In this document: positions 1-64,000 of the stretch, piece after piece | How the letters are laid out: the number at the start of each line of letters is the position of its first letter | Numbering within the stretch: the stretch's first letter is position 1 | Origin: Candidatus Woesearchaeota archaeon | GTDB lineage: Archaea > Nanobdellota > Nanobdellia > Woesearchaeales > UBA119 | Assembly (NCBI GenBank): GCA_035363095.1 | Contig: DAOSEK010000004.1 | Span: forward strand, 30,893-94,892 | Reading direction: 5' to 3' | Length of the DNA: 64,000 nucleotides | Program-made: the position numbers and the translations under genes | The notes under the pieces: model-generated | Told to the model about the DNA's origin: nothing | The model's input: the letters and a program-made list of their open reading frames with translations, nothing else | Database searches by the model: none

Positions 1-1676
1 TTATTTAGATTGCTTAACACTTTCCTATTCTTTGGCATCTTAAAATAATCATTCCTTCTCTCCTCATAAGCAACAGTTCCTACAAGTACATTTATTTCTA
101 TATCACTCAATTTCTTATAAATATCTGAAAAGAAGATCTCAGTTAAAATAAGCTCATTTGAATAAACCCTTGAAGCAAAAAATCCTTTTTGAGTCACTCT
201 CATATTCTCCTTTGAAACATATCCCATCTGACAAAGTTTATCAAACATATGATTAAAAGAAGACATTATTCTTATATTTCTTTGATTCTTTCTCTTAAGA
301 AAATAATCAAAAGATTTTTTTAAAATAATCTCATATTGCTTAGGATCATGATTGATAACAAGGTTTAATACCGTATTATATGTTAATTTAAACTGCGACT
401 CCAAATTTTCAGTATCCTTTAAAGTAATACTTTCTATAGAATCTAAATCATTATACTTCCGATCATAAATGGTAATAGAATATCCAACCTTATCAATCCC
501 TCTTCTTCCCGCTCTTCCTGCCATCTGGAAATATTCCTTTGAGCGTAATGGTCTAAAAGAAATCCCATCAAACTTCCTTAAAGCATCAAAACAGACTGCT
601 CTTGCTGGCATATTTATCCCTACAGCAAAAGTTTCAGTCGTGTAAAGAATATTTATAAGCTTTCTTGAAAATAATTTTTCCACAATCTCTTTTAAATTTG
701 GAAGCATGCCTGCATGATGAATGGCAATGCCTTTAGTAAGCAAGTTTTTTAAGAAATGTGAGCATTCCATCGTTGAAACCTCACTAAGCACATTTTGATT
801 ATAAAATTCAATAACCTCTCTTTTTTGTGAAGAGCTAAGATAATCATGTTTTTTAGCAAGCTCCAAAGCCTTCTTCTCACAATCTTTCCTTGAAAAACTA
901 AAATAAAAGCATGGCATAAATCCTTTCTCAGAAAGTGTATCAATCAAATCAATATGACATGGTGCTTTGTAATTAACAAGATATGGCTTTACTTTCTTTC
1001 GTTTGCCAAACTTATTAACATTATAAACCGGATTTTGCTCATTTCCAATTCTAGACAACTTACGGCTTAAATCACCTGAATTAATCATTCCAAACTCAGA
1101 ATCAAACACAAAATGCTCTAGTGGCACAGCCCTTTTTTCATACTTGACAACTTTGACCTCATGACTTTTTATACTCCTAATCCACTCTGAAAACTCCTTT
1201 GCATTGGGAATAGTTGCACTTAAACAAAGAAATCTCACATGTTCAGGAGAAAAAATAATAGATTCCTCCCAGATAGTCCCTCTTTCCCTATCATTAATAT
1301 AATGAATCTCATCAAAAACAACATAATGAATATCATCAATAATCCTATCTTTGGACATAAGCATATTTCTATATATCTCTGTAGTCATAATAAGTATCTG
1401 TGCATCAGGATTAATCACCACATCTCCTGTCATAATTCCAACCTTGTCCTCGCCATAATCCTCTTTAAAATCCCTATATTTTTGATTTGAAAGAGCCTTT
1501 ATCGGGGCAGTATATATAACCCTCCATCTAGTATTTAGCGCTTTAGAAACAATATAGTCTGCGATCAATGTTTTACCTGTACCCGTAGCTGCACTAACCA
1601 CAACAGAAAAATTATCCTCAATGTGTCTAATAGCTTCCTCCTGAAAATCATCGAGTATAAAATCCTTAAATTTCAT
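1..1676 (-). CDS. Ski2-like SF2 (DEAD/DEAH-box) RNA helicase; C-terminus runs off the window start
   Basis: Own translation of the minus strand from ATG at 1676 gives MKFKDFILDDFQEEAIRHIEDNFSVVVSAATGTGKT. Later motifs in order: TAPIKALSNQK, DEIH, SAT, TETFAVGINMPAR, QMAGRAGRRG. Absent from the ORF track because it has no stop inside the window. Confidence 0.8.
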   Translation of the reverse strand, partial: MKFKDFILDDFQEEAIRHIEDNFSVVVSAATGTGKTLIADYIVSKALNTRWRVIYTAPIKALSNQKYRDFKEDYGEDKVGIMTGDVVINPDAQILIMTTEIYRNMLMSKDRIIDDIHYVVFDEIHYINDRERGTIWEESIIFSPEHVRFLCLSATIPNAKEFSEWIRSIKSHEVKVVKYEKRAVPLEHFVFDSEFGMINSGDLSRKLSRIGNEQNPVYNVNKFGKRKKVKPYLVNYKAPCHIDLIDTLSEKGFMPCFYFSFSRKDCEKKALELAKKHDYLSSSQKREVIEFYNQNVLSEVSTMECSHFLKNLLTKGIAIHHAGMLPNLKEIVEKLFSRKLINILYTTETFAVGINMPARAVCFDALRKFDGISFRPLRSKEYFQMAGRAGRRGIDKVGYSITIYDRKYNDLDSIESITLKDTENLESQFKLTYNTVLNLVINHDPKQYEIILKKSFDYFLKRKNQRNIRIMSSFNHMFDKLCQMGYVSKENMRVTQKGFFASRVYSNELILTEIFFSDIYKKLSDIEINVLVGTVAYEERRNDYFKMPKNRKVLSNLN

Positions 1677-1761
1677 ATAAATCATCTATTCTAAAAAAAC
1701 ATCTAGCTTCAAACATTTAATAAAACTACATTTTTATATATCTCGTAAATCCATCCTTACA

Positions 1762-1896
1762 AATCAACAACCTCACCCTAAATGGCGAGGTATGTTGGTA
1801 ATATAAAAGCATGCACTACGTTCAAGCGAGGTTATTGATTACAAAAAAGCGTACCAAGTCCTCGTGTTTAAAAACGAGGTATCCTTTTCTATTAAT
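1762..1896 (+). repeat. Family-A structured repeat (about 135 nt, two imperfect hairpins), copy A1
   Basis: aatcaacaacctcaccc-taaa-tggcgaggtatgttgg, then aaaagcgtacc..cctcgtg-loop-cacgagg..tatcctttt, ending ttctattaat. Four copies in the window. Confidence 0.75.
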
Positions 1897-2023
1897 AAAA
1901 AATAACATACGACTCATTATATATAGTTACTTTTAAATATTTTTTATCAAATCCCTGAATTTAGTCTTTGACATTCAGCTTTGATTTATACTTAAGTTTA
2001 TATTTATTTGCATTAATTAAATA

Positions 2024-2112
2024 ACAAATCTCAGCATAACTGCCGAGTTATCTAATGAATAGTCAAGGTTAATCGTTAAATGAATCCGTCACTTAAAACT
2101 TTCGGCTTGAAA
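2024..2112 (+). repeat. Family-B repeat copy B1, left part (interrupted by A2)
   Basis: Aligns to the left two thirds of B3/B4 (..ggttaatcgtt.a.tgaatcc.tc..t...actttcggcttgaaa). Confidence 0.6.
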
Positions 2113-2246
2113 AATCAACAACCTCACCCTAAATGGCAAGGTATGTTGGTAATATAAAAGCATAAGCTACATTAAAGCGAGGTTGTTGATTACAAAAAAG
2201 CGTACCGAGCGCTCATGTTGAAACACGAGGTATGCTTTTCTATTAA
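2113..2246 (+). mobile_element. Family-A repeat copy A2, inserted inside family-B copy B1
   Basis: Same about 135-nt element as A1. It splits the B1 central hairpin (..ctttcggcttgaaa | A2 | cccaagtatgcgaa..). Confidence 0.7.
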
Positions 2247-2285
2247 CCCAAGTATGCGAATGATCTGGATTTCATTAAATCAAAA
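2247..2285 (+). repeat. Family-B repeat copy B1, right part
   Basis: cccaagtatgcgaatgatctggatttcattaaatcaaaa matches the B consensus right end (accaaagtatgcaaaatgaactggatttcacgaaaatcaaaa). Confidence 0.6.
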
Positions 2286-2314
2286 TACTATAAAAACTTA
2301 TAAAAAATTAAAAA

Positions 2315-3418
2315 ATGAAAAAATCAAATAAATCAAACTCTCAAAGAGAAGAATCATGTTTCTCAAAAATACAAAATATTGTACCTTTCTTAGAAGAAGA
2401 ACTTATTCTTCTATCATCAATTGCAAAGCCATTAGGTTATTCAAACATATCATTTCTTTCAAGAGGCAAAAGAGGCTATGTATTTTTAGCAAATTACAAC
2501 AAAAAAAAAGTATGTATTAAATCAAAAAACCCCCAAAGCACTGTCGATACACTTCTAAATGAATATAACTTTCTAAAACGCTTAAAGAATCATAATCTTT
2601 CTCCTAAGCCCTTAGAAAATCACAACACTTTCATCTCCATGGAATTTATTGAAGGATTACCCTTTGAAGAGTTCCTTAAAAATTTTAATGAAAAAAATTC
2701 AAAAACAAAAATAATACTCATAATCTGGCAATTAATAGATCAAATGCTTCTACTAGATTTATTAGGAATAAACAAACAAGAAATGACTCATCCCACAAAA
2801 CATATAATAATAACACAAAAAAAGTTAGGTAAAAACAAAAAACTTTATCCTGTTCTAATAGATTTTGAAAGAGCAAGATTTTCTAAAAATCCAAGGAACT
2901 TAACCCAGTTCATATCCTATCTAAATTCAAACAAAATATCCACCCTTTTGAATCAAAAAGATATTCTAATCAATTCACAAAACATATTGGACCAAATAAA
3001 AGATTACAAAAAAACAATCAGAAATACTAATAGCCTTTTCAATACCCAATCAGTTCCTTCAATTTATGAGGATATCATAATTAAAATAAAAAAAAATATA
3101 TGGTTAAATCCGTCTAATTTCTCAGAAAAAGTTCTAACTCAAACACTATTAATTCCAAAAGGAAAAGTAGTATCGTATGCTTATATAGCCAAAAAACTAA
3201 ATACAAAAGCATTTCGGGCCATTGGAGTTGCACTATCAAAAAATCAGTTTGCCCCAATAGTGCCCTGCCACCGAGTAGTATGTTCAAATGGTTTTATAGG
3301 TGGCTTTAATGGAAGTTATAAAAACATGAAAATAAAAGAAAAATTATTAAAATCTGAAGGGATAGAAACATTCAAATTAAAAGACAAAAGTTTTATTCCA
3401 GAAAAGTATTTTTTCTAA
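2315..3418 (+). CDS. Fusion protein: degenerate Bud32/RIO-like kinase fold plus C-terminal MGMT (O6-alkylguanine-DNA alkyltransferase) domain
   Basis: N-terminal part has GKRGYVFLA...VCIKSK and LIDFERARF (kinase-like). C-terminal part has YIAKKLNTKAFRAIGVALSKNQFAPIVPCHRVV with the PCHRV active-site motif. Confidence 0.7.
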   Translation: MKKSNKSNSQREESCFSKIQNIVPFLEEELILLSSIAKPLGYSNISFLSRGKRGYVFLANYNKKKVCIKSKNPQSTVDTLLNEYNFLKRLKNHNLSPKPLENHNTFISMEFIEGLPFEEFLKNFNEKNSKTKIILIIWQLIDQMLLLDLLGINKQEMTHPTKHIIITQKKLGKNKKLYPVLIDFERARFSKNPRNLTQFISYLNSNKISTLLNQKDILINSQNILDQIKDYKKTIRNTNSLFNTQSVPSIYEDIIIKIKKNIWLNPSNFSEKVLTQTLLIPKGKVVSYAYIAKKLNTKAFRAIGVALSKNQFAPIVPCHRVVCSNGFIGGFNGSYKNMKIKEKLLKSEGIETFKLKDKSFIPEKYFF

Positions 3419-3440
3419 CAAACTAAAAAATTTTTTTTAA

Positions 3441-5822
3441 TTAATTTATTTTCTTTTTTTTACTAGACGGCGTTGAGCTTTTCTTATAAGATTTTGTTTT
3501 AGGTTTACTCTTGTGAATCTTAGTATTCTTTGCAGGGGTTTTATCAGAATTGTTTTTAACAGGGGGATTATCTTTATTTTTATTATCTATACTCTTAGCA
3601 TTAGTAGAATCATTATTATCCTTATTATTGCTATTCCCATTATTTTCAATATTCTCAATATACTTACAGTTTGGATACTTCGAGCATCCATAAAATTGGC
3701 CATAAAAACTTTTTCTTAATACTAAGGGAGCTCCACACTTGGGGCAACTCTTATCTTGCGCTTCTTCTACTTTTATCGCCTCATTCTTTTTAGATGGACA
3801 ATCAGGATTAATGCATACCTCTTGAGGTCTTGTTCTTGCTCTAATCACCTGAATCATGGGATAATTGCAATTCTCGCACACATTCTTTGTTGTTAAAACC
3901 ATAGCGCCTTTTGGAAGAGCAAAAGTAGTCTTACACTCAGGGTACCTATTACAAGCAATAAATCTTCCAAACTTTCCGGTCTTAATCATCAACGTTCCAT
4001 CTTTACAATTTAGGCATTTTCCAACAGCATTTTGAATATCCTCATGTTTTCTATTAGCTAAAACCAACTCTTCTCCAATAGCTTTTTCTTTGTTTTTGAA
4101 TTTATTTAAAATCTTTTCAAGTGTCTTTTTAGCCTCCTCAAGAACCTCATCAACAGTCTTATTCTTTCCTGAGATCTCTTCAAGTTCAGTTTCAAAATGC
4201 TTTGTTAACGCTACATCAACAACCTCTGGGCATTGCTTTTCTAAAACCTCAACTGTCTTTTCTCCAAAGATTGTAGCCGAAATAGAATTGTTTCCCACAA
4301 CATAGCCCCTATTAAACAAGGTATCAATAATAGATGCCCTTGTGGCTTTAGTGCCAAGCCCGTTTTTCTCAAGCTCCTTTAATAAAGACGAAGGACTAAA
4401 TCTTGGTGGGGGCATAGTTTCCTTTTCATCCATTGATAATTTTTTATTAATAACCACATCCCCTACTTTTACAACTGGAATCTCATCTGTATTTTCCTTG
4501 CCATAAGGCGCATAAAGTTTAAGCCATCCTATTTGTGTTGTAATAGAACCTGAAAAAACAAAAATCTCTTTTTCCAAATCAATCTTAATACTTGAAGTAT
4601 CATACTTAGAAACATCGCCAAAAGTAGCCAAAAATCTTTTCACAATCAAATCATAAACCTTCTGATGCCTTGCCTCAAGTGATTTAGGATTATTTCCAGT
4701 AGGAAATATAGCTGGGTGAGCAGGGTCATCCTTTTTACCTTGCCGAGGAGACAGCTTTGGATTAGAAAGAACAATTTTACACAAAGGATTATAGTTAGGA
4801 TTTTTTGCAAGGGATTCAATAATTTTTTTATATCCAATTGTAGGTGGCAGTTTTTGAGAACTAGTTCTAGGGTATGATGTATATCCTGCAACATAAAGAC
4901 TTTGCGCAATCTCAAGTGTTGCTTTTGGGTTAATTCTAAATAATCTGTAACTCTCAGTTTGAAGAGTAGTTAAATCAAATGGCAAAGGAGGAAGCCTTAC
5001 ACCTTCCTTTTTATCAACACTTAAAACCTTACCATCCTTTCCTTTAGTTTTATCATAAATCTGCTTAGCAATTTCTTTATCTTTTATTTTGCCTTTCTCA
5101 TGTAACGCCTTTATATCTTCGCTATTTACCTTGCCTAAAAGCTCAATCTCATAATATTTTTCAGCAACAAATTTTTTAATATCTTTTTCCTTTTCTACAA
5201 CTATTCTTAACGCTGGACCTTGCACCCTTCCAATACTCATTACTTTCATTCTTCCTGAGCTCTTTGTTGCCAAAGTAAGTGCTCTAGAAAGATTAATACC
5301 ATATAGCCAATCAAGGGTGTGTCTTGCAACTCCTGCATAAGCTTGGCCCCAATTTAACGTTTTTTCCATCTTTTCAAAAGATGCAATTAAATCAGGTTTA
5401 GTTAAGGTAGAAAATTTCATTCTCTTAGCATCTTTAGCTTTACATGCAAATCTTAAAAGATTATACCCAATAACTTCCCCTTCAATATCATAATCGCAGG
5501 CAATTACAAAATCACTAGCATTCTTAGCAAGCATAGAAATAGTATCAATATAATTTTTTGTGTGGCTTGATTCTTTCTTAGAAACATAAGCTGGAACCCA
5601 TTGAGTATCAAAAACAGGATACTTCCATCCATCCTTATCCTTTTCTTCAAGACCATAAAGATGGCCAACCGCCGAACAAACCACTATCTCTTTTCCATCC
5701 CTTTCGCATGAATAATAATGAATATTCTTATTGTTTTTTGAAACTGGTGCTTTGGAAGAAATTGAAAATGCAATCTTTCTCGCCGCTGCAGGCTTTTCAG
5801 AGATAATTAAAGTGTAGCTCAT
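3441..5822 (-). CDS. topA: DNA topoisomerase I/III (type IA) with C-terminal zinc ribbons and a Lys/Asn-rich tail
   Basis: TOPRIM start MSYTLIISEKPAAARKIA, DYDIEGEVIG, SYPRTSSQKLP (catalytic Tyr region), several CxxC...CxxC zinc ribbons; 793 aa. Confidence 0.9.
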   Translation of the reverse strand: MSYTLIISEKPAAARKIAFSISSKAPVSKNNKNIHYYSCERDGKEIVVCSAVGHLYGLEEKDKDGWKYPVFDTQWVPAYVSKKESSHTKNYIDTISMLAKNASDFVIACDYDIEGEVIGYNLLRFACKAKDAKRMKFSTLTKPDLIASFEKMEKTLNWGQAYAGVARHTLDWLYGINLSRALTLATKSSGRMKVMSIGRVQGPALRIVVEKEKDIKKFVAEKYYEIELLGKVNSEDIKALHEKGKIKDKEIAKQIYDKTKGKDGKVLSVDKKEGVRLPPLPFDLTTLQTESYRLFRINPKATLEIAQSLYVAGYTSYPRTSSQKLPPTIGYKKIIESLAKNPNYNPLCKIVLSNPKLSPRQGKKDDPAHPAIFPTGNNPKSLEARHQKVYDLIVKRFLATFGDVSKYDTSSIKIDLEKEIFVFSGSITTQIGWLKLYAPYGKENTDEIPVVKVGDVVINKKLSMDEKETMPPPRFSPSSLLKELEKNGLGTKATRASIIDTLFNRGYVVGNNSISATIFGEKTVEVLEKQCPEVVDVALTKHFETELEEISGKNKTVDEVLEEAKKTLEKILNKFKNKEKAIGEELVLANRKHEDIQNAVGKCLNCKDGTLMIKTGKFGRFIACNRYPECKTTFALPKGAMVLTTKNVCENCNYPMIQVIRARTRPQEVCINPDCPSKKNEAIKVEEAQDKSCPKCGAPLVLRKSFYGQFYGCSKYPNCKYIENIENNGNSNNKDNNDSTNAKSIDNKNKDNPPVKNNSDKTPAKNTKIHKSKPKTKSYKKSSTPSSKKKKIN

Positions 5823-6125
5823 TTCTCAAAACGAAAACATGCAATCTTTAAAAATTTTGTTGTTATTCTTTCGTTTTTATCATTTGAAAAGAAAACCAAG
5901 CATTGCAAACTAATTATTTAATCTTAATTTTGAAAACAAAGCATATTAATTAAAAAAAATTACAACTATCTATTTTTTCAATATTCTCCTTCGATCTTAT
6001 TTAATTGAAAAAAATATTTTCTTATCATAAACATTTTATTATCATTTTTTACCATATTTCTTACCATATTATTTAATCAAATTATTGATCATATTATTTA
6101 ATAGAAAAATAAAAAAAAGAATAAA

Positions 6126-6170
6126 CTTTTTTAGTATATACTTTTTTAGTATATACTTTTTTAGTATATA
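6126..6170. repeat. Perfect tandem repeat, 3 x 15 bp (cttttttagtatata)
   Basis: Read directly. Lies in the 720-bp AT-rich topA/rtcB divergent intergenic region. Confidence 0.9.
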
Positions 6171-6182
6171 GTATAATCTATA

Positions 6183-6316
6183 ATGAAAAACCACAACATA
6201 AATGCTTGAAGGTATCTTGCCGATATTCGAGCTTAAACATTTAATAAATCCGTCTCTTCAAACTTTAGCCCTCAAGACCAAAGTATACGAAATTAGCTGG
6301 ATTTCACAAACATCAA
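6183..6316 (+). repeat. Family-B repeat copy B2
   Basis: atgaaaaacc...aaatccgtctcttcaaactttagccctcaagaccaaagtatacgaaattagctggatttcacaaacatc. Confidence 0.6.
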
Positions 6317-6542
6317 CAAGGCCTACTCCTAATCAAGCATAGTTACATAACAAATCATTGCATATCTAAAAACTCTTATTTAATCAGTAAATTGAATATC
6401 TAATTTACTAAATCCCAGTCCTTTAAGATGACAAACTTCAGTGTCCTATAATTAAAATTTCTCAAATCCCTCAAATCCATATCTAAAAAACCCTCAAAAA
6501 TTACAAAAACATTTAATAACATCCATCTCCCATCACACAATT

Positions 6543-7946
6543 ATGAATAACGAATTAAAATCAAAGCTCAAAAAAATTGGACCTTGTGAATACGAAATCC
6601 CCTTAGGTTTTGTTAAAGAAATGATTCTTCCTGCAAAGCTTTTCTTAAACGATATGCTTCTATCTTTAATAGACCAAAACGCAATAGAACAACTAGCAAA
6701 CATCTCAACAATAAAGGGCTTAGGATTTCCCCCCATAGGTCTTCCTGATATTCATCTAGGATATGGAGTTCCAGTAGGAAGCGTAGCAGGATTTGAGAAA
6801 AACAATGGAATAGTTAGTGCTGGGATGGTAGGTTTTGATATAAACTGTGGAATATCTTTAATTAAAACCAACATAAAAAAAGATGAAATCTCAAATAAGC
6901 TTGATTCATTAGGAAAATATTTAGCATCAAAAATCCCCGTTGGCGTTGGCTCAAAATCAAATATCTCATTATCCACAAAGGAACTTGACTCTCTTTTAGA
7001 AACTGGCGCATTATGGGCATTAAAAAATAAAATTGCAACAAAATCAGAAATAGAAAAAATAGAAGATTTTGGAACATTTAAAGGAGCAAATCCAAAGAAT
7101 GTTTCATCAGACGCAAAATCAAGAGGAATAAAACAACTCGGAACATTAGGCTCAGGCAATCATTTCGTAGAATTATCTTTTGTCAAAGACACCTTTAGTA
7201 TAACTGCCAAAACAAAATACAACCTTGATAAGAATACACTTTGTATAATGATACATACCGGCTCTCGCGGTTTAGGTCATCAAATTGCAACAGAATTTGT
7301 AAAGCTTCATTTTGAAGCATCAAAAAAATATGGGCTTTCCTTCAAAGACAAACAAATCTCTGGTGTCCCAACAAATTCAATAGAAGCTAAAAATTATCTA
7401 TCTGCAATGGCTTGCGCTGCAAACTACTCCTATGTAAATAAACTCTTTTTAATAAGCAAAATAAGAGAAGCTTTATGCGCATTTTTTAAAATCTCTTCTG
7501 AAGAACTAGGATTAGAGCACATATACACCCTATCTCACAATATCTGTAAACTGGAGAAACATAACGAAAAGGAATTATACGTTCACAGAAAAGGCGCAAC
7601 AAAAGCATTTCCAATGACTCCTGTAATAATCGCAGGATCAATGGGAACATCATCATTTCTTTTAGAAGGAACAAAAACAGCTCTTGAAAAATCTTTAGGT
7701 TCAAGCTGTCATGGATCTGGAAGATCTCTTTCAAGAGCCCAAGCAATTAAATCCTTCAAATATAGTAATGTAATAAAAGAGCTTCATAAATCAAATATAA
7801 GAGTATTCTCTCCCTCAAAAGAAGGAATAATTGATGAATCTCCTGGCGCATACAAGCCAATTTATCCAGTAATAGAAACAATCGAAAACGCAAAACTCTC
7901 AAAAAAGATTGCCGAATTCTTTCCAATGATTGTAATAAAGGGATAA
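6543..7946 (+). CDS. rtcB: RNA-splicing ligase RtcB
   Basis: DIHLGYG, GFDINCG, GSGNHF, HTGSRGLGHQ, SCHGSGR motifs; 467 aa. Confidence 0.92.
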   Translation: MNNELKSKLKKIGPCEYEIPLGFVKEMILPAKLFLNDMLLSLIDQNAIEQLANISTIKGLGFPPIGLPDIHLGYGVPVGSVAGFEKNNGIVSAGMVGFDINCGISLIKTNIKKDEISNKLDSLGKYLASKIPVGVGSKSNISLSTKELDSLLETGALWALKNKIATKSEIEKIEDFGTFKGANPKNVSSDAKSRGIKQLGTLGSGNHFVELSFVKDTFSITAKTKYNLDKNTLCIMIHTGSRGLGHQIATEFVKLHFEASKKYGLSFKDKQISGVPTNSIEAKNYLSAMACAANYSYVNKLFLISKIREALCAFFKISSEELGLEHIYTLSHNICKLEKHNEKELYVHRKGATKAFPMTPVIIAGSMGTSSFLLEGTKTALEKSLGSSCHGSGRSLSRAQAIKSFKYSNVIKELHKSNIRVFSPSKEGIIDESPGAYKPIYPVIETIENAKLSKKIAEFFPMIVIKG

Positions 7947-7989
7947 GGTTTCATTTAAAAAAACATTTCTTGAAAAAATCACCTTAAAT

Positions 7990-8604
7990 TCAAATATCAA
8001 TAATCTTTCCTTCCCTAGAAACATTAATAACTTTGGTCTTTCCAATAATCTCTTCAATACCTTGTGCCTCATGTACATGTGCACAAATCAAAACATTTGG
8101 TTGAAAGCTATCAATTGCCTTTCTAACAGCACTGCTTCCTGTAACAATACTTGAAAACCGTTCAATCTTAGAATCACTTGGATGGATATGTGTAACCATA
8201 ATCTTCTTTTCAATATCCTTAACCCCTTGAAAACCCTTCTTTAACATGTCATACATCTCTTCTTCATCAATAGTGTAAAGCCCCATATTTGCGCCACCAA
8301 CACCAAAAAACCCAATATCCTTGTATCTAACATACTTCCCATGAATGTTCTTAATCCCATAAAATTCCTCTAAAAAATTAGTAGTAACATTTGTCTCATG
8401 ATTACCTGGGATTACAAAAACCTGTTTTTTCTTTTTAAGAAACGGACCAATAATCCCATCAATATTTGTCTCATTATCCGTTAAATCCCCTGCAAGTATA
8501 ACTAAATCAACCTTCTCAGTGTCTGCCTTTTGGGCAAGCCTTTCTACAAGTTCCTTATCAGAGTGAATATCTCCTACTGCAAGAATTCTCATATTATCTC
8601 TCAT
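7990..8604 (-). CDS. Calcineurin-like metallophosphoesterase
   Basis: MRILAVGDIHS, LAGDLTD, GNHE, THIHP, HVHE metal-binding motifs. Confidence 0.8.
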   Translation of the reverse strand: MRDNMRILAVGDIHSDKELVERLAQKADTEKVDLVILAGDLTDNETNIDGIIGPFLKKKKQVFVIPGNHETNVTTNFLEEFYGIKNIHGKYVRYKDIGFFGVGGANMGLYTIDEEEMYDMLKKGFQGVKDIEKKIMVTHIHPSDSKIERFSSIVTGSSAVRKAIDSFQPNVLICAHVHEAQGIEEIIGKTKVINVSREGKIIDI

Positions 8605-9211
8605 TAATCAAAACTTTTTTAGAACTCAGATCAACAATAGTTGAAGGAATCCCATTTAAATCTCCCTCATCAATAGCATAATGAACACTCTTTCTATACT
8701 CTTGACTAGTTTCATTTGGGTTGATAATTACCCTATTACCTTCAACAAGCGCAGCTGTTGTGATAAATGGAACACCAAGTTCCTCAACCATCTCTGAAAT
8801 CCAATGTTCAGGCATCCTAACGCCAATTGTATCAAGACCGCTATTTACATGTTTTGAAATTGAATTCTTATTCTTAAGTTTAAGTATCAAGGTAAAAGGA
8901 CCAGGAAGTCTATCAAGCCAGTCTTTATCTTTTTCATCTATTTCACAATTATCAAGAATCCATTCTTTAGAAGGTGCAATCACCGAAAAAGGTCTTGAAT
9001 CGTTATTTTTAAGCTCTCTTAACTTCCTAACCGAGCCCTCGTTTATCGCACTACAGCCAAGTCCGTAGATTGTGTCAGTCGGATGTAAAATAATCTTTCC
9101 CTTCTCAATCTCACTAACCAAACGAGCCTTATCAAACCTTGCCTCTTCTTTACTTAGAATATCCATAACAGAAGGGATAATCAGTCTTTTTAAAAAATTT
9201 TCTATAAACAA
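8594..9211 (-). CDS. tsaC: YrdC/Sua5-family L-threonylcarbamoyladenylate synthase domain protein
   Basis: PTDTIYGLGCSA motif and YrdC-sized domain (205 aa); no Sua5 C-terminal domain. Confidence 0.7.
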   Translation of the reverse strand: MFIENFLKRLIIPSVMDILSKEEARFDKARLVSEIEKGKIILHPTDTIYGLGCSAINEGSVRKLRELKNNDSRPFSVIAPSKEWILDNCEIDEKDKDWLDRLPGPFTLILKLKNKNSISKHVNSGLDTIGVRMPEHWISEMVEELGVPFITTAALVEGNRVIINPNETSQEYRKSVHYAIDEGDLNGIPSTIVDLSSKKVLINER

Positions 9212-9556
9212 AAATTGTTAAATACTAAAAAATCTAATAAATTGTATAGTTAATTATTAAAGCATACAATTAAATTGCTCAATTGTTCAATTAAGCTTTT
9301 AAATAATATAGCTATGATTTCAAAATATATCACTACATGTGCAAACACATGTGCAAAAATTAATCCATTTAATCTCTCAAAAATCTCAATCTCATTCATC
9401 ATTTTTCTAAAACCTAGAAAAACTACAAACCAAAACATTAGAAAAAGAATCCATAACTTGAAATCTTTTAGCAAAAGCAAACACTTTTGCCAACAAATAT
9501 CCATATATTCTTGAACCTATTGGACGATTATAACTAATAACCCCTACTTTCATATC

Positions 9557-10258
9557 CTAAACCTTTAACTCTTCAATTATACTCTCATCAAAAGAATATA
9601 TTATAGGGATTCTAAATCTTTCAATCTTATTTCCCTTTTCATCAACTGGGATAACCAAGCTATAATCATCCCGAAAATCATTCCAACTAATAAATACAAT
9701 CCCATTAATTCTTGCATTAACTGCCTCTTCAAAACTATTATAAAAAACAACTTTCTTTAAAACACTGCTATCGTAATCCTCCAAATATTCAATTACTATA
9801 GATTCATTCTCAAAAGTATGTATATTTTCATTTTTAATCTCATCTACATTAATCATTCTTTTTTCACTTCCAATCAAAGTAAATCCTTCTCTAAGTCTCT
9901 TTTCAAACACTTCATTTTTAATCTCAGAATTCTCTGCTACTCTTCCAACCAAAACAGCATCAATCATTTCATTATTCAAATCTTTTAAACCCTTAGCACT
10001 ACTTTCATATGGTTTTATTTTCACAAATTCATTCTTTAATTCTATCTCCTTGGCAAGCTCTCCCATTGTGGGGCAATAGCCCAGCACAATTTGCTTTTCT
10101 TCAAATCTATTACTCATATTATCGCTTGTATTAAAAATACTATTAGAATTGGATTTATCCTTGTTAAAAATGTTTTCGAATAAATATGATGTTAAACTTG
10201 CACTAATTAAAAAAATAAAAATCAACCAAAACATTTTATTCTTTTTGTTCCTTTTCAT
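9557..10258 (-). CDS. Membrane-anchored or secreted hypothetical protein
   Basis: N-terminal basic stretch plus hydrophobic helix (MFWLIFIFLISASL). No recognisable motif. Confidence 0.5.
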   Translation of the reverse strand: MKRNKKNKMFWLIFIFLISASLTSYLFENIFNKDKSNSNSIFNTSDNMSNRFEEKQIVLGYCPTMGELAKEIELKNEFVKIKPYESSAKGLKDLNNEMIDAVLVGRVAENSEIKNEVFEKRLREGFTLIGSEKRMINVDEIKNENIHTFENESIVIEYLEDYDSSVLKKVVFYNSFEEAVNARINGIVFISWNDFRDDYSLVIPVDEKGNKIERFRIPIIYSFDESIIEELKV

Positions 10259-12128
10259 TTATTATAACTCCTTTTTGACTATCTATGTTATCAGACTTTT
10301 CTTTTATATCTTCAAACTCATCATTATCGTCATCTTCTATTTTCTCCTTATCTGCTACCTCAATCTCTTCACTTCCAATCTTAACTCCCAATCTTGGAAG
10401 TAGCTTTCGGTGTATCAAAAGTATTGCAATCGAAATAAGAAGTGCAGAGCCAAAAACATACAAAGAACCCTTAACAGAGTTCATCATATCAGGCAAAAAC
10501 AACAAAGCAAACGCCAATGAAAGCATAATCATTCCACCAATTAGCTTTAATATCCTTCCGTGTTTTTCCTCAAACTTACTCGCTTTAAGAGTAAGAGCTA
10601 CGCCAATAAAAACTACCAATTCATCAACAAGGTAAATCAGTATATATAACAAAAACAACAAACCAAATGTAGTTATAGGCACATTGCTAGAAGAGACAAT
10701 ATTAGTCCAGATCATAGGAAACCCTGCAGTGCATGGAAGTTCAACTAAAGTTACTCCCAAAGCCATCAATGCAGTAGCTAAAATCATACTTATTGTTGAC
10801 TTATTTGGATCCATTATACCTCTAATTTTTTTAAATAATTTAGGTTTGTGTCTATCAGATATAGTAAACGAAATTCCTTTCTTATACCAAAAATAATCCT
10901 TAATATTAACAATCGCAAAAACACAAGCAATCAAAGATACTCCTAATTTAATCCAAAAAGTATAGCCCACATATGAAAAAACATTTAAAAGTCCTAACAT
11001 AAAAAGACCATACACAAGTGAAGCTACAAATAAAAAAGTAAGACCAACTAAAAGAATCTTTTTTCTAGAACCTGTATAAATTACAATCCCCAGCAAAAAA
11101 GTTAAAACCCATAAAGAACAAGGATTAAAACCATCAACAAAAGCAATCAAAGCAGTCATTACAAAAAGTGGCATTTTTCCTATATCTACACTACCTATAA
11201 AAGGAATCTCTATAACCTCAGTTTTTTCAGGCTTAAAATCTCCCTTTGGCATAGATGGAGTGGTTGCTTTAATAATCTCAGCAGGACAAGGGCAATTCTT
11301 TGCAATGCATTGATTAACACTATTTTGAAAATTCTTCCGGATAGAATTAATGCCAATCAAATAACTATCTCCTATAAATACAGTAGGAAAACCACCTGTT
11401 TTAAGTCCATAGATTTTTTTAAACTCATCATATATCTCCTTTTCCAAAGCCTCGTTTACATTATGATAAGTAACATATACATTACTTATATCTAGTGAAG
11501 CAATATAATTCTTAATCTCTTCGCAATCACTACACTCATAATCGACAAAAACATGGACACAGACTCCTGTTTTTGTATAATTACCATCACTTATTAAAGA
11601 GATATAATCCTGATGAATATCGCTATCAATTCTCTTATCCTTAAGATCATTAGTCTCTTCAAGAGGTGATATGCACCCTTCATTAATACAACTATCTATT
11701 TTAGAAACAAAATCTGTTTTCATACTATTTGAAAAACCAACCCAAAACTTATCCCCTATAAACGTAGTAGGAACCCCTCTGGCACTAGTATCGTATGCCT
11801 TTGCAATCTCTTGAAATATCTTAGCATTCTCAGGATTATTCCAAGTCTCATAGGAATGTATATTTATCTTTTCGCCATACTTAGCCTTCAATTCATCCAT
11901 AAAAGGTTTTTGATCAATACAATGTGGACATCCTTCGCCCCAAAAGAAATAAACACTAACAATATTACCTGTACCATCTTTTGTATTTGTCAAATTAACA
12001 ATATCACTTTGAGAATTTTCTTTTGCAAATGAAAAAGATAACATCAATAGAAACATAAAGACCAAGACTACGCCTACTAGCGTATTTTTACCAAACTTCT
12101 TATCAATAAATCCATTGCCAACAATCAT
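10236..12128 (-). CDS. Thiol-disulfide oxidoreductase fusion: two thioredoxin/glutaredoxin-like domains plus DsbD/CcdA-like membrane domain
   Basis: CPHC and CSDC redox motifs in Trx-like contexts. Polytopic C-terminal half carries DGFNPCSLW and ELPCTAGFP (CcdA/DsbD-type conserved Cys). Confidence 0.7.
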   Translation of the reverse strand: MIVGNGFIDKKFGKNTLVGVVLVFMFLLMLSFSFAKENSQSDIVNLTNTKDGTGNIVSVYFFWGEGCPHCIDQKPFMDELKAKYGEKINIHSYETWNNPENAKIFQEIAKAYDTSARGVPTTFIGDKFWVGFSNSMKTDFVSKIDSCINEGCISPLEETNDLKDKRIDSDIHQDYISLISDGNYTKTGVCVHVFVDYECSDCEEIKNYIASLDISNVYVTYHNVNEALEKEIYDEFKKIYGLKTGGFPTVFIGDSYLIGINSIRKNFQNSVNQCIAKNCPCPAEIIKATTPSMPKGDFKPEKTEVIEIPFIGSVDIGKMPLFVMTALIAFVDGFNPCSLWVLTFLLGIVIYTGSRKKILLVGLTFLFVASLVYGLFMLGLLNVFSYVGYTFWIKLGVSLIACVFAIVNIKDYFWYKKGISFTISDRHKPKLFKKIRGIMDPNKSTISMILATALMALGVTLVELPCTAGFPMIWTNIVSSSNVPITTFGLLFLLYILIYLVDELVVFIGVALTLKASKFEEKHGRILKLIGGMIMLSLAFALLFLPDMMNSVKGSLYVFGSALLISIAILLIHRKLLPRLGVKIGSEEIEVADKEKIEDDDNDEFEDIKEKSDNIDSQKGVIINEKEQKE

Positions 12129-12270
12129 TTTAACTACCTCTCATTTAATAAAAAAATATATTTTTTGAACAAAAAACAATTATAAGATTACGAAATCACT
12201 TATAAACTTTATTTTCAAAAAATGAAAAAAGCTAGGAAATTGACCAACAATCTACTTAGAATCTCCTAAA

Positions 12271-12337
12271 CCCACCTCTTCTTACTTCTGCCAAAAGGTC
12301 AAAGTATGTAAATGTCGGATTCAAGAAATCAAAAATC
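12271..12337 (+). repeat. Family-B repeat, partial or degenerate copy B7
   Basis: ..ccaaaaggtcaaagtatgtaaatgtcggattcaagaaatcaaaaatc resembles the right half of the B consensus. Confidence 0.4.
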
Positions 12338-12455
12338 AGGCGTATTTCTTATAAAATTTAAACCTATACGTTTACAAGTTGAGTTATTTAAAAAAAAATA
12401 CAATAGTACCAAAATATCTTAACATCTATACATCTTATACACTACTCTTTTCTTC

Positions 12456-12588
12456 ATTAATAGAAAAGGATGCCTCGTGTTTCAACACGAGGACTCCGTA
12501 CTCTTTTTTTAACCAACAACCTCGCCGAACGTAGCGCATGCTTTTATACTACCAACATACCTCGCCCTTTAGGGCGAGGTTGTTGATT
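12456..12588 (-). repeat. Family-A repeat copy A3 (reverse orientation)
   Basis: attaatagaaaaggatgcctcgtgtttcaacacgagg...accaacatacctcgccctttagggcgaggttgttgatt. Confidence 0.75.
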
Positions 12589-12610
12589 AATTATCCTTAT
12601 TTATTATTCT

Positions 12611-13111
12611 TCATTTAATAAATAATCTCTTATACTCATCACTTAAAATGACCTTTTTAGACATACCATTTTTCTCTTTACGTAAAATGCCTTTACTTTC
12701 AAGACTTAACAATCTCCTATGTGTTTTTACAGGGTCGAGATTTGTTTTATTGCAAATATTACCTTGAGTAGATTCCCCGCCCATCTCAATAAGACTTCTA
12801 ACTATGACCCTTTCTTCTCCATCTAAAAAATTAAGGGTATTCATTACATTCCCATAAATCTCTTGTTTCTCCTTGATAAAAGAGCTTGATAAAAAATAAT
12901 AAGTTAAAATCCCTACAAAAACTCCCAATGAAGATAAAACGCCCACAACTAAAGGCAATGAAACCTTGCAAGAACAAGATAGCCCATATTGTTCCTGAAT
13001 CAAAAATATTGATAAAGACACAAAAAAAATAAAAGCTATAACTATTCCTACAGCTATTAAAGTTCCATTAAGCTCCTTTGCTCTTTCAATGCTCTCTCTT
13101 TTAACATCCAT
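12611..13111 (-). CDS. Membrane-anchored winged-helix (MarR/TrmB-like) regulator
   Basis: Two TM helices followed by a C-terminal HTH-like segment (ESTQGNICNKTNLDPVKTHRRLLSLESKGIL). Confidence 0.55.
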   Translation of the reverse strand: MDVKRESIERAKELNGTLIAVGIVIAFIFFVSLSIFLIQEQYGLSCSCKVSLPLVVGVLSSLGVFVGILTYYFLSSSFIKEKQEIYGNVMNTLNFLDGEERVIVRSLIEMGGESTQGNICNKTNLDPVKTHRRLLSLESKGILRKEKNGMSKKVILSDEYKRLFIK

Positions 13112-13262
13112 TAAAATATCACTTTATTTCATTTGCCTAATTTCCTTTATTATTTAAATCTTTTCACCTTATCTACACCTTATAATTTTCAGAATAAAAT
13201 AATTTCAAAACAAATTTACTAATCTCATTAAGAAGGATTAATCAAGAAGGATTAATCAATGA

Positions 13263-13400
13263 AATGAAATACCTCGGAATAAATACCGTATTTACCTCGC
13301 TGATAATCTAAGTTAATCATTGAGTGAATCAATCTCTTCATACTTTATGCCTCAAGACCAAAGTATGCAAAATGAACTGGATTTCACGAAAATCAAAAAA
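13263..13400 (+). repeat. Family-B repeat copy B3
   Basis: aatgaaatacctcggaataaataccg...gttaatcattgagtgaatcaatctcttcatactttatgcctcaagaccaaagtatgcaaaatgaactggatttcacgaaaatcaaaaaa. Confidence 0.7.
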
Positions 13401-13663
13401 AATTAAAATGCTATCAAATAATGTTATCTACACTTTGTTTATACACATTTTGTGCAAAATAAAAATCATCCATAAAATTGAGCCTAAGCAAATACTCTTC
13501 CCAAGACAAATAATTATCTGTTCTTCTAACCAATCGTTCAAAAAACCTTTTAGTATAATTCATTTTTTTCCACCTCTAAACAATCTTAATAAATTAAATG
13601 CATTCTTAAAAAATTATTTTCTTACTACCTATTATAAACACAAAACATAAGTAAAACAAAACA

Positions 13664-13799
13664 TGAAAAACCTCAGCACAAATGCCAAAGTATCTCGCTG
13701 TTATTCTAGGTTAATCGTTGAGTGAATCCATCTATTCATACTTTATGCCTCCAGACCAAAGTATGCAAAATGAACTGGATTTCACGAAAATCAAAAAAC
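13664..13799 (+). repeat. Family-B repeat copy B4
   Basis: Near-identical right half to B3 (catactttatgcctccagaccaaagtatgcaaaatgaactggatttcacgaaaatcaaaaaa). Confidence 0.7.
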
Positions 13800-13831
13800 A
13801 AAAAAACATTGTAAAATAAAAAAATGCGAAA

Positions 13832-13999
13832 TTAGGCCGCATTATATCCTTTCATAAAGCCTATCTCTTTTCGGTCGATCTCATCATCCTCAAATAGTTC
13901 AAAAGCAAACTCCTCATCATAGATGTCTGCTTCATTTAGGCAAAAGCCCTCAATCTCCTTTAGATGTACACATTTCATAAATTCCCCATCTTCTTGCAT
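13832..13999 (-). CDS. Small acidic hypothetical protein (55 aa)
   Basis: Own translation: MQEDGEFMKCVHLKEIEGFCLNEADIYDEEFAFELFEDDEIDRKEIGFMKGYNAA. Preceded by gaggtga SD-like sequence. Below the ORF-track size cut-off. Confidence 0.3.
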   Translation of the reverse strand: MQEDGEFMKCVHLKEIEGFCLNEADIYDEEFAFELFEDDEIDRKEIGFMKGYNAA

Positions 14000-14333
14000 T
14001 CTAATCACCTCAACTACATATCACTCCCATTTAAAACACCCATCTTGCACAAGTCAACTCAAACAACTAAAGACCTGCACTAATCAAATCCATTTATCCG
14101 AAAACTGGAAATCAAAAGAATCTCCAAAAGAATCCCCTGAACAGGATTTAACTGAAAGCCTTCTTATTTGCTGGTAAAACAGCCTTTTTATCGTTTCATT
14201 TGATAGATCAACCATTTCATATCACCTATTGTTTAGAATGAGCGGGCTTCTTTATATACCCTGTTTAGCCCTTTGTCCAATGGTTTTTTAATTCAGATAA
14301 GATCTTTCCTTCTATAATTGACGGGATATGGTT

Positions 14334-15053
14334 CTAAAAAATCGTATCAACTATCTTTTGAGCCTTGCAATTATAACCTTTAAACTCCCTAAGTTTTTCA
14401 TTAAAGTAATCCATATGTTCACAAAAACCTAACTTCTCAAATTGTTTCTTGACTCTCAAAATACATTCTTTAGCATAATAGTTATTACCCTTTTCAAGGG
14501 CTTTAAGTGCTTGGCAAAATGATAGATCTATATTATTAAAATACCCTTTTATCCTAATAATTTCAGTATGAAACAAGGTATTTTCCAAAATATCTCCTCC
14601 AACATAATTCGCATATGTTAAAATCCTGGCTATCATCTTTTCCATATTGTGAATATCCCCTTTAGAAGCATCAATTCTTGCCTTCTTAATCCTTTCAGGC
14701 AAGGCCTGTGAGTAGCCAACTCTCTTAATTTCGCCAACCTCTTTAGTAATCTCAATACTTACTTTATGAGCGCAATGCTTTGCCATCCTTAATTCATTTT
14801 CCATTAACAAATCATTGCCTTTCAAAGCATATTCTTTTGCTTTATCAATAGAACGATTAAGTCCAATAAAATACCCTTCTTTTTCAATGGCTCTTGCTTT
14901 GTTTTCTAAATCTTTACAACTTTTATAATCTTTAAGACCATCAACAATCTCAAGTGCGCACTTCAAATGCTTCTCCATAACCTCAACAGAACCCAAACTT
15001 GCAAAATCCTCTGCTTTCTTAATCTCTTCATCAACTAATTTGTCAATCGCCAT
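14334..15053 (-). CDS. Helical-repeat hypothetical protein
   Basis: 239-aa ORF with repeated K/E/A-rich helical segments. No motif recognised. Confidence 0.5.
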   Translation of the reverse strand: MAIDKLVDEEIKKAEDFASLGSVEVMEKHLKCALEIVDGLKDYKSCKDLENKARAIEKEGYFIGLNRSIDKAKEYALKGNDLLMENELRMAKHCAHKVSIEITKEVGEIKRVGYSQALPERIKKARIDASKGDIHNMEKMIARILTYANYVGGDILENTLFHTEIIRIKGYFNNIDLSFCQALKALEKGNNYYAKECILRVKKQFEKLGFCEHMDYFNEKLREFKGYNCKAQKIVDTIF

Positions 15054-15244
15054 AACTCTTCCCTATTTGACCTGTTTATAATCGATTAATTCAGGTTTTA
15101 ATAAAAAAACAATATCAAAATAGCCAAAGAAACCTTAGCTCTCTATATATAGTTAGTGCATCTGAAATTTGGAATTTTAAAATATCACCCTATTATATAA
15201 AGAAGAAACAAAAAAATGATAGATACTAAAAAAGCTTTGTTGTT

Positions 15245-17077
15245 TTATTTAGTTAATCCTTTAAGAATATCACTTATCACTTTGCCATCACAGCCCTTAA
15301 TCTTAGCCATACAAATCCCCATTAAATGGCCAAAGCTCTTGTCAGGATTCTCTTTAACTATTCTTTCAATCTGGTTTTTAATATCAGATAAATCCACCGT
15401 TTTTGTCTCATACTTAGAATAATCAATCTCCTCTTGCAAAGCAACCTTTTCTAAAATCTCATCTACAACATCCTTTGAAAGCTTATCGTTATCGATTTTA
15501 TCAAGGATAATCTTAATTGTCTTTAAATCAATAAGATCAGTGTTTGAGTTTTCAATCCTCTTCTTAATCTCTTTAGGTTTAGAAAACAAAAGAGTGTATA
15601 TGTAACTAGGCTTTTGTTTAAATAGTCTAACAAGTTCAAAAAAATCCTTTAACATTGAAGACTTTGAAACAAGCAATGCCTCACTATCACCAAGCCCCAT
15701 CTCTTTAAGCTCTCTAATATACTCCTTTATGGATTTCACCTCTGAAACCTTAATCCCTTTGGTATGAATTAATGGGATATCCGTTTCAGGATACATTCTC
15801 TGTGCCCCAGGCATAGGTCGCATAAATCTTGAAGTACCATCATCCATAGCCTTTCTCACCTCACTTGGAACACCTAACTTAAACATTTGAATTCGCTCTA
15901 TACATCTTTCTAAAAACCTAAAAGCATCAGTCTTATTCCCAGAGACAATAATAAAATTATCTTCATCAGAAATATTTAGTTTTTCCACAATCAGATTAAC
16001 CTCTTTTGCTGTAATCCCATAGTTAGGAAGCTCATCCCTGTGAAATAAGCCCTTTATATTAGAGCTTGACTTTGCATAATCTGAAACCTCACTCCCTATC
16101 CTTAATAAAGGAGCCAGTTGAGTTCCTAATATCCCTTTATATCCCTTAAGAGCAATCCCATAAACCCCCTCTCCTTTCATAAGATTCTCCTTAATTCTTT
16201 TAGATCCAGTCCCTTTAAAGATTTCACTCAAATCAACAATTTCCTTACGTTCCCCAAATCTTTTATCTGATATAATCTTAGAAATCTCAATAAGCTTAAC
16301 CTGCCTTTGCGCTTCAATCTCTCCAATCTTCTCAAGCATACCTAAATCCTGAGCTCCTTTAATCTCTACTCTAGCTCCACCTTTTACAGAAACATTAACA
16401 TCCTGTCTAATCGTGCCAAGCCCTCTCTTAACATTCGTGCTTCTTAAAAGAAGTCCAATCTCTTCAGCAACTCGCTTTAGCTGGCTAGGATTTTTAATTG
16501 CTGGAGCAGTCGCAATCTCAACTAAAGGAATGCCAAGCCTTCCCAAATGATAAATATCAAAACTATCCTTTTTTTCAATAATCTTAGCAGAATCCTCTTC
16601 AAGGCAGATAGTTTCAATAGGAATATTTACTCCATCCACATCCACCTCTCCTTCTGTTGCAATAAGAGCAGTCCGTTGAAAACCTGATGTATTAGAACCA
16701 TCAATAACAATCTTTCTCATAAACTCAATAGCATCACAAACATTCGCTTTCAAAAGCGTGCATATCTGCATTGAAATATCTAAAATCTCATCATCTGGAA
16801 TATGCGGTGGCTCTTCATCAAGTTCAACAAGACAGCTTGAATCATAACTTCCTTTATACACAAACTCCTTACATTTCTCAAACTCATGCTTAGCAGCCAA
16901 ATCCACATCTCCAAGCTCACTTTTAGAAACCCTTAACTTTCTTTTAACCTCAAAATCATATTCATCTGAAATATCGCCAATACATGAGCAAAACAGCTTA
17001 GTTGTATTGAGCTGTTGATGAATCTCAATACCTGATTTAAACCCAATCTCATCAAAATATTTATTATTCTTCTCCAT
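15245..17077 (-). CDS. gatE: Glutamyl-tRNA(Gln) amidotransferase subunit E
   Basis: GFKSGIEIHQQLNT.KLFCSC start, GatB/E core, 610 aa; adjacent to gatD. Confidence 0.9.
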   Translation of the reverse strand: MEKNNKYFDEIGFKSGIEIHQQLNTTKLFCSCIGDISDEYDFEVKRKLRVSKSELGDVDLAAKHEFEKCKEFVYKGSYDSSCLVELDEEPPHIPDDEILDISMQICTLLKANVCDAIEFMRKIVIDGSNTSGFQRTALIATEGEVDVDGVNIPIETICLEEDSAKIIEKKDSFDIYHLGRLGIPLVEIATAPAIKNPSQLKRVAEEIGLLLRSTNVKRGLGTIRQDVNVSVKGGARVEIKGAQDLGMLEKIGEIEAQRQVKLIEISKIISDKRFGERKEIVDLSEIFKGTGSKRIKENLMKGEGVYGIALKGYKGILGTQLAPLLRIGSEVSDYAKSSSNIKGLFHRDELPNYGITAKEVNLIVEKLNISDEDNFIIVSGNKTDAFRFLERCIERIQMFKLGVPSEVRKAMDDGTSRFMRPMPGAQRMYPETDIPLIHTKGIKVSEVKSIKEYIRELKEMGLGDSEALLVSKSSMLKDFFELVRLFKQKPSYIYTLLFSKPKEIKKRIENSNTDLIDLKTIKIILDKIDNDKLSKDVVDEILEKVALQEEIDYSKYETKTVDLSDIKNQIERIVKENPDKSFGHLMGICMAKIKGCDGKVISDILKGLTK

Positions 17078-17206
17078 AACCTAGTCTCCCCAAAATAATG
17101 ATTTACTAATACTGATTCATTTATAGTTTATTCAATTTAAACTAATACTTGTTATAATCCATTAATCATTAATTGTAATAAAGATCAAAAGCGTCTAAAA
17201 AATTAG

Positions 17207-18805
17207 CTAATCTTCAAAATCCTCCTTATAGCCAATCCTTGAATTAATCTCCATGCGCAGATTTTTTTCATAAAGCCTTTTAGCTTCAGATTTATCATAA
17301 TTAGATAAAAGGTATGCAAGCTTAATAAAACCTGTTTCAGGGGTAATATCGCAAAGATTTCCTAAACAGCCAATCTCTTTAAGCTTAACACCATTCGAAT
17401 ATACATTAAAATTAATCCTTCCATAAATTGTTTGTGGACAGACTGCAACAACACAGCCCTTATCAATAGCACTTTTAACCTCATCAAAAATCACTTTGTT
17501 TTTTTTGGTAGTTCCAATATGTCCTAAACCTGTTCCAATCAAAATCGCACCATCAAAATTTTTAATATAACTAATCTCTTCAGCAGTCATATTGGGATGA
17601 ACATAAACCATTGCAATCTTTAAATCAGGATTAATCATATCAAAACTAGCATTGTCTTTTTTTTCACCTTTTTTAACTAAATCATATAATCTCTCTAATT
17701 TTGAAATCTCTTTAAGATAATCCTTATCTAAAATCTCAACGTCCCTATTCTTTTTCACCCTTGCAAAAGGTTTAGAGTTAATCTGTCTAAACGCATCCCT
17801 TCTAGAACTATGCATCTTTCTTACATTTACACCTTTTAGAATAACACATGAATCATCACAAGATTTTTCATGCATGCAGATAAAAACTCCCTTAACACCA
17901 GGTTCAATCGCAAACCTTGTCGCTGCAATTAGATTAACTCCTGAATCAGATGAGCTTCTATCTGATGACCTTTGCGCTCCAACAATCACAACTGGGATAT
18001 TAAGCCCTTTAAGCATAAAAGAAAGTGCAGCTGAAGTATAATGCATCGTATCTGTCCCATGAGTAATAATAATTCCTTTGCATCCTTCATTTGCAGTCTT
18101 TACAATATTCTCACACATCACATTATAATCCTCAAACCTTAACTCATCGGAAAAAACATTAGAAACCTTTCTTGTTTCAATCTTCGCAATCTCCTTAAGC
18201 TCTGGAAAAAGCGAGACAATCTCATCAGGCTCAAAAAATGCACTTACCCCCCCAACATCATAATCCACCTTAGATGCAATAGTCCCTCCAGTATGAAGTA
18301 TAACAACCTTTGAAAGATTACTTTGTCCTTCACTTTTTTCATATGAGCTATCCATTTTTACTTCAAATCTCTTTTTAGTGTCAATTTGCCCAACATTGTT
18401 TTTTTTCTCTTCTCCTTCTTTTTTAATAGCATCATTCTGATTCTTAGAAACCTTAAATCCCTTTGAATCACGCTCTAATTCAGAACCTGAATGCTTAGTA
18501 TCAGAAATCTTTTCAATACTTTCAATATTCTCTTTTAAAATAACAATATTATATCCACTTTTAAGCTTTAAAGAAATCTCTTTTTTATCATCCTTAACAA
18601 GTCTGCCCTCAAAAACAGTTTTATCTTTTTTATAGACTTTCACAAACTCAAAAGCCCAAAGGTTTCTTGACAAATTATCTGTTAATGACTTCCCTTTAGA
18701 TTCTATTGAAGATGAATTTTCGACCATTTTATCACGAACATTCTCACGCTTCTTTTTAACATCTCCAAAAGATTTTTCATAAGCTTTACTCAGTTTCTTT
18801 TCCAT
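17207..18805 (-). CDS. gatD: Glutamyl-tRNA(Gln) amidotransferase subunit D (asparaginase-like) with a roughly 150-aa N-terminal extension
   Basis: ILHTGGTIASK and HGTDTM asparaginase motifs; adjacent to gatE. Confidence 0.88.
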   Translation of the reverse strand: MEKKLSKAYEKSFGDVKKKRENVRDKMVENSSSIESKGKSLTDNLSRNLWAFEFVKVYKKDKTVFEGRLVKDDKKEISLKLKSGYNIVILKENIESIEKISDTKHSGSELERDSKGFKVSKNQNDAIKKEGEEKKNNVGQIDTKKRFEVKMDSSYEKSEGQSNLSKVVILHTGGTIASKVDYDVGGVSAFFEPDEIVSLFPELKEIAKIETRKVSNVFSDELRFEDYNVMCENIVKTANEGCKGIIITHGTDTMHYTSAALSFMLKGLNIPVVIVGAQRSSDRSSSDSGVNLIAATRFAIEPGVKGVFICMHEKSCDDSCVILKGVNVRKMHSSRRDAFRQINSKPFARVKKNRDVEILDKDYLKEISKLERLYDLVKKGEKKDNASFDMINPDLKIAMVYVHPNMTAEEISYIKNFDGAILIGTGLGHIGTTKKNKVIFDEVKSAIDKGCVVAVCPQTIYGRINFNVYSNGVKLKEIGCLGNLCDITPETGFIKLAYLLSNYDKSEAKRLYEKNLRMEINSRIGYKEDFED

Positions 18806-19011
18806 TTTCCTTCATATCCCACTAGCCCTAAGCTTCTTATAAACCCTTGTATAAATCCAAATATTAATAAATCTTTTTAATAAAAATAAGAATAAAGCTT
18901 AAAATCTAGTACTAAAACAAAAAACCTCAAAATCAAAATCATAAATCAAAATAAAAAAATAAGAACAAAAATAAAAATCCCAAAACTGATTAAAATTTAA
19001 AACTGATTACT

Positions 19012-20196
19012 ATGAAAAAAATAATTAAAAAAGAAAAAAGCATTCAAGATAAAAATATGCGCTCAAATAAAAAAGTAAAATCCCCCACTCTTAGAAAACA
19101 CCTCTGCAAACAAAGCAATAAAAACGCCCATAACAACACTACGAGGAATGCTGGCACAAAAAACAGTCAAAACACCTCTAAACTCCTTTCTAAAACTACC
19201 CAAAAACACACCACAAAAAACAAATTATACTTTCCGACGAAATCTAAAACAAGCTCTAAAACCTCCCAAAAACACACCACAAAAAACAAATTATACTTTC
19301 CGACGAAATCTAAAACAAGCTCTAAAACCTCCCAAAAACACACCACAAAAAACAAAAGGCTTAGCGATTTAAGCAAAATAGACAAATCCAATCCAATCAT
19401 AATAATAAACTTCAAAGCCTATGAGCGAGCCTTAGGTAAAAACGCAGTTAGACTTGCAAAAATCTGTGAGCAGGTTTCCAAAGAATATAATTCTCTCAAT
19501 CATCTAGATTCCTCTAATTCACTTAAAAACTACAACAATCCTAAAAAATACAAAAATCTTAAAAACTACAAAAATCGCTCTCAAAATAATTCTAAAAACA
19601 CCATTAAAGTACAAATCGCAATAGCGCCCCAAACCCAAGACCTTTACCTAACAAAAAAAGCGGTTTCTATCCCTATACTAACTCAACATTTTGATCTTGG
19701 AGGGTTTGGGGCGCATACAGGTCATGATATTATTGAAGGATTAATGCAAAGTGGTGCGTGTGGCTCACTTTTGAACCATTCAGAAAAACCCTTGCCTATT
19801 AAACAAATCTATGAATCTGTCGAAAGGGCTAAATCTTTAGGATTTGTAACAGTGGTTTGTGCTGACTCAATAAGGGAGCTTTCAAGGGTTGTTAGATCAA
19901 AACCGGATTATGTCGCATTTGAAGTACCTTCTTTAATAGGTGGCAAGGTTTCTATTACCTCAAAACATCCAAAAGAGCTAATTAAAGGTGTAAATATTTG
20001 CAAAGAATTTGGCGTGCCCTTGCTTTGTGGAGCAGGAGTGCATTCTAAAAGGGATGTAAAAAAGGCCTTAGAGCTTGGTTGTGCAGGAGTACTACTTGCA
20101 TCAGCAGTTGCGAACGCTTGGGCGGATTCAAAAGATCCAAAGTCCGTTTTAGAAGAGCTTGTTAAAGGGGCTAACCAAATAAAAAAGAAATTTTAA
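19012..20196 (+). CDS. tpiA: Archaeal-type triosephosphate isomerase with a roughly 125-aa basic low-complexity N-terminal extension and an Asn/Lys-rich insert
   Basis: IIINFKAYE, LLNHSEKPL, GAGV...LLASAV. The extension contains the 66-bp tandem repeat. Confidence 0.8.
   Translation: MKKIIKKEKSIQDKNMRSNKKVKSPTLRKHLCKQSNKNAHNNTTRNAGTKNSQNTSKLLSKTTQKHTTKNKLYFPTKSKTSSKTSQKHTTKNKLYFPTKSKTSSKTSQKHTTKNKRLSDLSKIDKSNPIIIINFKAYERALGKNAVRLAKICEQVSKEYNSLNHLDSSNSLKNYNNPKKYKNLKNYKNRSQNNSKNTIKVQIAIAPQTQDLYLTKKAVSIPILTQHFDLGGFGAHTGHDIIEGLMQSGACGSLLNHSEKPLPIKQIYESVERAKSLGFVTVVCADSIRELSRVVRSKPDYVAFEVPSLIGGKVSITSKHPKELIKGVNICKEFGVPLLCGAGVHSKRDVKKALELGCAGVLLASAVANAWADSKDPKSVLEELVKGANQIKKKF
19189..19355 (+). 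repeat. Tandem repeat, about 2.5 x 66 bp, in frame inside tpiA
   Basis: tctaaaac(t/c)(a/t)cccaaaaacacaccacaaaaaacaaattatactttccgacgaaatctaaaacaagc repeated at 19189, 19255 and 19321. Encodes SKTSQKHTTKNKLYFPTKSKTS. Confidence 0.9.
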
Positions 20197-20491
20197 ATAA
20201 AAATTCTCTTAAAACATAATCGTTAATTTACTTTAGAAATCCTATTTAAAGTCTAATTTATCACACCTCAAAAAGAAAAACTTTAAATACAATAATTATA
20301 TCATATCCCCATAACTCGTCAAATCAAGTGATACTTTGTTTCGAATTATACGCTATTTTGGATAATATCTTAGCTGAAATCATGCCTTATTTCAAATCAT
20401 ACCTTATTCAAATTATGCCTTAGCTCACAATATGCTTTAGTTCAGGTTTGTTATTAGTATCCTTTAATCGTTTATTTTAACTTTAATCTTC

Positions 20492-21094
20492 ATGGATTCA
20501 TATAAAGAAAAGGTAAAGGCCGCATACCAAAACTTCGCCAAAAGGTACGCTGTTGCTAATTTTGATGTAATACTGCAGTACCAATTAACAGAGTTTTTAT
20601 CTAACATCAGAAAAGGCAAGGTGCTTGATTTAGGGTGTGGTCCTGGAAGGGATACTGATTATCTTAAAGATGAAGGGCTTGATGTTACAGGCATTGATTT
20701 TTCTTCTGAAATGATTTCTTTAGCAAAAGAGTATGTAGATAAAAAATTATTTAAAGAGGCTGACTTTGATGATGAGCTCTTTGAAGAAGGTGAATTTGAC
20801 GGTATCTGGGCTAACGCATCATTAATTCATGTTCCAAAAAGCTCAATGCTTGATACGATAAAACATATCTCTTCTTGGCTAAAGAAAGGTGGTGTGATGT
20901 ATCTTAATGTTATTGAAGGCTTGGGTGAAAAAGAGATAAGAATCAAGAATTTCTATGAAGAAGAACTTTTAGTATCATTCTATTCAGTTGATGAAATAAT
21001 CCAAATCGTTGAAGAGGCAGGATTAAGTGTAACAAAATTCCATATAGAATCAGATGATAATTTTAACTGGATAGATATATTTTGCAAAAAATAA
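20492..21094 (+). CDS. Class I SAM-dependent methyltransferase
   Basis: VLDLGCGPGRD motif I; 200 aa. Confidence 0.8.
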   Translation: MDSYKEKVKAAYQNFAKRYAVANFDVILQYQLTEFLSNIRKGKVLDLGCGPGRDTDYLKDEGLDVTGIDFSSEMISLAKEYVDKKLFKEADFDDELFEEGEFDGIWANASLIHVPKSSMLDTIKHISSWLKKGGVMYLNVIEGLGEKEIRIKNFYEEELLVSFYSVDEIIQIVEEAGLSVTKFHIESDDNFNWIDIFCKK

Positions 21095-21200
21095 AACATG
21101 TTATCCTTTTCTATAAAGGTATTATCATTACTATTATAGTCATTATTTTATTATTACTTCTAATTAAAAAATAGAACTTTAAAAAAATAATAGTAACAAT

Positions 21201-21707
21201 TTATTCCACTGTAAAAGAAAAGCTTTCAGTTCTAAAAATCTCATCTCCCGGTCCTATTATTTCCAATTTAAATGTACATATCCCTTTAGTTTCTTTCCTT
21301 AAGGCAACGTAGTGAGTATATTCCCCTCCAGGTGAAATCTCGACATCTTCCAAACCTACTCCCAAACTTTCAAGATCCGTACACTGTGCCGAATTCGTTT
21401 GCTCCACATTTATTCCCGTAATATCCTCACCGAAAATATTGTATATTGTTATAAGAATACCCTTATTAGTCTTTGGACTTCCGATTGGGTTGTTTGGATA
21501 AATACAAACCCCTCTTTGGATTGTTTCTTGGGCACAGAACCTCTGTTTATAAAGATCATCCTTGTTTCGCTCAATCCATTTCATCATATCATTAGATTGC
21601 GTACCAATCCTTGTAAGAAAAAAGAGTCCAACAGCCAAAATGCTCATTCCCAAAACAAGCAGGACTATGGTGTTTATGGCAAGCTCAATTCCCTTTTTAG
21701 ATTTCAT
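21201..21707 (-). CDS. Archaeal type IV pilin-like protein (class III signal peptide)
   Basis: MKSKKGIELAINTIVLLVLGMSILAVGLFF: basic stretch, Gly, then E/hydrophobic helix. Confidence 0.6.
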   Translation of the reverse strand: MKSKKGIELAINTIVLLVLGMSILAVGLFFLTRIGTQSNDMMKWIERNKDDLYKQRFCAQETIQRGVCIYPNNPIGSPKTNKGILITIYNIFGEDITGINVEQTNSAQCTDLESLGVGLEDVEISPGGEYTHYVALRKETKGICTFKLEIIGPGDEIFRTESFSFTVE

Positions 21708-21741
21708 CTTAATTCAAAAAGTTAAAATAAGGTAAAAAAAC

Positions 21742-22281
21742 TTAAATGACCTTTACATAAATCCACTCTTCTGCATACTTAACAGACTGGCCATCAAGGT
21801 CATAACTAATAGTTATTATACACTCATAGTTTGTTTTTTCTCTACTTGCTGTAGGTGCTATAAAAAAACTAGTAACCTTTGCTTTTCCAGGTTCCAATTT
21901 AGAAATTTTAGGGGTATATGATATCTCTTTTGTTATGAACTTATTATTTTCAACATCTGTATCACCTAATTTGACTGGGCAGGTAATATTAACGTCAAAA
22001 ACCTGATCATTATCCAACTCATTTTTAACCCCAAACAAAACCTGTTCTTTACCGGAATTTTTCACCTCTAAAGTTTTATACTGTAATTCTAATCTTTTTG
22101 AAGAAGCTTCGAGTTTTTCTATCATTTCTTTTTCAAGATTTCCTGAAAAGCTATCAAAACCACTTACCTGTTCTCTCATTTTATTGATTATAAACATCCC
22201 CACACCGAGCATGGCTAACGCAAGAAATAATATTACAATAGTATTAATCGAAAGTTCCATAGCACCCTTCTTATTTTTCAT
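21742..22281 (-). CDS. Archaeal type IV pilin-like protein (class III signal peptide)
   Basis: MKNKKGAMELSINTIVILFLALAMLGVGMF. Confidence 0.6.
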   Translation of the reverse strand: MKNKKGAMELSINTIVILFLALAMLGVGMFIINKMREQVSGFDSFSGNLEKEMIEKLEASSKRLELQYKTLEVKNSGKEQVLFGVKNELDNDQVFDVNITCPVKLGDTDVENNKFITKEISYTPKISKLEPGKAKVTSFFIAPTASREKTNYECIITISYDLDGQSVKYAEEWIYVKVI

Positions 22282-22373
22282 TAAAATTCACCTCAAAAAC
22301 ACATAACAATTAACAGGCATTTAAAACGCCCACATTATCCTTTTAACTCCCTTTATTTAGTATTATTTAAAAC

Positions 22374-22507
22374 TTTTGATTTCATTAAATCCAGTTCCTT
22401 TGCATACTTTGGTCTTGAGGCACAAAGTTTGAATAGATGTATTCATTCACCGATGAACCTCGAACTATCCATTAGATACATCGGTATTTATGCCGAAATT
22501 TTTCATT
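22374..22507 (-). repeat. Family-B repeat copy B5 (reverse)
   Basis: gatttcattaaatccagttcctttgcatactttggtcttgaggcacaaagtttgaa...catcggtatttatgccgaaatttttcatt. Confidence 0.65.
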
Positions 22508-22734
22508 TCATTAAATCTGTTCTATACTATATTGAGTTTACGCTCCAATGTGCAGGTGTCTTATAATTGAGAGAATACACCAATCTCTCAAAGTGAAGAT
22601 AATGCATCCAACTTAAACAACCCTTAGATATTTCTATATCACACTGAAAAACTCAAAATATTCTTACCCTTCAAATTAACCAAAACAATTTTAACAATCT
22701 TTTTATATATAAACATATAAAGAATATCCTAAAC

Positions 22735-23454
22735 ATGCAAACAAGCAACAAAGTATACTTCACAAAAAAAGAATTAGTCTCAATATTTATAGTTGCAATA
22801 TTCCTAGGAATCATCTCAGGTTTTAGTGATGGCCAAGCTACCTCTTTAATAGACAATTATTGGATATCAAATCTAATACTTTGTTTTTTAGGATACTTAC
22901 TTGCTCTACTAGCAAGAATATTCCTTCAAAAACTTGTAGCCAAAAAAAGAGGTTATACTGGAGAATTCAAACCAAACCCTTACGGAATATTTGCAGGGGT
23001 TTTCACAACATTCCTGTTTAAAGGAGCACTCTACTTCTTTGTCCACGGTGCCTTCAAAGTAAAAGACATTCCAGAACAGCGACTTGGAAAATTCAGATAT
23101 GTAAATCTAAGAAAGGATTTAGGAGTGATAGCAATCTCAGGTATGCTTGGAAACCTCTCAATAATAGTTTTATTTAAAATTCTTCAAGGCATATTCCCAA
23201 ACTCGATTTTCATTGGAAAGATTATCATTGCAAACCTTTTGCTTATGCTTTTTAGCTTCGCACCAATCCCAAATGAAAGTGATGCTTTTTACCTATTCCA
23301 TTTCTCAAGACCAATCTTTGTAGGTCTATTAGCATTTGGCATAATACTTGGATTATCCATCCTCATATCAAACCTTTTTACCTCATTTATAATAGCGTTA
23401 TTAGGAGGTATCACAATATCAATACTCTTCTACAAACAAGTAGATGAAAAATAA
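22735..23454 (+). CDS. Polytopic integral membrane protein, unknown function
   Basis: 239 aa with about 6 hydrophobic helices. No catalytic motif seen. Confidence 0.5.
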   Translation: MQTSNKVYFTKKELVSIFIVAIFLGIISGFSDGQATSLIDNYWISNLILCFLGYLLALLARIFLQKLVAKKRGYTGEFKPNPYGIFAGVFTTFLFKGALYFFVHGAFKVKDIPEQRLGKFRYVNLRKDLGVIAISGMLGNLSIIVLFKILQGIFPNSIFIGKIIIANLLLMLFSFAPIPNESDAFYLFHFSRPIFVGLLAFGIILGLSILISNLFTSFIIALLGGITISILFYKQVDEK

Positions 23455-23457
23455 CAC

Positions 23458-24495
23458 TTAATATCTAAGTATAGCACCAATCTTTCCCAAAGAATCAATA
23501 ACCCTCAAGGGCTCATCTTGCTCTATTATACTAACCTTGCCACTATTTTGCTCAACAATCTCAATAATATCCATCACCATTTTGTTCTCTTGTGGGTCTT
23601 CAGAGAAGATGAGATTCTCAGAAACAATTAACTCATCAACTGCACCAATCTGGGCTTTTTCATACACCTCGTTCATACCATAAGAATACTTTTCATTCTT
23701 AGAAATATTTCTCAATAGCAGATCAATCAAAAGGCTTTCCTTTCTAAGTCTTTCTTCCTTTAAAATCTCTTTTAATTCACTTCTCTTAAGAACCTCACTT
23801 ATTCCTCTTTCCCCTGGATTGCTTGCAACAGAAAACCTAATCTTTCCTGCAAAAGTAAAATTACTAACCTCCTTTCTTAGCTCATCATTATAAAATCCAG
23901 GGCTTGCACATATTATAAAATCAGGATTAAAATCCTTATCTGAAAGCTCTATCATCTTTGCAATCTCTTTATAAAAATTAACGCCCTCAAAATTGTAATC
24001 CTTCTTACATACATCGCCTTTGCTTGAACTAATTATTTTATATCCCCTGGGAGTAAGTAGTGCAAATGTAGCCTCTGCTCTATCAAAAATCACAATCAAT
24101 ATCTTATAACTAACCCTTTTTGTACTCTCATCAAGTCGCTCAATCTGAAAATTTTTCCATCTTTCCTTAAAAATACTAACATCGCTATTATTCTCAATTT
24201 TAATAGAATGATAACTACCTAGTGGAATATCATCAGGTCCTTTAGTAATCTTTCCAAGCAATTTTAACGAAAGCGAATCTCTCTCAAATTCCTTTTTTTC
24301 AACAGCAATCTCAAGCTTTATTGACTTCTTAATAACCTGTCCCTTCTCCTCACTTCCTACCTTAACCTTGCGAAAAGTCAAACCATAAACCCTATCATTT
24401 ACCTCTATAATCTTAGATAAATCTAATAAGTCCTCCTTATCCTCTGCTCTGACCCTTACGATTCCCCTTCGGATATCTTTTTTATCAACCTTCAT
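23458..24495 (-). CDS. pelA: Pelota (mRNA surveillance / ribosome rescue factor)
   Basis: 345 aa, eRF1-like three-domain layout, N-terminal MKVDKKDIRRGIVRVRAEDKEDLLDL typical of archaeal Pelota. Confidence 0.8.
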   Translation of the reverse strand: MKVDKKDIRRGIVRVRAEDKEDLLDLSKIIEVNDRVYGLTFRKVKVGSEEKGQVIKKSIKLEIAVEKKEFERDSLSLKLLGKITKGPDDIPLGSYHSIKIENNSDVSIFKERWKNFQIERLDESTKRVSYKILIVIFDRAEATFALLTPRGYKIISSSKGDVCKKDYNFEGVNFYKEIAKMIELSDKDFNPDFIICASPGFYNDELRKEVSNFTFAGKIRFSVASNPGERGISEVLKRSELKEILKEERLRKESLLIDLLLRNISKNEKYSYGMNEVYEKAQIGAVDELIVSENLIFSEDPQENKMVMDIIEIVEQNSGKVSIIEQDEPLRVIDSLGKIGAILRY

Positions 24496-24711
24496 CTTAT
24501 CATTATAATAAATCTTTAGACTTTTATACTTTTAGTTTTTTTATATGAATAATTGGCATAATTTAATATTAAATTATCGATAAACATCTAAATATCCTCA
24601 AGCCAAATTAAAAAGATTTATATAGTAATGTCTTCATAAAATCAATGTTGATTGATTATCAATGCGTTTAATCAGAGTGCTTTTCAAACTAATTATTGTT
24701 GAGGTGAATAA

Positions 24712-25899
24712 ATGGCATTTCCTAAAAGAAAATACAAAAGAGGGCAAGTTGAGAACACTGCACCCGCTGCAATTTTGGTGTTAGTAATCCTTGTTTTAAC
24801 ACTTCTATACATCCTGTTTATGGAACCTGATGCAAGAGATGAACTTCTAAACATCACAAATAACAACAAAGGAAACAACGGTGGATCAATAGTTAATGCA
24901 TACAAAACATTTCTCCAAGAGCAACCTGGAAATCTTTACTCTCAGGCTCAAAGCTCTTACAAACATACAATCCCTGAATTTTATCTCTACAAAAAAAGTC
25001 AAGGTCTAGAAGTAGCAGATTGGTCTTCAATATACGTATCATCTTCCTCGTTTTCTAAAAGGATCAAAACTTTAGATTTCTATCTAGATAATCCTGCACA
25101 AGTATCTGATTCATACATTACATTCAACGTCAAAAAAGCAAAAGGCATACTTGAAATATCCCTAAACGGTCAGCTCATCTATGAAGGCTTATTAACAATT
25201 GGAACAATCAATCCTATAAAGATCCCAGCAAAGCTATTAAAAGATTCAAATATCCTTGAATTTAGCGTAATCTCCCCAGGACTTGCATTCTGGTCAAGTA
25301 ATGAATATGTATTAGAAAACATCAAAGTGTTTGCAAACCAATTAAGCATTGAAGGCGAGTCTTCAGCTAATTTCTTTGTATATGAAGAAGAACTCTCAAA
25401 ACCCAAAAAAGCCACATTAAAATTCTACGCTGATTGCATACAATCTCAGATGTCATCACTATATGTTGCAATAAATAGCATCAAGGTTCTAAACGCAGTT
25501 CCCTCTTGCGGAGACCTTAATATGATAGAGTTTTCACCTCACATCTTAAGAGCTGCAGATAATAACATAGCGTTTAACTCAAATTCAAACGTAAAAATCC
25601 GAGACATAACAGTGGATATTGAACCTGAAAAACAAGTAAATCCAACCTATTATTTCAATATGAACGACACAGAATACGGCTACATCATAAACGGTTCCAG
25701 AAAAATATATCTTTACCTTGAATTTTTAGGAGATAATAACAAGATTGATATAAACATAAACTCAAATAAACTCTATATAGAAGGAAACGATTTCGTAAGA
25801 AGAGAGATAACACCTTTCATTAAAAAAACAGGAAATTACATTGAACTAATCCCATTAAAGAACATAAAGGTAAGCTTACTTTCGGTTTACATAAACTAA
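24712..25899 (+). CDS. Membrane-anchored extracellular protein, unknown function
   Basis: N-terminal basic region plus a single TM (AAILVLVILVLTLLYILF); rest Asn/Ser-rich. Confidence 0.5.
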   Translation: MAFPKRKYKRGQVENTAPAAILVLVILVLTLLYILFMEPDARDELLNITNNNKGNNGGSIVNAYKTFLQEQPGNLYSQAQSSYKHTIPEFYLYKKSQGLEVADWSSIYVSSSSFSKRIKTLDFYLDNPAQVSDSYITFNVKKAKGILEISLNGQLIYEGLLTIGTINPIKIPAKLLKDSNILEFSVISPGLAFWSSNEYVLENIKVFANQLSIEGESSANFFVYEEELSKPKKATLKFYADCIQSQMSSLYVAINSIKVLNAVPSCGDLNMIEFSPHILRAADNNIAFNSNSNVKIRDITVDIEPEKQVNPTYYFNMNDTEYGYIINGSRKIYLYLEFLGDNNKIDININSNKLYIEGNDFVRREITPFIKKTGNYIELIPLKNIKVSLLSVYIN

Positions 25900-26067
25900 G
25901 TTTTATTCATTTTGTCGCATTATTTTTTTAGTTTTGGTATTTTTTACTGTTTTTTATCTGGAGTGGTTTCATCATCATAACTTATTTTGACAAATTAATT
26001 TCGTCATGTTTAGTAGGATATCAAATTTAGTAGAATGTTAAATTATAATTGAGGTGGCCAAGTCAAA

Positions 26068-28365
26068 TTGAATAAAAAAGCTAATGTTTCTGGTACTGAT
26101 TCCAAGGCAAAAAAAGTTTTTACAGGCATTGGAAAAGTCTCTAAAACAATTGGTAAAGGTATTGCTAAAGTTGCGATAAAAACTGGAAATTTTCTTATAA
26201 GTGATGATGAGGAAGCGTATAATGAAGAACAAGCACTTGCAAAAAAAAGTTTTGCTGAACGCTTTTTTTCATGTATTGTTCCCAGAAATATATATGGATT
26301 AATAATACTATATTTCTTATTGCAGGATTTTGTGTTTGATGGATTTATTTACAATTTTGATTATAACAGCAGTTTACTTAGGCTGCATCATATTTGGGCT
26401 TGTGTTATCATAAGCATAATTCTATTTATGAAATGGTCTTCTAATAGAAGAAGTGATTCAGATGATTCATTGTTAACTTTCATGCTAGGAATGGCTCGTT
26501 ACCTATTCTTGGTATTTGGAATTGGGCTATTCATTGAGTTTGTAGCTTTACCTCACTTAAGAAATCTTTCCTATCTAGCGTTTACAATGCGGGTATCGGA
26601 ATCTTTAGTTCAATCAAAAAACCTAGATATTATATTCTCAAGAGCACTAAAACCTTATTGGACATTTATAGCTTTGATTGTATTTGGAAGATTTACAAGA
26701 TTTCGCAAAAGTGTAATATTTTTTGTAGTTGTAATGTTTCTGATAACAAACATAGGTGTAATTGATAGTGGAATAAGATCAACTGTTAGTATTGCGGCCA
26801 GCACTAAATATTATACAACTGGCACCAAAGAAGCTGCTTTAGTATTCGAACAGATTAAAGCAAATCTCAAGTATATCTCTCCAGTAACTTGGCTTCAGAA
26901 TTATCTTAACCAGCTAGGTAGAGAATTTGGTGACGAACATATTGATGGTGAATATGCTAACAATGCAGGTGTAAGTGGGGTTATATTTCGTAATCCTTAC
27001 TCATCAAATCCCCTATCTGTATTTGAAAACAATAATCCTAAAAGTGATGCAAATGTAATAGTTGAATACGTGAGAAATCCTCAAAATGATTGCATAATAA
27101 ATGGAATATGCGATTCAGATAATAAATTAACAATACAATGTTGTGTTGATAACATCAAATTCCTCGCTAAAAACTCGCCTGCCGAGAGTCCAAGTAATTC
27201 AGGTCTTTGCTCAGAATACAAGTCTTATTCTGTTTCAGACCTAGCATATTCCCAGTCTTTACATAGCTGTTACATTGAAGCTACGGACACTGGAAAATCC
27301 TTGTTAGACACCGAAGAAAGAGTGAGGGTCAACATAACTGGAAATTACACATTTCAAACCGTTGGAAACAAAGATTTTAGATTCGCAGAAAAATCCCTCA
27401 TTGTAAGATGCAGAACAAACCAGCAATATTCCATTTCAAGCTTGAATTGCCTAGGATTTGCAGGTGATATTATCTCCTCAGAATCCAGTTCAGGTCCTAT
27501 TACAATTGGTATCGGAACGCCTAAAGATTTCAACGAAGAAGTACTTACAATTGATAATCAACTAAATGAGAGTGAACAACAAATTCTTCCACTACTAATA
27601 TCTGTATCAAACAAAGGCGATGGTGTAATAAAATCAATCAATAATCTATATCTAGCGATCCCAAAAGATATGGATTTATCTAAATACCATTATTGTAACT
27701 TTGAGAAAGTTAACAATAAGAACCCAAATTGTTATTCAGCATTTGGCTCAGGTATAAGTTCAAATCCATTAAACCCGAATGGCTTGAATGATAAATACGA
27801 CTGCTATGAATATAGTTTTGAACAAGAATATACACAACAAAAAGTACTATCTCAAATTCAAACAGGTTCAATATATTGCAGTATTACTCCTAAAAAAGAG
27901 ATTTTAGATGGTAACAAAGCAACAAAAAACATAAAAGTCTTTTTTAATTATACCTACGAAATATCCAAAAATATTGATATCACCTTCAAAAATACTGGAT
28001 CTAAATCAAATCCTACGGAAACAATAACATCATCTCCTAGTCCTCAAACGCCTTGCGAAGATGGCACTCAAATAGGCGAATGTAGTACAAATCAAGCAGG
28101 TTTTAAATGTCTTGTTAATGAAGATGGTGTTAGTCAGCTTGTGCCTTCCTGCCCAGTGTGTTCATGTGTTAATGGTAAGGTTTGCCATCCATCATCAAAA
28201 GTATGTATAGACGAAAAATATGAAAATATCGTTGAAAATGTATGTACTTGTACAGATGAGGGCGTAGTTGAAGAGGAATGTCCAGAAGGTTATACTGCTT
28301 TTTGTAGAAAATTAGTATATAGTCCAGGATATCAGTGCTTATGTGAAGAATCTCAAGCAACGTAA
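26068..28365 (+). CDS. Large polytopic membrane protein with extracellular domain and Cys-rich (EGF-like) C-terminus
   Basis: About 6 TM helices between residues 70 and 260. The last roughly 110 aa contain about 17 Cys (CEDGTQIGECS..CLVNEDG..CPVCSCVNGKVCH...). Confidence 0.55.
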   Translation: MNKKANVSGTDSKAKKVFTGIGKVSKTIGKGIAKVAIKTGNFLISDDEEAYNEEQALAKKSFAERFFSCIVPRNIYGLIILYFLLQDFVFDGFIYNFDYNSSLLRLHHIWACVIISIILFMKWSSNRRSDSDDSLLTFMLGMARYLFLVFGIGLFIEFVALPHLRNLSYLAFTMRVSESLVQSKNLDIIFSRALKPYWTFIALIVFGRFTRFRKSVIFFVVVMFLITNIGVIDSGIRSTVSIAASTKYYTTGTKEAALVFEQIKANLKYISPVTWLQNYLNQLGREFGDEHIDGEYANNAGVSGVIFRNPYSSNPLSVFENNNPKSDANVIVEYVRNPQNDCIINGICDSDNKLTIQCCVDNIKFLAKNSPAESPSNSGLCSEYKSYSVSDLAYSQSLHSCYIEATDTGKSLLDTEERVRVNITGNYTFQTVGNKDFRFAEKSLIVRCRTNQQYSISSLNCLGFAGDIISSESSSGPITIGIGTPKDFNEEVLTIDNQLNESEQQILPLLISVSNKGDGVIKSINNLYLAIPKDMDLSKYHYCNFEKVNNKNPNCYSAFGSGISSNPLNPNGLNDKYDCYEYSFEQEYTQQKVLSQIQTGSIYCSITPKKEILDGNKATKNIKVFFNYTYEISKNIDITFKNTGSKSNPTETITSSPSPQTPCEDGTQIGECSTNQAGFKCLVNEDGVSQLVPSCPVCSCVNGKVCHPSSKVCIDEKYENIVENVCTCTDEGVVEEECPEGYTAFCRKLVYSPGYQCLCEESQAT

Positions 28366-28706
28366 TCTGTATAGTCATCAGTTCAAAAAATTAAAGATTG
28401 TTTGTTCAGGATTATCAATCACAAACAATTACTTTATAATTTTATTTTTCTCAGACATTTTCATTGTTATTTTAACATAGAATATCCTGCGTTAAAATGA
28501 AAAAAGCCTGTAAAATATAAAAATGTTTAAAAACAGTGAACATTAATTATATACGAAGGATTTATAATTGCCATTTATAATCAAAACAACAATAATAACA
28601 ACTATAAAGAAAATAACAACAAACGTACTCACACGATTAACCCTAAATTACCTTTCAAGATACCTTAACACATTATAATTAGAGGATTTTTTATACATAA
28701 TACTGA

Positions 28707-28835
28707 TTTTGATGAAATCCAAATCATTCGTATAATCTGGTCTTTAAGTCAATGTAAGAAGAGAAGGATTCACTCAAGGATTAGTATCAAATATCCGTAA
28801 CATACCTAGAGTATTTATGCCGATGTTTTTCATTT
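28707..28835 (-). repeat. Family-B repeat copy B6 (reverse, diverged)
   Basis: ttttgatgaaatccaaatcattcgtataatctggtctttaagtc...gagtatttatgccgatgtttttcattt. Confidence 0.5.
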
Positions 28836-28947
28836 AAAACATAATTATGATTTAAAAAATTGGGATAGTGAGTATTAAAAGTATTTTGTAAAAAAACTAA
28901 AAATACTATAAAACTCAAAACTAATCACCCAAAAAAATGGTGGTCTT

Positions 28948-29382
28948 TTGGCTTTAAGAGGTAAACGATCAAAAATAAGTATTGTAACTTGGACTTTAAT
29001 AGAACTAATTGTAGTAATTACTTCAATGCTTTTAATAATTAATTATGTAAACTGGAGATTTGCAGATGACAAGGTTCTAATCGAATTTTTGGTAAAAGAC
29101 CTCTCTCTTACAGCTTCTGCCTTAACATATGTAAACACTGGATCTTACCTAAACTACTACGAACCTATACTAATCAATCCAAAATCTGAAGTTTATGAAA
29201 TAAAAACACAAGATGGTATAGTATATCTTACAAAAAATAATGTTTTCACATATGAATGGCCCTACACGACAAAGTCCTCATTTCATAATACTGAAAATTC
29301 ATTAAGATTCAAAAGTTACATAAGCACTGCAAACATACTAATAACAAATTCAAATGGAGAAATTCTATATAAAAACTCTTGA
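28948..29382 (+). CDS. Pilin-like / pseudopilin-like protein
   Basis: N-terminus RGKRSKISIVTWTLIELIVVITSMLLII (basic stretch, then hydrophobic helix with Glu). Confidence 0.45.
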   Translation: MALRGKRSKISIVTWTLIELIVVITSMLLIINYVNWRFADDKVLIEFLVKDLSLTASALTYVNTGSYLNYYEPILINPKSEVYEIKTQDGIVYLTKNNVFTYEWPYTTKSSFHNTENSLRFKSYISTANILITNSNGEILYKNS

Positions 29383-29388
29383 TTAAAA

Positions 29389-29931
29389 ATGCATCTAAAA
29401 AAAAACAAAAAAGGAATATCTCAGAAAATGATAGATGTATTCTTTGATCTATTAATACTAACAATTGCAATATCTGGACTATATGTTTTTACAACAAATG
29501 CATCCATACAAAAGGTATTTGTTCCATATCAAGAAAACGAAATATATCTAAACCATATATTCTCAAACCCTGCCTGTTTGGCACTAAAAAGAGACAATAT
29601 AGTTTACCCCTATAAAATAAATATAATCAATACTGAACCTGAACTAAAAGAAAAATCTAATAGTGATAATATTTGTTTAAAATATCCAGATAAATACTCC
29701 ATGTTCACCGCACAAATAATAATAAAACCAACAATTGCTGAAGAATTCACTGAAAAAACTTACTATTATGATGAACAACTATTTAACAAATGGCGTCCTA
29801 TTGCACAATCAGAAGAAAACCAAATAAAAAGTGGTCTAATACTCATAAATAGCAAAAGACTGATCACTTTAATAGATGGATCAAAAGAATTCCTTGGAAT
29901 CGCAGAAATAACAACAATAATTCCAAAATAA
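29389..29931 (+). CDS. Pilin-like protein
   Basis: MHLKKNKKGISQKMIDVFFDLLILTIAISGLYVF. Confidence 0.45.
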   Translation: MHLKKNKKGISQKMIDVFFDLLILTIAISGLYVFTTNASIQKVFVPYQENEIYLNHIFSNPACLALKRDNIVYPYKINIINTEPELKEKSNSDNICLKYPDKYSMFTAQIIIKPTIAEEFTEKTYYYDEQLFNKWRPIAQSEENQIKSGLILINSKRLITLIDGSKEFLGIAEITTIIPK

Positions 29932-29943
29932 AAAAACAATAAA

Positions 29944-30621
29944 ATGAAACATGCACAAAAAAATAAAAAAGGGATAATATCTGAGTTTTTAGTAAGAATT
30001 CTATCAATACTTATGCTAATAACAATGTTTATGGTATTTTCATTAATAGTACAACTCAACGATTGTAGTTGCTCAAATAAAGAGGTTGATGAAACGCTAT
30101 CCTTTGATTCAAACAAAGCATTATTCTCAGATACTGCAGTTGACAATCTATTAAATAACAATATAACAATAACATTTAAAGGTGATATTTCAAGTGATAA
30201 AGAATATAGCTCAAATCCCATACTCTTAAGAGTGATTCCCGAATACAAAGGTTACGATAACAGGCAATCATCAATAACCCTTCCATTATGGAAAGCAATC
30301 TCAATATATGCTGATTATGACAAATCTGTATTCAAAGAATACAATGAGTTCAAAGATGAGTTAAAAAAAATAATCCAAACACATATATCAGAGACCTTGT
30401 CAAAAACAAATTCAAGTCTTAACTGGAAAGAATTCATAATAGTTGATGGTAAAAAAATAATAATTCAAGAATCTAATAACAACGTAAAAAAATATCTTCA
30501 AGCTGATGGAAATACCTTTCCTTCAGATTACAATACCTTTCACAAAACAAGAACAATCCCCAGACTGAGTTTTTCATCCAAGGAGTCTTTGATTGAATTT
30601 ATCATCCAATATCAAAAATAG
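29944..30621 (+). CDS. Pilin-like protein
   Basis: MKHAQKNKKGIISEFLVRILSILMLITMFMVF. Confidence 0.45.
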   Translation: MKHAQKNKKGIISEFLVRILSILMLITMFMVFSLIVQLNDCSCSNKEVDETLSFDSNKALFSDTAVDNLLNNNITITFKGDISSDKEYSSNPILLRVIPEYKGYDNRQSSITLPLWKAISIYADYDKSVFKEYNEFKDELKKIIQTHISETLSKTNSSLNWKEFIIVDGKKIIIQESNNNVKKYLQADGNTFPSDYNTFHKTRTIPRLSFSSKESLIEFIIQYQK

Positions 30622-30657
30622 ATTTTTTACTCCAAAAAATATTAGCTGTGAATTATC

Positions 30658-33195
30658 ATGAAATTTTTTAAAAACAAAAAATCCCAATTTTTTGCAATAC
30701 TCATAGTAGTATTTACATTAATAATGTTAGGCGTTATATTAGGAAAGCTTTTTGGCTCTGAATCAATATATCGCGATCTTAACAGAGCAGGGGATAGCGC
30801 TTTAGAAATAAATGATGCCTTTGGCAGACTAAATACTAATAATGAAAACCTAAAAAGGCTTTTATCTATTTCTTTTGATGATACAATCTCAACACTCTCA
30901 AATAATGCAGGATTTAAAGACATCCCTTGCGGGAATTACAGGAATGCAAATGTTATCTCCTTTAAAAACCCAGATAATGAATGCGCAACCTATGAAAATA
31001 TAAAAGAATCATTTATTAAAACACTAACTAATTCTCTTTTTGAGAGATTATCAAAAGAACAAAAAGAGATTCCAAAACCAAAAATAGAAAACTTTGAAGT
31101 AACACTATCAGATATTTCCTCAAATGAGCCAGAAAGTTTTAGTGAGCTTGAATTTATCTCACTTAGATCCAAAGAAATGATCTCCGAACCCATCAGGAGC
31201 ACCCAATTTTTAAAAGAAAATTCAGGATTGTCCGATACAATAACCACCATAACAACAACATCTTCCATAACAACCCCTGACTCCCTTCTCAATTCCTTAA
31301 GACCAATACCTCTTGAACTACTTTGCAATAAAACCGATTCAGAATGTGATAGTTATTATACAAAATATACAAATTTTGTAGGAATTGAAAAACTAAGAAG
31401 AATAGCAAAATTTTACAATCTAGAACTAAAATCTATTGTTATAACCCCTAAAAATCCAGAAGATGATACCCATTTAGCTTGTTTTAGCATTTTTAATTCG
31501 TCTGGTCCTTTGTACACAAGTAATTGTAATGGCCTAGGTTGCGATCCTAAAATAGACTTAGAAATAAGATATACGAACAGTTATTTACCTATAATTAGTA
31601 ATATTTCAGCAAGAAATTTTCCAAAAAAATGCATCCTTACAAAGACAAACGATCTTGATTCAGAATCGAAATATATACCTTATAAAAGTATTGACCCACT
31701 TTTTACAGATAATGTTTATTGTTTAGATATAGATCTAACAAATGATGAACACGCAAAGAAATCAATTAATCAATACAACACTAAAGTCAAAGAGTTGTTT
31801 GAAAATTATTTTGTAAATGGTTATCCTTCATTTCCAGATCCTAACGATAATCCTTCATCTCCAGGTCCTAATAATTACTTTGAAGCATATCAATTCTGTG
31901 TTCCATTAACAGAAAAACCAACAGCTTTAACAAACACATTAAACCTAAATGAGGGAATGTTTTCAGGAGCTGTATATGGTTATTTTGGAAGTTACTTGAG
32001 CATCCCTTATCAGTACTTTAAAAGATATAATGATTTGAAATCTGTAGTTCAAAACTTAATTGAATCAGATGATACTCAGAGTATCACAAGTGCCATCAGT
32101 AATACTAATCCTAATGATTACGAACAATTCAAAATAGAAGACGCTAAACAATTTGAAAAAAAACTCGAATCCCAATTCTATGATTTCGTAGATGAATTTA
32201 TTAAAACCATAGAATCTGTTGATTTGGAATGCATAAATTCTAATGAACTGATTGAACTCTACAAAAAAAGTTCAGATTTACAAAAATACGATATCCGCAT
32301 GAATTCTACACATTTTTATATTAAAATCAGTGACCCTGATAGTGAACCTCCTGAAATTCTATCAGCACCTAAGCTTAATGGATTTCGCGAATCAGTTAGT
32401 CCAATAGTACAGTTAAATTATTGCAAAACAGATTTATTAGGAGATTCATCAGAAGATCTATCGTACGAGTTTGTTATAGACCCTGAAAAAGACTACGATG
32501 TAATTATTCTAAGCTCAACTAGCAACAACAAAGGGAGGCTTAATTGGTACAAAATTAGTGAAAATACAGTGTGCCTTTCAAACCAAAAATTCTCAGAACA
32601 ATCAAAATTATACTTAGCAGAGAAATATATCAAGCAATTTCAAAGCAATACTGATGATACAGATAAAAATGCGCAATATGATTTTTTAATATCCCTAATA
32701 AAAAATTTAATTAATATAGGTTCTGACACTGATGAAAACTTTTGCGATTATTTGGATAATAGAAATTTCGATGTAAACGAAGTCTTTACTGAATGTGCAC
32801 AAGTCAATTTGGATGATGAATTCAAGTACTTTTTCAGTGAATTCAATTTCCCTGAAGAAGGTCTAAACACGGGTACAATGGTTGTTTTAGATTCAGGAAA
32901 AGATTTCTTTGAAAAACTTGATAACCTTAAAAAGAAAGAATGCACTCTTAATCAAAACTGGCATTCTTTAGTGTTTATAGATACCACCTACTCCTTTTTT
33001 AAGGAAGTAGAGATAAAACAAGATGATGATAACACGATAAAGCAAATAGAACTAGTAAATCCAATATATTTTGCATCTTTTTTCACTTCAAACAAAAAAT
33101 CAAGCGAAACTGAAGATAGTTCAGGGGATACAACAAATCCTATTTCAATTACAATAGGAGGTGCCGGAGAGGGAGATCAATTAACACCCGAATAG
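30658..33195 (+). CDS. Large (845 aa) pilin-like-anchored surface protein
   Basis: MKFFKNKKSQFFAILIVVFTLIMLGVIL N-terminus. Long Asn/Ser/Asp-rich extracellular part. Confidence 0.5.
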   Translation: MKFFKNKKSQFFAILIVVFTLIMLGVILGKLFGSESIYRDLNRAGDSALEINDAFGRLNTNNENLKRLLSISFDDTISTLSNNAGFKDIPCGNYRNANVISFKNPDNECATYENIKESFIKTLTNSLFERLSKEQKEIPKPKIENFEVTLSDISSNEPESFSELEFISLRSKEMISEPIRSTQFLKENSGLSDTITTITTTSSITTPDSLLNSLRPIPLELLCNKTDSECDSYYTKYTNFVGIEKLRRIAKFYNLELKSIVITPKNPEDDTHLACFSIFNSSGPLYTSNCNGLGCDPKIDLEIRYTNSYLPIISNISARNFPKKCILTKTNDLDSESKYIPYKSIDPLFTDNVYCLDIDLTNDEHAKKSINQYNTKVKELFENYFVNGYPSFPDPNDNPSSPGPNNYFEAYQFCVPLTEKPTALTNTLNLNEGMFSGAVYGYFGSYLSIPYQYFKRYNDLKSVVQNLIESDDTQSITSAISNTNPNDYEQFKIEDAKQFEKKLESQFYDFVDEFIKTIESVDLECINSNELIELYKKSSDLQKYDIRMNSTHFYIKISDPDSEPPEILSAPKLNGFRESVSPIVQLNYCKTDLLGDSSEDLSYEFVIDPEKDYDVIILSSTSNNKGRLNWYKISENTVCLSNQKFSEQSKLYLAEKYIKQFQSNTDDTDKNAQYDFLISLIKNLINIGSDTDENFCDYLDNRNFDVNEVFTECAQVNLDDEFKYFFSEFNFPEEGLNTGTMVVLDSGKDFFEKLDNLKKKECTLNQNWHSLVFIDTTYSFFKEVEIKQDDDNTIKQIELVNPIYFASFFTSNKKSSETEDSSGDTTNPISITIGGAGEGDQLTPE

Positions 33196-33199
33196 TCTG

Positions 33200-33334
33200 A
33201 TTAATAGAAAAGGATACCTCGTGTTTCAACACGAGGACTCGGTATGCTTTTTTGTAATCAAGAACCTCGCTTTAATACAGCGTATGCTTTTATATTACCA
33301 ACATACCTCGCCCTTTAGGGCGAGGTTGTTGATT
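33200..33334 (-). repeat. Family-A repeat copy A4 (reverse orientation)
   Basis: attaatagaaaaggatacctcgtgtttcaacacgagg...ccaacatacctcgccctttagggcgaggttgttgatt, starting 5 nt after the stop of the 845-aa gene. Confidence 0.75.
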
Positions 33335-33398
33335 CTTCATTTGCAAACCTAAAATTATTTATATTAATCTTGTATTTGCTTATTTAGGGGGGATTATA

Positions 33399-34388
33399 AT
33401 GTTTAACATTCCATACGATGAACTTGTAAAAAAGATAAGCGAGAAGTCAGAAAAATCCAAAGATGAAGTGGAAAAACTCATCAAAACAAAGATTCAGGAG
33501 CTATCAGGCCTTTTAACAAAAGAAGGCGCAGCACATATAATCGCAAACGAACTTGGCTTAACCTTGGTTGATTCAATAGAAGGCCGTTTAAAAATAGAGG
33601 CAATAGTTGAAGGTTTGAGAGGAATTGAAACAATAGGGCGAATCTCTAGAATATTTGACACAAACAGCTTCTCAAGAAAAGATGGAAGCCCTGGAAAAGT
33701 AAGATCTTTTATCCTAGCAGATAAAAACAGCTCAATAAGAGTTGTAATGTGGAACGAAATCGTAGACAAATACCCACAACTAAAAGATGGAGATATAATA
33801 GTTGTGGAAAATGCTTTAGTCAAAAAAAACAACACCGGCTCTTTAGAACTTCATTTAAATTCACAGTCTAAACTAATAATAAACCCTGAAGGTGAAGGAG
33901 AAGAAATCCCCATATCCCAAGCTGGCCCCAAAAAAAGAGTTATGATCTCCGAGCTGAAAGGAAGTGAAGGAACAGTAGAAATATTTGGCACAATCGTAAA
34001 TGTATTTGATATACGCTTCTATGAAGTCTGTCCAGAATGCCAAAAGAGATCCAAAAAAATAGGAGAATCCTTCATATGCCAAACCCACGGCGAAATAACG
34101 CCTTCATTTAACTATGTATTAAATGCAGTACTAGACGATGGTTCATCAACTATTAGAGCTGTTTTCTTTACAAAAGAAACCCAACTACTTTGTGGGCTCA
34201 CTGATGAAGAACTTTTAAAATACAATGGAAATGCAACCGAATTTGAAAAGGTAAAACACGAACTTTTAGGAAAACAAGTAATAATAACTGGAAACGTAGT
34301 AAATAACGAGCTTTTCTCAAGAATTGAAATAGTTGCAAGAGAAGTTAACCCTAATCCAGACCCTCAAGAAGAAATAAAGAAATTATAG
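33399..34388 (+). CDS. Replication protein A (ssDNA-binding, OB folds plus zinc ribbon)
   Basis: N-terminal helical domain (LTKEGAAHIIANELGL), OB-fold segments, CPECQKR...CQTHG zinc ribbon. Confidence 0.78.
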   Translation: MFNIPYDELVKKISEKSEKSKDEVEKLIKTKIQELSGLLTKEGAAHIIANELGLTLVDSIEGRLKIEAIVEGLRGIETIGRISRIFDTNSFSRKDGSPGKVRSFILADKNSSIRVVMWNEIVDKYPQLKDGDIIVVENALVKKNNTGSLELHLNSQSKLIINPEGEGEEIPISQAGPKKRVMISELKGSEGTVEIFGTIVNVFDIRFYEVCPECQKRSKKIGESFICQTHGEITPSFNYVLNAVLDDGSSTIRAVFFTKETQLLCGLTDEELLKYNGNATEFEKVKHELLGKQVIITGNVVNNELFSRIEIVAREVNPNPDPQEEIKKL

Positions 34389-34787
34389 CATTTTTTATCG
34401 AAAAATTCAATATTGCAATATTATTAAATAATATTAAAAATCCAGACATACTAAATATTTTTCCTTTATCGATTTGTGGATTTAAAAATAAAAAACAAAG
34501 AAAAAGCAATTGAAGAAATTTCTAGATTGAGCATTGAATCTGAAATGAAGATTAATTACATTCAACTTTTAACAATTGATAAAAATCATTATCTAAAATC
34601 CAAAAAATATTTCTACTTTTAACGATTTTTTAGGATTGCAATTAAAATAAATGAAGCCATCTTATACAAAGTTTTGGATATCAATGCAAAAACCTAGCTT
34701 ATCAAAGGTTTTCTGAAAAGAAATCTACAGCGTATAACGCAGGCAGTCGCTACATTTATATAATCAAGTGATTAATAAAATCATATT

Positions 34788-35267
34788 ATGGATAAAATAT
34801 TTAAATTAAATAGAAGTCATATAAAACATCTTCAAATAATAGATTTTGAATCAGAGCATCAAGGAGATAGAGAAAGGAAGATTAAGATGTCTGAAATGAA
34901 AAAAGGGATTCAAAATCGTTTTGATAAAGGTCATGAAATTTTCTTTGGCTACAAAAAGAATAATGAATTAGTAGGATATGTAACATTAAAACCTTTTTTT
35001 CCCGGTTATAAACATTGTGAAGTATATTGGCTTGCAGTAAAAAAGAAATACCAAGGACAAGGACTAGGAACTAAACTAATGAAATTTATTGAAAAATACG
35101 CAAAGAAAAACGGTTTTAGAAAAGTCTGTTTGTATACTGGTAAAGATATGAAACTCACAAGAAAATTTTATAAAAAAATTGGATACCAGTTAGTTAATGA
35201 ATTTCCAGGATATTATGGATATCAAACTGGAAACACTACTGCAGTTCTATACGCTAAATTACTTTAA
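34788..35267 (+). CDS. GNAT family N-acetyltransferase
   Basis: YWLAVKKKYQGQGLGTKLM acetyl-CoA-binding motif (Q/R-x-x-G-x-G/A). Confidence 0.8.
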   Translation: MDKIFKLNRSHIKHLQIIDFESEHQGDRERKIKMSEMKKGIQNRFDKGHEIFFGYKKNNELVGYVTLKPFFPGYKHCEVYWLAVKKKYQGQGLGTKLMKFIEKYAKKNGFRKVCLYTGKDMKLTRKFYKKIGYQLVNEFPGYYGYQTGNTTAVLYAKLL

Positions 35268-35310
35268 TAGATTGCAGTGAGTTATCTCAAAATATAAATA
35301 AATTCACAAA

Positions 35311-35547
35311 TTAAACTATTTTCCATTGAATTAATTCATCTAACTTAGTTGGATATTTGACTTTTAAGTAATCTAAGTAATCTTTTTTCAGTCCTAATTT
35401 GTCTGCAGTTTCTATCTCTTTCTCTGATGCTTTTCTATGAGCAAAGGTTTGTTCAGATAATTCCATGGTGTCTTCTAATAAATCTCTAATTATGTCTTCA
35501 TAACTTTCCTTATCGTACATTTTACGAGATTTTAAATCTTCTAACAA
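35311..35547 (-). pseudogene. Remnant or chimeric copy of the RelE-associated antitoxin gene (third copy, N-terminus missing, different C-terminus)
   Basis: 35447-35553 is near-identical at the DNA level to 39361-39467 (LLEDLKSRKMYDKESYEDIIRDLLEDTMELSEQT). Homology stops at 35553, next to the 27-bp direct repeat. Confidence 0.5.
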
Positions 35548-35560
35548 ATCTTTATAAGAG

Positions 35561-35588
35561 GCAAATAACCTTCAATTATTGGCAATAT
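35561..35588 (+). repeat. 27/28-bp direct repeat, left copy
   Basis: gcaaataaccttcaattattggcaatat; partner at 36862-36888 (1 mismatch). Confidence 0.8.
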
Positions 35589-35664
35589 CGCAGTTTTAGC
35601 CTCAGAATCAACTATGTTTTATTTTCAACAAGGTTTATATATTAGTGAATAAAATCATCATCGG

Positions 35665-36768
35665 GTGATAATTATAAAAGAAAAAAAACTATATTTTATA
35701 TTTTTAATATTTGTTGTTTTGTTTATTTCTGGATGCAAGGATATAACCGATTCTTATAAAGCTGGGTCTTTTGGAAAAACTGCAGAAGAAGATGCAATGC
35801 TAAATGCTATAACAAGTAAATATGGTGATATGACCAAAGATGGAAATCCCCGTTTCTTGGAAGCAACTATGACTTCAGAAGTTTATAACTTTATTCCAGT
35901 TGACAAAGTATCTGCATATTCAAATGAATCTGAAAAACTGATTGTTTGGTTTGTTTATGATAACTTCAAAAATGATGTTCTTAACATAAAATGGATTTAT
36001 CTAGACGATGATTATTCAATTCATACATTTACTTCAAAAACAGGCGATGATTTTGGTCGAGGAAGTTTTATACTCGAAATGCCTGAGGATGGTTGGCCTA
36101 TTGGATCTTATCGTGTAACAATTAGTGGGGCAGGAGTATCAGAATCAATTAATTTTAAGATTATCGATGGTCCAACAGTTTCATCGCCTCTAGACCTTTT
36201 GATTGCTGAAGAAACTCCAGAAACAAAGGATACAATAGATTCTGCTTCTGAAGATAGCAAGCCTGGCTGGTATCTTGTAGATGTTATCGATAAGGGAGAC
36301 AAGTACGATAGTACTCATCCATATTATTCTTATGATGTAGATTATAAGCGTGGCGACGTCACTACATCTGTCATTGGAGATGAGGGGGAAACATTGATCG
36401 TACGTACTATTTATAACGCACCTCCGGAATATATCCCTGCGGAGGGTGAAATTGCAATTCCTGTTAGTAAAGAGGGGGTCATGGTGCATACCGGTGGTTT
36501 GACAATGAACGATAAGAGTAATATTGTTTTGGATGCAGCAGATATTGACTTTGGTGCTGGTACTGGAAGTCATTATCGACTAAAAGATGAAACTTATGGT
36601 GAGTTTTTTACCCTTGGCTCAGCGGATTCAACAGGAACCTTCAAGGAAGGCATTTTTAAGGGTAAAGCTCCTGCTGCTAATATGTACCATGGCAAGATGA
36701 GCATCAAGTATGAAGTGTTCAGCATGGCAATGTATGGTACTAAGTATATCTATGAATGGAGAGATTAA
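35665..36768 (+). CDS. Lipoprotein, unknown function
   Basis: Signal peptide plus lipobox-like FISGCKD; 367 aa. Confidence 0.6.
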   Translation: MIIIKEKKLYFIFLIFVVLFISGCKDITDSYKAGSFGKTAEEDAMLNAITSKYGDMTKDGNPRFLEATMTSEVYNFIPVDKVSAYSNESEKLIVWFVYDNFKNDVLNIKWIYLDDDYSIHTFTSKTGDDFGRGSFILEMPEDGWPIGSYRVTISGAGVSESINFKIIDGPTVSSPLDLLIAEETPETKDTIDSASEDSKPGWYLVDVIDKGDKYDSTHPYYSYDVDYKRGDVTTSVIGDEGETLIVRTIYNAPPEYIPAEGEIAIPVSKEGVMVHTGGLTMNDKSNIVLDAADIDFGAGTGSHYRLKDETYGEFFTLGSADSTGTFKEGIFKGKAPAANMYHGKMSIKYEVFSMAMYGTKYIYEWRD

Positions 36769-36861
36769 ATCTGATTTTTCTTTTTTTTTATTTCATTAAA
36801 TCCAAATTATACCCATCATTTAATCTTTAAGGTGAAATTAAGAAGATACAAATATGTACAC

Positions 36862-36888
36862 AAATAACCTTCAATTACTGGCAATATG
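36862..36888 (+). repeat. 27-bp direct repeat, right copy
   Basis: caaataaccttcaattactggcaatat. Confidence 0.8.
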
Positions 36889-36942
36889 CCCTATGGCATT
36901 TATACTTGCAAGGTTTATTCTTTTTTAAAAAAAATGAAAAAA

Positions 36943-37146
36943 TCAAATAATTTCTCCTATTTGTACATCTTCGTTTTCTTCAACCCAACCAGTTAGCGCT
37001 TCATCTGCTACTTCATCGGATGAAACATCGGGTTGAGTTACAGTGATATCGCCTTGTTTGGCTGTTTCTGTTTTTGTTGTGCAGCCTGCGAGAAATACTG
37101 CAGAGATCACAACGAATAAAAGCAACAAGGTTATAGCATTTTTCAT
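36943..37146 (-). CDS. Small lipoprotein (67 aa)
   Basis: MKNAITLLLLFVVISAVFLAGCTT lipobox; 4-nt overlap with the upstream gene. Confidence 0.5.
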   Translation of the reverse strand: MKNAITLLLLFVVISAVFLAGCTTKTETAKQGDITVTQPDVSSDEVADEALTGWVEENEDVQIGEII

Positions 37147-38096
37147 TCTAAAGCACCTCTTCCTTTTGTTATATTCCTGATATTTTGTCCAATCTCTTTT
37201 GCTTTTTCAAGCCTATTTGAAATTGCATATGTTCTATTTTCAATAGTTGATGATCTTTTTTCTAAAGTACTTTGAACCTTAGCTTTTCTATCTGGGTCTT
37301 GTATTCTTTCAGTTGCTTTTGTGAGATAATCTAATCGTTTGGCTTTTCTTTCAAATATGTTAAGCCTTGCTTTCTCGATTTTTGCCCTAACCGCAACAAC
37401 TTTTCGGATTCCAGATTCTTTTAGCGTTGTCCAAGCAGACCGTTTTTCCTCTGATGTCATTGCTTGGAGAGCATCCCTTATTTCATTTCTGACTTCTTCA
37501 TTAGTAACTTCACCATTTTCAATCTTGGTAAGCAATACATCATTTTCAATACCTAATACATCAAAAGTCTTACTAACAATTTCTGCATTTTGAGCATATA
37601 TTTTATTTCGGATTTGCTCATTATATTGCTCAAGCTCTGTATTATTCAGCCCTTTGATTCTAGAAGCAATAGCTAATTTGTCACCTTGCTCAAGCAATCC
37701 CTTAGCAATCTCTCTGAATTCTTTTGAGATTTCGATTGCTTCGTGCTTAATATTGACAAACGCTTCAACTGCTTCTTCATCTTCAGGATCTAAATCTTGG
37801 ATTTCGAGTTTTAATGCTTCAAATTCAGTTATCAGAGCTTCTAACTCTGTTGCATCTTTTCCGTCTTCTTCAACCTGTGCTATGACTTCATTTCCTCCAA
37901 GTATGTTTATTGTTATAGCTTTCTCAAGTTGTAAAAGCCTCATTTCTGCACCTATTTTCTGACCCATTGTAAAGACTTCTACCATTGTATCTTGGGCAAT
38001 TGTTTCTTCCGTAAGCTCTTCTTGCGATATTACCATTGGAAATAGGCTTAAAACCAATAGTATAATCAGACCGATTCCAAATATCTGTTTTTTCAT
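37143..38096 (-). CDS. Secreted coiled-coil protein
   Basis: Start moved to MKKQIFGIGLIILLVLSLFPMV (ATG at 38096), which is preceded by ggagg. The track ORF extension to 38210 overlaps the upstream gene. Confidence 0.55.
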   Translation of the reverse strand: MKKQIFGIGLIILLVLSLFPMVISQEELTEETIAQDTMVEVFTMGQKIGAEMRLLQLEKAITINILGGNEVIAQVEEDGKDATELEALITEFEALKLEIQDLDPEDEEAVEAFVNIKHEAIEISKEFREIAKGLLEQGDKLAIASRIKGLNNTELEQYNEQIRNKIYAQNAEIVSKTFDVLGIENDVLLTKIENGEVTNEEVRNEIRDALQAMTSEEKRSAWTTLKESGIRKVVAVRAKIEKARLNIFERKAKRLDYLTKATERIQDPDRKAKVQSTLEKRSSTIENRTYAISNRLEKAKEIGQNIRNITKGRGALE

Positions 38097-38199
38097 TTTA
38101 TTTCCTCCAAGCGATTGTTTTAATCTTCGCTTAAAAAATAGTAATGTGGAACAACATAATAATTTTTGCCGGAATAAAGCGCAACAAGCCGAAACAAGA

Positions 38200-38925
38200 T
38201 TATTTTTCATCTGTTTTAGGTATTATCATAATTAGATTTGTCATACCTTTCGATTCCTTGATTAAAATGTTTTTTTTAACTAAAGATTCTATGTTTCTTG
38301 AAAGAGATGCTTTAGGAATTTTAATAGTCTTCTCTAATTCAGCCTGAGTCATACTTCCTTTATTATTCTGTAAAGTTTCAACTATCATTTTTTGCCTATC
38401 TGTCAAGGAATCTAATCTTAGGTTTAGTTGTAGCTTCTTCTTTTTTCTTAGAATGTAATATAAGACAGATACTATAAGAATTACAATTATTGTATTTATA
38501 ATCCAGTTGTTATTCTCGTTATCATCATTAAATGAGTATTGAGCCAAAAAATACAGAGGTTCTTCCTTTCCGGTTATTATAACAACAATTCGGTCATTAT
38601 CTTCTGTTATGGATAAAATATTTGGTGCCTTAAGAAAATTCAATGATACTTTCGAAGGAAACTTTACTTCTGCAATGTATTGGCTAAAATTATCTTCAAC
38701 AGAAACATTGACTAGCCAATACTTCTTGTTTTTTGATGTGAAGTCATCACTTTTTGAAATTGAAAAGATAGAAGGATGATTCGTTGAACCCGAAATATCC
38801 ACTTTGCCATCCGCACTTATGTCTAGTTGAATATCTGCATAATACATCTGAGCAAAAGTTAAGGGAGATAACAATAATACTATAAGAAAAATCCAATAGA
38901 TTTTTAATGTCCTTGCACAGATCAT
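38200..38925 (-). CDS. Membrane protein with C-terminal winged-helix DNA-binding domain
   Basis: Signal/TM, extracellular domain, TM, then LTDRQKMIVETLQNNKGSMTQAELEKTIKIPKASLSRNIESLVKKNIL (MarR/TrmB-like HTH). Confidence 0.55.
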   Translation of the reverse strand: MICARTLKIYWIFLIVLLLSPLTFAQMYYADIQLDISADGKVDISGSTNHPSIFSISKSDDFTSKNKKYWLVNVSVEDNFSQYIAEVKFPSKVSLNFLKAPNILSITEDNDRIVVIITGKEEPLYFLAQYSFNDDNENNNWIINTIIVILIVSVLYYILRKKKKLQLNLRLDSLTDRQKMIVETLQNNKGSMTQAELEKTIKIPKASLSRNIESLVKKNILIKESKGMTNLIMIIPKTDEK

Positions 38926-39015
38926 ATTTTAGTAAATTAATACGTATAGTATATAAATTTCACGTTTTCTAAAGAAATCCCCTATTTTTCTCATCTCAGA
39001 ACTACAAATTTTATT

Positions 39016-39276
39016 TTAAGCCCGTTTTTTATATACTTTTTTTCTATGACCCACTTCTACAACATGAATTATTAATTTGTTATCTATGATATCCATAACA
39101 ACTCGGTAATCACCAACACGCAATCTAAAATATTTTGATGCAACTAGCTTTTTTACATGATTATAAGGTCTTATTTGGCATCTCTTTATTGTAGAAATAA
39201 TTCTATCTTGAACATCTAATGGAAGTTTACTTAATTGTTTATCTGCAAAATCTGAAAAAGTTACTTCGTAAGTCAT
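39016..39276 (-). CDS. relE: RelE/ParE-family type II toxin
   Basis: 86 aa, ...YFRLRVGDYRVVMDIIDNKLIIHVVEVGHRKKVY, typical of RelE/ParE. 4-nt overlap with the upstream antitoxin. Confidence 0.8.
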   Translation of the reverse strand: MTYEVTFSDFADKQLSKLPLDVQDRIISTIKRCQIRPYNHVKKLVASKYFRLRVGDYRVVMDIIDNKLIIHVVEVGHRKKVYKKRA

Positions 39277-39494
39277 CTTTTCAACCTTGCTTCAACTTGT
39301 GCAAGAGTTTTAACTCGTCCAGCTCTTATATCTTCTTCAGATTTTCTAATATTTTCCAGTGTTTGTTCAGATAATTCCATGGTGTCTTCTAATAAATCTC
39401 TAATTATGTCTTCATAACTTTCCTTATCATACATTTTACGAGATTTTAAATCTTCTAACAAATCTTTGCTTACTTGAATAGTTGTAGTTGTCAT
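39273..39494 (-). CDS. Cognate antitoxin (73 aa)
   Basis: Start set at MTTTTIQVSKDLLEDLK (ATG 39494). The longer track ORF (to 39692) runs through the junction repeat. Confidence 0.7.
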   Translation of the reverse strand: MTTTTIQVSKDLLEDLKSRKMYDKESYEDIIRDLLEDTMELSEQTLENIRKSEEDIRAGRVKTLAQVEARLKR

Positions 39495-39561
39495 AGAAAG
39501 TATATAATGTGCTATAGTATATAAATATTTCGTTTTTTTAGGGGTTAAAATAAAATTAGAC

Positions 39562-39585
39562 ATAACATCGGAATTCCTGTTAAGT
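39562..39585 (+). repeat. Cassette-junction core hairpin C0a (attC-like)
   Basis: ataacatcggaattcctgttaagt. Confidence 0.8.
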
Positions 39586-39934
39586 TTGTTTCCAGCTATG
39601 AACGAAGTGGAGTTTGGAAAACCTGCATCCGCAACGTAAAATTTCCATTTCCAATAGATATCAACCGCAGGTAGTGTATGTGTACTAAGCACTGTGGAGT
39701 TCCGTTCAAAAGATTAAAATAATGATTAATATATTTAAAGGTTGAATAAATATTAATAGTATCATGGAAGGGTTATATTTTGTAAGATTGTAAACGAAAA
39801 ATCATCCTGTTGAAAAGTTTATGAAGATGAATTTCAGCATAAAAGAGTATCGTATTAATCGGAACCATGAAGAAGAAAGAATACTCCTTATTATCTTCAA
39901 AACATTTATAAACATAGTTAAATAACAAAAGAAT

Positions 39935-40486
39935 ATGGGTAGGAGCGATTCATGCAACAAAGAGCCTGTAACAAAGTATCTTAAGCAATTCTCAAAAAAC
40001 AAGAGCATCTCAGTCCTAGATTTAGGTGTTGGCGAAGGCGATTTCGGCGCAATAGTCAAAAAAGTATTACCGCAAGCAAGACTAACAGGGGTAGAAGTCT
40101 GGAAGAAATATGAGCACTCACAATGGGCACTCTATGATACGCTTCACATGATGGATATCAGAAAATATCTTCAGAAAAGAAGGAACAAACGAGATGTCAT
40201 CCTCTTAATCGATGTAATTGAACACTTCAATAGACAAGATGGTCTCAAGGTGCTCAAAAGATTACAAAAGATGACAAATCAAAGCCTACTCATCTCAACT
40301 CCTATCACAAATTATCCCCAAGGAAAATATCTGGGAAACCCATACGAAGAGCATAAGCACTTTTGGTCAGATAAAGAGCTCGAGGAACTAGGATTCAAAG
40401 AGATATTCAGAAAACGAGTTTATACCTGGCAGAAGAAACCACGATTTGCTACACTCGGCATATTCGTGTACGAATCCAAAAGGTAA
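39935..40486 (+). CDS. Class I SAM-dependent methyltransferase
   Basis: VLDLGVGEGDFG motif I, LLIDVIEH. Confidence 0.7.
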   Translation: MGRSDSCNKEPVTKYLKQFSKNKSISVLDLGVGEGDFGAIVKKVLPQARLTGVEVWKKYEHSQWALYDTLHMMDIRKYLQKRRNKRDVILLIDVIEHFNRQDGLKVLKRLQKMTNQSLLISTPITNYPQGKYLGNPYEEHKHFWSDKELEELGFKEIFRKRVYTWQKKPRFATLGIFVYESKR

Positions 40487-40490
40487 TACT

Positions 40491-41114
40491 ATGTCAAAGA
40501 CAAGAGTTCTCATTATTAGGCACGGCGAAACCGATAGTAATCTCGCAGGAAAGCTTGACGGGCAAGTTGAGACAACACTCACGGAGAAGGGCATTGCGCA
40601 AGCGGAGCAACTGGGAGAGCTACTGGCGGAGGAGCAGATTGATATCGCGTTCGCATCACCGCTCAATCGTTCGCAAGAGACGGCCAAAATTGTCCTCAAG
40701 CACCATGGAGTTGAGATTGTAACTGAGCAGACCATGATGGAAATTGATTGTGGAGATTGCACTCTACGTTTCCGAGATGATGTCATAAAAGAGTTTCCTG
40801 ATCTCGCAAAAGGGTGGGAAGAACAAGTCGACCCTCCATTCCCAAATGGCGAGAGTCTCAGAGATGTACAAGCACGTGTCATGCCATTCATCAAGAAGAT
40901 ACTGAAAGAGCACGAAGGAAAGACCATTCTCCTCAGCGGCCATGGTGCGCTCAACCGTGCCATCATCGGCGCATTCTTAGAGGTTCCTGCAGGTCTTTGC
41001 TGGAATATCGATCAGAGCAACTGTTGTCTTAACGAGATCTCATTCCGAGGTGACAAATATACTGTTAAGAGAGTGAATCACGACCCTGCCCTTGGCGTCT
41101 TAAAGAAGGAATAG
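40491..41114 (+). CDS. Histidine phosphatase (phosphoglycerate-mutase-like) family protein
   Basis: Start set at MSKTRVLIIRHGETDSN (RHG motif); SGHGALNRA second His motif. Confidence 0.8.
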   Translation: MSKTRVLIIRHGETDSNLAGKLDGQVETTLTEKGIAQAEQLGELLAEEQIDIAFASPLNRSQETAKIVLKHHGVEIVTEQTMMEIDCGDCTLRFRDDVIKEFPDLAKGWEEQVDPPFPNGESLRDVQARVMPFIKKILKEHEGKTILLSGHGALNRAIIGAFLEVPAGLCWNIDQSNCCLNEISFRGDKYTVKRVNHDPALGVLKKE

Positions 41115-42307
41115 ATACTTATTCCCAAACGGTCAAGGAGGAGTCTAAAGACTGCATACCAAGGACCCGCGCAGTTCAGGACGCTTTTGAGTCCAAGAGA
41201 AAGATATGTTCCAAGGGTCTGTTTTCTGCTCTGAAATCTTGCGACTAGTGAATGGATAACAAATACATAGTTAAACAAGAACAAGAGCAGAAGCGTGAAA
41301 AGGAGGGGTTGCCTTATTGCCCAGAAGCCGACTACGAAAAGAACGGGTGGGCCAAGAATCCATTGTGAAAGTATTGCGTAGCGATGAAGCGTTTTCCAGA
41401 GTCCTCCGTTCTTGGAGGCAAGGTATTCTTTGTACAATAATAGTTCTCCAGCAAACCATCTCGCAGATTGTTGAATATTATCCGAGAGAGAATATGGAAC
41501 AGTGCAAGTATCGAAATAGGGTACTGGTTTAATAAGTACATTTGCGAAGGAGAGACGATAACCAAAGGCAAGATCCTCTGTGAGTGAATATGTTGGGAAA
41601 GGATTCTTTTTGGCATACGTTGATTCAATGATGAGTCCGTGACCAACACAATACGCAAGTAAACAAATCTTTCCCGCCGAATAGTTTTTCAAAATAGTAG
41701 GGAGTTCATATGCAAGCGTCCATCGCGTTTGGAAGAGGGCATTTGCTCGGGCCAACAGAGGTTGCCCATCAGCACAGTAACTGCTGAACATCTGATAGAC
41801 AAGAGCCGGCTCAGGATCTCGCATGACATAACGAATCCCATCTACTGAAGGTCGTGAGTCTGCGTCAAAGATTGCAATGTAATGGTTGTTCACATGCTTC
41901 ATTCGATTGATCGCCTCATTGAGCTGTGCCGCTTTTCCATGAGCTCTTGATTGATAAATAGAAATCTTAGGCGAAGATATGGCCTCCTTGATTGCACGAT
42001 ATGTCTTGTTGGCATAACTCGTACCTTCACGGGCTGTTGTGACGAAGAGAACGCGTATGCCTTGCAATGAGGAGATCAGATGCTCAAAATACTTAACTGT
42101 TTCCCCAATAATGGATGCTTCATCATAGACAGGTATAAGAATAGTCAGTCCCATATTTCCCAATCGCGCCATTTTCTTTGTTTGCAAGAAACGAATCGAC
42201 AATTGGATATTGATGATATATTGCATCACACGCACATTCGCATAGAGAAGAATGATAAGTATGAGCACATCAATCATCGAGAGCACCCCTGAATGCGTCA
42301 AGATCAA
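41078..42307 (-). CDS. Family 2 glycosyltransferase with N- and C-terminal TM segments
   Basis: LTILIPVYDEASII, FDADSRP (DxD), QSARW-like (QxxRW) motif. Confidence 0.75.
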   Translation of the reverse strand: MILTHSGVLSMIDVLILIILLYANVRVMQYIINIQLSIRFLQTKKMARLGNMGLTILIPVYDEASIIGETVKYFEHLISSLQGIRVLFVTTAREGTSYANKTYRAIKEAISSPKISIYQSRAHGKAAQLNEAINRMKHVNNHYIAIFDADSRPSVDGIRYVMRDPEPALVYQMFSSYCADGQPLLARANALFQTRWTLAYELPTILKNYSAGKICLLAYCVGHGLIIESTYAKKNPFPTYSLTEDLAFGYRLSFANVLIKPVPYFDTCTVPYSLSDNIQQSARWFAGELLLYKEYLASKNGGLWKTLHRYAILSQWILGPPVLFVVGFWAIRQPLLFTLLLLFLFNYVFVIHSLVARFQSRKQTLGTYLSLGLKSVLNCAGPWYAVFRLLLDRLGISIYSFFKTPRAGS

Positions 42308-42914
42308 GTCTAGGTCCTAGTGAGTTCATTTCTTCCAAAGGTATTAGTGAATACTTCTCTTCTGTACTCAGTGTTGCATCAAGGCAGACAATCTTGATTC
42401 CCTGCATACTATCAAAGAGCGCATAGTCTGCGCGTTTAAGATCGTGAAGGAAGTTTGTATCGCGCCAGAAAGAAGGAAGAGGTGGTTCTTCACCATTCTG
42501 AATTCTAATCCTTTGACGATTAATGGACTCTTCCGGAGATATATTCAGATAAATGAGGGTGTCTGGCAGAAATAATCTCTCTTGTGCAAGGGCTAAAGCA
42601 TATTGAGCCATTGTTGGCGCAAAACCATCTATCCCACTGTATCTTGAGTAGGCATATGCGTAAGAGAGGTGCGTCAGGAATGAACGGTCATAGATTGTTT
42701 GTTTATCATCAACAAACCGCTCGCTCTCTGGAGCAATGAACCAATCATTTATTGAGAGCATGTGCTCTAGATTAAGACCATCACCAGGGAATGCGTTCGG
42801 CGGAAGAACATGGCCCAGCTCATGAACCACCCTATACTTTTGTCTCTCCAACAAATAGAGCAAGGTGCTCTTCCCTGTGGCTGGAAGTCCTTCAATGAAT
42901 ATTCTGGTCATCAT
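42270..42914 (-). CDS. P-loop kinase (deoxynucleoside/nucleotide-kinase-like)
   Basis: Walker A GLPATGKST at the N-terminus; 214 aa. Confidence 0.55.
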   Translation of the reverse strand: MMTRIFIEGLPATGKSTLLYLLERQKYRVVHELGHVLPPNAFPGDGLNLEHMLSINDWFIAPESERFVDDKQTIYDRSFLTHLSYAYAYSRYSGIDGFAPTMAQYALALAQERLFLPDTLIYLNISPEESINRQRIRIQNGEEPPLPSFWRDTNFLHDLKRADYALFDSMQGIKIVCLDATLSTEEKYSLIPLEEMNSLGPRLDLDAFRGALDD

Positions 42915-43083
42915 ACACGCTCCTTTGCTTGAGGATTATAAATATCTCCAAATAGTTTTTTACATGACTATAAGGTCTTATTTGGCATCTCTTTATTGTA
43001 GAAATAATTCTATCTTGAACATCTAATGGAAGTTTACTTAATTGTTTATCTGCAAAATCTGAAAAAGTTACTTCGTAAGTCAT
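42892..43083 (-). pseudogene. Truncated relE copy (first ~43 codons intact, 3-prime end replaced by the island)
   Basis: MTYEVTFSDFADKQLSKLPLDVQDRIISTIKRCQIRPY matches 39016-39276, then diverges at about 42953. Confidence 0.7.
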
Positions 43084-43301
43084 CTTTTCAACCTTGCTTC
43101 AACTTGTGCAAGAGTTTTAACTCGTCCAGCTCTTATATCTTCTTCAGATTTTCTAATATTTTCCAGTGTTTGTTCAGATAATTCCATGGTGTCTTCTAAT
43201 AAATCTCTGATTATGTCCTCATAACTTTCCTTATCGTACATTTTACGAGATTTTAAATCTTCTAACAGATCTTTGCTTACTTGAATAGTTGTAGTTGTCA
43301 T
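43080..43301 (-). CDS. Antitoxin, second copy (73 aa)
   Basis: Same protein as 39273-39494. Confidence 0.7.
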   Translation of the reverse strand: MTTTTIQVSKDLLEDLKSRKMYDKESYEDIIRDLLEDTMELSEQTLENIRKSEEDIRAGRVKTLAQVEARLKR

Positions 43302-43368
43302 AGAAAGTATATAATGTGCTATGGTAAGTAAATATTTCGTTTTTTTAGGGGTTAAAATAAAATTAGAC

Positions 43369-43392
43369 ATAACATCGGAATTCCTGTTAAGT
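43369..43392 (+). repeat. Cassette-junction core C0b
   Basis: ataacatcggaattcctgttaagt. Confidence 0.8.
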
Positions 43393-43500
43393 TTGTTTCC
43401 AGCTATGAACGAAGTGGAGTTCGGAAAACCTGCATCCGCAACGTTATTTTCAAGGGCAGTATTCCGTTCCATAAAACAAAAGATTTAAATAATTATACGT

Positions 43501-43538
43501 AATTACACAGGTTATAAATAATTACACAGGTGATAAAT
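43501..43538 (+). promoter_or_regulatory. Tandem 2 x 19-bp direct repeat (candidate operator/promoter of the PIN TA operon)
   Basis: aattacacaggttataaat / aattacacaggtgataaat, overlapping the annotated GTG start. Confidence 0.4.
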
Positions 43539-43757
43539 ATAGTAAATGTGACATTATCAATTCCAACAGATTTAAAACGTAAAATGGATGATTTTGCAGA
43601 GATAAATTGGAGTGCTGTTGCAAGAGAAGCATTCGGAGAAAAAATAAATGATCTTGAATTTATTAAAAGATTTAAAAGTAAAAGCACTATTACTGATGAA
43701 GATGCATTAAATCTTGGAAGAGAATTAAACGAAAGACTTGCAAAGAGAAGAAACTAA
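43530..43757 (+). CDS. vapB: Ribbon-helix-helix antitoxin (VapB-like)
   Basis: VTLSIPTDLKRKMDDF is RHH-like. The true start may be the GTG at 43548. Confidence 0.6.
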   Translation: MINIVNVTLSIPTDLKRKMDDFAEINWSAVAREAFGEKINDLEFIKRFKSKSTITDEDALNLGRELNERLAKRRN

Positions 43758-43758
43758 A

Positions 43759-44163
43759 ATGGATTTAGTCGTTGATGCAAACATATTCTTTTCAGTTCTT
43801 ATCAAAAGTGGAAAAACAGAAGAATTAATGTTTGATCCCGCACTGCATCTTTTTGCTCCAGAATTTATTTTTGAAGAGTTTATTAAATACAAAAATCATA
43901 TCATAAAAAAGACTGGAAGAACAGAAAATGAGTTTAATAAACTTATAGAAATTCTTAGAAAAAAGATAAAAACAATTTCAAATGAAGAAATAGAAAAATT
44001 CATACCTAAAGCCAGAGAAATATGTCCAGATAAAAATGATGTAGATTATTTTGCTTTGGCATTAAGATTAAATTGTGCTTTATGGAGTAATTATAAAGAA
44101 TTGAAAAATCAAAAGGTTGTTCTAGTTTATGCAACACATGAATTATTAAAAATCTTTGAATGA
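43759..44163 (+). CDS. vapC: PIN-domain toxin (VapC-like)
   Basis: MDLVVDANIFFSVLIK (first acidic PIN residue); start set at ATG 43759. Confidence 0.72.
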   Translation: MDLVVDANIFFSVLIKSGKTEELMFDPALHLFAPEFIFEEFIKYKNHIIKKTGRTENEFNKLIEILRKKIKTISNEEIEKFIPKAREICPDKNDVDYFALALRLNCALWSNYKELKNQKVVLVYATHELLKIFE

Positions 44164-44334
44164 AATTATCCAGAAAAACTGCCCTTTCTCTTTTTAAGCC
44201 CTTGAAAATAACTCTTTGGGATTTTTTCACTTCGTGAAATACTCAAAAATTTATAATTTTTGGTGCACAGAAAATCTATGATTTTCTTGTGAATCGTTGC
44301 ACTATCCCTCGGTCTTTTCTACGAAAAGACGCAA

Positions 44335-44358
44335 CTAACATAAGGATCCTTGTTATGT
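44335..44358 (+). repeat. Cassette-junction core 1
   Basis: ctaacataaggatccttgttatgt. Confidence 0.75.
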
Positions 44359-44386
44359 GGGGAGACCGCAAGTCGACCAACGGGAT

Positions 44387-44405
44387 AATTGAACTAAGAA
44401 AATTT
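44387..44405. repeat. Cassette-bracketing inverted repeat, HD cassette, left arm (19 bp, perfect)
   Basis: aattgaactaagaaaattt, which overlaps the stop codon of the HD gene. Partner at 44818-44836. Confidence 0.85.
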
Positions 44406-44798
44406 ACGTGCATACTCAATCCAATCTTTATGATGAAGAGATAGTTTATCTGCTACTTGTATTATTCTACCATAGATTGTTGTAGGTGTTTGTTTTCTTC
44501 TATGATTAAGAATACAATCAGAGATTTCTTCTTTAATTGATTTAAATTCAGGATATTTCTGTAAAAATTTATCCAAATATTGAAGTCCTATCTCATGATG
44601 CTTATCTTTATCGTCTTTCCTTCCAACATCATGAATCCAACCACCAATATCAAAAATAATTGGATTTAAATCAGTATTCTTAATCATATTATTACAACAA
44701 TCTATTACACAAGCAGAATGAATTTTTATTTTTTCATCATTCCATTCTTGTTCAAAAAATTCTTTTGCCTTTGAATATGCATTACTCATAAAGATCAA
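44394..44798 (-). CDS. HD-domain phosphohydrolase
   Basis: IHDVGR (HD motif), HH..G; 134 aa. Confidence 0.72.
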   Translation of the reverse strand: MIFMSNAYSKAKEFFEQEWNDEKIKIHSACVIDCCNNMIKNTDLNPIIFDIGGWIHDVGRKDDKDKHHEIGLQYLDKFLQKYPEFKSIKEEISDCILNHRRKQTPTTIYGRIIQVADKLSLHHKDWIEYARKFS

Positions 44799-44817
44799 AT
44801 GTGCTCTTAGGTTTATA

Positions 44818-44836
44818 AAATTTTCTTAGTTCAATT
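44818..44836. repeat. HD cassette bracketing IR, right arm
   Basis: aaattttcttagttcaatt, the exact reverse complement of 44387-44405. Confidence 0.85.
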
Positions 44837-44839
44837 GCA

Positions 44840-44862
44840 AATAACATCGAGCCCTGTTAAGT
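44840..44862 (+). repeat. Cassette-junction core 2
   Basis: aataacatcgagccctgttaagt. Confidence 0.75.
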
Positions 44863-44907
44863 GAGGTCGAGGAACAAAGCGACTAAAGCGCAGCGTCCCC
44901 TTAGCGT

Positions 44908-44920
44908 TTAAGTTTTGGCA
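44908..44920. repeat. PRTase cassette bracketing IR, left arm (13 bp)
   Basis: ttaagttttggca; partner tgccaaaacttaa at 45493-45505. Confidence 0.8.
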
Positions 44921-44922
44921 AG

Positions 44923-45450
44923 TTACATTTCATCGATTATTCTAATTGCTTTAAGATTGTATTTTTGAAATAAAATTTGAGTCTGTTTATTTTTATGAGA
45001 ACAAAGGGAAGAGATTCCAACTATTTCTCCACCTAATTCTTCAATTAGTTTTATAGAAGATTTCATCTGAGTTCCTGTATCAATCCATTCATCAACAAGA
45101 AGTATTTTCTCACCTTTTTTGACTGATGATTTATTTATTTCAAAAGATTTTGATGTATTAGTATAATCAACAAAAGATGATTTTTTTAGAACTGTATCAT
45201 TAATTCCTGGAAGCTTTCCTCCTTTTCTGATGCAGATAAAACCTTTATTCTTCTTTTGTGCTAATGCTCCACCAATTACAAAACCTAATGCATCAAGTCC
45301 TGCAATTTTATCAAAATCTGCATCTTTGAAAGGTTCAATTAAATCATTAAGTAAATTTGAAAATACTTCAGGATTCTCAAAAATAGGAGTCACATCATAT
45401 CTTCCTTTTGTTTCTTTGTTGATAAATTGACTATAATATTCGTATTCCAT
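44923..45450 (-). CDS. Phosphoribosyltransferase (adenine/purine PRTase-like)
   Basis: ILLVDEWIDTGTQ PRPP-binding motif. Start set at MEYEYYSQF (ATG 45450); the TTG extension overlaps the IR. Confidence 0.72.
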   Translation of the reverse strand: MEYEYYSQFINKETKGRYDVTPIFENPEVFSNLLNDLIEPFKDADFDKIAGLDALGFVIGGALAQKKNKGFICIRKGGKLPGINDTVLKKSSFVDYTNTSKSFEINKSSVKKGEKILLVDEWIDTGTQMKSSIKLIEELGGEIVGISSLCSHKNKQTQILFQKYNLKAIRIIDEM

Positions 45451-45492
45451 ATTAAAAATAAACAGACTTGACTTTAATATAAATCTTTCGAG

Positions 45493-45505
45493 TGCCAAAA
45501 CTTAA
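45493..45505. repeat. PRTase cassette bracketing IR, right arm
   Basis: tgccaaaacttaa. Confidence 0.8.
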
Positions 45506-45510
45506 ATGTC

Positions 45511-45537
45511 ACTTAACATCACACAGTGCTGTTAAAC
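45511..45537 (+). repeat. Cassette-junction core 3
   Basis: acttaacatcacacagtgctgttaaac. Confidence 0.7.
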
Positions 45538-45673
45538 TCCCCAGAAAGAAGTGAGAGCGCAGCGTGGGTCGAGCGAAGCGAAGAAGTTTCTTACTGCCAT
45601 AAAATCTCACAGCTGCCGTAGTTTTTGCCAACTTAATCCAAAACTGTAGAAAAATATTTATACCGATATAAAT

Positions 45674-46384
45674 ATGTATGAAATAATGGCTAAATTTTTA
45701 ACAACTACGGGAGTATCTTATCATTTAGAAAATATAATAAAAAATGCAAAAGATAGATTAATTTTGATTAGTCCTTATTTACAAATAAATGAGAGAATTA
45801 AAGAGTTCCTTACAACAAAAAGTAAAGAGAAGACTGAGGTAAGACTCATATTTAAGGAAACGAATGAAATTGAACAACTTGATTGGCTAAAAAAATTGAA
45901 TCATTTTAGATTAAGTAAATGTAAAAACCTTCATGCAAAGTGCTATATGAATGATGATGAAGTCTTAATAACAAGTATGAACTTATTTGAGTTTTCACAA
46001 CAAAATAATAATGAAATGGGTATCTTAATAAGCAAAAACGATGATTTATCTCTCTTTAATGAAGTTTTAAAAGAAGTTACAAGAATTTTAGATGTAAGTG
46101 ATGAGGTTAAAGTTAGTATTCATAAAGTCAATCTTAAAAATGAAACTCATGAATATAAGCGAGAATTTGACTCTTCTTCTGAAAACGGATATTGTATTAG
46201 GTGCGGCAAAAAAATTAAAGTTGATATTATGAAACCTTATTGTCGTGATTGTTATGATGTATGGTCTGATTTTTTTAATCCAGATTATGAAGAAGTTGTT
46301 TGTCATGTATGTGGTAAAAGTAATAAATCTACAATGAATAAACCATTATGTTATGATTGTTATAAAGAAAATAAACAAGACTAA
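45674..46384 (+). CDS. PLD/Nuc-like (HxK) nuclease domain protein with two C-terminal CxxC zinc ribbons
   Basis: NLHAKCYMNDDEVLITSMNL (HKD motif); CIRCGK...CRDC and CHVCGK...CYDC. Confidence 0.7.
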   Translation: MYEIMAKFLTTTGVSYHLENIIKNAKDRLILISPYLQINERIKEFLTTKSKEKTEVRLIFKETNEIEQLDWLKKLNHFRLSKCKNLHAKCYMNDDEVLITSMNLFEFSQQNNNEMGILISKNDDLSLFNEVLKEVTRILDVSDEVKVSIHKVNLKNETHEYKREFDSSSENGYCIRCGKKIKVDIMKPYCRDCYDVWSDFFNPDYEEVVCHVCGKSNKSTMNKPLCYDCYKENKQD

Positions 46385-46541
46385 ACTCTCTTTCTGTCCT
46401 TGTTGGCAAAAATTTTGTTTAGCGAATATTATGAGAAGTTGCAGAGCAATTTTAAGTTGCCTTTTTGTGTGAGTTAAACGAAGGCACCTATCTTTTTGGA
46501 TTCTCGGATTACCTCCTCGGGAGGCAGTAAGAAAATTTTGG

Positions 46542-46565
46542 CTAACATAAGGATCCTTGTTATGT
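46542..46565 (+). repeat. Cassette-junction core 4
   Basis: ctaacataaggatccttgttatgt, identical to core 1. Confidence 0.75.
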
Positions 46566-46731
46566 GGGGAGACTGCAAGGCGAACGACCATAGGGACAGT
46601 TTTCAAAAATCCATGTCTTAAAGTGTGAAACACAATTCAACACAGAAATCAAGAGGTTTTGGACTAAAAAAGCGAAATATTTATATTATAGAATATTATA
46701 TTTCATTATAAATTATAATGAAGGTGATATT

Positions 46732-46977
46732 ATGGTACAAGCAATTGTAAAAATAGGAGAATATGAAGATAGGATTTTGACTATTGTTAAAGGTAAATTT
46801 GGACTCAAGAATAAATCTGAAGCAATAAATTTTGTTATTGATAAATATGAAAAAGAGCTTCTTGAACCTGAATTAAAACCCGAATTTATTAAAGAGATAA
46901 AAAATTTAGAAAAGAAAGGTAAATTCAAACCTTATAAGAGCCTATCTGCTTTGAAATCTGATATAGAAAATGCGTGA
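46732..46977 (+). CDS. Antitoxin of the adjacent RelE-like toxin
   Basis: 81 aa; 8-nt overlap with the toxin gene. Confidence 0.55.
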   Translation: MVQAIVKIGEYEDRILTIVKGKFGLKNKSEAINFVIDKYEKELLEPELKPEFIKEIKNLEKKGKFKPYKSLSALKSDIENA

Positions 46978-47239
46978 ATTTTCAATAGAAGAAGATTTGA
47001 AAAAGAATCTTAGTAAAATATCTAAAAAGGATAAAATTCTTTATAATGCAATTATGAAGAAGATTGAAGAGATCCTTACTTGTGAAGATGTTAATCATTA
47101 TAAAAATTTGAAGAAACCTCTTCAAGATTTTAAAAGAGTACATGTTAAGAGTTCTTTTGTTTTAACTTTTAAATATATTGAATCAGAGGATAAAGTCGTC
47201 TTTTATAGATTGAAACATCATGACGATATTTACCAATAA
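46970..47239 (+). CDS. RelE/StbE-family type II toxin
   Basis: 89 aa, ...FKRVHVKSSFVLTFKYIESEDKVVFYRLKHHDDIY. Confidence 0.68.
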   Translation: MREFSIEEDLKKNLSKISKKDKILYNAIMKKIEEILTCEDVNHYKNLKKPLQDFKRVHVKSSFVLTFKYIESEDKVVFYRLKHHDDIYQ

Positions 47240-47285
47240 GTCCAAAACCTCTTTCTGTTTTTTTCAGGATTTTTGAAAATTGCAC

Positions 47286-47309
47286 ATAACATCGGAATTC
47301 CTGTTATAA
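47286..47309 (+). repeat. Cassette-junction core 5
   Basis: ataacatcggaattcctgttataa. Confidence 0.8.
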
Positions 47310-47325
47310 TCCCCAAAGGGCAGAG

Positions 47326-47340
47326 TTAATCTTGAGCCCC
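47326..47340. repeat. ASCH cassette bracketing IR, left arm (15 bp, perfect)
   Basis: ttaatcttgagcccc (the last 4 codons plus stop of the gene). Partner at 47727-47741. Confidence 0.85.
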
Positions 47341-47685
47341 GTTTAGAAGTCTTATCTTAATCCCTAAAACTCCATATTGTTGCTCTTTTTCTTTAGAATA
47401 AATTGTGTAAATACTATTTACAAAATTTTCAACAGAATAATCTTTTGGATAGCCATAATACTCCATTCCAAAATCATTTACCAAATCTCTAAAAGATTTG
47501 TATCTTAAAAGAGCAACAATTTCAACTTTTACTTTATCCTCTAAATCTGGCAATTTGGAAAATTCAATAATATCTCCAACATTCAACTCTTGACGTTTTT
47601 CATCATAAAGTCTAATTTCAATTGTTTTTTTGCCAGATGAAATTCTTTCATAAGGACTTTCTAAAAGTTTCATTGAATGTTCCAT
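47326..47685 (-). CDS. ASCH-domain protein
   Basis: SGKKTIEIRLYDEKRQELNVGDII is typical of ASCH. Start set at MEHSMKLLES; the track extension to 47793 crosses core 6. Confidence 0.68.
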   Translation of the reverse strand: MEHSMKLLESPYERISSGKKTIEIRLYDEKRQELNVGDIIEFSKLPDLEDKVKVEIVALLRYKSFRDLVNDFGMEYYGYPKDYSVENFVNSIYTIYSKEKEQQYGVLGIKIRLLNGAQD

Positions 47686-47726
47686 AGATAAAGTAAAAGT
47701 TGCTAATGATATAAAGTTTTGTGTTA

Positions 47727-47741
47727 GGGGCTCAAGATTAA
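47727..47741. repeat. ASCH cassette bracketing IR, right arm
   Basis: ggggctcaagattaa. Confidence 0.85.
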
Positions 47742-47746
47742 TTGAA

Positions 47747-47771
47747 TATAACATCGGGATCCTTGTTAAAC
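47747..47771 (+). repeat. Cassette-junction core 6
   Basis: tataacatcgggatccttgttaaac. Confidence 0.8.
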
Positions 47772-47831
47772 GTCCCGAACGAAGTGAGAGCACAGCGTGG
47801 TCGTAGTGTAGCGAAGCGGAACGGAGAAGTC

Positions 47832-47843
47832 ATAAAAAGGTGC
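47832..47843. repeat. 2H-phosphoesterase cassette bracketing IR, left arm (12 bp)
   Basis: ataaaaaggtgc; partner gcacctttttat at 48385-48396. Confidence 0.75.
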
Positions 47844-47883
47844 GATACATTAATAAAAGAATAAGAATAATTGATTTTATAGA

Positions 47884-48384
47884 ATGAAACAAGTACTTAC
47901 AATTTTTTTAGATAAGGATGAGAAGATAGATAATATTAGAAAGAAATATGTTCCTAATTATGAAAAATTTGAACCTCATATTACATTAGTTTATCCTTTT
48001 GAGTTTGAAGATCAAGATAAACTTAAAGAACATATTTCTGAATTATTAAAAGATTTTGAACCTTTTGAAATTTCATTAGAAGGATTGCAAAAATCTGAAA
48101 AAGGATTCTATCTCTATCTTCTTGTAAATAAAGGAAAAGAAAAAATTGTAAGTTTGCATGAAAAGTTGAATGGTGGAATATTAGACGATTTTAGAAATCC
48201 TGATATGCCAAAATATATTGCTCATTTGTCAATTTGTGTCTTTGAAAATGAAGAACAAAGAGAGAAAGCAATTGATGAGATTTCTAAAATTAATATTAAA
48301 TTTGAGATGAAAATTAATTCCATTCAGCTTTTAACAATTGATGAAAACCATTCTTTAAAATCTAAAGAAGAATTCTATCTTTAA
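47884..48384 (+). CDS. 2H phosphoesterase (LigT / 2-prime-5-prime RNA ligase-like)
   Basis: Two HxT/S motifs: EPHITLVYPF and IAHLSICV. Confidence 0.7.
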   Translation: MKQVLTIFLDKDEKIDNIRKKYVPNYEKFEPHITLVYPFEFEDQDKLKEHISELLKDFEPFEISLEGLQKSEKGFYLYLLVNKGKEKIVSLHEKLNGGILDDFRNPDMPKYIAHLSICVFENEEQREKAIDEISKINIKFEMKINSIQLLTIDENHSLKSKEEFYL

Positions 48385-48396
48385 GCACCTTTTTAT
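48385..48396. repeat. 2H-phosphoesterase cassette bracketing IR, right arm
   Basis: gcacctttttat. Confidence 0.75.
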
Positions 48397-48403
48397 TATT
48401 ACG

Positions 48404-48431
48404 TTGAACATCGGGCTAAGCCCTGTTATAT
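48404..48431 (+). repeat. Cassette-junction core 7
   Basis: ttgaacatcgggctaagccctgttatat. Confidence 0.75.
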
Positions 48432-48466
48432 GACCCTCACGAAGTGAGAGCGCAACGTGGCTTGAG

Positions 48467-48480
48467 TTCCGAACCCCGCC
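48467..48480. repeat. Cys-rich-protein cassette bracketing IR, left arm (14 bp, perfect)
   Basis: ttccgaaccccgcc; partner ggcggggttcggaa at 49102-49115. Confidence 0.85.
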
Positions 48481-48490
48481 GTTTCAGTTA

Positions 48491-49044
48491 TTATTTCCTC
48501 AACTTTAAATAATATTTTTTTTGTTCTGCAATCTCATCCAAAATAGAATGTAATAATTTGGATTTTTCTTTGATATTTAATCCTTTAGAGTTTTGTTTTG
48601 CGGTATTTAATGCGTTTTTCAATTCTTCAATATCTATTATAGTCGATGCAATGCAATAATAGCTTTTTGAACGTCCCTCGTTAAATTCTTGTAGTATTTC
48701 TTTCAGAAGTTGTTCTCTTTTTTTTGTACCTTTTCGAATTTTGCTACTCCGTTTTTTTGAATAAAATCAATATCTTATTCTAGTTTTTGGTAGCATTTGA
48801 AGGAATCATGTTTCTTCCCAGCTTCTCTGTGTTTCTTCCATTTATCACAAGTTTTACTTTCTTCACAATCCCAGCAAAATTCGACCCCCTTCTTCTTTAT
48901 GGCACAGGTAATAAATGGACAACCAACAGCCATTCTTCCTTCGCTTTTACATCCTAAGCATCGACTTTCTGCTTCGGCATTATAATTGGGACAAAGTCGG
49001 CATGAAAGACCACATATTCCGATTTCAGGATATTTGATTTTCAT
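48491..49044 (-). pseudogene. Cys-rich (DUF3795-like) protein gene, interrupted by an in-frame TAA and a homopolymer frameshift
   Basis: The 89-aa ORF 48775-49044 (CGLSCRLCP..CLGCKSE..CPFITCA..CWDCEE) ends at TAA. Coding-looking sequence continues (DIDFIQKNGVAKFEKVQKK, then in another frame REQLLKEILQEFNEGRSKSYYCIAS...LKLRK*) after a T8 run at 48718-48725. Confidence 0.5.
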
Positions 49045-49101
49045 AGTATTTCCTTAAATAAAATTATCATCTTCTGTTTAATGATCTTGTTGTTTTCAGT
49101 A

Positions 49102-49115
49102 GGCGGGGTTCGGAA
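49102..49115. repeat. Cys-rich-protein cassette bracketing IR, right arm
   Basis: ggcggggttcggaa. Confidence 0.85.
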
Positions 49116-49120
49116 TTTCA

Positions 49121-49145
49121 TATAACATCGGAAGCCCTGTTAAGT
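49121..49145 (+). repeat. Cassette-junction core 8
   Basis: tataacatcggaagccctgttaagt. Confidence 0.8.
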
Positions 49146-49246
49146 GAGGGTCGAACGAAGTGAGAAGCGCAGCGTCCCCTTAAGTTGAGAATTTGTTCGT
49201 TCAAGTGAGAAGCACCATAAAATAAATACATCAAAAGGTTTTGGGC

Positions 49247-50026
49247 TTATTTCTTTCTAGCGATAAACAAGAGGTGATTCCCTATTCCTAACAATTCAGG
49301 TTTCGTGCATAGTTCCATCTCTAATTTTTTTAGCTTTGCCCATTTCTTTGGTTCATAAAATTGCTTTCTATCAACTGTATCAGTAATAGTTGGAGTTGAT
49401 GCAATTTCTAAAACTTCACAGCCATTTTTTTCTAAAAGTTGCTTCATTTCGTCAATCGCGTAAACATGGGTTCTTGGTCCCATACCGCAATATGTTTCAT
49501 GAGTTTTGTTTATATTAATCGCTTCTTTCAAATCTCCATCTTTAAGATATTGTCTCATGAAACCATATTTAGAATCACAACCAATAATCATAATTGAGTT
49601 TTTCTTAGCAACTCTTACTAATTCCTTCATGGCTTTGAATCTATTTTCAATAACATAAGAAATTGCATCTCCAACACACACAACAAAACTGAATTGTCCA
49701 TCTTTGAATTGTTTTAAGTTGCTGATGTCTCCCTCAAGAATATCAACTTTATTAGAGAGTTTAGCATTACTTACATTTTTGATGGCGTGATTAACTATCT
49801 CATTAGAAATATCAATTAAAGTTATATGCTTGGCTTTTTTAGCCATCATAATTGCATTAATTCCAGTTCCGCCACCAGCATCTAAAACGACATCAGTTTT
49901 TTTAATATATTTCTTGATAAAATCTCTTGGAATTTCAGTTCTTAAGGTTGGTTTCTTTTCTTGCCTATCTTCTTCATCAGCAATTTCATCATATCTTGAT
50001 TTTATTTTTTTAGGATCGTATTTCAT
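49247..50026 (-). CDS. Class I SAM-dependent methyltransferase
   Basis: VLDAGGGTGINA motif I; 259 aa. Confidence 0.8.
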   Translation of the reverse strand: MKYDPKKIKSRYDEIADEEDRQEKKPTLRTEIPRDFIKKYIKKTDVVLDAGGGTGINAIMMAKKAKHITLIDISNEIVNHAIKNVSNAKLSNKVDILEGDISNLKQFKDGQFSFVVCVGDAISYVIENRFKAMKELVRVAKKNSIMIIGCDSKYGFMRQYLKDGDLKEAININKTHETYCGMGPRTHVYAIDEMKQLLEKNGCEVLEIASTPTITDTVDRKQFYEPKKWAKLKKLEMELCTKPELLGIGNHLLFIARKK

Positions 50027-50125
50027 AGGGAATCACCTTATTAATATTTTAAAAAGAATATATTTAATAAATGTATCGAAAACCCAAAACCTTCATCAGT
50101 TAGTTAAGGACAAATTCTCAATTTC

Positions 50126-50150
50126 ACTTAACATCGTGTTTCTGTTAGTT
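50126..50150 (+). repeat. Cassette-junction core 9
   Basis: acttaacatcgtgtttctgttagtt. Confidence 0.7.
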
Positions 50151-50406
50151 GCGTCACGAAGTGACCGAGGGATAACTACAAGTGGTTTTTCACGAAGTGA
50201 AAAAATCCCGAAGAGTTATTTTCAAAGGCGACCAATCAAAAGAGCGAATGCAATATCCTCAAAAATTGTAAATTTTTGGGACATCAGAAATATCTGATTT
50301 CTTAGTGCATAAAGAACAAGAATCGAGGGACAATTTTATTATTATCAAGCAAGGAAGTGCCATCAAATAAACACATTGAGGCGAGAAAACTATTTTTTAT
50401 GTGTAA

Positions 50407-50874
50407 TTATATTATTTTAAATTCATACCAAAGCATTTCAAGAGTAGGAGTTATTTTTTCTTTTTTTGTTAATATAAAGTTTTTGGATTCAAAAAAATCT
50501 TTATTATCCATAAATTCAAAAGTATCAGTGATTATTTTATTAATATGTCTCAATTTACAATGCTTAATGAATTTTTCTAATAGTTTTTCTTTTATTTCAA
50601 TCTCCGTAGAAGCAATATAATGTATCATGGTTTGATTATTTAATACATCTTCGTATCCTACGATAAAGCCTACAAGTCTTTTAGAAGTCAAAGCACTAAA
50701 AGCAATCAACTTTGGATTTTCAAATTCTTTTATTATATTTTCTTCTTCTGCATGTTCCCTAAACTTATTAATAATTTCTTTTGGAAATTTTGGGTTGGGA
50801 TTATTTAATTCAGATAACATAAATTCGGATATTTGCTTTGAATGTTCGTTTTTTGCTTTGATTATTTTCATCAT
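50407..50874 (-). CDS. GNAT-like acetyltransferase (last gene of the RiPP-like operon)
   Basis: 155 aa with GNAT-like size and layout (LVGFIVGYE...). ATGA overlap with the upstream radical SAM gene. Confidence 0.55.
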   Translation of the reverse strand: MMKIIKAKNEHSKQISEFMLSELNNPNPKFPKEIINKFREHAEEENIIKEFENPKLIAFSALTSKRLVGFIVGYEDVLNNQTMIHYIASTEIEIKEKLLEKFIKHCKLRHINKIITDTFEFMDNKDFFESKNFILTKKEKITPTLEMLWYEFKII

Positions 50875-51788
50875 TGATACCTTAACTTTGATTTGGTTAT
50901 TTTATCTAATTCACTAGTTCCAAACATATCAATATATTCTTTCCATGCAGATTCCCATGCCCACGAACAATTTTTGTTTATTAAACAATCGTTACAGTAG
51001 TCTGGTTGAGCCACGTCTAAATTTCCAAAAATAGTTTCTTCAGGAGAGATATAAATCATTTCTTTTGTCATTTCTTTCCAATTTATACTCAAATATTTCC
51101 AATAAGAAGGGTCTAATGTGCAAGAAGGAATAATAAAAACCCCTAAGTTTTTATCTCTTCGAATCGCTTCATCTAATGCATCTTCAATATATGGCTTCAT
51201 TTCTTTATATCTGGCAACAAGTTGTTCACGATTATCATTTGCATGTCCCCTCATAATTAAACCATGAATCGAAACCCATGCAGAATGAAAAGTATCATAT
51301 GCAAAACTAACAAAATCTGAAAGCTCTTGATAATTTTGTTTTAAAACTATTGTTTTTACAGAAATAGGTAATTCAATTTCTTCTAAATTTTTTAAACCTT
51401 GTAATGTATCTAAAAAACTTCCTTTTCTTTGAGTAATCATATCATGTTTTTCTTCGTATGGACTATAAAAAGTAGTCATTACTCTATCGACACCAACTTC
51501 TTTCACTTGCTTACTGAAGGATTTATCTTTAAATTTACGACCATTAGAAAGGATAATAAGGTTTGTATCATGATTAGATTTTAGATAATGGCAAATATCA
51601 AATAAATCTTCTCTTAATGTTGGTTCGCCACCGCTAATCTCGATGTAGTCATCTTTGGATGGTTTTATCAAGTCAATCTTTTCAATAATTTGGTCTAAAT
51701 TTAAACGTCCTTTTTCATCTAATTTTTTGGCACAGGAAATACAAGCACTATTACAAGCGTAGTCGGTAACTAAAAATATTTTTCTCAT
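50871..51788 (-). CDS. Radical SAM enzyme with partial SPASM/twitch-like C-terminal Cys cluster
   Basis: DYACNSACISC (CX3CX2C), ISGGEPTL, C-terminal CNDCLINKNC (CX2CX5C). Confidence 0.8.
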   Translation of the reverse strand: MRKIFLVTDYACNSACISCAKKLDEKGRLNLDQIIEKIDLIKPSKDDYIEISGGEPTLREDLFDICHYLKSNHDTNLIILSNGRKFKDKSFSKQVKEVGVDRVMTTFYSPYEEKHDMITQRKGSFLDTLQGLKNLEEIELPISVKTIVLKQNYQELSDFVSFAYDTFHSAWVSIHGLIMRGHANDNREQLVARYKEMKPYIEDALDEAIRRDKNLGVFIIPSCTLDPSYWKYLSINWKEMTKEMIYISPEETIFGNLDVAQPDYCNDCLINKNCSWAWESAWKEYIDMFGTSELDKITKSKLRYQ

Positions 51789-52672
51789 TTTTTTACCTCA
51801 AAAACTGGAGAGTAATAAACACAAAGAGACTCGTTTTTACCCTTTTCTGAGAATGTTAGACCTATGTGGCTATATTTTATTGGTGCATTAAATTCTAAAA
51901 GATTTGTTATTTCTTTAAAATTCCTAAATCTATTAGGAATACTCTTCTCTATCATTTTTTCAATGTTCTGATTTGAGTAATTAGCAACTTCAAAAAATAT
52001 AGATAAACCTTCAAACCCTTCTTTTGAATATTTCTTAGAAATGGTTGTATCTTTGAGTATTTCATCAGAAGATAATTGTAAAAAATATTCGAAATATCTA
52101 GAATTGATGCCTGAATCTTCTAAATATTTTTTGGTTCTAAAGAAATCTACATCTTTTTCTCGCGAATATATTTTCACATTCCTATGATTTGTTTTGTAGA
52201 AATCTACTCCTAAAAGATAACTGTTTTTTAATTCTTCTTCAACCATTTGTATTTTCTTGATGCGATTTATCTTTAAAAAATCATTTATATGCTTAATTGG
52301 TTCGGTATTAAATTCTAAGTTATCTGGTAGTCTTAAAAGATAAATTTTTAATCTACTACTTCTATCATTATAATCAAATCCTAATGCTATTTCTGGGGCA
52401 ATCTTTTCTGCAAAATTGAGAGTTTCGTTCAGATTTGAGATATCATAATCACTTTCTTTTAAGAAAGGTCTAATTTTCTTTATATTATGTAATTTGAACA
52501 ATCCGAATCTTAAATCAAATTTATCTTGTGGATTAATTAACAATGAAAATTCGATTCTATTTTGTAGGTCTTCATAATCTGAATATAATTCATCATATGT
52601 TTTTGTGAATTCAGAAAAATCAATACAATGGAACCACTTAATATGATCTTCTAAATAACTAAGAGATTCCAT
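51785..52672 (-). CDS. Hypothetical 295-aa protein co-transcribed with the precursor-like peptide and radical SAM gene
   Basis: No catalytic motif recognised. Recurrent strand-like K(I/V)Y segments (RLKIYLL, NVKIYS, LSIFFEV, LCVYYSP). ATGA overlap with the downstream gene. Confidence 0.5.
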   Translation of the reverse strand: MESLSYLEDHIKWFHCIDFSEFTKTYDELYSDYEDLQNRIEFSLLINPQDKFDLRFGLFKLHNIKKIRPFLKESDYDISNLNETLNFAEKIAPEIALGFDYNDRSSRLKIYLLRLPDNLEFNTEPIKHINDFLKINRIKKIQMVEEELKNSYLLGVDFYKTNHRNVKIYSREKDVDFFRTKKYLEDSGINSRYFEYFLQLSSDEILKDTTISKKYSKEGFEGLSIFFEVANYSNQNIEKMIEKSIPNRFRNFKEITNLLEFNAPIKYSHIGLTFSEKGKNESLCVYYSPVFEVKK

Positions 52673-52688
52673 TTTTCAAAAAACGAAG

Positions 52689-52886
52689 TTAATACCAACT
52701 TCCAGGACCCATTCCTACATTATATTTTTGTATTTCACCTTTAGGATTGTCTGAATCCAAGGGTACATATTTACCTAATTTCTGTGAGTATATCGTAGGT
52801 ATCTCGTCCTTTGTGGCATAATTAGTTCTATCTTCAGATAGTTTTGAACTTATATTTTCTTTTTCAACGATTTGTGTTAAACTCAT
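52689..52886 (-). CDS. 65-aa Cys-free peptide, candidate RiPP precursor (C-terminus GMGPGSWY)
   Basis: First gene of the operon. gaggggg SD 7 nt upstream and a tttatata box about 70 nt upstream. Confidence 0.5.
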   Translation of the reverse strand: MSLTQIVEKENISSKLSEDRTNYATKDEIPTIYSQKLGKYVPLDSDNPKGEIQKYNVGMGPGSWY

Positions 52887-53059
52887 TTTGTTTTACCCCC
52901 TCAAAAATTTTTTCAGTCATTTGGCTGATACTTATTACTAAATCATTGAAATATATAAAGTTTATGTTGATTTTTCCGGAAAGTTTTCGGAAATAGTTTT
53001 CTCGCCCTTAAATAATAAAATTGTCCCCTTCTACTTTTTAGCCCTTGAAAATAATTGCA

Positions 53060-53083
53060 ATTAACATCGGGGCCCTGTTCTAT
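53060..53083 (+). repeat. Cassette-junction core 10
   Basis: attaacatcggggccctgttctat. Confidence 0.75.
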
Positions 53084-53203
53084 TCGTCTGAATACTTGGA
53101 GGACTTGATTTTTAGTGCAACGATGCCGAAGGCAAAAAATCAAAGTAATTTCGGGGCCGTATTAAATCCAGCGAACAAAGTGAGCCATAAAGAATAAGTA
53201 TCA

Positions 53204-53246
53204 AGGGGCAATTATCAGTTTTTTTTTCGTCGTGGGGGGAATTCCG
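53204..53246. repeat. Left terminal inverted repeat of the MBL/radical-SAM cassette
   Basis: aggggcaattatc..cgtcgtggggggaattccg. Partner at 55744-55795 (cggaattccccgcctcgtcg..gaaaattgccccc). Confidence 0.75.
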
Positions 53247-53253
53247 TTTTTTG

Positions 53254-53276
53254 CTTCTTTTTTAAGAAAAAAGAAG
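53254..53276. terminator. T-rich perfect palindrome downstream of the MBL gene
   Basis: cttctttttt-aa-gaaaaaagaag, 10 nt past the stop on the minus strand. Confidence 0.35.
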
Positions 53277-53285
53277 ATTTTCAAA

Positions 53286-54182
53286 TTATAGTTTTTCCCA
53301 GAATAGAGAATTATCTTTCACTTCTACTTTTAATTTTCCTCTTTCATGTAAAGAACTAAGATAAGCCATAGCAACCGTATTCATTAAATAATACTGTTGT
53401 ATTCCTCTCATATCTATTTTGTAATGGTCGCACATATCTTTTAGGACTTGTTGAGTACTTTTTCTTCCATGAAATTCCTCTAAAAGATATTTTTCGACTC
53501 CATCAATTGCTTCAAGATTTGCATCGACTAATTCATTTAAAGACCCTCTTGGTTCAGCATGAGAAGGAACATAAAACTTATATTGAGAATTTCTTAAAAA
53601 TCTCAAAGTTTCTTTAGTCCTATCTATATCAGCATAAAAAGGGATTTTGTGTCTTCTCAGCACATCTTCTGAAAAAAGAGAGTCTGCACAAAATAAAACT
53701 TCATCAACTTCTACACCCACTTGATTAGGAGCATGTCCTGGCAAAGGAACAATTCCTAATTCAACTTCATCAAATTTTAATTTTCGCTCATCTCTTTTTA
53801 TTACATAATCAACATCAGAAGGTTGAGCCATTAAAAATTTATTTTGTAACTCTTTCAAAGGGCTTGCTCCAGAAAATAAATAAAGAGGTTCAAGCGAAGG
53901 AAACTGTATTATTGCAGACTCAACTTCGGGTGCATAAATTTTTGCTCTTGTTTTTTCTTTTATATATCTGTTGCCCCCACAATGATCTGCATGTGAATGG
54001 GTATTAATTATCGCTTTTGGAAATAAGCCGTTTTCTTCTAAAAGTTTTAATACTTTTTTTCCAGTATCATCATCTAAACCAGAGTCTATTAAAATGACTG
54101 ATTTTTCTCCGTCTTTTACAACTCCTATATTTGCGGGATTGGGTATGTAATAAACCCCCTCACTTATTTTTTTCATTTCCAT
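53286..54182 (-). CDS. MBL-fold metallo-hydrolase
   Basis: HSHADHCGG motif; 298 aa. Confidence 0.8.
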   Translation of the reverse strand: MEMKKISEGVYYIPNPANIGVVKDGEKSVILIDSGLDDDTGKKVLKLLEENGLFPKAIINTHSHADHCGGNRYIKEKTRAKIYAPEVESAIIQFPSLEPLYLFSGASPLKELQNKFLMAQPSDVDYVIKRDERKLKFDEVELGIVPLPGHAPNQVGVEVDEVLFCADSLFSEDVLRRHKIPFYADIDRTKETLRFLRNSQYKFYVPSHAEPRGSLNELVDANLEAIDGVEKYLLEEFHGRKSTQQVLKDMCDHYKIDMRGIQQYYLMNTVAMAYLSSLHERGKLKVEVKDNSLFWEKL

Positions 54183-54197
54183 TCTCCATTAACCTCT

Positions 54198-55625
54198 TTA
54201 TACAAGTACATAGCAGTGAGACATTTTTAGTTGTTGTCTCCCTTCTATCTTTTGTAATCTGAATGAACCTGCTTGAGTTGTTGGTTTATCTGTCAAATCA
54301 AGAGTTTCTATATAAACTTTAATTTTGTCTTTTAATAAATATTTTTCAGTTCCACAACCGGGGGCATGATAAGTTTTACTTTGCCATTGTGCTTTACAAA
54401 CACAACCTCCTCCACAAGAAGGCAGATAGGCATGTTCTCTGCATTGTTCAATATTAACAGGATTTCTTTCTAGAACATCTCCGTAAACAGAAGTTTTTTC
54501 TAAATTCCCATCAAAATCAATTCTTCCAACCATGTGTTCTTTTAATCCAACAAGTTCCCAGCATTTGTAAACCTCTCCAAATGCATCAATTATGTAAGAA
54601 CCGTCAGCAACACTACTACAAGGAAGTGGCTGAATCTGTGGCCTAATATCTAAAGGAAACCCTCTTTCGTGAGCTTTTCTCCAAAGTTCAGGCATGACTC
54701 TAAATAATTTTAAATCCGATAAGGTATGGCTTTCAAAATCAGCACATGCGTCAGTAAAAGAAGTTATATAACAAAAATCAGGATATACATGAGTTAAATC
54801 TCTAGACTTAAGTTCATCTAATAATCTTTCCATAGTAGGATATGTTTCGTCCGTAAGACTTATTCTAATATGTGTCTCAACATCTGTTCCCCGTGTCATG
54901 CCAAGAACTCTTGCTATATCCTCAAAAGAACCCCTTCTGTCTTCTTTGTAGAATCTATATTTGTTATGCATTTCTGGATCACCATCAACAGGAATTTGCA
55001 ATCTAGTTCCGTATCCAGAAAGCCATCTAACCATATTCTCGTCTATTAAACTGCCATTACTCAAGACATGCAAACCAAAAGCAATATTATTTTTTCTTGC
55101 CCATTCTGAAACCTCTTCAGTTAATTCTCTGCCCATTTCTCTTGCTCCAGGCAAGAAAGGTTCTCCGCCATAAAGAACAAGTTCTAATTTTCGGGCGCCT
55201 CTTTCAGTAGTTGTTTTTTTAATAAATTTTTTAGTTGCACCTAATAATTCAGGACTCATCGATTTAAATCCATGAATTTGTTGACCTTTTTCTCCCCTGC
55301 CTTGATAACAATAAGGACATTCAAAATTACAATCATAAGTTAACAAAGCATTAAATTCAACATTTTCTCTTCCATCTTTCCATCTTCTGTGCATTTGGGC
55401 ATATTCTTCTAATTCATCTAATCGGGGAGGAATTAATATTCCCTGTTCTTTCAAATCTTCAACTAAACCGTCTAATGAAGAATTATCAAGAGGTGCTAAA
55501 TCTTTGCTTTTTAGTAATTGGGCTAATTCTGGATTAACTCTGCTTATAGAACCTCTTAAGGTATTGTAAACTAATTCAGTCCCATTATTCTCTCGCACAA
55601 ATACATTAAATCTGGAATTTTTCAT
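54198..55625 (-). CDS. Radical SAM / SPASM-domain maturase-like enzyme
   Basis: YDCNFECPYCYQG (CX3CX2C), GGEPFL, C-terminal Cys cluster (YKCWE..., CREHAYLPSCGGGCVC), N-terminal FNVFVRENNGTELVYNTLRGS typical of anSME/peptide-maturase relatives. Confidence 0.82.
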   Translation of the reverse strand: MKNSRFNVFVRENNGTELVYNTLRGSISRVNPELAQLLKSKDLAPLDNSSLDGLVEDLKEQGILIPPRLDELEEYAQMHRRWKDGRENVEFNALLTYDCNFECPYCYQGRGEKGQQIHGFKSMSPELLGATKKFIKKTTTERGARKLELVLYGGEPFLPGAREMGRELTEEVSEWARKNNIAFGLHVLSNGSLIDENMVRWLSGYGTRLQIPVDGDPEMHNKYRFYKEDRRGSFEDIARVLGMTRGTDVETHIRISLTDETYPTMERLLDELKSRDLTHVYPDFCYITSFTDACADFESHTLSDLKLFRVMPELWRKAHERGFPLDIRPQIQPLPCSSVADGSYIIDAFGEVYKCWELVGLKEHMVGRIDFDGNLEKTSVYGDVLERNPVNIEQCREHAYLPSCGGGCVCKAQWQSKTYHAPGCGTEKYLLKDKIKVYIETLDLTDKPTTQAGSFRLQKIEGRQQLKMSHCYVLV

Positions 55626-55743
55626 TTTTATTCTACTCCAAGCTTGTTTTGTTATAAAAAGGTATTGTTCTAAATTTTATAAACCTCTTGCTTCTAAAGT
55701 CGTAACACTTTTGAGGAAGCTGGGAGTATCTGTCCGTAGGACT

Positions 55744-55795
55744 CGGAATTCCCCGCCTCGTCGTTTTTGTTTTTAGTTTTTAGAAAATTGCCCCC
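55744..55795. repeat. Right terminal inverted repeat of the MBL/radical-SAM cassette
   Basis: cggaattccccgcctcgtcg-tttttgtttttagttttta-gaaaattgccccc. Confidence 0.75.
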
Positions 55796-55820
55796 TTCGT
55801 TAGCCCCTGAAATTATTGAA

Positions 55821-55845
55821 TAGAACATCGGAATTCCTGTTAGTT
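55821..55845 (+). repeat. Cassette-junction core 11
   Basis: tagaacatcggaattcctgttagtt. Confidence 0.8.
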
Positions 55846-56115
55846 TCGTTTTCGGTTACGAAGTCCCGAAAACCTGCGTCCGCAGAGTCGGGAGAAAGGG
55901 CGTTCCATCAAATGAGCGAATGCGATATCCTCAAAAATTGTAAATTTTTGGGACATCAGAAATCTTTGATTTCTTAGTGCATCAATAACAAGAATTTAGG
56001 GGCAGTTTTCCGTTACATTTATATATACAAAGGAATATACATATCTTGTAATGGTTATAGTAAAGGGGATAGTCCTGCCTTAGGGCAAGACAGTAAATCC
56101 CCTATTTTTTTAAAA

Positions 56116-56778
56116 ATGAAAATTGCTATATTTGTGGATTCTGAAAATTTTCGTGCAAGTATAAATTGCATTAATGAAGAGCGTAAACAAGATAGGTATA
56201 TTGATTGGCATAAAATTAATTTGTTTGTTCTAGATTATTTGTCAAATAATCCTCAATTTAAAAATGAAAAATTGAGTCATATTAGAACATATGTTTATAC
56301 TGGAGAATATACTGAACATTTGATCAAAAGAATTGAAGATGCAATAAAAAAGGACACAAAAAATGAAAATTTGAAAAGAATTCTTGAATCAGCAAAGCAT
56401 AATCGGCAGGCACAGATTGATTTTTATAAAAAAGCAAACTCGTACTATTTTTTTGAAATTAGAAAAAAACCCCTTCAATTTACATCTTCTAAAGGTATAT
56501 TTCAGAAAGGTGTAGACGTACAAATCGCAGTAGATTTAGTATCTTTTGCTCATCAAAATTTTTATGATGTTGCGGTAATATTTTCAGGTGATATAGATTT
56601 ACTTGAATCTCTTAAAACGGTAAAAAATTTAGGTAAGCAAGTAATAATATTTTCCCATTACAAAAATATTGCTGTTGAAATGAAAAGAGAAGCAGATATG
56701 TATATTAATTTTCAGAATCTTGCTGATAAACAATTGGATGGAATTGCACATATGTTCCAAAAGAAACAAAATCACTAG
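56116..56778 (+). CDS. NYN (LabA-like) domain putative RNase
   Basis: MKIAIFVDSENF, GVDVQIAVDLV, VIFSGDIDL. Confidence 0.72.
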   Translation: MKIAIFVDSENFRASINCINEERKQDRYIDWHKINLFVLDYLSNNPQFKNEKLSHIRTYVYTGEYTEHLIKRIEDAIKKDTKNENLKRILESAKHNRQAQIDFYKKANSYYFFEIRKKPLQFTSSKGIFQKGVDVQIAVDLVSFAHQNFYDVAVIFSGDIDLLESLKTVKNLGKQVIIFSHYKNIAVEMKREADMYINFQNLADKQLDGIAHMFQKKQNH

Positions 56779-56819
56779 GAAAACTGCCCCTTTCCGTTTT
56801 TAGCCCTTTCTCCCGATTG

Positions 56820-56957
56820 AAACTAACATCGGAATTTAACGAAGTTTATTTTTCAGAGCGGAGGAATTTTGAGGCACCCCACAAAATTCCGACCTCGAAA
56901 AATAAATTTGGGTGGAGAAACCTGCAAGGTTTCGGAACCGTTAAATTCCTGTTCTAT
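56820..56957 (+). repeat. Cassette-junction core 12, long form (138 bp, branched)
   Basis: aactaacatcggaatttaacg...[two internal hairpins]...cggaaccgttaaattcctgttctat. Confidence 0.75.
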
Positions 56958-57228
56958 TCGTCCGAATACTTGGAGGACTTGATTTTTAGTGCAACGATGC
57001 CGAAGGCAAAAAATCAAAGTAATTTCAGGGGCGTATTCAATCAAGGGAACAAAGTGAGCTATAAAGAATAAGTATCAAGGGGCAATTTTCAGTTCGTCGT
57101 TCGTGGGGGGAATTCCGTTTTTTGCTTCTTTTTTCTTAAAACAGACGATTTTTAGAGTGGGCTTTTATTTTGGTTCTTTTTCTAAAAAAAGAGATAAAAA
57201 GTATATTTAATTCTTCGTTTATTATTTC

Positions 57229-57999
57229 TTAGAAGTTAGTCACATACTTTTTGTCTTTTTGCACAATATATCCGTCATACTCAATAAATTCTTTTATTAT
57301 TTCATTTTTGCAGTTTAGAGAGATTTCTTTGCCGGGAGGGTATTTAGCAATCTCAAACAAAGCATCTTTTCTTTCAGAACTATCTTCTGAACTAATAAGA
57401 AATAATATTTCATGTATGAATTCTGAAGTTAAATCGTATTCTGAAAAGTTTTCGATTATAGTTTTTAATATTTTAAAATCATCTATTGAATAGATTTTCT
57501 CAAGCGTCTCGATGTCTTTAAAGAGATATTTTGTATGGTTATTTTTCATAATTCTAAACATATTGGGGTTTAGCAATAAATTATATTTTTCAAATAGTTT
57601 CAGGTAAATAAATAGACACATTGAAGAATTGTTTGATTTCGCAATACGCTTAATCTCTTTCATATCCGATGTTGGGAAACCTATCCATTCAATAAATTTG
57701 TCTTTGTTGAATTTCACTGTCTTAACATCAAAAAAAGATTTTAGAAAATTAATTTCTTTTTCTTGTGATGGAGCGAGGTATATTAATGGTTCGGATTCCC
57801 TTATCAATTCTAAGTTTGAAGTGATTACTTCAAAATCAGGGTACATCAACATTTTTATTTTTGAATCTTTTAAACTTGAAGGGTCGTATATTTTTTCATA
57901 ATCAAGTTCTCCCATTTCTCCAAAAGGATTTATAATAACCAAACCCTTATTTTCACATATATTTCCAATTCCAAGAAGATTGTTCTTGTTTCCGACCAT
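57229..57999 (-). CDS. Hypothetical protein (256 aa)
   Basis: Clean ORF filling one cassette. No motif recognised. Confidence 0.5.
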   Translation of the reverse strand: MVGNKNNLLGIGNICENKGLVIINPFGEMGELDYEKIYDPSSLKDSKIKMLMYPDFEVITSNLELIRESEPLIYLAPSQEKEINFLKSFFDVKTVKFNKDKFIEWIGFPTSDMKEIKRIAKSNNSSMCLFIYLKLFEKYNLLLNPNMFRIMKNNHTKYLFKDIETLEKIYSIDDFKILKTIIENFSEYDLTSEFIHEILFLISSEDSSERKDALFEIAKYPPGKEISLNCKNEIIKEFIEYDGYIVQKDKKYVTNF

Positions 58000-58212
58000 T
58001 TTTATGAAAGTATTTTGTTAATATTAATAAATCTTTTCATATATTTTAAATGTCGAGCGAAGCGAGTGTAGATGTCCTTTAGGACTAGGAACTCCCCCCT
58101 TAAATTAAAGAACTCCCCCTTCTACTAATAAATATCGAACGAAGTGAGTGAATATGTGCGAAGCACCGAACTCCCTCCCGTTTTTCGTAATTTAGAACTT
58201 AAACACAATTGA

Positions 58213-58300
58213 ACTTAACATCGGAATTTAACGAAGTCGCACGAAGTGCGATTTGGGAAAAATGCGAGCCGAGAGATTTTCCTTCAAATCCGTGTTAAAC
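58213..58300 (+). repeat. Cassette-junction core 13, long form (88 bp, right arm degenerate)
   Basis: acttaacatcggaatttaacgaagtcgcacgaagtgcgatttggg...tccgtgttaaac. Confidence 0.65.
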
Positions 58301-58358
58301 GTCCCGAACGAAGTGAGAGCGCAGCGTGGTCGTAGTGGAGCAAAGCGGAACGGAGAAG

Positions 58359-58373
58359 TTCTAATTTTGTCGC
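58359..58373. repeat. HIT cassette bracketing IR, left arm (15 bp, perfect)
   Basis: ttctaattttgtcgc; partner gcgacaaaattagaa at 58814-58828. Confidence 0.85.
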
Positions 58374-58374
58374 G

Positions 58375-58779
58375 TTAAGAAAGTAGTTTTTGTTGTATTT
58401 TTTTTACTTCATCAAGGCTTTTTGATTTTCCATGAAACCATAAATCCAATCCATCATTTTCAAATCTTGGAACGACATGAAAATGTAAATGAAAAACACT
58501 TTGTTGAGCATCTTTTCCTGATGCGTTTAAAATATTAACTCCTGTTGCTCCAAGTTTTTCTTTACATAAAATTGCCATTTTTTTACAAACTTGATTAATT
58601 CTATTAAGAATTTCATCAGGAGTTACAAATATATTCTCAAAGTGTTTTTTTGGAATAAGTAATAAATGTCCGTTAGATGTTGGATTGATATCTAAAAAAG
58701 CCTTGACTAAATCATCTTCAAATAATTGAAAACAAGGTATTTCATTATTTGCGATTTTACAAAAACTACATTCTGCCAT
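58375..58779 (-). CDS. HIT-family (histidine triad) nucleotide hydrolase/transferase
   Basis: HLHFHVVPR histidine triad; CxxC at the N-terminus. Confidence 0.85.
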   Translation of the reverse strand: MAECSFCKIANNEIPCFQLFEDDLVKAFLDINPTSNGHLLLIPKKHFENIFVTPDEILNRINQVCKKMAILCKEKLGATGVNILNASGKDAQQSVFHLHFHVVPRFENDGLDLWFHGKSKSLDEVKKIQQKLLS

Positions 58780-58813
58780 AATAATATAAGATTTTAATTA
58801 ATATATAAATTTA

Positions 58814-58828
58814 GCGACAAAATTAGAA
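58814..58828. repeat. HIT cassette bracketing IR, right arm
   Basis: gcgacaaaattagaa. Confidence 0.85.
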
Positions 58829-58832
58829 TTAC

Positions 58833-58943
58833 GTTTAACATCGGAATTTAACGAAGTCGTTTAAGTTCGGAGCGAAGCGGAGAACATTAAACGATTTGGG
58901 AGAGGGGCGAGCCGAGCCCCGAACCGTTAAATTCCTGTTAGTT
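58833..58943 (+). repeat. Cassette-junction core 14, long form (111 bp, branched)
   Basis: gtttaacatcggaatttaacg-aagtcgtttaa..ttaaacgatttggg-agaggggcgagccgagcccc-gaaccgttaaattcctgttagtt. Confidence 0.78.
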
Positions 58944-59195
58944 GCGTCGCCAGCTTACGAGCGAAGCGGAGTTCTGGCGACCTGCGTCCGCAGAGTTATT
59001 TTCAAGGGCGTTTCTATCGAGTGCGAAGCACAATCAAGAATAAGAATTAAGGGACAATTTTAGTCGTGCGTCGTTTCGTGGGGGAGGGGGCGTCGTGTTT
59101 TTTGCTTTTTTTTACAAAAAAGAAGATTAGTAGGGGACGAGAAACAGCAATATTTATAAGTATGTGTAGTTATTTGCTTAAGTAGGCGGGGTTTC

Positions 59196-59348
59196 ATGAA
59201 AACTAAAAACATTACATTAAAAGTAAATTCTGAACTTTATGATAAATATAGAGCGATATGCAAGAAAGAAGGCTGGATTGTATCTCGTCAATTTGAGAAG
59301 TGCATGGAGTTAGAGATTAGTAAGAGGGGGCGAGAAAATGTCAAGTGA
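59196..59348 (+). CDS. Small ribbon-helix-helix (CopG-like) protein, 50 aa
   Basis: Own translation: [50 protein letters not shown]. Overlaps the helicase start by 11 nt. Below the ORF-track cut-off. Confidence 0.45.
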
Positions 59349-62300
59349 TCTGACTTTCATAACCAATGAAGGCGGACAAAGTCTTCTTCACAGATTTACT
59401 GCTTTAATCAAAGATACAAGATATTTTGACTGCTTAGTCGGATATTTCTATGCAAGCGGATTTTACAGCATCTATAAATCATTAGAAAAAACTGAGAAGA
59501 TTAGAGTTCTGATTGGAATAAGCACAGATAAAGAAACATTTGAATTGATTTCAGAATCAAAAAAAGAAACACAACAAACTCTGCCTTCATCAACCAAAGA
59601 AACAAAAGAGCAGTTTACCAGCCAGATAGTACAAGAAATGGAAGCTTCTAAAGACTCTTTTGATATTGAGGAAGGGATTCACAAATTTATCGAATGGCTT
59701 AAATCTGGAAAATTAGAGATTAAAGTATATCCTGCTGACACAATTCACGCAAAACTGTATATCATGACTTTCAAAGAAGGCGATAGGGATGTCGGAAGAG
59801 TAATCACTGGCTCAAGCAATTTTACTAAAGCTGGATTAAGAGATAATATTGAGTTTAATGTTGAATTAAAAAACCATTCTGATTATGATTTTTCTCTAAA
59901 AAAGTTTAATGAGCTTTGGGAAAATGCTGTTGATGTTTCTGAAAAGTATGTTGAAACCATAAAAAAGAAGACTTGGCTAAATGATGAAATAACTCCTTAT
60001 GAATTATATTTGAAATTCTTGTATGAATTTTTAAAAGAAAAAATAAATATTGACAAAGAGGATATTTTCAAGGACTATCTTCCAGAAAATTTTATGGATT
60101 TAAAATATCAGAAAGACGCAGTTATAGATGCAAAGATGAAGTTAGGCGAATATGGTGGCGTGTTTATTTCTGATGTTGTAGGTTTAGGTAAAACTTTTGT
60201 TTCTGCAATGCTTGCTCTGCAATTAGATGGGGGAACATTAGTCATTGCTCCACCTACATTACTTGATAAGGATAATCCTGGCTCTTGGAGAAATGTATTT
60301 TTTGAGTTTGGAGTCAGACAAGCAGATTTCGAGTCAATCGGGATGCTTGACAAAATTATTCAAAGAGGAACTGAAAAATATAAAAATATAATCATTGATG
60401 AAGCCCATAGATTCAGAACAGAATCAACTCAAATGTATGAAAAACTTTTTGAAATTTGCAGAAATAAACGAGTAATTCTTGTTTCGGCAACTCCACTTAA
60501 TAATACTCCTTTAGATATTTTAAGTCAAATAAAGTTATTTCAAAATGCTCATAAATCAACACTCCCGAGCCCAAAAGTTAGGGACTTAGAAAAATATTTT
60601 AAGAAACTTCAAAATAATCTTAAAGGTCTCGATAGGCAAACAGATAAGGATGAATATTTAAGAATAATAAAGGAAAATGCTGAAGACATAAGAGAAAATG
60701 TTTTGCATCACCTGATGGTTAGAAGAACAAGAAACAACATTTCTAAATATTATGGAAAAGACTTGGAAACTCAAGGCTTAAAATTCCCAGATGTAGCTGA
60801 TCCTGAGCCAATAGTATATCATTTTAACGAAGAGCTGGATAAGATTTTCAATAAGACTCTTGAGTTGATTATTAAGGAATTCAAATATGCAAGATATACT
60901 CCATTGCTCTACCTTAAAGAAGGAGTATCACAGCCTGAAGAGATTTCCCAGAAAAATATGGGAAAATTTATGAAAATACTTCTTCTCAAGAGGCTAGAGA
61001 GCAGTTTCTTCGCATTCAAGATGTCTGTCGAGAGATTTATTCATTCATACAAAAGATTTATTGAAGAATACAAAAATGGAAGAGTGTATGTTAGTAAAAA
61101 GCACATCAATAAAATTTTTGAGTTCTTAGAAGATGATGATAGGGAATCAATACAGGAATTAATTGAAAATGAGAAAGCGTCTGAATATTCTTCAAAAGAT
61201 TTTCTTCCCCATTTCATAAAGGATTTAGAGCATGATTTCAAGCTACTAGAAGAAATTGAAGATATGTGGAAAAATGTAAATGAAGATCCAAAGCTGGATG
61301 AGTTTATTAAAAGGTTGTCCAAAGAAAAGATACTCAAGGAGCATAAGCTATTGGTCTTCACAGAATCCAAAGAAACAGCAGACTATCTTTATTCAAAGCT
61401 GAATACTTCAAAATTTGACAATAGAGTCATGGCTTTCTCAAGCAATTCTTCTGCATCCGATAGATTGAGGACAATTGAGAATTATGATGCGAATTACCCT
61501 GAGCATAAACAGAAAGATGATATTAGAATATTAATTTCAACAGATATATTATCTGAAGGTGTGAGCTTGCACCGTTCAAATGTTGTAATAAATTATGACC
61601 TGCCTTGGAATCCTATTAGAATGATGCAAAGAGTTGGTCGTGTGAACAGAGTAAGCAAAAATCCACCATATAGCACAATTCACACATATAATTTTTTCCC
61701 AGCAGGACCTATAAATAAAGAGATTAGCTTAACAGAAGCAGCCGAATCAAAGATTAAAGCATTTATAGAAATGCTTGGCAATGATGCAAAGCTTCTCACT
61801 AATGAAGAAGTAAAATCCCATGACTTGTTTACTAAATTGACATCCAAGAAAATTATTACTGGAGAGGATGAGGAAGATGATCCTGAATTAAGGTATCTTA
61901 CATTTTTGCGACAGATAAGAGATAAAAATCCAGACTTATTCGAGACGATAAAGAAATTGCCAAAGAAGGCAAGAACAGCCAAGAAGCATTCAGGAACTGG
62001 AAATTCTGTTCTGACTTTCTTTAGAAAAGGAAAGCTAAGAAAGATATTTATGACAAATGGAAGTATTGTTGATGAGGTTGATTTCATCAAAGCAGCAGAA
62101 ATTCTTGAAGCTGGAAAGGATTTAAAGAGGGAAAAGCTTGACGCTGAATTTTACAAACATCTTGAATTAAATAAAAAAGAATTTGATAATGTGTTTATCC
62201 AAGAAGAAGATGAGCCGAAAGCTCCAGGCGGAAGAAGCCAAGAAGGAAAACTCCTTAAAACAATAAAAGCAATAATCAAGGCAAAAGAATTTACTGATGA

Positions 62301-62538
62301 AGACGAGGAGTATTTGCAGGAAGTCTTAAGATTGCTAAAAGAAGGTGGAATAGCAAAAGCCACAATAAAAAGGATAGTTGAGGAAATCGGAAATGAAATT
62401 AATCCTCTTAAGATTCTGGCTAAAATTAAAGCAGGAATTTCTCCAAGCGTTTTCCAAGGCACTTTTACCAAGAGTTCTGCGGATATCGCAGGACCTAAAG
62501 AAGTTATACTTTCGGAGTATCTGATTAAAAATGGATAA
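59338..62538 (+). CDS. PLD-nuclease-domain / SNF2-family helicase fusion
   Basis: N-terminal IHAKLYIM...GSSNFT (HKD); helicase motifs [30 protein letters not shown]; 1066 aa. Confidence 0.85.
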
Positions 62539-64000
62539 GGCAAACACAACAAAACTGCTTAATGAAACATTCAACAGCGACTTTGACATTAATCGCTTTG
62601 CAAAATTTGTCAAGGAATTATTCAATGAGTTTTCCATTAATCAGAAAAGCTGGTCTGTCTGGCAGGAATATCAGGATTACATAGAATCATATGTTTCTTT
62701 AGGAAATTATACTGACAAAGCAAAAAAAGTTATTGATGTTCTTGTTGTTAAGCTTAAGAAAAGCTCTTCGAGAGATAGAGCAAGGACAATGCAGAGGAAT
62801 TTTATCGCAAAATATCTTTCTAATGCTGAAAAAGATGCTGCATTAGTCGCATTTTATGGAGAGGATAACGATTGGCGTTTTTCATTTGTTAAGATGGAGT
62901 ATAATCTTGTGAAAGATGAATCTGGAAAAACTGTAATCTCTAAAGAGCTTACTCCTGCGAAAAGATATTCTTTTTTAGTTGGTGTAAATGAGCCAAACCA
63001 TACATGCAGAAGGCAGTTTTTAGAATTAGTCATGCAAGATGAGATAAATCCTTCTGTTGATGAGATTGAATCTGCTTTTAGCATAGATAATGTTACTAAA
63101 GAGTTTTTCGACGAATATAAGGAGTTGTTTTTGGAACTTGAAGAATGCTTGCAGAAAGTTAAAAATAGAGATAAGCATGTTGAAGAAGAGTTTGAATCCA
63201 AAGGAATCTCTACTGTGGATTTTGCTAAAAAATTATTAGGGCAGATTGTATTTATTTATTTCTTACAAAAGAAGGGCTGGCTCGGAGTAAAAAAAGGCGA
63301 AAAATGGGGAGATGGACCAAAAGATTTTATGAGATGCCTATTTGGTGGCGGAATTAGAAATTACAAACCTTTAGTTCCATATAAAAATTTCTTTAATGAG
63401 ATACTTGAGCCATTATTTTATGAAGCTTTAGCAAATGATAGAAGCGCAGACGACCACTTTTACAGATTGTTTAATTGCAAGATTCCATTCCTGAATGGAG
63501 GATTATTTGAGCCGATAAATGATTACAAATGGGCTGAAACTGATATTGTCATAGATAACACGATATTTGACAGGATTTTAACAACATTTGACAGGTTTAA
63601 CTTCACAGTCAAAGAAGATGAACCTTTGGAAAAGGAAGTTGCTGTTGATCCTGAAATGCTTGGAAAAGTTTTTGAGAATCTGCTTGAAGTCAAGGACAGA
63701 AAATCAAAAGGAGCTTTTTATACTCCTAGAGAGATAGTCCATTATATGTGCCAGCAGTCTTTAATTAATTATTTGGAGACAAATACTACTATTAACCGAA
63801 AGGATATTGAGAAGTTTATACAATTAGGGGATTTGGCTCTTGACATGATAATAAAAGAGCAGGAGCAGGTCAAGAAATATGGGCGCTCGTATGATATCAA
63901 AGAAGAATACAGCTTGCCTAAATCCATAAAAGAGAATTATAAAGAAATTGACAGGTTACTTAAAGAAATCAAGATAGTTGATCCTGCTGTCGGCTCTGGA
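62531..64000 (+). CDS. Eco57I/type IIG-like N6-adenine DNA methyltransferase, N-terminal 490 aa (runs off the window end)
   Basis: Own translation from ATG 62531: [27 protein letters not shown]..., [28 protein letters not shown], and motif [10 protein letters not shown] at the window edge. 8-nt overlap with the helicase stop. Confidence 0.8.

What the first reader, a model, noticed from the sequence alone, without database searches (positions are those of the whole stretch)
39562..58943. Integron-like array of at least 15 gene cassettes separated by one conserved, same-orientation hairpin core, with no recombinase visible
Sixteen copies of a short core (consensus [RYYY]AACATCG-stem-loop-stem-CTGTTA[RRY]) all lie on the + strand. 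They start at 39562, 43369, 44335, 44840, 45511, 46542, 47286, 47747, 48404, 49121, 50126, 53060, 55821, 56820, 58213 and 58833. Each interval between cores contains exactly one gene or one tightly overlapping operon. In order these are: RelE TA (twice, one copy flanking a GC-rich island), PIN TA, HD, PRTase, PLD nuclease, RelE TA, ASCH, 2H phosphoesterase, an interrupted Cys-rich protein gene, methyltransferase, a precursor/unknown/radical-SAM/GNAT operon, a radical-SAM-SPASM plus MBL pair, NYN, an unknown gene, HIT, and RHH/PLD-SNF2/N6-MTase. I found no core in the housekeeping half (1-39 kb). One-gene modules, many TA pairs and small accessory enzymes are what integron cassette arrays look like. 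Integrons are a bacterial paradigm and, to my knowledge, have only been reported sporadically in archaeal metagenome bins. This array also deviates from the classical model, as the separate findings describe. No tyrosine or serine recombinase, HUH enzyme or transposase ORF is present in the window, so the mobilising enzyme is unknown.
Basis: partly seen in the sequence, partly recalled or inferred. Interest (0 to 1): 0.9.

Follow-up and report, generated by a model that had tools for sequence, protein, structure and literature searches.

The report
Xer-type integron cassette array in Woesearchaeota
This stretch of a tiny archaeon's chromosome is a real integron-like store of swappable gene cassettes, but relatives show it is run by a simpler Xer-type recombinase and uses differently built recombination sites than the classical bacterial integron.

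Summary
All 16 cores sit at the stated coordinates on the + strand, and nothing similar occurs in the housekeeping half of the window. The array runs past the finding: the same contig has four more sites and breaks at a variable junction near window-equivalent 76.7 kb.

The cores are minimal forms of a hairpin site (TAACA, TC bulge, L stem, TGTTA). This site family occurs in many DPANN archaeal genomes, and its L stem shows strong compensatory change.

The same cassettes sit in different contexts in other metagenomes, and sequence identity breaks exactly at ...TAAC|. Each site therefore travels with the gene on its right, and the classical top strand is the window's minus strand.

The window has no recombinase. 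In 15 related loci, a ~270-aa tyrosine recombinase lies at the right-hand end of such arrays, about 100 nt (85-330 nt) beyond a last site that was found by eye in 14 of them. It is closest to archaeal XerA and lacks the IntI-specific insertion.

Two features depart from classical integrons:
- Each cargo is framed by cassette-specific nested inverted repeats.
- The same frame recurs around unrelated cargo.

Verdict: an integron-like system and a new variant of a known kind. The mechanism is inferred, not shown.

The parts
39009..39565 (-). Leftmost cassette body: ParE toxin (39016-39276) and antitoxin (39273-39545). It has its own inverted-repeat frame (39009-39025 / 39540-39556) and R arm, but no hairpin site on its left. 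This is the distal end of the array.
   Evidence: Pfam PF05016; sequence; inverted-repeat match.
39555..39585 (+). Site 1, short form: R arm ATTAGACATAAC, then ATC-GGAATTCC-TGTTA. Crossover inferred between 39565 and 39566.
39566..43372 (.). Cassette 1: GC-rich island (methyltransferase, histidine phosphatase, GT2, kinase-like; 44% GC) plus a partial second ParE/antitoxin copy. The island is flanked by a 497-bp direct repeat (39141-39637 / 42949-43444) and is absent from another sample (L218).
43362..43392 (+). Site 2, short form, identical to site 1.
43373..44338 (+). Cassette 2: RHH antitoxin and PIN toxin. No matching outer inverted repeat. Its left repeat, TTATTTTCAAGGGC, instead matches the right repeat at 53041-53054.
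44328..44358 (+). Site 3, short form (CTAACATAAGGATCCTTGTTATG).
44339..44844 (-). Cassette 3: HD-domain protein. Outer inverted repeat 44387-44405 / 44818-44836 (19 nt, perfect).
44834..44862 (+). Site 4, short form.
44845..45516 (-). Cassette 4: phosphoribosyltransferase. Outer inverted repeat 44905-44920 / 45493-45508.
45506..45537 (+). Site 5, short form.
45517..46545 (+). Cassette 5: PLD-family nuclease. Outer inverted repeat 45584-45598 / 46523-46537.
46535..46565 (+). Site 6, short form.
46546..47289 (+). Cassette 6: DUF2683 antitoxin-like protein plus ParE/YafQ-like toxin. Outer inverted repeat 46597-46612 / 47267-47282; inner 46651-46665 / 47239-47253.
47279..47309 (+). Site 7, short form.
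47290..47751 (-). Cassette 7: ASCH-domain protein. Outer inverted repeat 47324-47340 / 47727-47743.
47741..47771 (+). Site 8, short form.
47752..48408 (+). Cassette 8: 2H / LigT-like phosphoesterase. Outer inverted repeat 47830-47843 / 48385-48398.
48398..48431 (+). Site 9, short form (GGGCTAAGCCC hairpin).
48409..49125 (-). Cassette 9: DUF3795 Cys-rich protein, broken here (89 aa) but intact (184 aa) in L218. Outer inverted repeat 48465-48480 / 49102-49117.
49115..49145 (+). Site 10, short form.
49126..50131 (-). Cassette 10: SAM methyltransferase. Outer inverted repeat 49182-49196 / 50110-50124.
50121..50150 (+). Site 11, short and degenerate.
50132..53064 (-). Cassette 11: four-gene operon (65-aa possible precursor, 295 aa, radical SAM, 155 aa). 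Outer inverted repeat 50216-50229 / 53041-53054; inner 50327-50343 / 53011-53027.
53054..53083 (+). Site 12, short form. The homologous frame in L131 carries a long hairpin between the same flanks.
53065..55825 (-). Cassette 12: radical SAM (475 aa) plus metallo-beta-lactamase-fold protein. Three nested inverted repeats. Its left frame (53074-53280) and right frame (55744-55827) are 89-92% identical to those around a type I restriction-modification operon in L131 and around other cargo in L043.
55815..55845 (+). Site 13, short form.
55826..56826 (+). Cassette 13: NYN-domain nuclease. Outer inverted repeat 55886-55901 / 56803-56818.
56816..56958 (+). Site 14, long form: TAACA-TC-GGAATTTAACG ... 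CGTTAAATTCC-TGTTC. Predicted DNA hairpin.
56827..58218 (-). Cassette 14: 256-aa protein with no family match. No outer inverted repeat found.
58208..58300 (+). Site 15, long form.
58219..58838 (-). Cassette 15: HIT-family hydrolase. Outer inverted repeat 58357-58373 / 58814-58830.
58828..58943 (+). Site 16, long form (103 nt from AAC to GTT, 11-bp L stem).
58839..64000 (+). Cassette 16, which runs on to window-equivalent 69630: a defence operon of PLD-SNF2 helicase, Eco57I/MmeI-type N6-methyltransferase, a 199-aa protein, a HATPase protein and a PD-(D/E)xK nuclease. It is followed off-window by GmrSD, Mrr and ThsB-TIR/HaeIII restriction-modification cassettes.

Best explanation
The region is the distal-to-middle part of a chromosomal, integron-like gene-cassette platform of a Candidatus Woesearchaeota (DPANN) archaeon.

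Anatomy of one cassette, read on the window + strand:
1. C-ATC, then a hairpin site: L stem, variable interior, T-GTTA.
2. A 50-110-nt 'module 2' of small hairpins with C-GAA-G loops.
3. A left inverted repeat.
4. The cargo gene or genes, with their own promoter.
5. A right inverted repeat.
6. The conserved arm ATTGMANNTAA.

How it works. Recombination between two sites, at or next to AA|C, excises a cassette as a circle or inserts one.
- Shown: cassette units move between contexts with exactly these boundaries, and the site is constrained as a structure.
- Inferred from conserved synteny in relatives: the enzyme is a ~270-aa XerA-like tyrosine recombinase that lacks the IntI-specific insertion. 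Its gene lies at the right-hand end of such arrays, facing away from them, about 100 nt (85-330 nt) beyond a last site made of the same arm and a genome-specific hairpin. That last site acts as the attI-like insertion point.
- Inferred by analogy with IntI/attC and with XerCD/CTX-phage integration: the substrate is the folded single strand (the window + strand), with one strand exchange resolved by replication.
- Hypothesis only: in single-stranded DNA the cassette-specific inverted repeats loop out the cargo. This would bring the two sites that flank a cassette side by side and favour clean single-cassette excision whatever the cargo length.

The 13 short cores in the window are interior-deleted sites. 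This distal half of the array looks largely fixed, whereas the integrase-proximal part with long sites varies between samples.
For: Breakpoints:
- The GmrSD cassette in the window lineage (L121), L123 and L125 is 99.7-99.95% identical from TT(T/G)AAC|ATCGG... to ...AATTGCAATTAAC(A)|, with unrelated sequence outside.
- The DUF5680-radical SAM cassette behaves the same way.
- Three samples with an identical recombinase (P0234) and an identical 3' housekeeping flank have different cassettes on the 5' side, and identity ends at TTAAC|.
- The window contig itself ends 8 nt after an AAC, where it reads differently from L121.
- Short Logan contigs begin exactly at (T)AAC.

Localisation: 18 of 18 sites lie on one strand, with none in the 39 kb of housekeeping DNA. 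Only scattered single hits occur in about 0.6 Mb of unrelated control loci.

Structure:
- 92 of 134 sites share the geometry AAC+3 nt / 1 nt+GTT, with 11-12-bp L stems in 88 of the 134.
- 536 of 550 L-box cells are Watson-Crick, with many double changes.
- The covariation score is 0.339 against 0.134 in shuffles, with 0 of 500 shuffles reaching it.

Strand bias: CGAAG against CTTCG is 421 to 32 in 232 junctions. GCGAAGC against GCTTCGC is 82 to 3. In window junctions it is 22 to 0.

Recombinase:
- PF00589, 157 bits.
- Best NCBIfam match is XerA_Arch at 212 bits (cut-off 220); integron integrase scores 182 bits (cut-off 265), split into two stretches.
- It aligns contiguously with P. abyssi XerA (4a8e) but with a gap of about 45 aa against VchIntIA (2a3v).
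- Homologues occur in 11 of the loci hit by the DNA pattern, all on the same side and strand.
- Four further family members chosen independently of the sites show the same layout.

Inverted repeats:
- In 87 independent cassettes, 64% have a repeat of at least 11 nt, against 3.7% of mismatched pairs (Mann-Whitney p = 4e-21). The right arm usually ends 9 nt before the AAC.
- 13 of 17 cassettes in the window lineage have one.
Against: - No recombinase was found on the 112-kb contig that holds the window, so the link to the XerA-like enzyme rests on other genomes.
- No biochemical or read-level evidence (circular junctions) was available.
- The wobble-pair test for which strand folds was uninformative: 58 against 58.
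- Preference for the + strand therefore rests only on the C-GAA-G bias and on my recollection that d(GCGAAGC) is an unusually stable DNA hairpin.
- The short cores can form only 2-4 bp of L stem and may be inactive.
- Cassette order from the PIN cassette to the methyltransferase cassette is identical in four samples, so activity in this part of the array is not demonstrated.
- The clamp role of the inverted repeats is untested.
Confidence: 0.8

Rival explanations
1. Xer/dif hitch-hiking, as in integrative elements that exploit Xer (IMEX). On this view the recombinase is simply the chromosome's housekeeping XerA, the integrase-proximal site is the dif site, and the cassettes are elements that integrate in tandem at dif as CTX, TLC and RS1 do in Vibrio. 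There would be no dedicated platform.
For: - The enzyme scores just under the XerA equivalog cut-off: 212 against 220.
- It is closest to solved archaeal XerA structures.
- It always sits beside housekeeping genes.
- It looks vertically inherited, with 37-68% identity across lineages.
- CTX-phage integration by XerCD also uses a folded single-strand hairpin (my own knowledge).
Against: - The integrase-proximal site is a conserved arm plus a genome-specific hairpin of variable length. It is not the 11-6-11 inverted repeat described for archaeal dif (PMC8371274).
- Cassettes have no replication or mobility genes of their own and share a standard frame.
- I could not count tyrosine recombinases per genome, so a second, true XerA is not excluded.
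- This reading overlaps with the best explanation rather than excluding it.
Confidence: 0.25
2. An ordinary integron remnant: a cluster of canonical attC sites that lacks its integrase (CALIN). The sites would be served by a classical IntI, with its extra domain, encoded elsewhere or in other community members.
For: - The inverted AAC/GTT cores, hairpin sites and cassette content (toxin-antitoxin pairs, defence genes, small enzymes) match integrons.
- Clusters of attC sites without IntI were reported in Woese- and Pacearchaeales (PMC9668308).
Against: - The recombinase consistently next to these arrays lacks the IntI insertion.
- The sites have a 3-nt/1-nt spacer, a perfectly paired 11-bp L stem without extrahelical bases, and an extra conserved arm.
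- The canonical-type archaeal attCs tested by Ghaly et al. have 5-nt spacers on both sides.
- That study found only 2-5 attCs per such genome, which suggests that the standard model misses most of these sites.
Confidence: 0.07
3. A generic intergenic repeat, such as a REP/BIME-like element, a terminator or a small non-autonomous transposon copy (MITE). On this view the repeat spreads on its own or regulates transcription, and the genes do not move.
For: - The repeats lie between genes and are hairpin-rich.
- The frames contain T-rich stretches.
- Assemblies break at them.
Against: - The repeats are confined to one block and one strand.
- Gene and site move together as a unit, with breakpoints at AAC.
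- No HUH or other transposase was found in the window.
- No Rfam family matched.
- The strand bias is independent of gene orientation.
Confidence: 0.02

Closest known systems
Sedentary chromosomal integrons of bacteria (for example the Vibrio superintegron; IntI with attI and attC)
   Same: - The recombinase gene sits at one end, facing away from a one-directional array.
- Sites are hairpins with inverted AAC/GTT cores, whose structure rather than sequence is conserved.
- Cassette boundaries lie at AA|C (G|TT on the other strand).
- Sites within a genome resemble each other.
- Cargo is rich in toxin-antitoxin pairs and anti-phage defence genes.
   Different: - The recombinase lacks the IntI-specific insertion and is closest to XerA.
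- The spacer is 3 nt / 1 nt instead of about 5 / 5.
- The L stem is fully paired, with no extrahelical bases.
- An extra conserved arm, ATTGMANN, precedes the core.
- A second hairpin module follows the site.
- Cargo is framed by nested cassette-specific inverted repeats.
- Cargo lies in either orientation. At least one cassette shows its own TATA-like promoter.
- Some cassettes are more than 10 kb long.
Archaeal integrons and clusters of attC sites reported by Ghaly et al. 2022 (PMC9668308)
   Same: - Archaeal chromosomal cassette arrays, including in Nanoarchaeota (Woese- and Pacearchaeales) and Aenigmatarchaeota.
- Most lack a detectable IntI.
- Similar cargo classes.
   Different: - Those were found with bacterial attC models and have canonical attC sequences.
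- Their six integrases carry the IntI domain.
- Their longest array on one contig had 12 sites.
- Here the site family is different, the associated enzyme is XerA-like, and this contig alone has 20 sites over 37 kb.
XerCD-dependent integrative elements (IMEX), notably single-strand integration of CTX phage at dif
   Same: A Xer-type tyrosine recombinase without accessory domains acts on a folded single-strand hairpin that mimics its duplex site. Integration occurs in tandem next to a fixed chromosomal site.
   Different: IMEX are self-contained phages or islands that integrate at a true 28-bp dif site. Here there are dozens of small non-autonomous cassettes with a standard frame, and a proximal site that does not look like dif.
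pdif modules of Acinetobacter plasmids
   Same: Gene modules bounded by Xer-type sites that appear in different contexts.
   Different: pdif sites are duplex 11-6-11 sites in alternating orientation. Here the sites are co-oriented variable hairpins arranged in one array beside the recombinase gene.

Membership tests
Integron (classical definition) | Integron integrase: a tyrosine recombinase with the IntI-specific additional domain near patch III | tested here: not met
   No recombinase is in the window. The recombinase next to homologous arrays scores 182 bits on TIGR02249 (cut-off 265), in two stretches. It lacks about 45 residues relative to VchIntIA 2a3v.
Integron (classical definition) | attC-type sites: inverted R boxes with conserved AAC ... 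GTT | tested here: met
   The TAACA ... TGTTA core pairs (AAC/GTT) are standard in 49-50 of 50 distinct sites. All 16 window cores have it.
Integron (classical definition) | Site conserved as a folded structure (paired L boxes) rather than as a sequence | tested here: met
   L-box pairs are 97% Watson-Crick, with compensatory changes at 9 of 11 positions. Covariation exceeds all 500 shuffles and all slid registers.
Integron (classical definition) | Canonical attC detail: about 5-nt unpaired central spacers on both arms and extrahelical bases in the L box | tested here: not met
   The dominant geometry is 3 nt (ATC, whose A pairs) against 1 nt (T). The L stem is perfectly paired for 11-12 bp in 88 of 134 sites. 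Compare the canonical archaeal attCs.
Integron (classical definition) | Cassette boundary (crossover) inside the R box at AA|C / G|TT, with the site travelling with one neighbouring gene | tested here: met
   Identity between contexts starts and stops at TAAC, to within the shared bases. The site travels with the gene on its right in window orientation.
Integron (classical definition) | attI insertion point next to the integrase gene, where cassette content varies | tested here: met
   Met in relatives only. The last site lies 85-330 nt upstream of the start codon in 14 of 15 loci. Cassettes at that point differ between samples with an identical integrase. This cannot be tested on the window's own contig.
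Integron (classical definition) | Sites detected by the standard attC covariance model (IntegronFinder/HattCI) | not testable with these tools
   The model is not available here. Rfam gave no match.
Integron (classical definition) | Recombination of the folded bottom strand by one strand exchange, followed by replication | not testable with these tools
   Only indirect evidence: the C-GAA-G strand bias. The wobble test was uninformative.
CALIN (cluster of attC sites lacking an integrase) | At least 2 attC sites less than 4 kb apart, with no intI nearby on the replicon or contig | tested here: inconclusive
   Operationally true for this contig: 20 sites and no integrase. However, the sites are not canonical attC, and the contig ends inside the array.
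Xer/dif system with integrated elements (IMEX) | XerA-type recombinase | tested here: inconclusive
   NF040815 scores 212 bits, just below the cut-off of 220. The best structural relatives by sequence are the XerA entries 4a8e and 5hxy.
Xer/dif system with integrated elements (IMEX) | [quoted passage not shown] | tested here: not met
   Proximal sites are one conserved arm plus hairpins of variable length and sequence. The dif definition is taken from PMC8371274.
REP/BIME or IS200/IS605-type single-strand elements | Associated HUH (RAYT/TnpA) enzyme and dispersed copies | tested here: not met
   No such domain was found in the window ORFs. Copies are clustered and co-oriented.

The most novel reading that the evidence does not exclude
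DPANN archaea carry their own lineage of integron. A XerA-like recombinase without the IntI domain handles a distinct class of folded sites. Cassettes are built on a standard reusable frame: site, hairpin module, nested inverted-repeat clamps and T-rich insulators. Unrelated cargo, from 0.1 kb to more than 10 kb, sits inside that frame. This would be either the ancestral Xer-like state of integrons or an independent invention. The frame-plus-cargo design would point to how cassettes are made.
Probability: 0.5. Interest if true: 0.9.

Novelty: new variant of a known kind. Interest (0 to 1): 0.8.

Why it matters
- Integron integrases are thought to descend from Xer recombinases, and how gene cassettes are generated is still unknown. 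A widespread natural system in which a Xer-type enzyme without the IntI insertion appears to run an integron would make both questions testable. It also keeps cargo inside a recurring frame of nested inverted repeats.
- Standard integron finders, which need IntI and canonical attC sites, would then miss most cassette arrays in DPANN archaea.
- For organisms with genomes of about 1 Mb, a block of at least 37 kb of exchangeable defence and toxin-antitoxin genes is a large share of the accessory genome. One cargo protein, GmrSD, is 60-75% identical to bacterial homologues. The platform is therefore a plausible entry point for cross-domain gene transfer.

Tried and rejected
- **First regex.** It found nothing because my minimum gap was too large.
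- **Rfam and tRNA scans.** Both were empty.
- **Metagenome scan.** I tried to reach the integrase of the window's own lineage by extending contig Ga0208462_1000345, using its edge methyltransferase as query. The scan returned only relatives (at most 96% identity), not that contig. Those 80 loci served as a negative control instead.
- **Long-contig integrase.** I guessed that a multi-sample integrase, P0234, might belong to the window organism. It did not, but it gave an independent case of strain variation.
- **Automatic search for the closing GTT with relaxed stems.** It mis-assigned the short sites, so I set their ends by eye.
- **PWM hits at window-equivalent 75594 and at L121:73.** Both are false positives: the sequences read AAGATCGG and AAAATCGG.
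- **G-T against A-C mismatch count to decide the folding strand.** Uninformative.
- **Pairing of the arm outside TAACA/TGTTA.** Only about 40-50% of cells pair, so I dropped the idea of a 10-bp R stem.
- **Viral contigs.** Seven pattern matches, none with the arm, so these are chance hits.
- **Ideas considered and rejected.**
  - RNA processing stems or circular RNAs: the one promoter I could read lies inside the repeat, and the strand bias ignores gene orientation.
  - MITE insertion: the genes move together with the sites.
  - Assembly artefact: the same structures appear in ENA, JGI, NCBI and Logan assemblies.

Full report
**1. Observation**

Their common form is [ATTGMANN]TAACA-TC-(short palindrome)-TGTTA. 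A 21-nt weight matrix over the left arm and core recovers the 18 sites of this lineage. It gives no hit on the minus strand and none in window 1-39 kb.

The left half of the window is ordinary archaeal housekeeping DNA. It encodes topoisomerase IA, RtcB, GatD/GatE, an aRF1-like protein, RPA, Sua5 and triosephosphate isomerase.

No ORF tested in the window has a recombinase or transposase domain. Rfam and tRNA scans are empty.

**2. The window is part of a longer array**

The window lies on a 111,934-bp ENA contig (ERZ1756056 NODE_123). A protein on this contig carries the NCBI name Candidatus Woesearchaeota archaeon.

To the right of the window the array continues:
- The 10.8-kb PLD-SNF2 / methyltransferase / HATPase / PD-(D/E)xK defence operon is a single cassette.
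- It is followed by GmrSD, Mrr and ThsB-TIR / HaeIII restriction-modification cassettes.
- Real sites lie at window-equivalent 69629, 71741, 72986 and 76685.

That makes 20 sites over 37 kb on this contig. A second assembly of the same array (L121) carries it on for at least 4 kb more.

**3. What the site is**

Sites 14-16 and the off-window sites are long forms. Their layout is TAACA, a TC bulge, an 11-bp stem (GGAATTTAACG / CGTTAAATTCC), a variable interior, then TGTTA. They are predicted to fold as 80-140-nt DNA hairpins.

Most are DPANN genomes assembled from metagenomes (Woese-, Pace-, Nano- and Aenigmatarchaeota), often with near-identical site sequences.

Across 134 sites with a recognisable closing half:
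- 92 share the geometry AAC+3 nt ... 1 nt+GTT.
- The AAC-to-GTT length ranges from 22 to 277 nt, with a median of 108.

On 50 distinct sites the L-box pairs are almost always Watson-Crick, while the sequence changes on both sides. Examples of the 5' arm (L'') of these stems are GGAATTTAACG, GCGATTAAGAG, GGGCTTAAGGG, AGGATTATGAG and GGCATTAACAG. The covariation score is 0.339 against 0.134 in shuffles, with 0 of 500 shuffles reaching it and all slid registers far lower.

The site is therefore selected as a hairpin, as attC sites are. Pairing outside TAACA/TGTTA is weak (about 40-50% of cells). The conserved ATTGMANN arm is thus a sequence signal rather than a stem.

The short cores are interior-deleted sites. 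The window's site 12 and a long site in L131 lie between the same flanking sequences.

**4. Where cassettes begin and end**

The identical GmrSD protein occurs in several contexts. I put L121 (window lineage), L123 and L125 in the window's orientation and compared them:
- Identity of 99.7-99.95% begins at TT(T/G)AAC|ATCGG... and ends at ...AATTGCAATTAAC(A)|, with unrelated sequence on both sides.
- A DUF5680-radical SAM cassette shows the same two breakpoints.
- Between GmrSD and that cassette, L121 has the Mrr and TIR/restriction-modification cassettes, whereas L125 has a different 227-aa cassette.
- The window contig ends 8 nt after an AAC. There it reads TGACGCAT, as L125 does, where L121 reads ATCGGAATTT.

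The unit that moves is therefore: C-ATC-hairpin-TGTTA, module 2, cargo, ATTGMANNTAA. Each site belongs with the gene on its right. In classical terms, the window's minus strand is the top strand and its + strand is the bottom (folding) strand. Most cargo genes (11 of 17) lie on the minus strand, which is the classical orientation.

**5. The recombinase**

In L123 the same GmrSD cassette lies next to a 266-aa tyrosine recombinase, which is followed by housekeeping genes.
- It matches PF00589 at 157 bits.
- Its best NCBIfam model is archaeal XerA at 212 bits (cut-off 220). The integron-integrase model reaches only 182 bits (cut-off 265), in two stretches.
- Against solved structures it aligns contiguously with P. 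abyssi XerA. Against VchIntIA it aligns in two pieces and lacks about 45 residues, the IntI-specific insertion.
- The HxxR...H...Y active-site residues are present in the aligned C-terminal half.

Homologues (37-68% identical) occur in 11 of the 8-kb loci retrieved by the DNA pattern. All lie on the right of the sites, on the same strand, with the start codon facing the array.

They show the same layout: accessory cassettes on the 5' side and housekeeping genes on the 3' side.

In 14 of 15 loci, a last site lies 85-330 nt upstream of the start codon. It consists of the ATTGNNNYTAAC arm followed by a genome-specific hairpin. Short-read contigs L130 and L132 begin exactly at its (T)AAC.

Samples with an identical recombinase (P0234) and an identical 3' flank carry different cassettes on the 5' side, and identity ends at TTAAC|. 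That is the behaviour of an attI site.

No such gene lies on the window's contig, which ends inside the array. I could not retrieve the rest of the longer sister contig.

**6. Features not seen in classical integrons**

(a) After each site comes a 50-110-nt module of small hairpins.
- Recurrent motifs are AGTGCAACG (42 of 100 modules) and GAGCGCAGCG.
- The strand bias for C-GAA-G loops is extreme: CGAAG against CTTCG is 421 to 32, GCGAAGC against GCTTCGC is 82 to 3, and in window junctions it is 22 to 0.
- From my own knowledge, d(GCGAAGC) is an unusually stable DNA mini-hairpin. If that is right, it points to the + strand acting as folded single-stranded DNA.
- The wobble-pair test could not confirm the strand.

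(b) Each cargo is bracketed by cassette-specific inverted repeats.
- 13 of 17 cassettes in the window lineage have an outer repeat scoring at least 12.
- In 87 independent cassettes from other genomes, 64% have a repeat of at least 11 nt, against 3.7% of mismatched pairs (p = 4e-21).
- The right arm usually ends exactly 9 nt before the AAC.
- The stem includes the conserved AAGT on the left and AATT on the right.

(c) The repeats are nested and belong to a reusable frame. The window's radical SAM/MBL cassette, a type I restriction-modification cassette (L131) and a third cassette (L043) compare as follows:
- Their left frames are 89% identical over 209 nt.
- Their right frames are 92% identical over 88 nt.
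- All three carry three nested repeat pairs and T-rich stretches at both edges.
- Their cargo is unrelated.

Seven such pairs occur among 106 cassettes. Near-empty frames of about 100 nt lie beside the proximal site in L123 and L134.

For the antitoxin gene at 39273-39545, a TATA-like element lies between the start codon and the right repeat. The repeat is therefore outside that mRNA, which argues for a role at the DNA level (inference).

**7. Mechanism: shown and inferred**

Shown by comparison:
- Cassettes are discrete units that recombine at or next to AA|C.
- The sites are constrained as hairpins.
- Arrays are polar, and in relatives they end at a XerA-like recombinase gene with a variable first position.

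Inferred:
- This recombinase catalyses site-by-site excision and site-by-proximal-site insertion.
- It does so on the folded + strand, by one strand exchange completed by replication, as IntI does on attC and as XerCD does on the CTX-phage hairpin.

Hypothesis: in single-stranded DNA the nested repeats loop out the cargo. The two sites flanking a cassette then lie side by side, separated only by module 2. This would favour precise single-cassette excision whatever the cargo length, and it would rebuild the same junction in the excised circle.

The distal part of the window array has short sites and the same order in four samples, so it looks fixed. The proximal part, with long sites, differs between samples.

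**8. Comparison with what is known**

Integrons and clusters of attC sites in Archaea were reported in 2022 (PMC9668308). That study covered 75 metagenome-assembled genomes, six IntIs that all carry the IntI domain, at most 12 sites per contig, and 2-5 sites with no IntI in Woese- and Pacearchaeales.

The attCs tested there are of the canonical bacterial type, with 5-nt spacers. They are unlike this family.

Six full-text searches found no description of cassette arrays associated with a XerA-like enzyme in DPANN. The library does not cover subscription journals, so prior description cannot be excluded.

The system works like an integron. It fails two defining features of the classical family, the IntI domain and the canonical attC fine structure. 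I therefore file it as a new variant, not a member.

**9. Rivals**

- The main alternative is that the enzyme is simply the housekeeping XerA and the proximal site is dif, an IMEX-like reading. The proximal sites are not 11-6-11 palindromes. I could not count recombinases per genome, however. This reading overlaps with the main one.
- A canonical IntI acting in trans is unlikely, given the conserved synteny and the different site.
- Generic repeats, MITEs, RNA elements and assembly artefacts are contradicted by localisation, by co-movement of gene and site, by strand bias independent of gene orientation, and by recurrence across independent assemblies.

Noticed in passing
window 39638-42948, with direct repeats 39141-39637 and 42949-43444: A four-gene island with 44% GC (the array is about 30%) encodes a methyltransferase, a histidine phosphatase, a GT2 glycosyltransferase and a kinase-like P-loop protein. 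It is bracketed by a 497-bp direct repeat (97.8% identical) made of part of the ParE/antitoxin pair, site 1 and module 2. The island and one repeat copy are absent from another sample (L218). How it was inserted is unclear.
   Followed up: partly
window 48775-49044 versus L218 6817-7371: The DUF3795 Cys-rich gene is truncated in the window (89 aa) but intact (184 aa) in L218, over a region of the same length. This points to a point or frameshift lesion rather than an insertion.
   Followed up: partly
L001 20520-22271 (window-equivalent 69857-71608): The GmrSD cassette protein is 60-75% identical to homologues named from Geobacter, Bacillus, Mycoplasmatota, Vibrio and other bacteria. This fits recent cross-domain transfer of this cassette.
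   Followed up: no
module 2 downstream of sites, for example window 53100-53145 and 47772-47830: Conserved unpaired-looking motifs AGTGCAACG(T/A) and GAGAGCGCAGCGTGG recur in the hairpin module. TGCAAC resembles the site's own arm (TTGCAAYTAAC), so this may be a second binding site for the recombinase or a partner protein.
   Followed up: partly
L123 9614-9720 and 11981-12086; L134 about 95-175: Near-empty cassettes (frame only, about 100 nt between the repeat arms TTTTTTTGTC / GACAAAAAAA or TTTTTCTC / GAGAAAAA) lie directly beside the integrase-proximal site. In L123 the same unit flanks the GmrSD cassette on both sides.
   Followed up: partly
window 43441-43454 versus 53041-53054 and 50216-50229: The left repeat after site 2 (TTATTTTCAAGGGC) has no partner at the end of its own cassette. 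It matches the right repeat of cassette 11 perfectly. This may be a trace of past rearrangement or frame exchange within the array.
   Followed up: no
loci L006, L031, L043, L061 and many bins labelled Methanosarcinales: Typical sites occur on contigs binned as Thermoplasmatales, Patescibacteria, Saccharibacteria, Promethearchaeota and Methanosarcinales. This reflects either mis-binning of DPANN contigs or a wider host range.
   Followed up: no
window 21201-22281 and 28948-33195: A run of genes has products that start with a short basic stretch followed by a hydrophobic helix (for example MKNKKGAMELSINTIVILFLA). They look like archaeal type IV pilin-like proteins. None has a Pfam match.
   Followed up: no
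whole window: GC skew is strongly negative from 1 to 25 kb, near zero across the distal array and positive beyond 56 kb. This could reflect gene-strand bias or a replication landmark near the array.
   Followed up: no
L225/L226 about 6770-6790 and 9876-9896: In these two samples the sequence left of the integrase-proximal TTAAC is ...CTCCGAAGTGG rather than the usual ATTGMANN arm. This suggests an insertion through a non-standard partner site.
   Followed up: no

Follow-up and report, generated by a model that had tools for sequence, protein, structure and literature searches.

Split inverted repeats at gene cassette ends in an archaeal array point to an integron-like system with an undescribed site architecture

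The cassette array and its outer arms

A cassette array occupies approximately 20 kb of archaeal chromosome within the window, by which we denote the entire 64-kb stretch of DNA analyzed. The array contains 16 cores of uniform polarity, including AACATAAGGATCCTTGTTA (44337..44355, + strand). Unsplit cores start at 39564, 43371, 44337, 44843, 45515, 46544, 47288, 47750, 48407, 49124, 50130, 53063, and 55824, and the AACA motifs of the split cores lie at 56825, 58217, and 58837. In every one of the 16 cores, AACA is followed by a constant, asymmetric TC. The segment separating AACA from TGTT, the tip, ranges in length from 6 to 13 nt, remains palindromic, and tolerates inserts of 70-190 nt. Because it is variable and palindromic, this segment suits a hairpin tip better than it suits a fixed double-stranded spacer. 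At the level of sequence, a cassette shows the order 5′-TGTTAnnnnn, GC-rich module, arm, promoter plus gene, arm′, TTG, nnnnnTAACA-3′. The left arm begins directly after the GC-rich module, which ends in ..GAAGAG or ..GAAAAG.

The left arm of the HD cassette (44387..44405), which overlaps the stop codon and the three codons before it in the HD gene, pairs at 19 of 19 positions with the right arm (44818..44836), and the latter lies directly 5′ of the TATA-like box TTTATAAAC on the gene strand. Perfect pairs also flank the PRTase gene (13 nt; 44908..44920, with a stop codon 2 nt away, and 45493..45505), the PLD gene (11 nt; 45622..45632 and 46402-46412), the 2H phosphoesterase gene (12 nt; 47832..47843 and 48385-48396, the second directly after the stop codon), the Cys-rich protein gene (14 nt; 48467-48480 and 49102-49115), the NYN gene (13 nt; 55997-56011 and 56778-56790), and the HIT gene (15 nt; 58359-58373 and 58814-58828). 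The ASCH left arm (47326..47340), which coincides with the stop codon and the four codons before it (GGG GCT CAA GAT TAA on the gene strand), pairs perfectly over 15 nt with 47727..47741, which ends 8 nt before AACATCG and, on the gene strand, just 5′ of a TATA-like box.

Several cassettes carry nested or composite arms. The outer and inner left arms of the RelE-type toxin-antitoxin cassette (46597..46664) pair with 47267-47282 (15/16) and 47240-47253 (a perfect 14 nt), respectively, and the methyltransferase cassette has an outer pair (49184-49196/50110-50121, perfect over 12 nt) and an inner pair (49233-49245/50083-50093, perfect over 11 nt). Three nested left arms of the RiPP-like operon (50216-50229, 50327-50343, and 50380-50395; partners 53041-53054, 53011-53027, and 52991-53006) are broken up by an inserted module of about 100 nt (50235-50337). 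The composite left arm of the MBL/radical-SAM cassette (53204..53246), which pairs with 55744-55795, lies within a 208-nt module with 90% identity to 56948-57152.

The initial annotation held that every cassette is bracketed by its own inverted repeat, and all 15 arm pairs that it listed were recovered at their positions. The generalization stands for 13 of the 14 cassettes; the remaining one (57229-57999), absent from that list, has an imperfect pair, GGGGGGAATTCC at approximately 57108 with GGAACTCCCCCC at approximately 58093 (11/12). Two entries needed revision. The pair proposed for the PIN toxin-antitoxin cassette is weak (9 nt) and adjoins a perfect one, in which GTTATTTTCAAGGGC (43443..43457) matches GCCCTTGAAAATAAC (44198-44212) at 15 of 15 positions, while the RiPP pair is real and extends to 17 nt, with two further nested pairs.

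One arm lies 0-17 nt from a stop codon in 12 of 13 cassettes, so that it is part of the mRNA 3′ end. This is what would be expected if the arms paired in RNA and brought the 5′ end of each transcript together with its 3′ end, with a role in stability, processing, or circularization, as had been offered as an alternative in the initial annotation. RtcB is also encoded in the window, although as an ordinary tRNA-splicing ligase it adds little. However, in six cassettes (HD, ASCH, 2H, NYN, RelE, and PLD) the promoter-side arm is located upstream of a TATA-like box and thus would be missing from a transcript made from the cassette's own promoter. Furthermore, the conserved DNA core motif anchors the inner stem described below, whose covariation tracks the cassette ends. 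We therefore regard pairing of mRNA ends as highly improbable.

Matched cassette ends and their recurrence in other archaea

In the window, the 230 nt that follow one core (i) were compared with the 130 nt that precede another (j), and the longest exact inverted match was recorded; mismatched ends of different cassettes served as a natural control of equal composition. Matched ends (i, i+1) gave a mean of 13.1 nt, with at least 12 nt in 11 of 15 cases, versus a mean of 8.3 nt for mismatched ends (standard deviation 1.6; 99th percentile 12.9). When the comparison was widened to 90 unique intervals between cores, drawn from the window and from other genome and metagenome loci, matches of at least 11 bp were present in 37% of matched ends versus 1.7% of 1454 mismatched combinations. 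In this wider set, approximately 60% of the intervals are without an arm of at least 11 bp, and some of these are probably false or compound intervals. Of the 33 cassettes that do have such arms, 17 show a spacing of exactly 8 nt between the end of the right arm and the AACATC that follows it.

It might be supposed that the repeats arose by chance in AT-rich DNA, given that AT-rich housekeeping sequence elsewhere in the window holds many imperfect inverted repeats (62 pairs in the 16 kb between 14 and 30 kb). The equal-sized array region (43.3-59.3 kb) yielded 103 pairs in the same scan, including perfect ones of 16-19 nt, whereas the 25 longest housekeeping pairs include a single perfect one, which is AT-only and 14 nt long. 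Chance origin, to which we assign a negligible probability, is refuted by the contrast of matched and mismatched ends in the window and among the 90 cassettes, by the fixed position of arms relative to the core, and by the folding and covariation controls presented below.

The same split-palindrome layout occurs in many other uncultured archaea, and TTG-N4-TAACATCG was found ahead of the core in 68 loci of archaeal or metagenomic origin. An ortholog of the RiPP-operon cassette resides among different neighbors in another genome (locus L012), and the homology runs from the left core to TTGCAAYTAAC(A/G)TCG in the right core. Arms are kept in copies with intact cores (the window, L212, and L216), but fossil copies with degenerate cores (L035, L214, L215, and L217) have decayed arms. 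One G:C to A:T change is compensated between the window and L212. Among close ASCH orthologs, there are three uncompensated changes and one compensated change, such that selection for pairing is not demonstrated at that level.

An inner stem formed by the two ends of one cassette

At the right end of a cassette, the last 10 nt (..TAACA) form the reverse complement of the first 10 nt (TGTTA..) at the left end of the same cassette. This inner stem is cassette-specific and directly adjoins the conserved AACA and TGTT of the cores, whereas the match between the two flanks of one core is limited to the conserved 4-6 nt. Among 28 cassettes from eight genomes, ends of the same cassette were paired in 85.4% of cells and had a covariation of 0.291 (shuffled, 0.118 ± 0.020; 0/500 as high), with 39 double-sided changes versus 17.4. 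Flanks of the same core were paired in 72.9% of cells, and their covariation of 0.101 was equaled or exceeded by 408 of 500 shuffles.

All ten positions match in six cassettes of the window, namely PRTase (TGTTAAGTGA at 44855..44864 with TCACTTAACA at 45509..45518), Cys-rich (TGTTATATGA at 48424..48433 with TCATATAACA at 49118-49127), methyltransferase (TGTTAAGTGA at 49138..49147 with TCACTTAACA at 50124-50133), MBL/radical SAM (TGTTCTATTC at 53076..53085 with GAATAGAACA at 55818-55827), NYN (TGTTAGTTTC at 55838..55847 with GAAACTAACA at 56819-56828), and HIT (TGTTAAACGT at 58293..58302 with ACGTTTAACA at 58831-58840). Matches of 10/10 also occur at loci L016 (twice), L012, L005, and L008. The RelE termini (46558-46566 and 47283-47291) match over 9 nt. 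In the MBL/radical-SAM cassette, a normally invariant position has changed in compensated fashion, giving TGTTC/GAACA rather than TGTTA/TAACA at ends that are 2.7 kb apart. The inner-stem match is lacking in some arrays (L015 and L017) and in some cassettes (PLD, with a weak 5 nt, and 57229-57999). Because the inner stem unites the ends of one cassette rather than the flanks of one core, we infer that the crossover with an array core would take place between AACA and TGTT, near the tip.

Termini that start with TGTTA, end with TAACA, and form perfect terminal inverted repeats of up to 10 bp are also features expected of non-autonomous, gene-carrying, MITE-like transposons, which a DDE transposase would have inserted successively into a preferred palindromic target. 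Indeed, IS3-type elements are known to have TG..CA termini and to form circle junctions in which the ends abut. However, the terminal repeats differ between cassettes past 5 nt, which one transposase could not recognize by sequence, and adjacent tips differ in sequence and length and are not direct duplications, so target-site duplications are lacking. In addition, the conserved TC..CC palindromic tip acts as part of the site, and no transposase gene was found in the window or at four other arrays. We consider this origin very unlikely.

Re-joining the two ends of a cassette in silico changes their predicted behavior as single-stranded DNA. Nine re-joined junctions folded with −19.6 to −32 kcal/mol (z of −2.6 to −7.3; 0/200 shuffles as good), and the arms formed the closing stem in all nine. 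Four real chromosomal junctions composed of the same halves reached only −9.2 to −11.9 kcal/mol (z of +0.28 to −0.86), no better than shuffles. The PRTase GC-rich module formed its own hairpin or hairpins in the re-joined junction.

A candidate foldback recombination site

We think it probable that the two inverted repeats of a cassette together make up a single long foldback recombination site, which would be contiguous only in an excised or circular cassette. The circle would carry, in order, arm′, TTG, nnnnnTAACA, the palindromic tip (6-13 nt), TGTTAnnnnn, the GC-rich module, the arm, and the promoter plus gene. As a single strand, it could fold into an outer stem of 11-19 bp, sometimes with two or three nested stems, and a 10-bp inner stem with conserved AAC/GTT triplets beside the tip, with the GC-rich module forming side hairpins. 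Integration near the tip would split all stems and leave the cassette between its own inverted repeats. An array junction, which joins the ends of two different cassettes, could not fold, and the site would re-form only if the ends of one cassette paired as a panhandle in single-stranded DNA. Cassette-specific arms would favor such pairing, which may matter because 10-nt terminus types are common to different cassettes. The proposal in the initial annotation that the arms pair across the core, with a cut near the tip, is supported by the inner stem, the folding contrast, and the core-to-core homology of the RiPP ortholog.

We favor a new integron-like variant in which the foldback site would be cut close to its tip, and the data point toward gene shuffling by an integron-like system whose site architecture is undescribed. 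The cassette ends are unlike published archaeal attC sites. Classical integron cassettes had been described in the initial annotation as having no inverted repeat of their own. Such cassettes do have a 6-7-nt version, in which TTRRRY at the 5′ end is complementary to RYYYAA of the cassette's own R″. The difference is therefore one of extent and geometry rather than of absolute absence.

Searches of the 64-kb window and of 20 large ORFs flanking arrays at four other loci turned up no recombinase gene of any type, no circular or excised cassette forms were seen, and viral contigs had no matches. A tyrosine recombinase of the Xer/IntI type, acting in trans, is suggested as a lead by the conservation of the inverted AAC/GTT, by the fact that variable tips are tolerated, and by the right-end motif ATTGnnnnTAA, which resembles an archaeal XerA dif arm.

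Identical anatomy would be produced by a single-strand (HUH-type) nuclease, a proposal that differs from the preferred reading in enzyme class and chemistry. Such an enzyme would mobilize cassettes by peel-off rolling-circle copying, wherein it nicks the tip of a core hairpin, synthesis continues as far as the following core, and one cassette is released as a single-stranded circle. The circle would fold into a long hairpin and display the nick site at the tip, ready for re-insertion. Rolling-circle origins are cut near the tip of a long hairpin, as would be the case here, and the constant polarity with its asymmetric TC, the variable tip lengths, and the strong folding of re-joined ends only when they belong to one cassette would all be accommodated. 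However, no HUH/Rep or Y1-transposase gene was found in the window or beside the four other arrays, and the symmetry of the conserved TAACA/TGTTA is more typical of a site for a dimeric recombinase than of a single nick. Thus, we view this mechanism as unlikely.

Gene orientation in the array is mixed, with about two thirds of genes on the minus strand, and one GC-rich module recurs in inverted orientation on the opposite side of a core (44198-44239 versus 50188-50229, 95%). These observations, along with perfect terminal inverted repeats that leave 10 bp beside each core unaltered by a flip, could indicate that the cassettes are gene-sized invertons, each flipped in place by a recombinase at the quasi-palindromic cores, with the inverted repeats needed for or left by flipping. 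Yet each cassette has its own promoter-like TATA box, so a flip would not switch expression, and gene orientation relative to the GC-rich module is already mixed and does not mark cassette orientation. Moreover, arms that differ among cassettes would be unreadable by one sequence-specific invertase, and an ortholog with different neighbors reflects movement beyond flipping. We judge inversion in place to be quite improbable.

GC-rich modules are common to unrelated cassettes, and therefore parts of the ends may move independently. For example, the PRTase module (44860..44907, +), which spans from the left terminus to the left arm, belongs to a family that also includes 49143-49182. Separately, a 497-bp duplication (39141-39637 = 42949-43444) ends after a GC-rich module at ..GCAACG|T, outside the core, an endpoint that counts against a crossover within the core.

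Array anatomy and outer arms

The array extends from about 39.5 to 59.2 kb of the window and comprises about 15 units with cores between them. These cores share the consensus AACAT(C)-short palindrome-(T)GTTA, and all 16 copies lie in the same polarity. The nucleotides between AACA and TGTT, termed the tip, are palindromic, vary in length from 6 to 13 nt, and tolerate inserts, such that 3 of the 16 tips are split by an additional ~70-110 nt. Cassette genes carry their own TATA-like promoter boxes and are found in mixed orientations. The surrounding DNA is an AT-rich archaeal chromosome segment (about 31% GC) whose genes include those for GatD/GatE, RtcB, a topoisomerase, an eRF1-family protein (eRF1 or Pelota), and an RPA-like protein. 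No tRNAs or Rfam families were detected in the window, array included, and Rfam is not known to hold an attC model.

The inserts in the palindromic tips of three cores occupy positions 56829-56945, about 58229-58290, and 58849-58929. In the two with both ends clear (56829-56945 and 58849-58929), a terminal inverted repeat, TAACGAAG...CGTTA, belongs to the insert itself, and AATT appears to be duplicated. These inserts are small elements that target core tips, and similarly split cores are present in L012 and L034, two of the other genome and metagenome loci (L-numbers) compared with the window.

Just inside the cores, each cassette has outer arms, which are inverted repeats of cassette-specific sequence. 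The initial annotation listed 15 such pairs, and all are present where it had placed them. For the PIN cassette, the listed pair exists, but a better 15-nt pair was found at 43443-43457 / 44198-44212. The more general claim that every cassette is bracketed by arms holds for the listed pairs but is weakened by the cassette at 57229-57999, which has an 11/12 pair only. The RiPP-like cassette, in turn, has three nested pairs.

Whether such repeats exceed chance was judged against the ends of different cassettes, which have equal composition and the same sequence type. The score was the length of the longest exact inverted match shared by the 230 nt that follow a core and the 130 nt that precede the next core. 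In the window, a cassette's own ends gave a mean of 13.1 nt, with at least 12 nt in 11 of 15 cassettes, versus a mean of 8.3 nt and a 99th percentile of 12.9 for mismatched ends. The same is true of the wider collection, where arms of at least 11 bp connect the cassette's own ends in 37% of 90 unique core-to-core intervals and mismatched ends in 1.7% of 1454 combinations. Furthermore, the inverted-repeat scan that had been proposed as a check independently recovered perfect 16-19-nt pairs in the array, and 16 kb of housekeeping DNA used as a control yielded one perfect pair (14 nt, AT-only) among the 25 longest listed. Perfect 13-16-bp repeats, spaced 350-1700 nt apart and often nested, also occur in at least 16 of 30 short metagenome loci. 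The arms are positioned with some precision: in 17 of 33 arm-positive intervals, exactly 8 nt separate the end of the right arm from AACATC, and the left arm starts directly after a GC-rich module ending in ..GAAGAG or ..GAAAAG.

Certain left ends have an additional layer of organization. Non-coding modules of 100-210 nt are common to unrelated cassettes, with 90% identity both between the RiPP and NYN cassettes (50235-50337 and 55907-56009) and between the MBL cassette and that at 57229-57999 (53074-53281 and 56948-57152). They break up the left arms of the cassettes that bear them, and cassette ends are mosaics of movable modules.

End-to-end pairing and orthologous cassettes

A second layer of complementarity abuts the core. 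The 10 nt at the right end of a cassette (..TAACA) are the reverse complement of the 10 nt at the left end of the same cassette (TGTTA..), and together they constitute the inner stem. All 10 positions match in the PRTase, Cys-rich, methyltransferase, MBL/radical-SAM, NYN, and HIT cassettes of the window, as well as in L016 (twice), L012, L005, and L008. The RelE inner stem is 9 nt, and those of the HD, ASCH, 2H, and RiPP cassettes are partial, with 4-7 contiguous nt and sometimes a second short block. No matching ends are seen in the arrays L015 and L017, where split or degenerate cores may have been overlooked. The general layout of a cassette is 5'-TGTTAnnnnn, GC module, arm, promoter and gene, arm', TTG, nnnnnTAACA-3', and some types of 10-nt terminus recur, such as TCACTT/AAGTGA in both PRTase and methyltransferase.

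The flanks of any single core, in contrast, are complementary only over the conserved 4-6 nt. When the ends of 28 cassettes were paired cassette by cassette, 85.4% of cells were paired and covariation reached 0.291, versus 0.118 +/- 0.020 after shuffling, with none of 500 shuffles as high. Pairing the same sequences core by core gave 72.9% paired cells and a covariation of 0.101, which 408 of 500 shuffles equaled or exceeded. AACA and TGTT do not vary in 28 of 28 cassette ends, 24 of which have T:A at the adjoining position. The MBL termini, TGTTC on the left and GAACA on the right, carry a compensated change at an otherwise conserved position even though they are 2.7 kb apart. Because the 10-nt complementarity joins the ends of one cassette rather than the flanks of one core, it places the crossover between AACA and TGTT.

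A direct duplication of 497 bp, 98% identical between its copies (39141-39637 and 42949-43444), includes part of a toxin-antitoxin cassette together with its core and GC module. Its boundary falls at ..GCAACG|T, after the GC module and outside the core, which is a misfit with the crossover-in-core model. Between the copies is a 3.3-kb segment (39638-42948) of 44% GC, whose genes, as read from sequence and not from Pfam matches, appear to encode a methyltransferase, a histidine phosphatase, a glycosyltransferase, and a kinase-like protein. This segment looks like foreign DNA that might have been brought in by a single crossover.

Nine cassettes, of which six are from the window and three from other genomes, had their own two ends re-joined across a core and folded computationally as single-stranded DNA. 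The resulting junctions have predicted energies of -19.6 to -32 kcal/mol (z of -2.6 to -7.3), and no shuffle was as good. In every case, the arms form the closing stem, inside which are the inner stem with its tip and the hairpins of the GC module. In four chromosomal junctions, where the same halves meet a neighbor's partner instead, the values are only -9.2 to -11.9 kcal/mol (z of +0.28 to -0.86). This contrast indicates that the predicted foldback exists only for the two ends of one cassette.

Arms might alternatively act in RNA, and the initial annotation had raised the possibility that they pair in the transcript and join the ends of each cassette mRNA. One arm is indeed placed at the end of the gene, as had been noticed for several left arms: it overlaps or lies 0-17 nt from the stop codon in 12 of 13 cassettes, and corresponds to the last four codons plus the stop codon in ASCH and to the last three plus the stop codon in HD. 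However, the partner arm is located just upstream of the TATA-like box in the HD, ASCH, 2H, NYN, RelE, and PLD cassettes and is therefore missing from the transcript of the cassette's own promoter. Thus, RNA end pairing is unlikely.

The core recurs across archaea. Its commonest 19-mer is present in 33 contigs of a species-representative genome collection, almost all of them archaeal, with labels of Woesearchaeota, Nanoarchaeota, Methanosarcinales, Bathyarchaeia, and Promethearchaeota, and in 99 metagenome contigs. Several of these contigs carry arrays with cores in one polarity, and TTG-N4-TAACATCG precedes the core in 68 loci. Both the cassette proteins and the core motif have close relatives in Woesearchaeota/Nanoarchaeota and other uncultured archaea. 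Viral contigs do not contain the exact core. Viruses were rejected as carriers, as the 70 degenerate-core matches have no upstream TTG-N4 motif and were ascribed to chance. No excised form of a cassette was found.

An ortholog of the RiPP-like cassette (50130-53063) resides among different neighbors in L012, from a MAG labeled Methanosarcinales. Similarity runs from the left core through the GC module, arms, and genes, and ends at TTGCAAYTAAC(A/G)TCG in the right core. The left GC module is shared and the right one is not, so only the left module travels with the cassette. These boundaries agree with a crossover in the core and count against the whole inter-cassette element being a classical attC.

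Orthologous cassettes elsewhere do possess arms. The HD copy in L034 has both, and the ASCH arms pair at 15 of 15 positions in both the window and L212, which differ by one compensated G:C to A:T change (a Gly-to-Arg codon matched by a C-to-T substitution 400 nt away). In L216, the ASCH copy has intact cores, an inner stem of 10/10, and one uncompensated arm change. Both cores are degenerate in L217, which has two uncompensated arm changes, and pairing is largely lost in L213, L214, and L215. Likewise, the HD copy in L035 has degenerate cores and partly decayed arms. From these HD and ASCH copies, arms seem to persist where cores are intact and to decay in fossil copies. The compensatory changes sought in the initial annotation are represented by the one ASCH example, but three ASCH changes are uncompensated, and the HD and RiPP copies offer only conservation or single uncompensated changes. 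The alignments are thus a thin indication that arm pairing might be under selection inside one cassette lineage.

HD homologs in L138, L139, and L141 (66-76% identical to 44394-44798) are located among housekeeping genes on DPANN-like contigs and are without cores, arms, or the repeat. Because these homologs lack the repeat, and because that of L139 retains a similar C-terminal K-V-S-stop, the comparison suggests that the upstream HD arm arose as a reverse-complement copy of the end of the gene. In many cassettes, one arm consists of the last codons of the gene, and its partner is the reverse complement just upstream of the promoter. Perhaps the cassette and housekeeping states of HD could show how a cassette is born.

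Known systems and a possible mechanism

Integrons, which work by means of a self-contained folded attC site, are to our knowledge the only platforms for stockpiling and shuffling single genes that are well understood. Both systems have tandem arrays of small cassettes, most with a single gene (toxin-antitoxin pairs, nucleases, methyltransferases), and a structured site bearing conserved inverted AAC/GTT triplets lies between neighboring cassettes. In both, the crossover adjoins these triplets, so that the bases at the start of a cassette can pair with others close to its 3' end. Sites within one genome fall into shared families, and an adjacent integrase is often missing, as in CALIN-like arrays. 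However, the AAC-GTT gap here is 12-15 nt (or an insert) rather than a 45-130-nt L box plus variable loop, the GC-rich module is on one side only, and the cassettes have their own TATA-like promoters and genes in both orientations. In addition, the greater part of the palindrome is outside the crossover, and because integration splits it, no contiguous site remains in the array.

Compared with the attC core RYYYAAC / GTTRRRY, the AAC/GTT triplets are present, but the outer RYYY/RRRY positions are not strictly followed. A classical attC is a contiguous hairpin of 57-141 nt downstream of the ORF, made up of an R box, a spacer, an L box with extrahelical bases, and a variable loop, and it folds in the array; here, AACA and TGTT are only 6-13 nt apart, and the array junctions are no better than shuffles. 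The attC crossover at R' has an extended counterpart, with end-to-end complementarity of up to 10 nt as opposed to the 6-7 nt of integron R boxes. An integron platform combines promoterless, co-oriented cassettes with an adjacent intI (a tyrosine recombinase with the extra IntI domain), attI, and the common promoter Pc; this array departs from that plan in the TATA-like boxes and mixed gene orientation of its cassettes and in having no integrase match among the ORFs scanned. We also considered the whole inter-cassette element as an attC in which R'' would be the right arm and R' the left, with a crossover at G|TT after the GC module. The boundary of the 497-bp duplication is the sole observation that fits, and this reading was rejected in view of the 10-nt cross-cassette complementarity and of the RiPP ortholog, which keeps the left GC module only.

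Data S9 of Ghaly et al. 2022 (PMC9668308) contains nine archaeal attC sequences, all of the classical GC-rich kind, ..TAAC ... GTTAGGC, and 70-90 nt long; the window's core motif is absent from the supplements of that paper. We found no publication that describes such arrays or this core sequence, in keeping with the earlier impression that no described system has this layout.

Pfam scans revealed no Phage_integrase match in about 30 large ORFs of the window and no recombinase among 20 ORFs beside four other arrays, IntI included, and a linked recombinase was ruled out on this basis. An integrase may nonetheless be encoded elsewhere in the genome. Elements that exploit Xer are similar in this respect, since their recombinase is not element-borne and a host enzyme acts in trans. 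The closest mechanistic parallel is the folded single-stranded attP of Xer-exploiting phages: in CTX phage, a hairpin in single-stranded DNA makes the attP, and its halves are at opposite ends of the prophage after integration. Acinetobacter pdif modules are also bounded by short Xer-type sites, but pdif sites alternate in orientation, whereas the sites here are all direct and arrays exceed 10 cassettes.

The dif site of Pyrococcus abyssi is ATTGGATATAA|TCGGCC|TTATATCTAAA (PMC2958812). The right-end ATTGnnnnTAA matches 10 of 11 bases of its first arm in some cassettes, and this half-site is enriched, with 26 matches versus 11.8 expected. Nevertheless, the resemblance to the 28-bp Xer/dif site (two 11-bp inverted arms and a 6-bp spacer) is confined to the half-site, and the inverted halves here are separated by a variable 6-13 nt. 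Dif-like 11+6+11 patterns show no excess in the window, and no symmetric dif-like site was found in 211 loci. A full dif-like site was consequently rejected. The xerA gene and the organism's true dif site are not in the window.

Like IS3/IS911, the units are bracketed by their own inverted repeats with TG..CA termini, and their ends would abut in a circle as a palindrome with the reaction point at its center. Unlike those elements, they have no transposase in the unit and no target duplications, the repeats of one unit bear no relation to those of another, and neighboring units are separated by a conserved palindromic tip. Similarly, terminal inverted repeats as in a TIR transposon or MITE are present, but the flanking tips are not duplicates; target-site duplications were rejected because adjacent tips differ. 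Invertons are also gene-sized segments with 11-30-bp inverted repeats that differ by locus, yet the repeats here are at fixed distances from a conserved core common to all units, and the units form arrays and are found beside different neighbors in the genomes between which they have moved.

We tentatively propose, with confidence slightly short of even, that these arrays represent a distinct and widespread archaeal cassette system, found in DPANN and in MAGs labeled Methanosarcinales, Bathyarchaeia, and Promethearchaeota (Asgard). Arrays would serve as stores of promoter-bearing cassettes, which would move by recombination at the tip of a foldback specific to each cassette. The chromosomal site would consist of split halves that are rebuilt when the ends pair intramolecularly in single-stranded DNA, and the enzyme would be host XerA or an unknown enzyme rather than an array-adjacent integron integrase. 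We infer that a cassette's exit from the array would occur upon pairing of its two ends in single-stranded DNA, which would rebuild the inner stem that carries AAC/GTT. An enzyme acting in trans would then cut and join strands next to the tip; a tyrosine recombinase like Xer or IntI and a single-strand HUH nuclease are both candidates. The free cassette, carrying an intact foldback, might recombine with a core elsewhere. Register and partner specificity would come from the longer unique arms, and would be needed because the 10-nt terminus types recur in several cassettes.

Such a system would reach the same outcome as integrons, namely arrays of defense, toxin-antitoxin, and accessory genes, apparently via a cassette-specific site split by integration. 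If this proposal is correct, substrate recognition would differ, in that each cassette's ends would have to find one another. The proposal would also account for the small number of integrons detected in these archaea by standard attC-based searches, because published archaeal attC sequences lack the window's core, and it would thereby uncover a hidden layer of gene mobility in DPANN and other uncultured archaea. The junction of an excised circle can be predicted for each cassette and for ASCH would read ...GGGGCTCAAGATTAATTGAATATAACATCG-tip-TGTTATAATCCCC...TTAATCTTGAGCCCC.

Chromosomal surroundings

Fossil cassette fragments are present to the left of the array at 34371-34622 and 35447-35553. 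The first is a piece of a 2H-phosphoesterase pseudogene, 74-79% identical to 48134-48384 and followed by a decayed core, ATTGCAATTAAAAT, and the second is a 107-nt antitoxin piece that is 99% identical to 39361-39467. To the right, a 1066-aa protein with PLD-type nuclease and SNF2/DEAD helicase domains is encoded at 59338-62538, and a long ORF from 62535 to beyond 64000 resembles an N6-adenine methyltransferase by eye. This neighborhood is defense-island-like, and GmrSD adjoins the ASCH cassette in L216 in a comparable manner.

GC skew changes sign across the array, being strongly negative from 1 to 25 kb, near zero from 26 to 56 kb, and positive from 56 to 64 kb, with a cumulative minimum at ~56 kb. 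The array may be situated at a replication origin or terminus, and the skew was also weighed for a location at the chromosomal dimer-resolution site, although gene-strand bias confounds it in both respects.

Two families of MITE-like interspersed repeats of ~135 nt, 72-91% identical and in both orientations, are scattered through the intergenic housekeeping DNA of the window. Members of the first are at 1761-1895, 2112-2246, 12456-12588, and 33200-33334, and members of the second are at 6174-6319, 13253-13399, 13663-13797, 22374-22512, and 28704-28835. Finally, a 66-bp tandem repeat (19189-19356, copies 98% identical) lies within an ORF at 19012-20196 that has a triosephosphate-isomerase-like domain.

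Follow-up and report, generated by a model that had tools for sequence, protein, structure and literature searches.

Bulged hairpin cores as probable recombination sites of an integron-like cassette array with a XerA-family recombinase in a Woesearchaeota chromosome

The core ATAACATCGGAATTCCTGTTATAA lies at 47286-47309 of the 64,000-nt stretch of Candidatus Woesearchaeota archaeon DNA analysed here (hereafter, the window), as a direct check of the sequence confirmed. A preliminary description of this DNA had listed further copies, all of which are present in the window, and had compared them with sites that are recognised as folded single strands, namely integron attC sites and the ends of IS200/IS605 elements. 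What, then, are these cores, and if they are recombination sites, which enzyme do they belong to?

The window contains 16 sites, every one on the + strand, within 39564-58939 (Table 1); a motif scan of the first 39 kb found zero core copies. The sites are clustered, intergenic and confined to a single strand. Thirteen of the 16 are short, with 16-21 nt from AACA to TGTT, while three are long (80-129 nt). The preliminary description was silent on the three long forms (56825, 58217 and 58837), whose base is identical to that of the short cores. In a 23-kb extension (L001), AACATCGG occurs in 8 copies against 0.28 expected, and the exact 19-mer was found again in 29 archaeal species genomes.

Table 1. 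Coordinates of the sites, arms and array in the window; ↓ marks a predicted crossover
Feature	Position	Strand	Remarks
Core of the preliminary description, ATAACA-TC-GGAATTCC-TGTTATAA	47286..47309	+	DUF2683-pair cassette on the left, ASCH cassette on the right
dif-type left arm ATTGCACATAA	47279..47289	+	predicted crossover 47289 (A) / 47290 (C), based on ATTG at -9, P. abyssi dif and (T)AAC↓A boundaries
Short core AACA-TC-GGAATTCC-TGTT	39564..39581	+	
Short core (GGAATTCC)	43371..43388	+	MazE/ParE cassette insertion point in L006, breakpoint after AACAT
Short core AACA-TA-AGGATCCT-TGTT	44337..44354	+	deletion endpoint in L053 and L054
Short core, imperfect (TC-GAGCCC)	44843..44858	+	
Short core, deviant geometry CAC-aca-GTG	45515..45533	+	one unpaired base per side
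Short core AACA-TA-AGGATCCT-TGTT	46544..46561	+	
Short core AACA-TC-GGGATCCT-TGTT	47750..47767	+	the ASCH gene (47326-47754, - strand) has the complement of its CAT as start codon
Short core AACA-TC-GGGC-taa-GCCC-TGTT	48407..48427	+	-4.5 kcal/mol
Short core (TC-GGAAGCCC)	49124..49141	+	
Short core, degenerate (TC-GTGTTTC)	50130..50146	+	
Short core (TC-GGGGCCC)	53063..53079	+	
Short core (GGAATTCC)	55824..55841	+	preceding left arm 55760-55826 also adjoins the recombinase-adjacent site in L147
Long form AACA-TC-GGAATTTAACG-AAGT-hairpin A-ATTTGGG-hairpin B-CGTTAAATTCC-TGTT	56825..56953	+	-31.5 kcal/mol, z -5.6
Long form, closing stem imperfect	58217..58296	+	
Long form, stem GGAATTTAACG/CGTTAAATTCC	58837..58939	+	-23.7 kcal/mol, z -4.2
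Cassette array	39564..64000	+	16 sites; cassettes 0.45-3.8 kb long, plus a ~10.7-kb defence cassette
Cassette right-end arm, example: L2 AAAATTGTCCCCT and L1 GCCCTTGAAAATAA	53017..53054	+	complementary to R2/R1 at its own left end (50325-50337, 50216-50229)
Cassette left-end arm, example after core 55824	55842..56009	+	covarying hairpin GTTTTCGG/CCGAAAAC, CTGCG-TC-CGCAG, R1 TCGGGAGAAAGGGC, R2 TAGGGGCAGTTTT; pairs with L1/L2 at 56780-56816

TAACA and TGTTA are common to the sites; the left arm is longer by about two bases, and the inner stem is variable but complementary. On the + strand, an ATTG-N4-TAA arm is followed by C-A, an unpaired TC, a hairpin palindrome of 4 to ~125 nt, and TG-TTA. 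The stem base AACA/TGTT with a 2-nt bulge on the left only, as first proposed, was borne out; the bulge is TC, or TA in two copies. The proposed stem rule holds for most of the listed copies and fails at 45515, with its CAC-aca-GTG, and at the imperfect 44843. Covariation was scored on 19 sites of the 18-nt class, picked by their outer anchors only. In this set 94% of cells pair and all inner pairs (4/4) have changed on both sides. The covariation score was 0.312 against 0.120, a value reached by 0/500 shuffles, and slid pairing partners scored at most 0.118. Among the long forms (n=14), 98% of positions are paired and 10/15 pairs have changed on both sides, again with 0/500 shuffles. The compensatory changes of the inner stem that had been suspected are real by this score, and the covariation supports conservation of the inner stem as structure rather than sequence.

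Folded as single-stranded DNA, the short cores reach -1.9 to -2.4 kcal/mol (z -0.6 to -1.25; core 48407 has z -2), which makes them, and thus 13/16 of the window sites, no better as hairpins than shuffled sequence. The long forms fold into three-way junctions with z of about -4 to -6, and the site beside the recombinase gene of a related locus (L057), which has the long-form architecture, has a z of -7.3. Both strands fold about equally well, and C-GAA-G loop motifs are found 23:1 in favour of the + strand. The C-GAA-G triloop is a DNA-stability motif. This strand bias, together with the stable long forms, favours the + strand as the folding strand. Folding as a single strand, as the preliminary description had it, is plausible on these two grounds. 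The short cores match the base of the 80-129-nt long forms and are better seen as such than as a separate class of ultra-short attC sites. Mimicry of dif along the long stem was also considered and dropped, as the outer and inner TTAAC are direct, not inverted, repeats.

The flanks of the cores are not symmetrical. ATTG stands at the fixed position -9 of the left flank in 40 of 76 sites exactly, and in 54 of 76 as ATT[GAT]. Nothing on the right is complementary to this conserved flank; the right arm shows weak conservation and differs from the inverse of the left, and the TAA/TTA spacing ranges from 12 to 125 nt. The left flank, ATTG-N4-TAA (ATTGnAnnTAA), is the arm of the Pyrococcus abyssi dif site, ATTGGATATAA↓TCGGCC↓TTATATCTAAA (Cortez et al. 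2010, PMC2958812), to which the cores compare as ATTGnAnnTAA↓CA-TCGG..CC-TG↓TTA. Since this arm is the one that XerA binds as duplex in P. abyssi dif, at least part of the site is, judging from its sequence, probably read as duplex DNA. The gene-proximal site of the related loci fits TAA↓CATCTA↓TTA.

The cores bound cassettes. The array runs past the window to at least window-equivalent 76695, and the sites beyond the window also have one orientation. Each hairpin lies at the cassette end distal to the recombinase gene. The two ends of one cassette are inverted repeats, so a circular cassette would contain a single long palindrome, at whose tip the core would lie. The mutual complementarity of cassette ends was significant (median score 28 against 20; Mann-Whitney p 3e-6; permutation p 8e-4), while the two arms at one junction showed none (p 0.3). 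A single palindromic unit of L1/R1 and L2/R2 at each junction was therefore dropped as a candidate: arms match their own cassette, not their own junction. The arms carry terminator-like hairpins and then T runs, and modules occur as mosaics across genomes.

The cargo comprises toxin-antitoxin pairs, small enzymes and defence genes, as chromosomal integrons typically carry. The genes lie in both orientations; by a count in the gene tables, ~12 of 19 cassettes are directed away from the recombinase end. For the protein of the GmrSD cassette, homologues with 60-75% identity are named from bacteria. No Pfam family was enriched among 102 ORFs around the 19-mer matches in other genomes, where the 8-kb windows rarely reach the array end. 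At the left border of the array, two ORFs without hits (35665-36768 and 37143-38210) look secreted or membrane-bound. A 3.3-kb segment (39638-42948) is bracketed by 490-nt copies that are 98% identical. The GCAACGT↓ end of this duplication was evaluated as a second crossover site and dropped; homologous exchange between two copies of a toxin-antitoxin cassette is the better explanation because L009 and L013 lack the 3.3-kb segment.

Comparison of strains supports the cores as recombination-associated sites at the cassette junctions of an integron-like array: the boundaries of strain gains and losses fall at cores. Whole cassettes are gained, lost or swapped at (T)AAC↓A. In L006, core 43371 is interrupted after AACAT by a MazE/ParE cassette, and the left flank of core 47286 (47288) is fused to the right flank of core 55824. 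The L053 and L054 deletions each have a core at either end. At the MazE/ParE crossover the parental sites share 7 nt. The shared stretch is 12 nt long for L054, whose junction crosses right of the bulge, and 32 nt long for L053. The border of one block coincides with an arm module (w46650) instead of a core. As these breakpoints lie inside stretches common to the parental sites, homologous or microhomology exchange could give the same junctions. The GmrSD cassette (2.1 kb) is 99.95% identical in two contexts, and the block of identity starts ~3 nt before one AACA and runs through the next AACA. Its boundaries thus sit on 4-5 nt of AACA with unrelated sequence on either side, which makes homologous exchange on both occasions unlikely.

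No recombinase was found in the window, either by Pfam on the 20 larger ORFs or by phmmer against frames of at least 90 aa with IntI1 and XerD as queries (approximate sequences), and none in window-equivalent 28200-76695 of the source contig. A near-identical contig of the same sample series, L156, matches this one at 99.95%, and there a Phage_integrase gene stands directly after the GmrSD cassette and is followed by core genes. The layout of array and recombinase is repeated in seven lineages gathered via the recombinase gene family (L018, L057-60, L061-66, L067, L147-149, L150-152 and L153). L156 and these seven have a conserved site at the array end, ~100-130 nt upstream of the gene for a XerA-like tyrosine recombinase. 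This gene-proximal site consists of TAAC, 4-5 nt, and a TATTAARCG palindrome. New cassettes appear at it in related loci: pairs with an identical recombinase have differing DNA left of AAC (L057 vs L058/60, L061 vs L064, L150 vs L151).

By its sequence, the linked recombinase is XerA-like and belongs to the XerA/XerCD family. It has 266-283 aa, scores 209 bits with NCBIfam XerA_Arch, just below the cut-off of 220, and finds its best solved structure in P. abyssi XerA (4A8E, 5e-42). The integron integrase model TIGR02249 matches it in two stretches and gives 190 bits, below the cut-off of 265; the IntI-specific insertion is absent, with ~45 residues missing against an approximate sequence of IntI1. 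A metagenome scan with the recombinase alignment was dominated by generic Xer patterns and gave one close relative (L067) among 80 loci. The enzyme is linked to the array of the window via the near-identical contig and the other lineages, and its action on the cores is inferred.

How closely does this system resemble known ones? As in integrons, including those of archaea (Ghaly et al. 2022, PMC9668308), a tyrosine recombinase stands at the array end and points away, and new cassettes appear at a special site beside its gene. A hairpin-forming site that keeps structure, not sequence, marks the distal cassette end, strands are inferred to cross at AA↓C, which reads G↓TT on the complementary strand, and the cargo is of the kind carried by integrons. 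Each cassette ends in a site of the same orientation and insertion occurs at the recombinase-proximal site, as an integron platform would have it, but the linked recombinase lacks the additional domain specific to IntI. Unlike in integrons, the sites have no R/L boxes, unpaired spacer or spaced extrahelical bases, a conserved dif-type duplex arm lies beside the crossover, many sites measure merely 18-21 nt from AACA to TGTT, and the cassette ends are long inverted repeats with genes in mixed orientation.

Xer/dif and the mobile elements that exploit it (IMEX, e.g. CTX phage, whose folded single strand mimics dif) are a further comparison. With these the array shares a Xer-family recombinase and elements that pile up beside the gene-proximal site, which reads as 11-6-11-like and whose palindrome resembles a XerD arm; a folded single strand and the exchange of a single strand are plausible here too. 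By contrast, tens of small cassettes are stacked here instead of a few phages or islands, and a hairpin lies inside the central region of the sites. No archaeal case was found in the literature searched. The pdif sites of Acinetobacter are plain 28-bp duplex sites (11-6-11) in alternating orientation. Like the present cassettes, the plasmid pdif modules are small, often toxin-antitoxin, bordered by Xer-type sites and reshuffled between replicons, whereas here a single orientation (all 16 sites and those beyond the window), a variable hairpin and a chromosomal array beside a recombinase gene are found. The dif of P. abyssi is a single palindromic site without cassettes and does not adjoin xerA (Cortez et al. 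2010, PMC2958812).

Several other explanations were weighed. In attC sites, whose length is about 57-141 nt, the R''/R' boxes pair over 7 bp, and there are an unpaired spacer, L''/L' boxes and spaced extrahelical bases opposite AA↓C. That the cores are canonical attC sites (a CALIN) served by a classical IntI in trans, as described for archaeal integrons by Ghaly et al. 2022 (PMC9668308), would suit the cassette-array layout, the attC size of the 80-129-nt long forms, the likeness of the TAAC...GTTA ends to the invariant portions of R''/R', a crossover at AA↓C, equal to G↓TT on the opposite strand, and the existence of canonical attCs in Nanoarchaeota. The attC-like outer boxes of the preliminary description are, however, weakly represented (RYYYAAC in 4/16 sites, GTTRRRY in 7/16): only TAAC/GTTA pairs, and the four outer box positions are complementary at 1-3 of 4. 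Most R boxes are missing, no 5/5-nt spacer stands unpaired, and the two extra bases directly follow AACA on the same arm as AA↓C, in an otherwise continuous stem. A surrogate covariance model of nine published archaeal attCs gave a best E of 1.5 and E 3-8 for the cores, on both strands, a weak negative because no more than 6 base pairs were modelled. The supplementary files of PMC9668308 contain none of four motifs taken from the sites, and the integrase score and missing insertion of the recombinase also count against membership of the attC family, which we regard as very improbable. We give equally little credit to the proposal that a single-strand HUH (Y1) transposase has its ends or targets in the cores, as IS200/IS605 ends or REPs with RAYT. 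Imperfect, bulged, strand-specific hairpins with all copies on one strand fit it, and the C-GAA-G bias suggests single-strand folding. The suggested likeness to IS200/IS605 ends was not sustained: the Pfam results obtained for the window ORFs and the precomputed related-locus tables include no Y1 transposase or TnpB. The copies all lie in one array instead of being dispersed, and their boundaries act as cassette junctions beside a tyrosine recombinase.

The cores could instead be structured intergenic repeats (terminators, expression signals, REP/BIME-like or MITE-like) without a dedicated recombinase, shuffled by homologous or slippage recombination, with XerA and dif merely bordering a variable island. 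Crossovers always inside stretches common to the parental sites, the block border at w46650, the 490-nt copies around 39638-42948, the terminator-like arm hairpins with T runs, the mosaic of modules between genomes and the weak short hairpins all agree with this. Against it stand the GmrSD boundaries, at an AACA too short for a likely double homologous exchange, and the seven lineages, in which arrays of one site orientation end at a recombinase gene with a related site. The fixed spacing of the dif-type left arm, arms that co-vary per cassette rather than per junction and the spread of the exact 19-mer over archaeal species point the same way, and we hold an explanation by repeats to be unlikely. 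Less probable still is that the structured units, above all the long forms and arms, are RNA elements (small RNAs, processing sites or terminators). They do fold stably, covary and lie between genes, at gene ends, but an Rfam scan of the whole window yielded no family at the gathering score, the two strands fold about equally, the C-GAA-G triloops stabilise DNA, and neither the cassette boundaries at AAC nor the recombinase link would be explained; an RNA role could coexist with the DNA role.

In conclusion, we consider it likely that the cores are the recombination sites of an integron-like cassette platform in the Woesearchaeota chromosome, served by a XerA-family tyrosine recombinase and not by a classical integrase. 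The XerA-like enzyme would cut TAA↓C on the + strand, the position used by Xer and IntI, and a cassette site would swap one pair of strands with either the gene-proximal site or a second core. The + strand would be folded, at least in the long forms. Once the hairpin is folded out, CATC...TG would be left, equal to the 6-nt central region CATCTA of the gene-proximal site. Short cores would be truncated long forms, and may be duplex sites or weakly active. The linked enzyme may simply be the cell's own XerA, with dif beside its gene.

We also lean, if only slightly, towards a wider reading, namely that the platform is an undescribed archaeal counterpart of the integron. In it, a XerA of housekeeping type and a dif-like site adjacent to its gene would capture and stack tens of cassettes, the cassette sites being dif half-sites interrupted by a hairpin. 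It would be widespread in Woesearchaeota/Nanoarchaeia, possibly extend to other archaeal phyla, be invisible to integron-finding software, and may illustrate how integrons originated from Xer. We found no published description of this Xer-linked cassette system in an incomplete coverage of the literature.

The sites are short and defined, and could thus serve as recombination tools. Such a platform would account for the hypervariable, defence-rich islands and recurrent assembly breaks of DPANN genomes, and it would offer a path for gene flow between domains, as the bacterial homologues of the GmrSD cassette protein illustrate. Surveys that rely on attC models and the extra domain of IntI would miss arrays of this kind. 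It is a long-standing idea that integron integrases and attC derive from Xer/dif. If our reading is true, it bears on that origin and provides a simple pair of enzyme and site for testing it. Gene capture by cassette arrays would then have arisen, or persisted, in Archaea on a Xer chassis, as a second route to integrons.

The core ATAACATCGGAATTCCTGTTATAA was found at 47286–47309, where the preliminary description had placed it. We searched the window for AACA-N6-20-TGTT and then listed every AACAT[CA][GA][GT]. This pattern search returned 16 related sites spanning 39564–58939, every one on the + strand, and none in the first 39 kb of the window. In the 23 kb past the window on the source contig (ENA ERZ1756056 NODE_123, 111,934 nt), AACATCGG occurs eight times where 0.28 copies are expected, and the contig terminus falls within one more core. 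The gene content of the window is archaeal (eRF1, RtcB, RPA-like protein), with a G+C of ~31%. The distance from AACA to TGTT is 16–21 nt in 13 of the 16 sites, while the remaining three (56825, 58217, 58837) are long forms of 80–129 nt. Both forms share the same base, which in the long form reads AACA-TC-GGAATTTAACG ... CGTTAAATTCC-TGTT.

For the covariation analysis, sites were picked via their outer anchors only, and copies fetched by their own sequence were left out. Among the 19 sites of the 18-nt class, 94% of the cells were paired and both-side changes occurred in all four inner pairs; 0 of 500 shuffles reached the observed score (covariation 0.312 vs 0.120), and slid partners gave at most 0.118. 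In the long forms (n=14), 98% of the cells were paired, 10 of 15 pairs had both-side changes, and again 0 of 500 shuffles reached the score. Since the long-form set was picked for having a stem, weight is given to the variety of its stems (seven distinct 11–12-bp stems at nine loci) rather than to the percentage paired. The inner stem does vary yet remain complementary, as first described, and the 2-nt bulge on the left arm is equally real: two extra bases are kept even in divergent copies, such as TAAC-GCAG...AT-GTTA (related locus L061) or AAC-TGA...T-GTTA (terminus of the source contig). Folding as single-stranded DNA bore out a stable structure for long forms 56825 and 58837, but not for the short cores (energies in the table). 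The long form folds into a three-way junction in which one stem encloses, in order, AAGT, hairpin A, ATTTGGG and hairpin B, and fold quality is about equal on both strands. The inner palindromes of the short cores match the outer portion of known long stems: GGAATT[TAACG..CGTTA]AATTCC corresponds to GGAATTCC, GCGAT[TAAGAG..]ATCGC to GCGATCGC, and AGGAT[TATGAG..]ATCCT to AGGATCCT. This sequence match suggests that the short forms derive from long forms by loss of the distal part.

The proposed attC-like outer boxes stood only in part. RYYYAAC fits 4/16 sites and GTTRRRY 7/16 (chance ~6% each). Outside TAAC/GTTA the left and right boxes have no complementarity. Across 76 sites, the left flank reads A(-9) T T G n A n n T(-1), followed by AAC. 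Conservation on the right side is weak, and the sequence there does not mirror the left flank as its inverse. Cortez et al. (PMC2958812) worked with the P. abyssi dif ATTGGATATAA|TCGGCC|TTATATCTAAA, and because the left flank of the cores matches it at equal spacing, we regard this flank as a dif-type arm. Nine archaeal attC sites published by Ghaly et al. (Data S9; PMC9668308) follow the bacterial pattern, xxTAACAAxTC...GTTAGGC. The model derived from these nine, a weak test since only 6 base pairs are modelled, gave nothing significant in 36000–64000 (best E 1.5; cores E 3–8 on both strands).

Contigs of other samples share the flanking genes, at 99–100% identity, but not the cassettes. In one of them (L006), the window match breaks off within core 43371, following AACAT, where a MazE/ParE cassette bearing its own long core is inserted, and picks up again at TAACATCGG in the same core. 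One shared block spans core 43371 to core 44337; another stops at core 47288, and there the right flank of core 55824 is joined on. Contigs L053 and L054 are without 44377–46583 and 44356–47748, respectively, and their junctions lie within cores. The 2.1-kb GmrSD cassette just past the window is 99.95% identical in the extension of the source contig (L001) and in L156, a contig from the same sample series as the strain variants. Identity starts ~3 nt ahead of one AACA and runs through the next, and the DNA on both sides is unrelated. Informative cassette boundaries sit at (T)AAC|A, except in L054, where the crossover lies right of the bulge, within 12-nt identity. One more block border is located at the arm module 46650 and not at a core; together with the L054 crossover, it indicates that homologous exchange also contributes. 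Homologues of the GmrSD cassette protein (L001 20520–22271), 60–75% identical, are named from bacteria (Geobacter, Bacillus, Vibrio, Peregrinibacteria), which suggests cross-domain transfer.

Cassette ends are themselves structured. A set of hairpins lies 3' of each core, some with covarying stems (GTTTCCAG/TTGGAAAAC, GTCGCCAG/CTGGCGAC, GTTTTCGG/CCGAAAAC), followed by motifs R1 and R2, whose complements L2 and L1 stand ahead of the next core. Within a cassette, the arm that follows one core matches the arm ahead of the next core when the latter is reverse-complemented (median score 28, against 20 in the remaining pairs; Mann-Whitney p 3e-6 and permutation p 8e-4), and arms flanking one junction do not match each other (p 0.3). 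Complementary ends would give a circular cassette a single long palindrome, tipped by the core. Arms and cores are 84–94% identical across different genomes, and the genes differ. Near cores (junction windows, 39500–59200), C-GAA-G, an unusually stable DNA mini-hairpin, has 23 copies on the + strand against a single - strand copy (p 3e-6), a bias suggesting selection for folding of the + strand.

Features of the array and its surroundings, with single-stranded DNA folds and neighbouring observations
Feature	Coordinates	Observation
Short cores		-1.9 to -2.4 kcal/mol, z -0.6 to -1.25
Short core	48407	-4.5 kcal/mol, z -2
Long form	56825	-31.5 kcal/mol, z -5.6
Long form	58837	-23.7 kcal/mol, z -4.2
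Arm mini-hairpins	39500–59200	CAC-GAA-GTG and GC-GAA-GC frequent; GCGAAGC x7 in junction regions, + strand only
Conserved block	53230–53281, 57101–57152, 59079–59130	GGGGGGAATTCCGTTTTTTGCTTCTTTTTT, gene-side end of three right arms; then palindrome with T runs, resembling a two-way terminator
Antitoxin-cassette fragment	35447–35553	107 nt, 97–100% identical to 39361–39467; outside array, left of MarR-like gene
ParE/antitoxin cassette copies	39149–39637, 42956–43444	98% identical, on either side of the 3.3-kb segment
3.3-kb segment	39638–42948	44% G+C; glycosyltransferase, histidine phosphatase, methyltransferase, AAA_28 kinase-like; absent from contigs L009 and L013; homologous exchange likely, given the 98% identical flanking copies
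ASCH gene	47326–47754, - strand	start ATG (47752–47754) reads on the + strand as the CAT of TAACAT in core 47750, so that the start codon coincides with the predicted crossover, ATG|TTA; seen in none of the other minus-strand genes checked
Defence island	59338–64000 and L001 10001–23201	cassettes within the array: ~10.7-kb cassette (helicase-PLD protein, MmeI-like methyltransferase, HATPase, PD-(D/E)XK protein), then GmrSD, Mrr, ThsB-TIR pair, HaeIII-type restriction-modification pair
Gene-less cassettes with arms	L064 2928–3300; L156 (reverse complement) 2230–2480	beside the recombinase-proximal site
Long core in L064		partial tandem duplication

No integrase was found in the window with Pfam on 20 larger ORFs or with phmmer on reading frames of at least 90 aa (IntI1 and XerD queries). 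Among species-representative genomes, 33 contain an exact match to the 19-mer AACATCGGAATTCCTGTTA. Twenty-nine are archaeal, mostly Woesearchaeota/Nanoarchaeota but also bins named Methanosarcinales, Bathyarchaeia, Methanobacteriota and Promethearchaeota; the four bacterial matches compare with ~4 estimated by chance from the collection size. Its presence in Bathyarchaeia (229-kb contig), Methanosarcinales and Promethearchaeota bins (L014, L017, L038 and others) may reflect real spread or mis-binned DPANN contigs. In L018, one of the loci with the 19-mer, AAAATTGCAATTAAC|ATGTATTAAGCGTAGTCTTATTACGTTTAAT closes the array, beyond which lies a gene for a 273-aa tyrosine recombinase, oriented away from the array. 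This protein scores 209 bits with NCBIfam XerA_Arch (cut-off 220) and 190 bits, split over two stretches, with the integron integrase profile (cut-off 265). Its closest solved structure is P. abyssi XerA (5e-42), and the IntI-specific region, ~45 residues, is absent by comparison with IntI1. The family is large; among the matches listed, the 120 best-scoring clusters are 68–97% identical to the L018 enzyme and mostly on short contigs.

The link between the sites, a XerA-like gene and a related site is recurrent. Seven lineages fetched via the recombinase family (L018, P0096, P0049, L067, P0061, P0059, P0035) have, ~100–130 nt ahead of the gene, TAAC, 4–5 nt and a TATTAARCG...CGYTTAATA palindrome with covarying arms. 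Farther upstream come same-strand cores, and downstream core-genome genes. In L156, the recombinase directly follows the GmrSD cassette of this array; the gene layout is the same, and the gene-proximal site differs (TTTAAT/ATTAAA palindrome). The same recombinase has different DNA left of AAC across samples (L057 vs L058/60, L061 vs L064, L150 vs L151), and in many cases assemblies break 100–270 nt upstream of its gene.

The main rival to an integron-like platform run by this recombinase is homologous recombination alone, acting between structured repeats beside an ordinary xerA/dif. Crossovers in shared stretches agree with such a process, but it fits poorly with boundaries on the 4–5-nt AACA, with the fixed orientation of the sites, and with their seven-fold recurrence beside the recombinase. 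Canonical attC, HUH transposon ends and RNA elements fared badly in the tests applied to them, which for HUH covered the Pfam results for window ORFs and related loci, where no Y1 transposase family appears; a function as RNA may exist alongside that as DNA. The full-text literature, covered incompletely, yielded archaeal integrons of the canonical type only and no Xer-linked cassette arrays, and an earlier description is possible.

In the proposed integron-like mechanism, the recombinase would cut the + strand at TAA|C, where Xer enzymes cleave (the border between arm and central region) and where IntI does so too (AA|C). Minus its palindrome, the core reads TAA|CATC-TG|TTA and resembles the gene-proximal site, TAA|CATCTA|TTA; thus, hairpin extrusion or folding would give back a 6-nt central region. 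The conserved ATTG arm is without a pairing partner, which suggests that it is read as duplex DNA. As in integrons, each cassette, seen outward from the recombinase, would have its hairpin at the far end, with the crossover on the hairpin's distal edge. In the way it works, the present system would resemble both integrons and Xer-exploiting elements, but it falls outside both families as they are defined.
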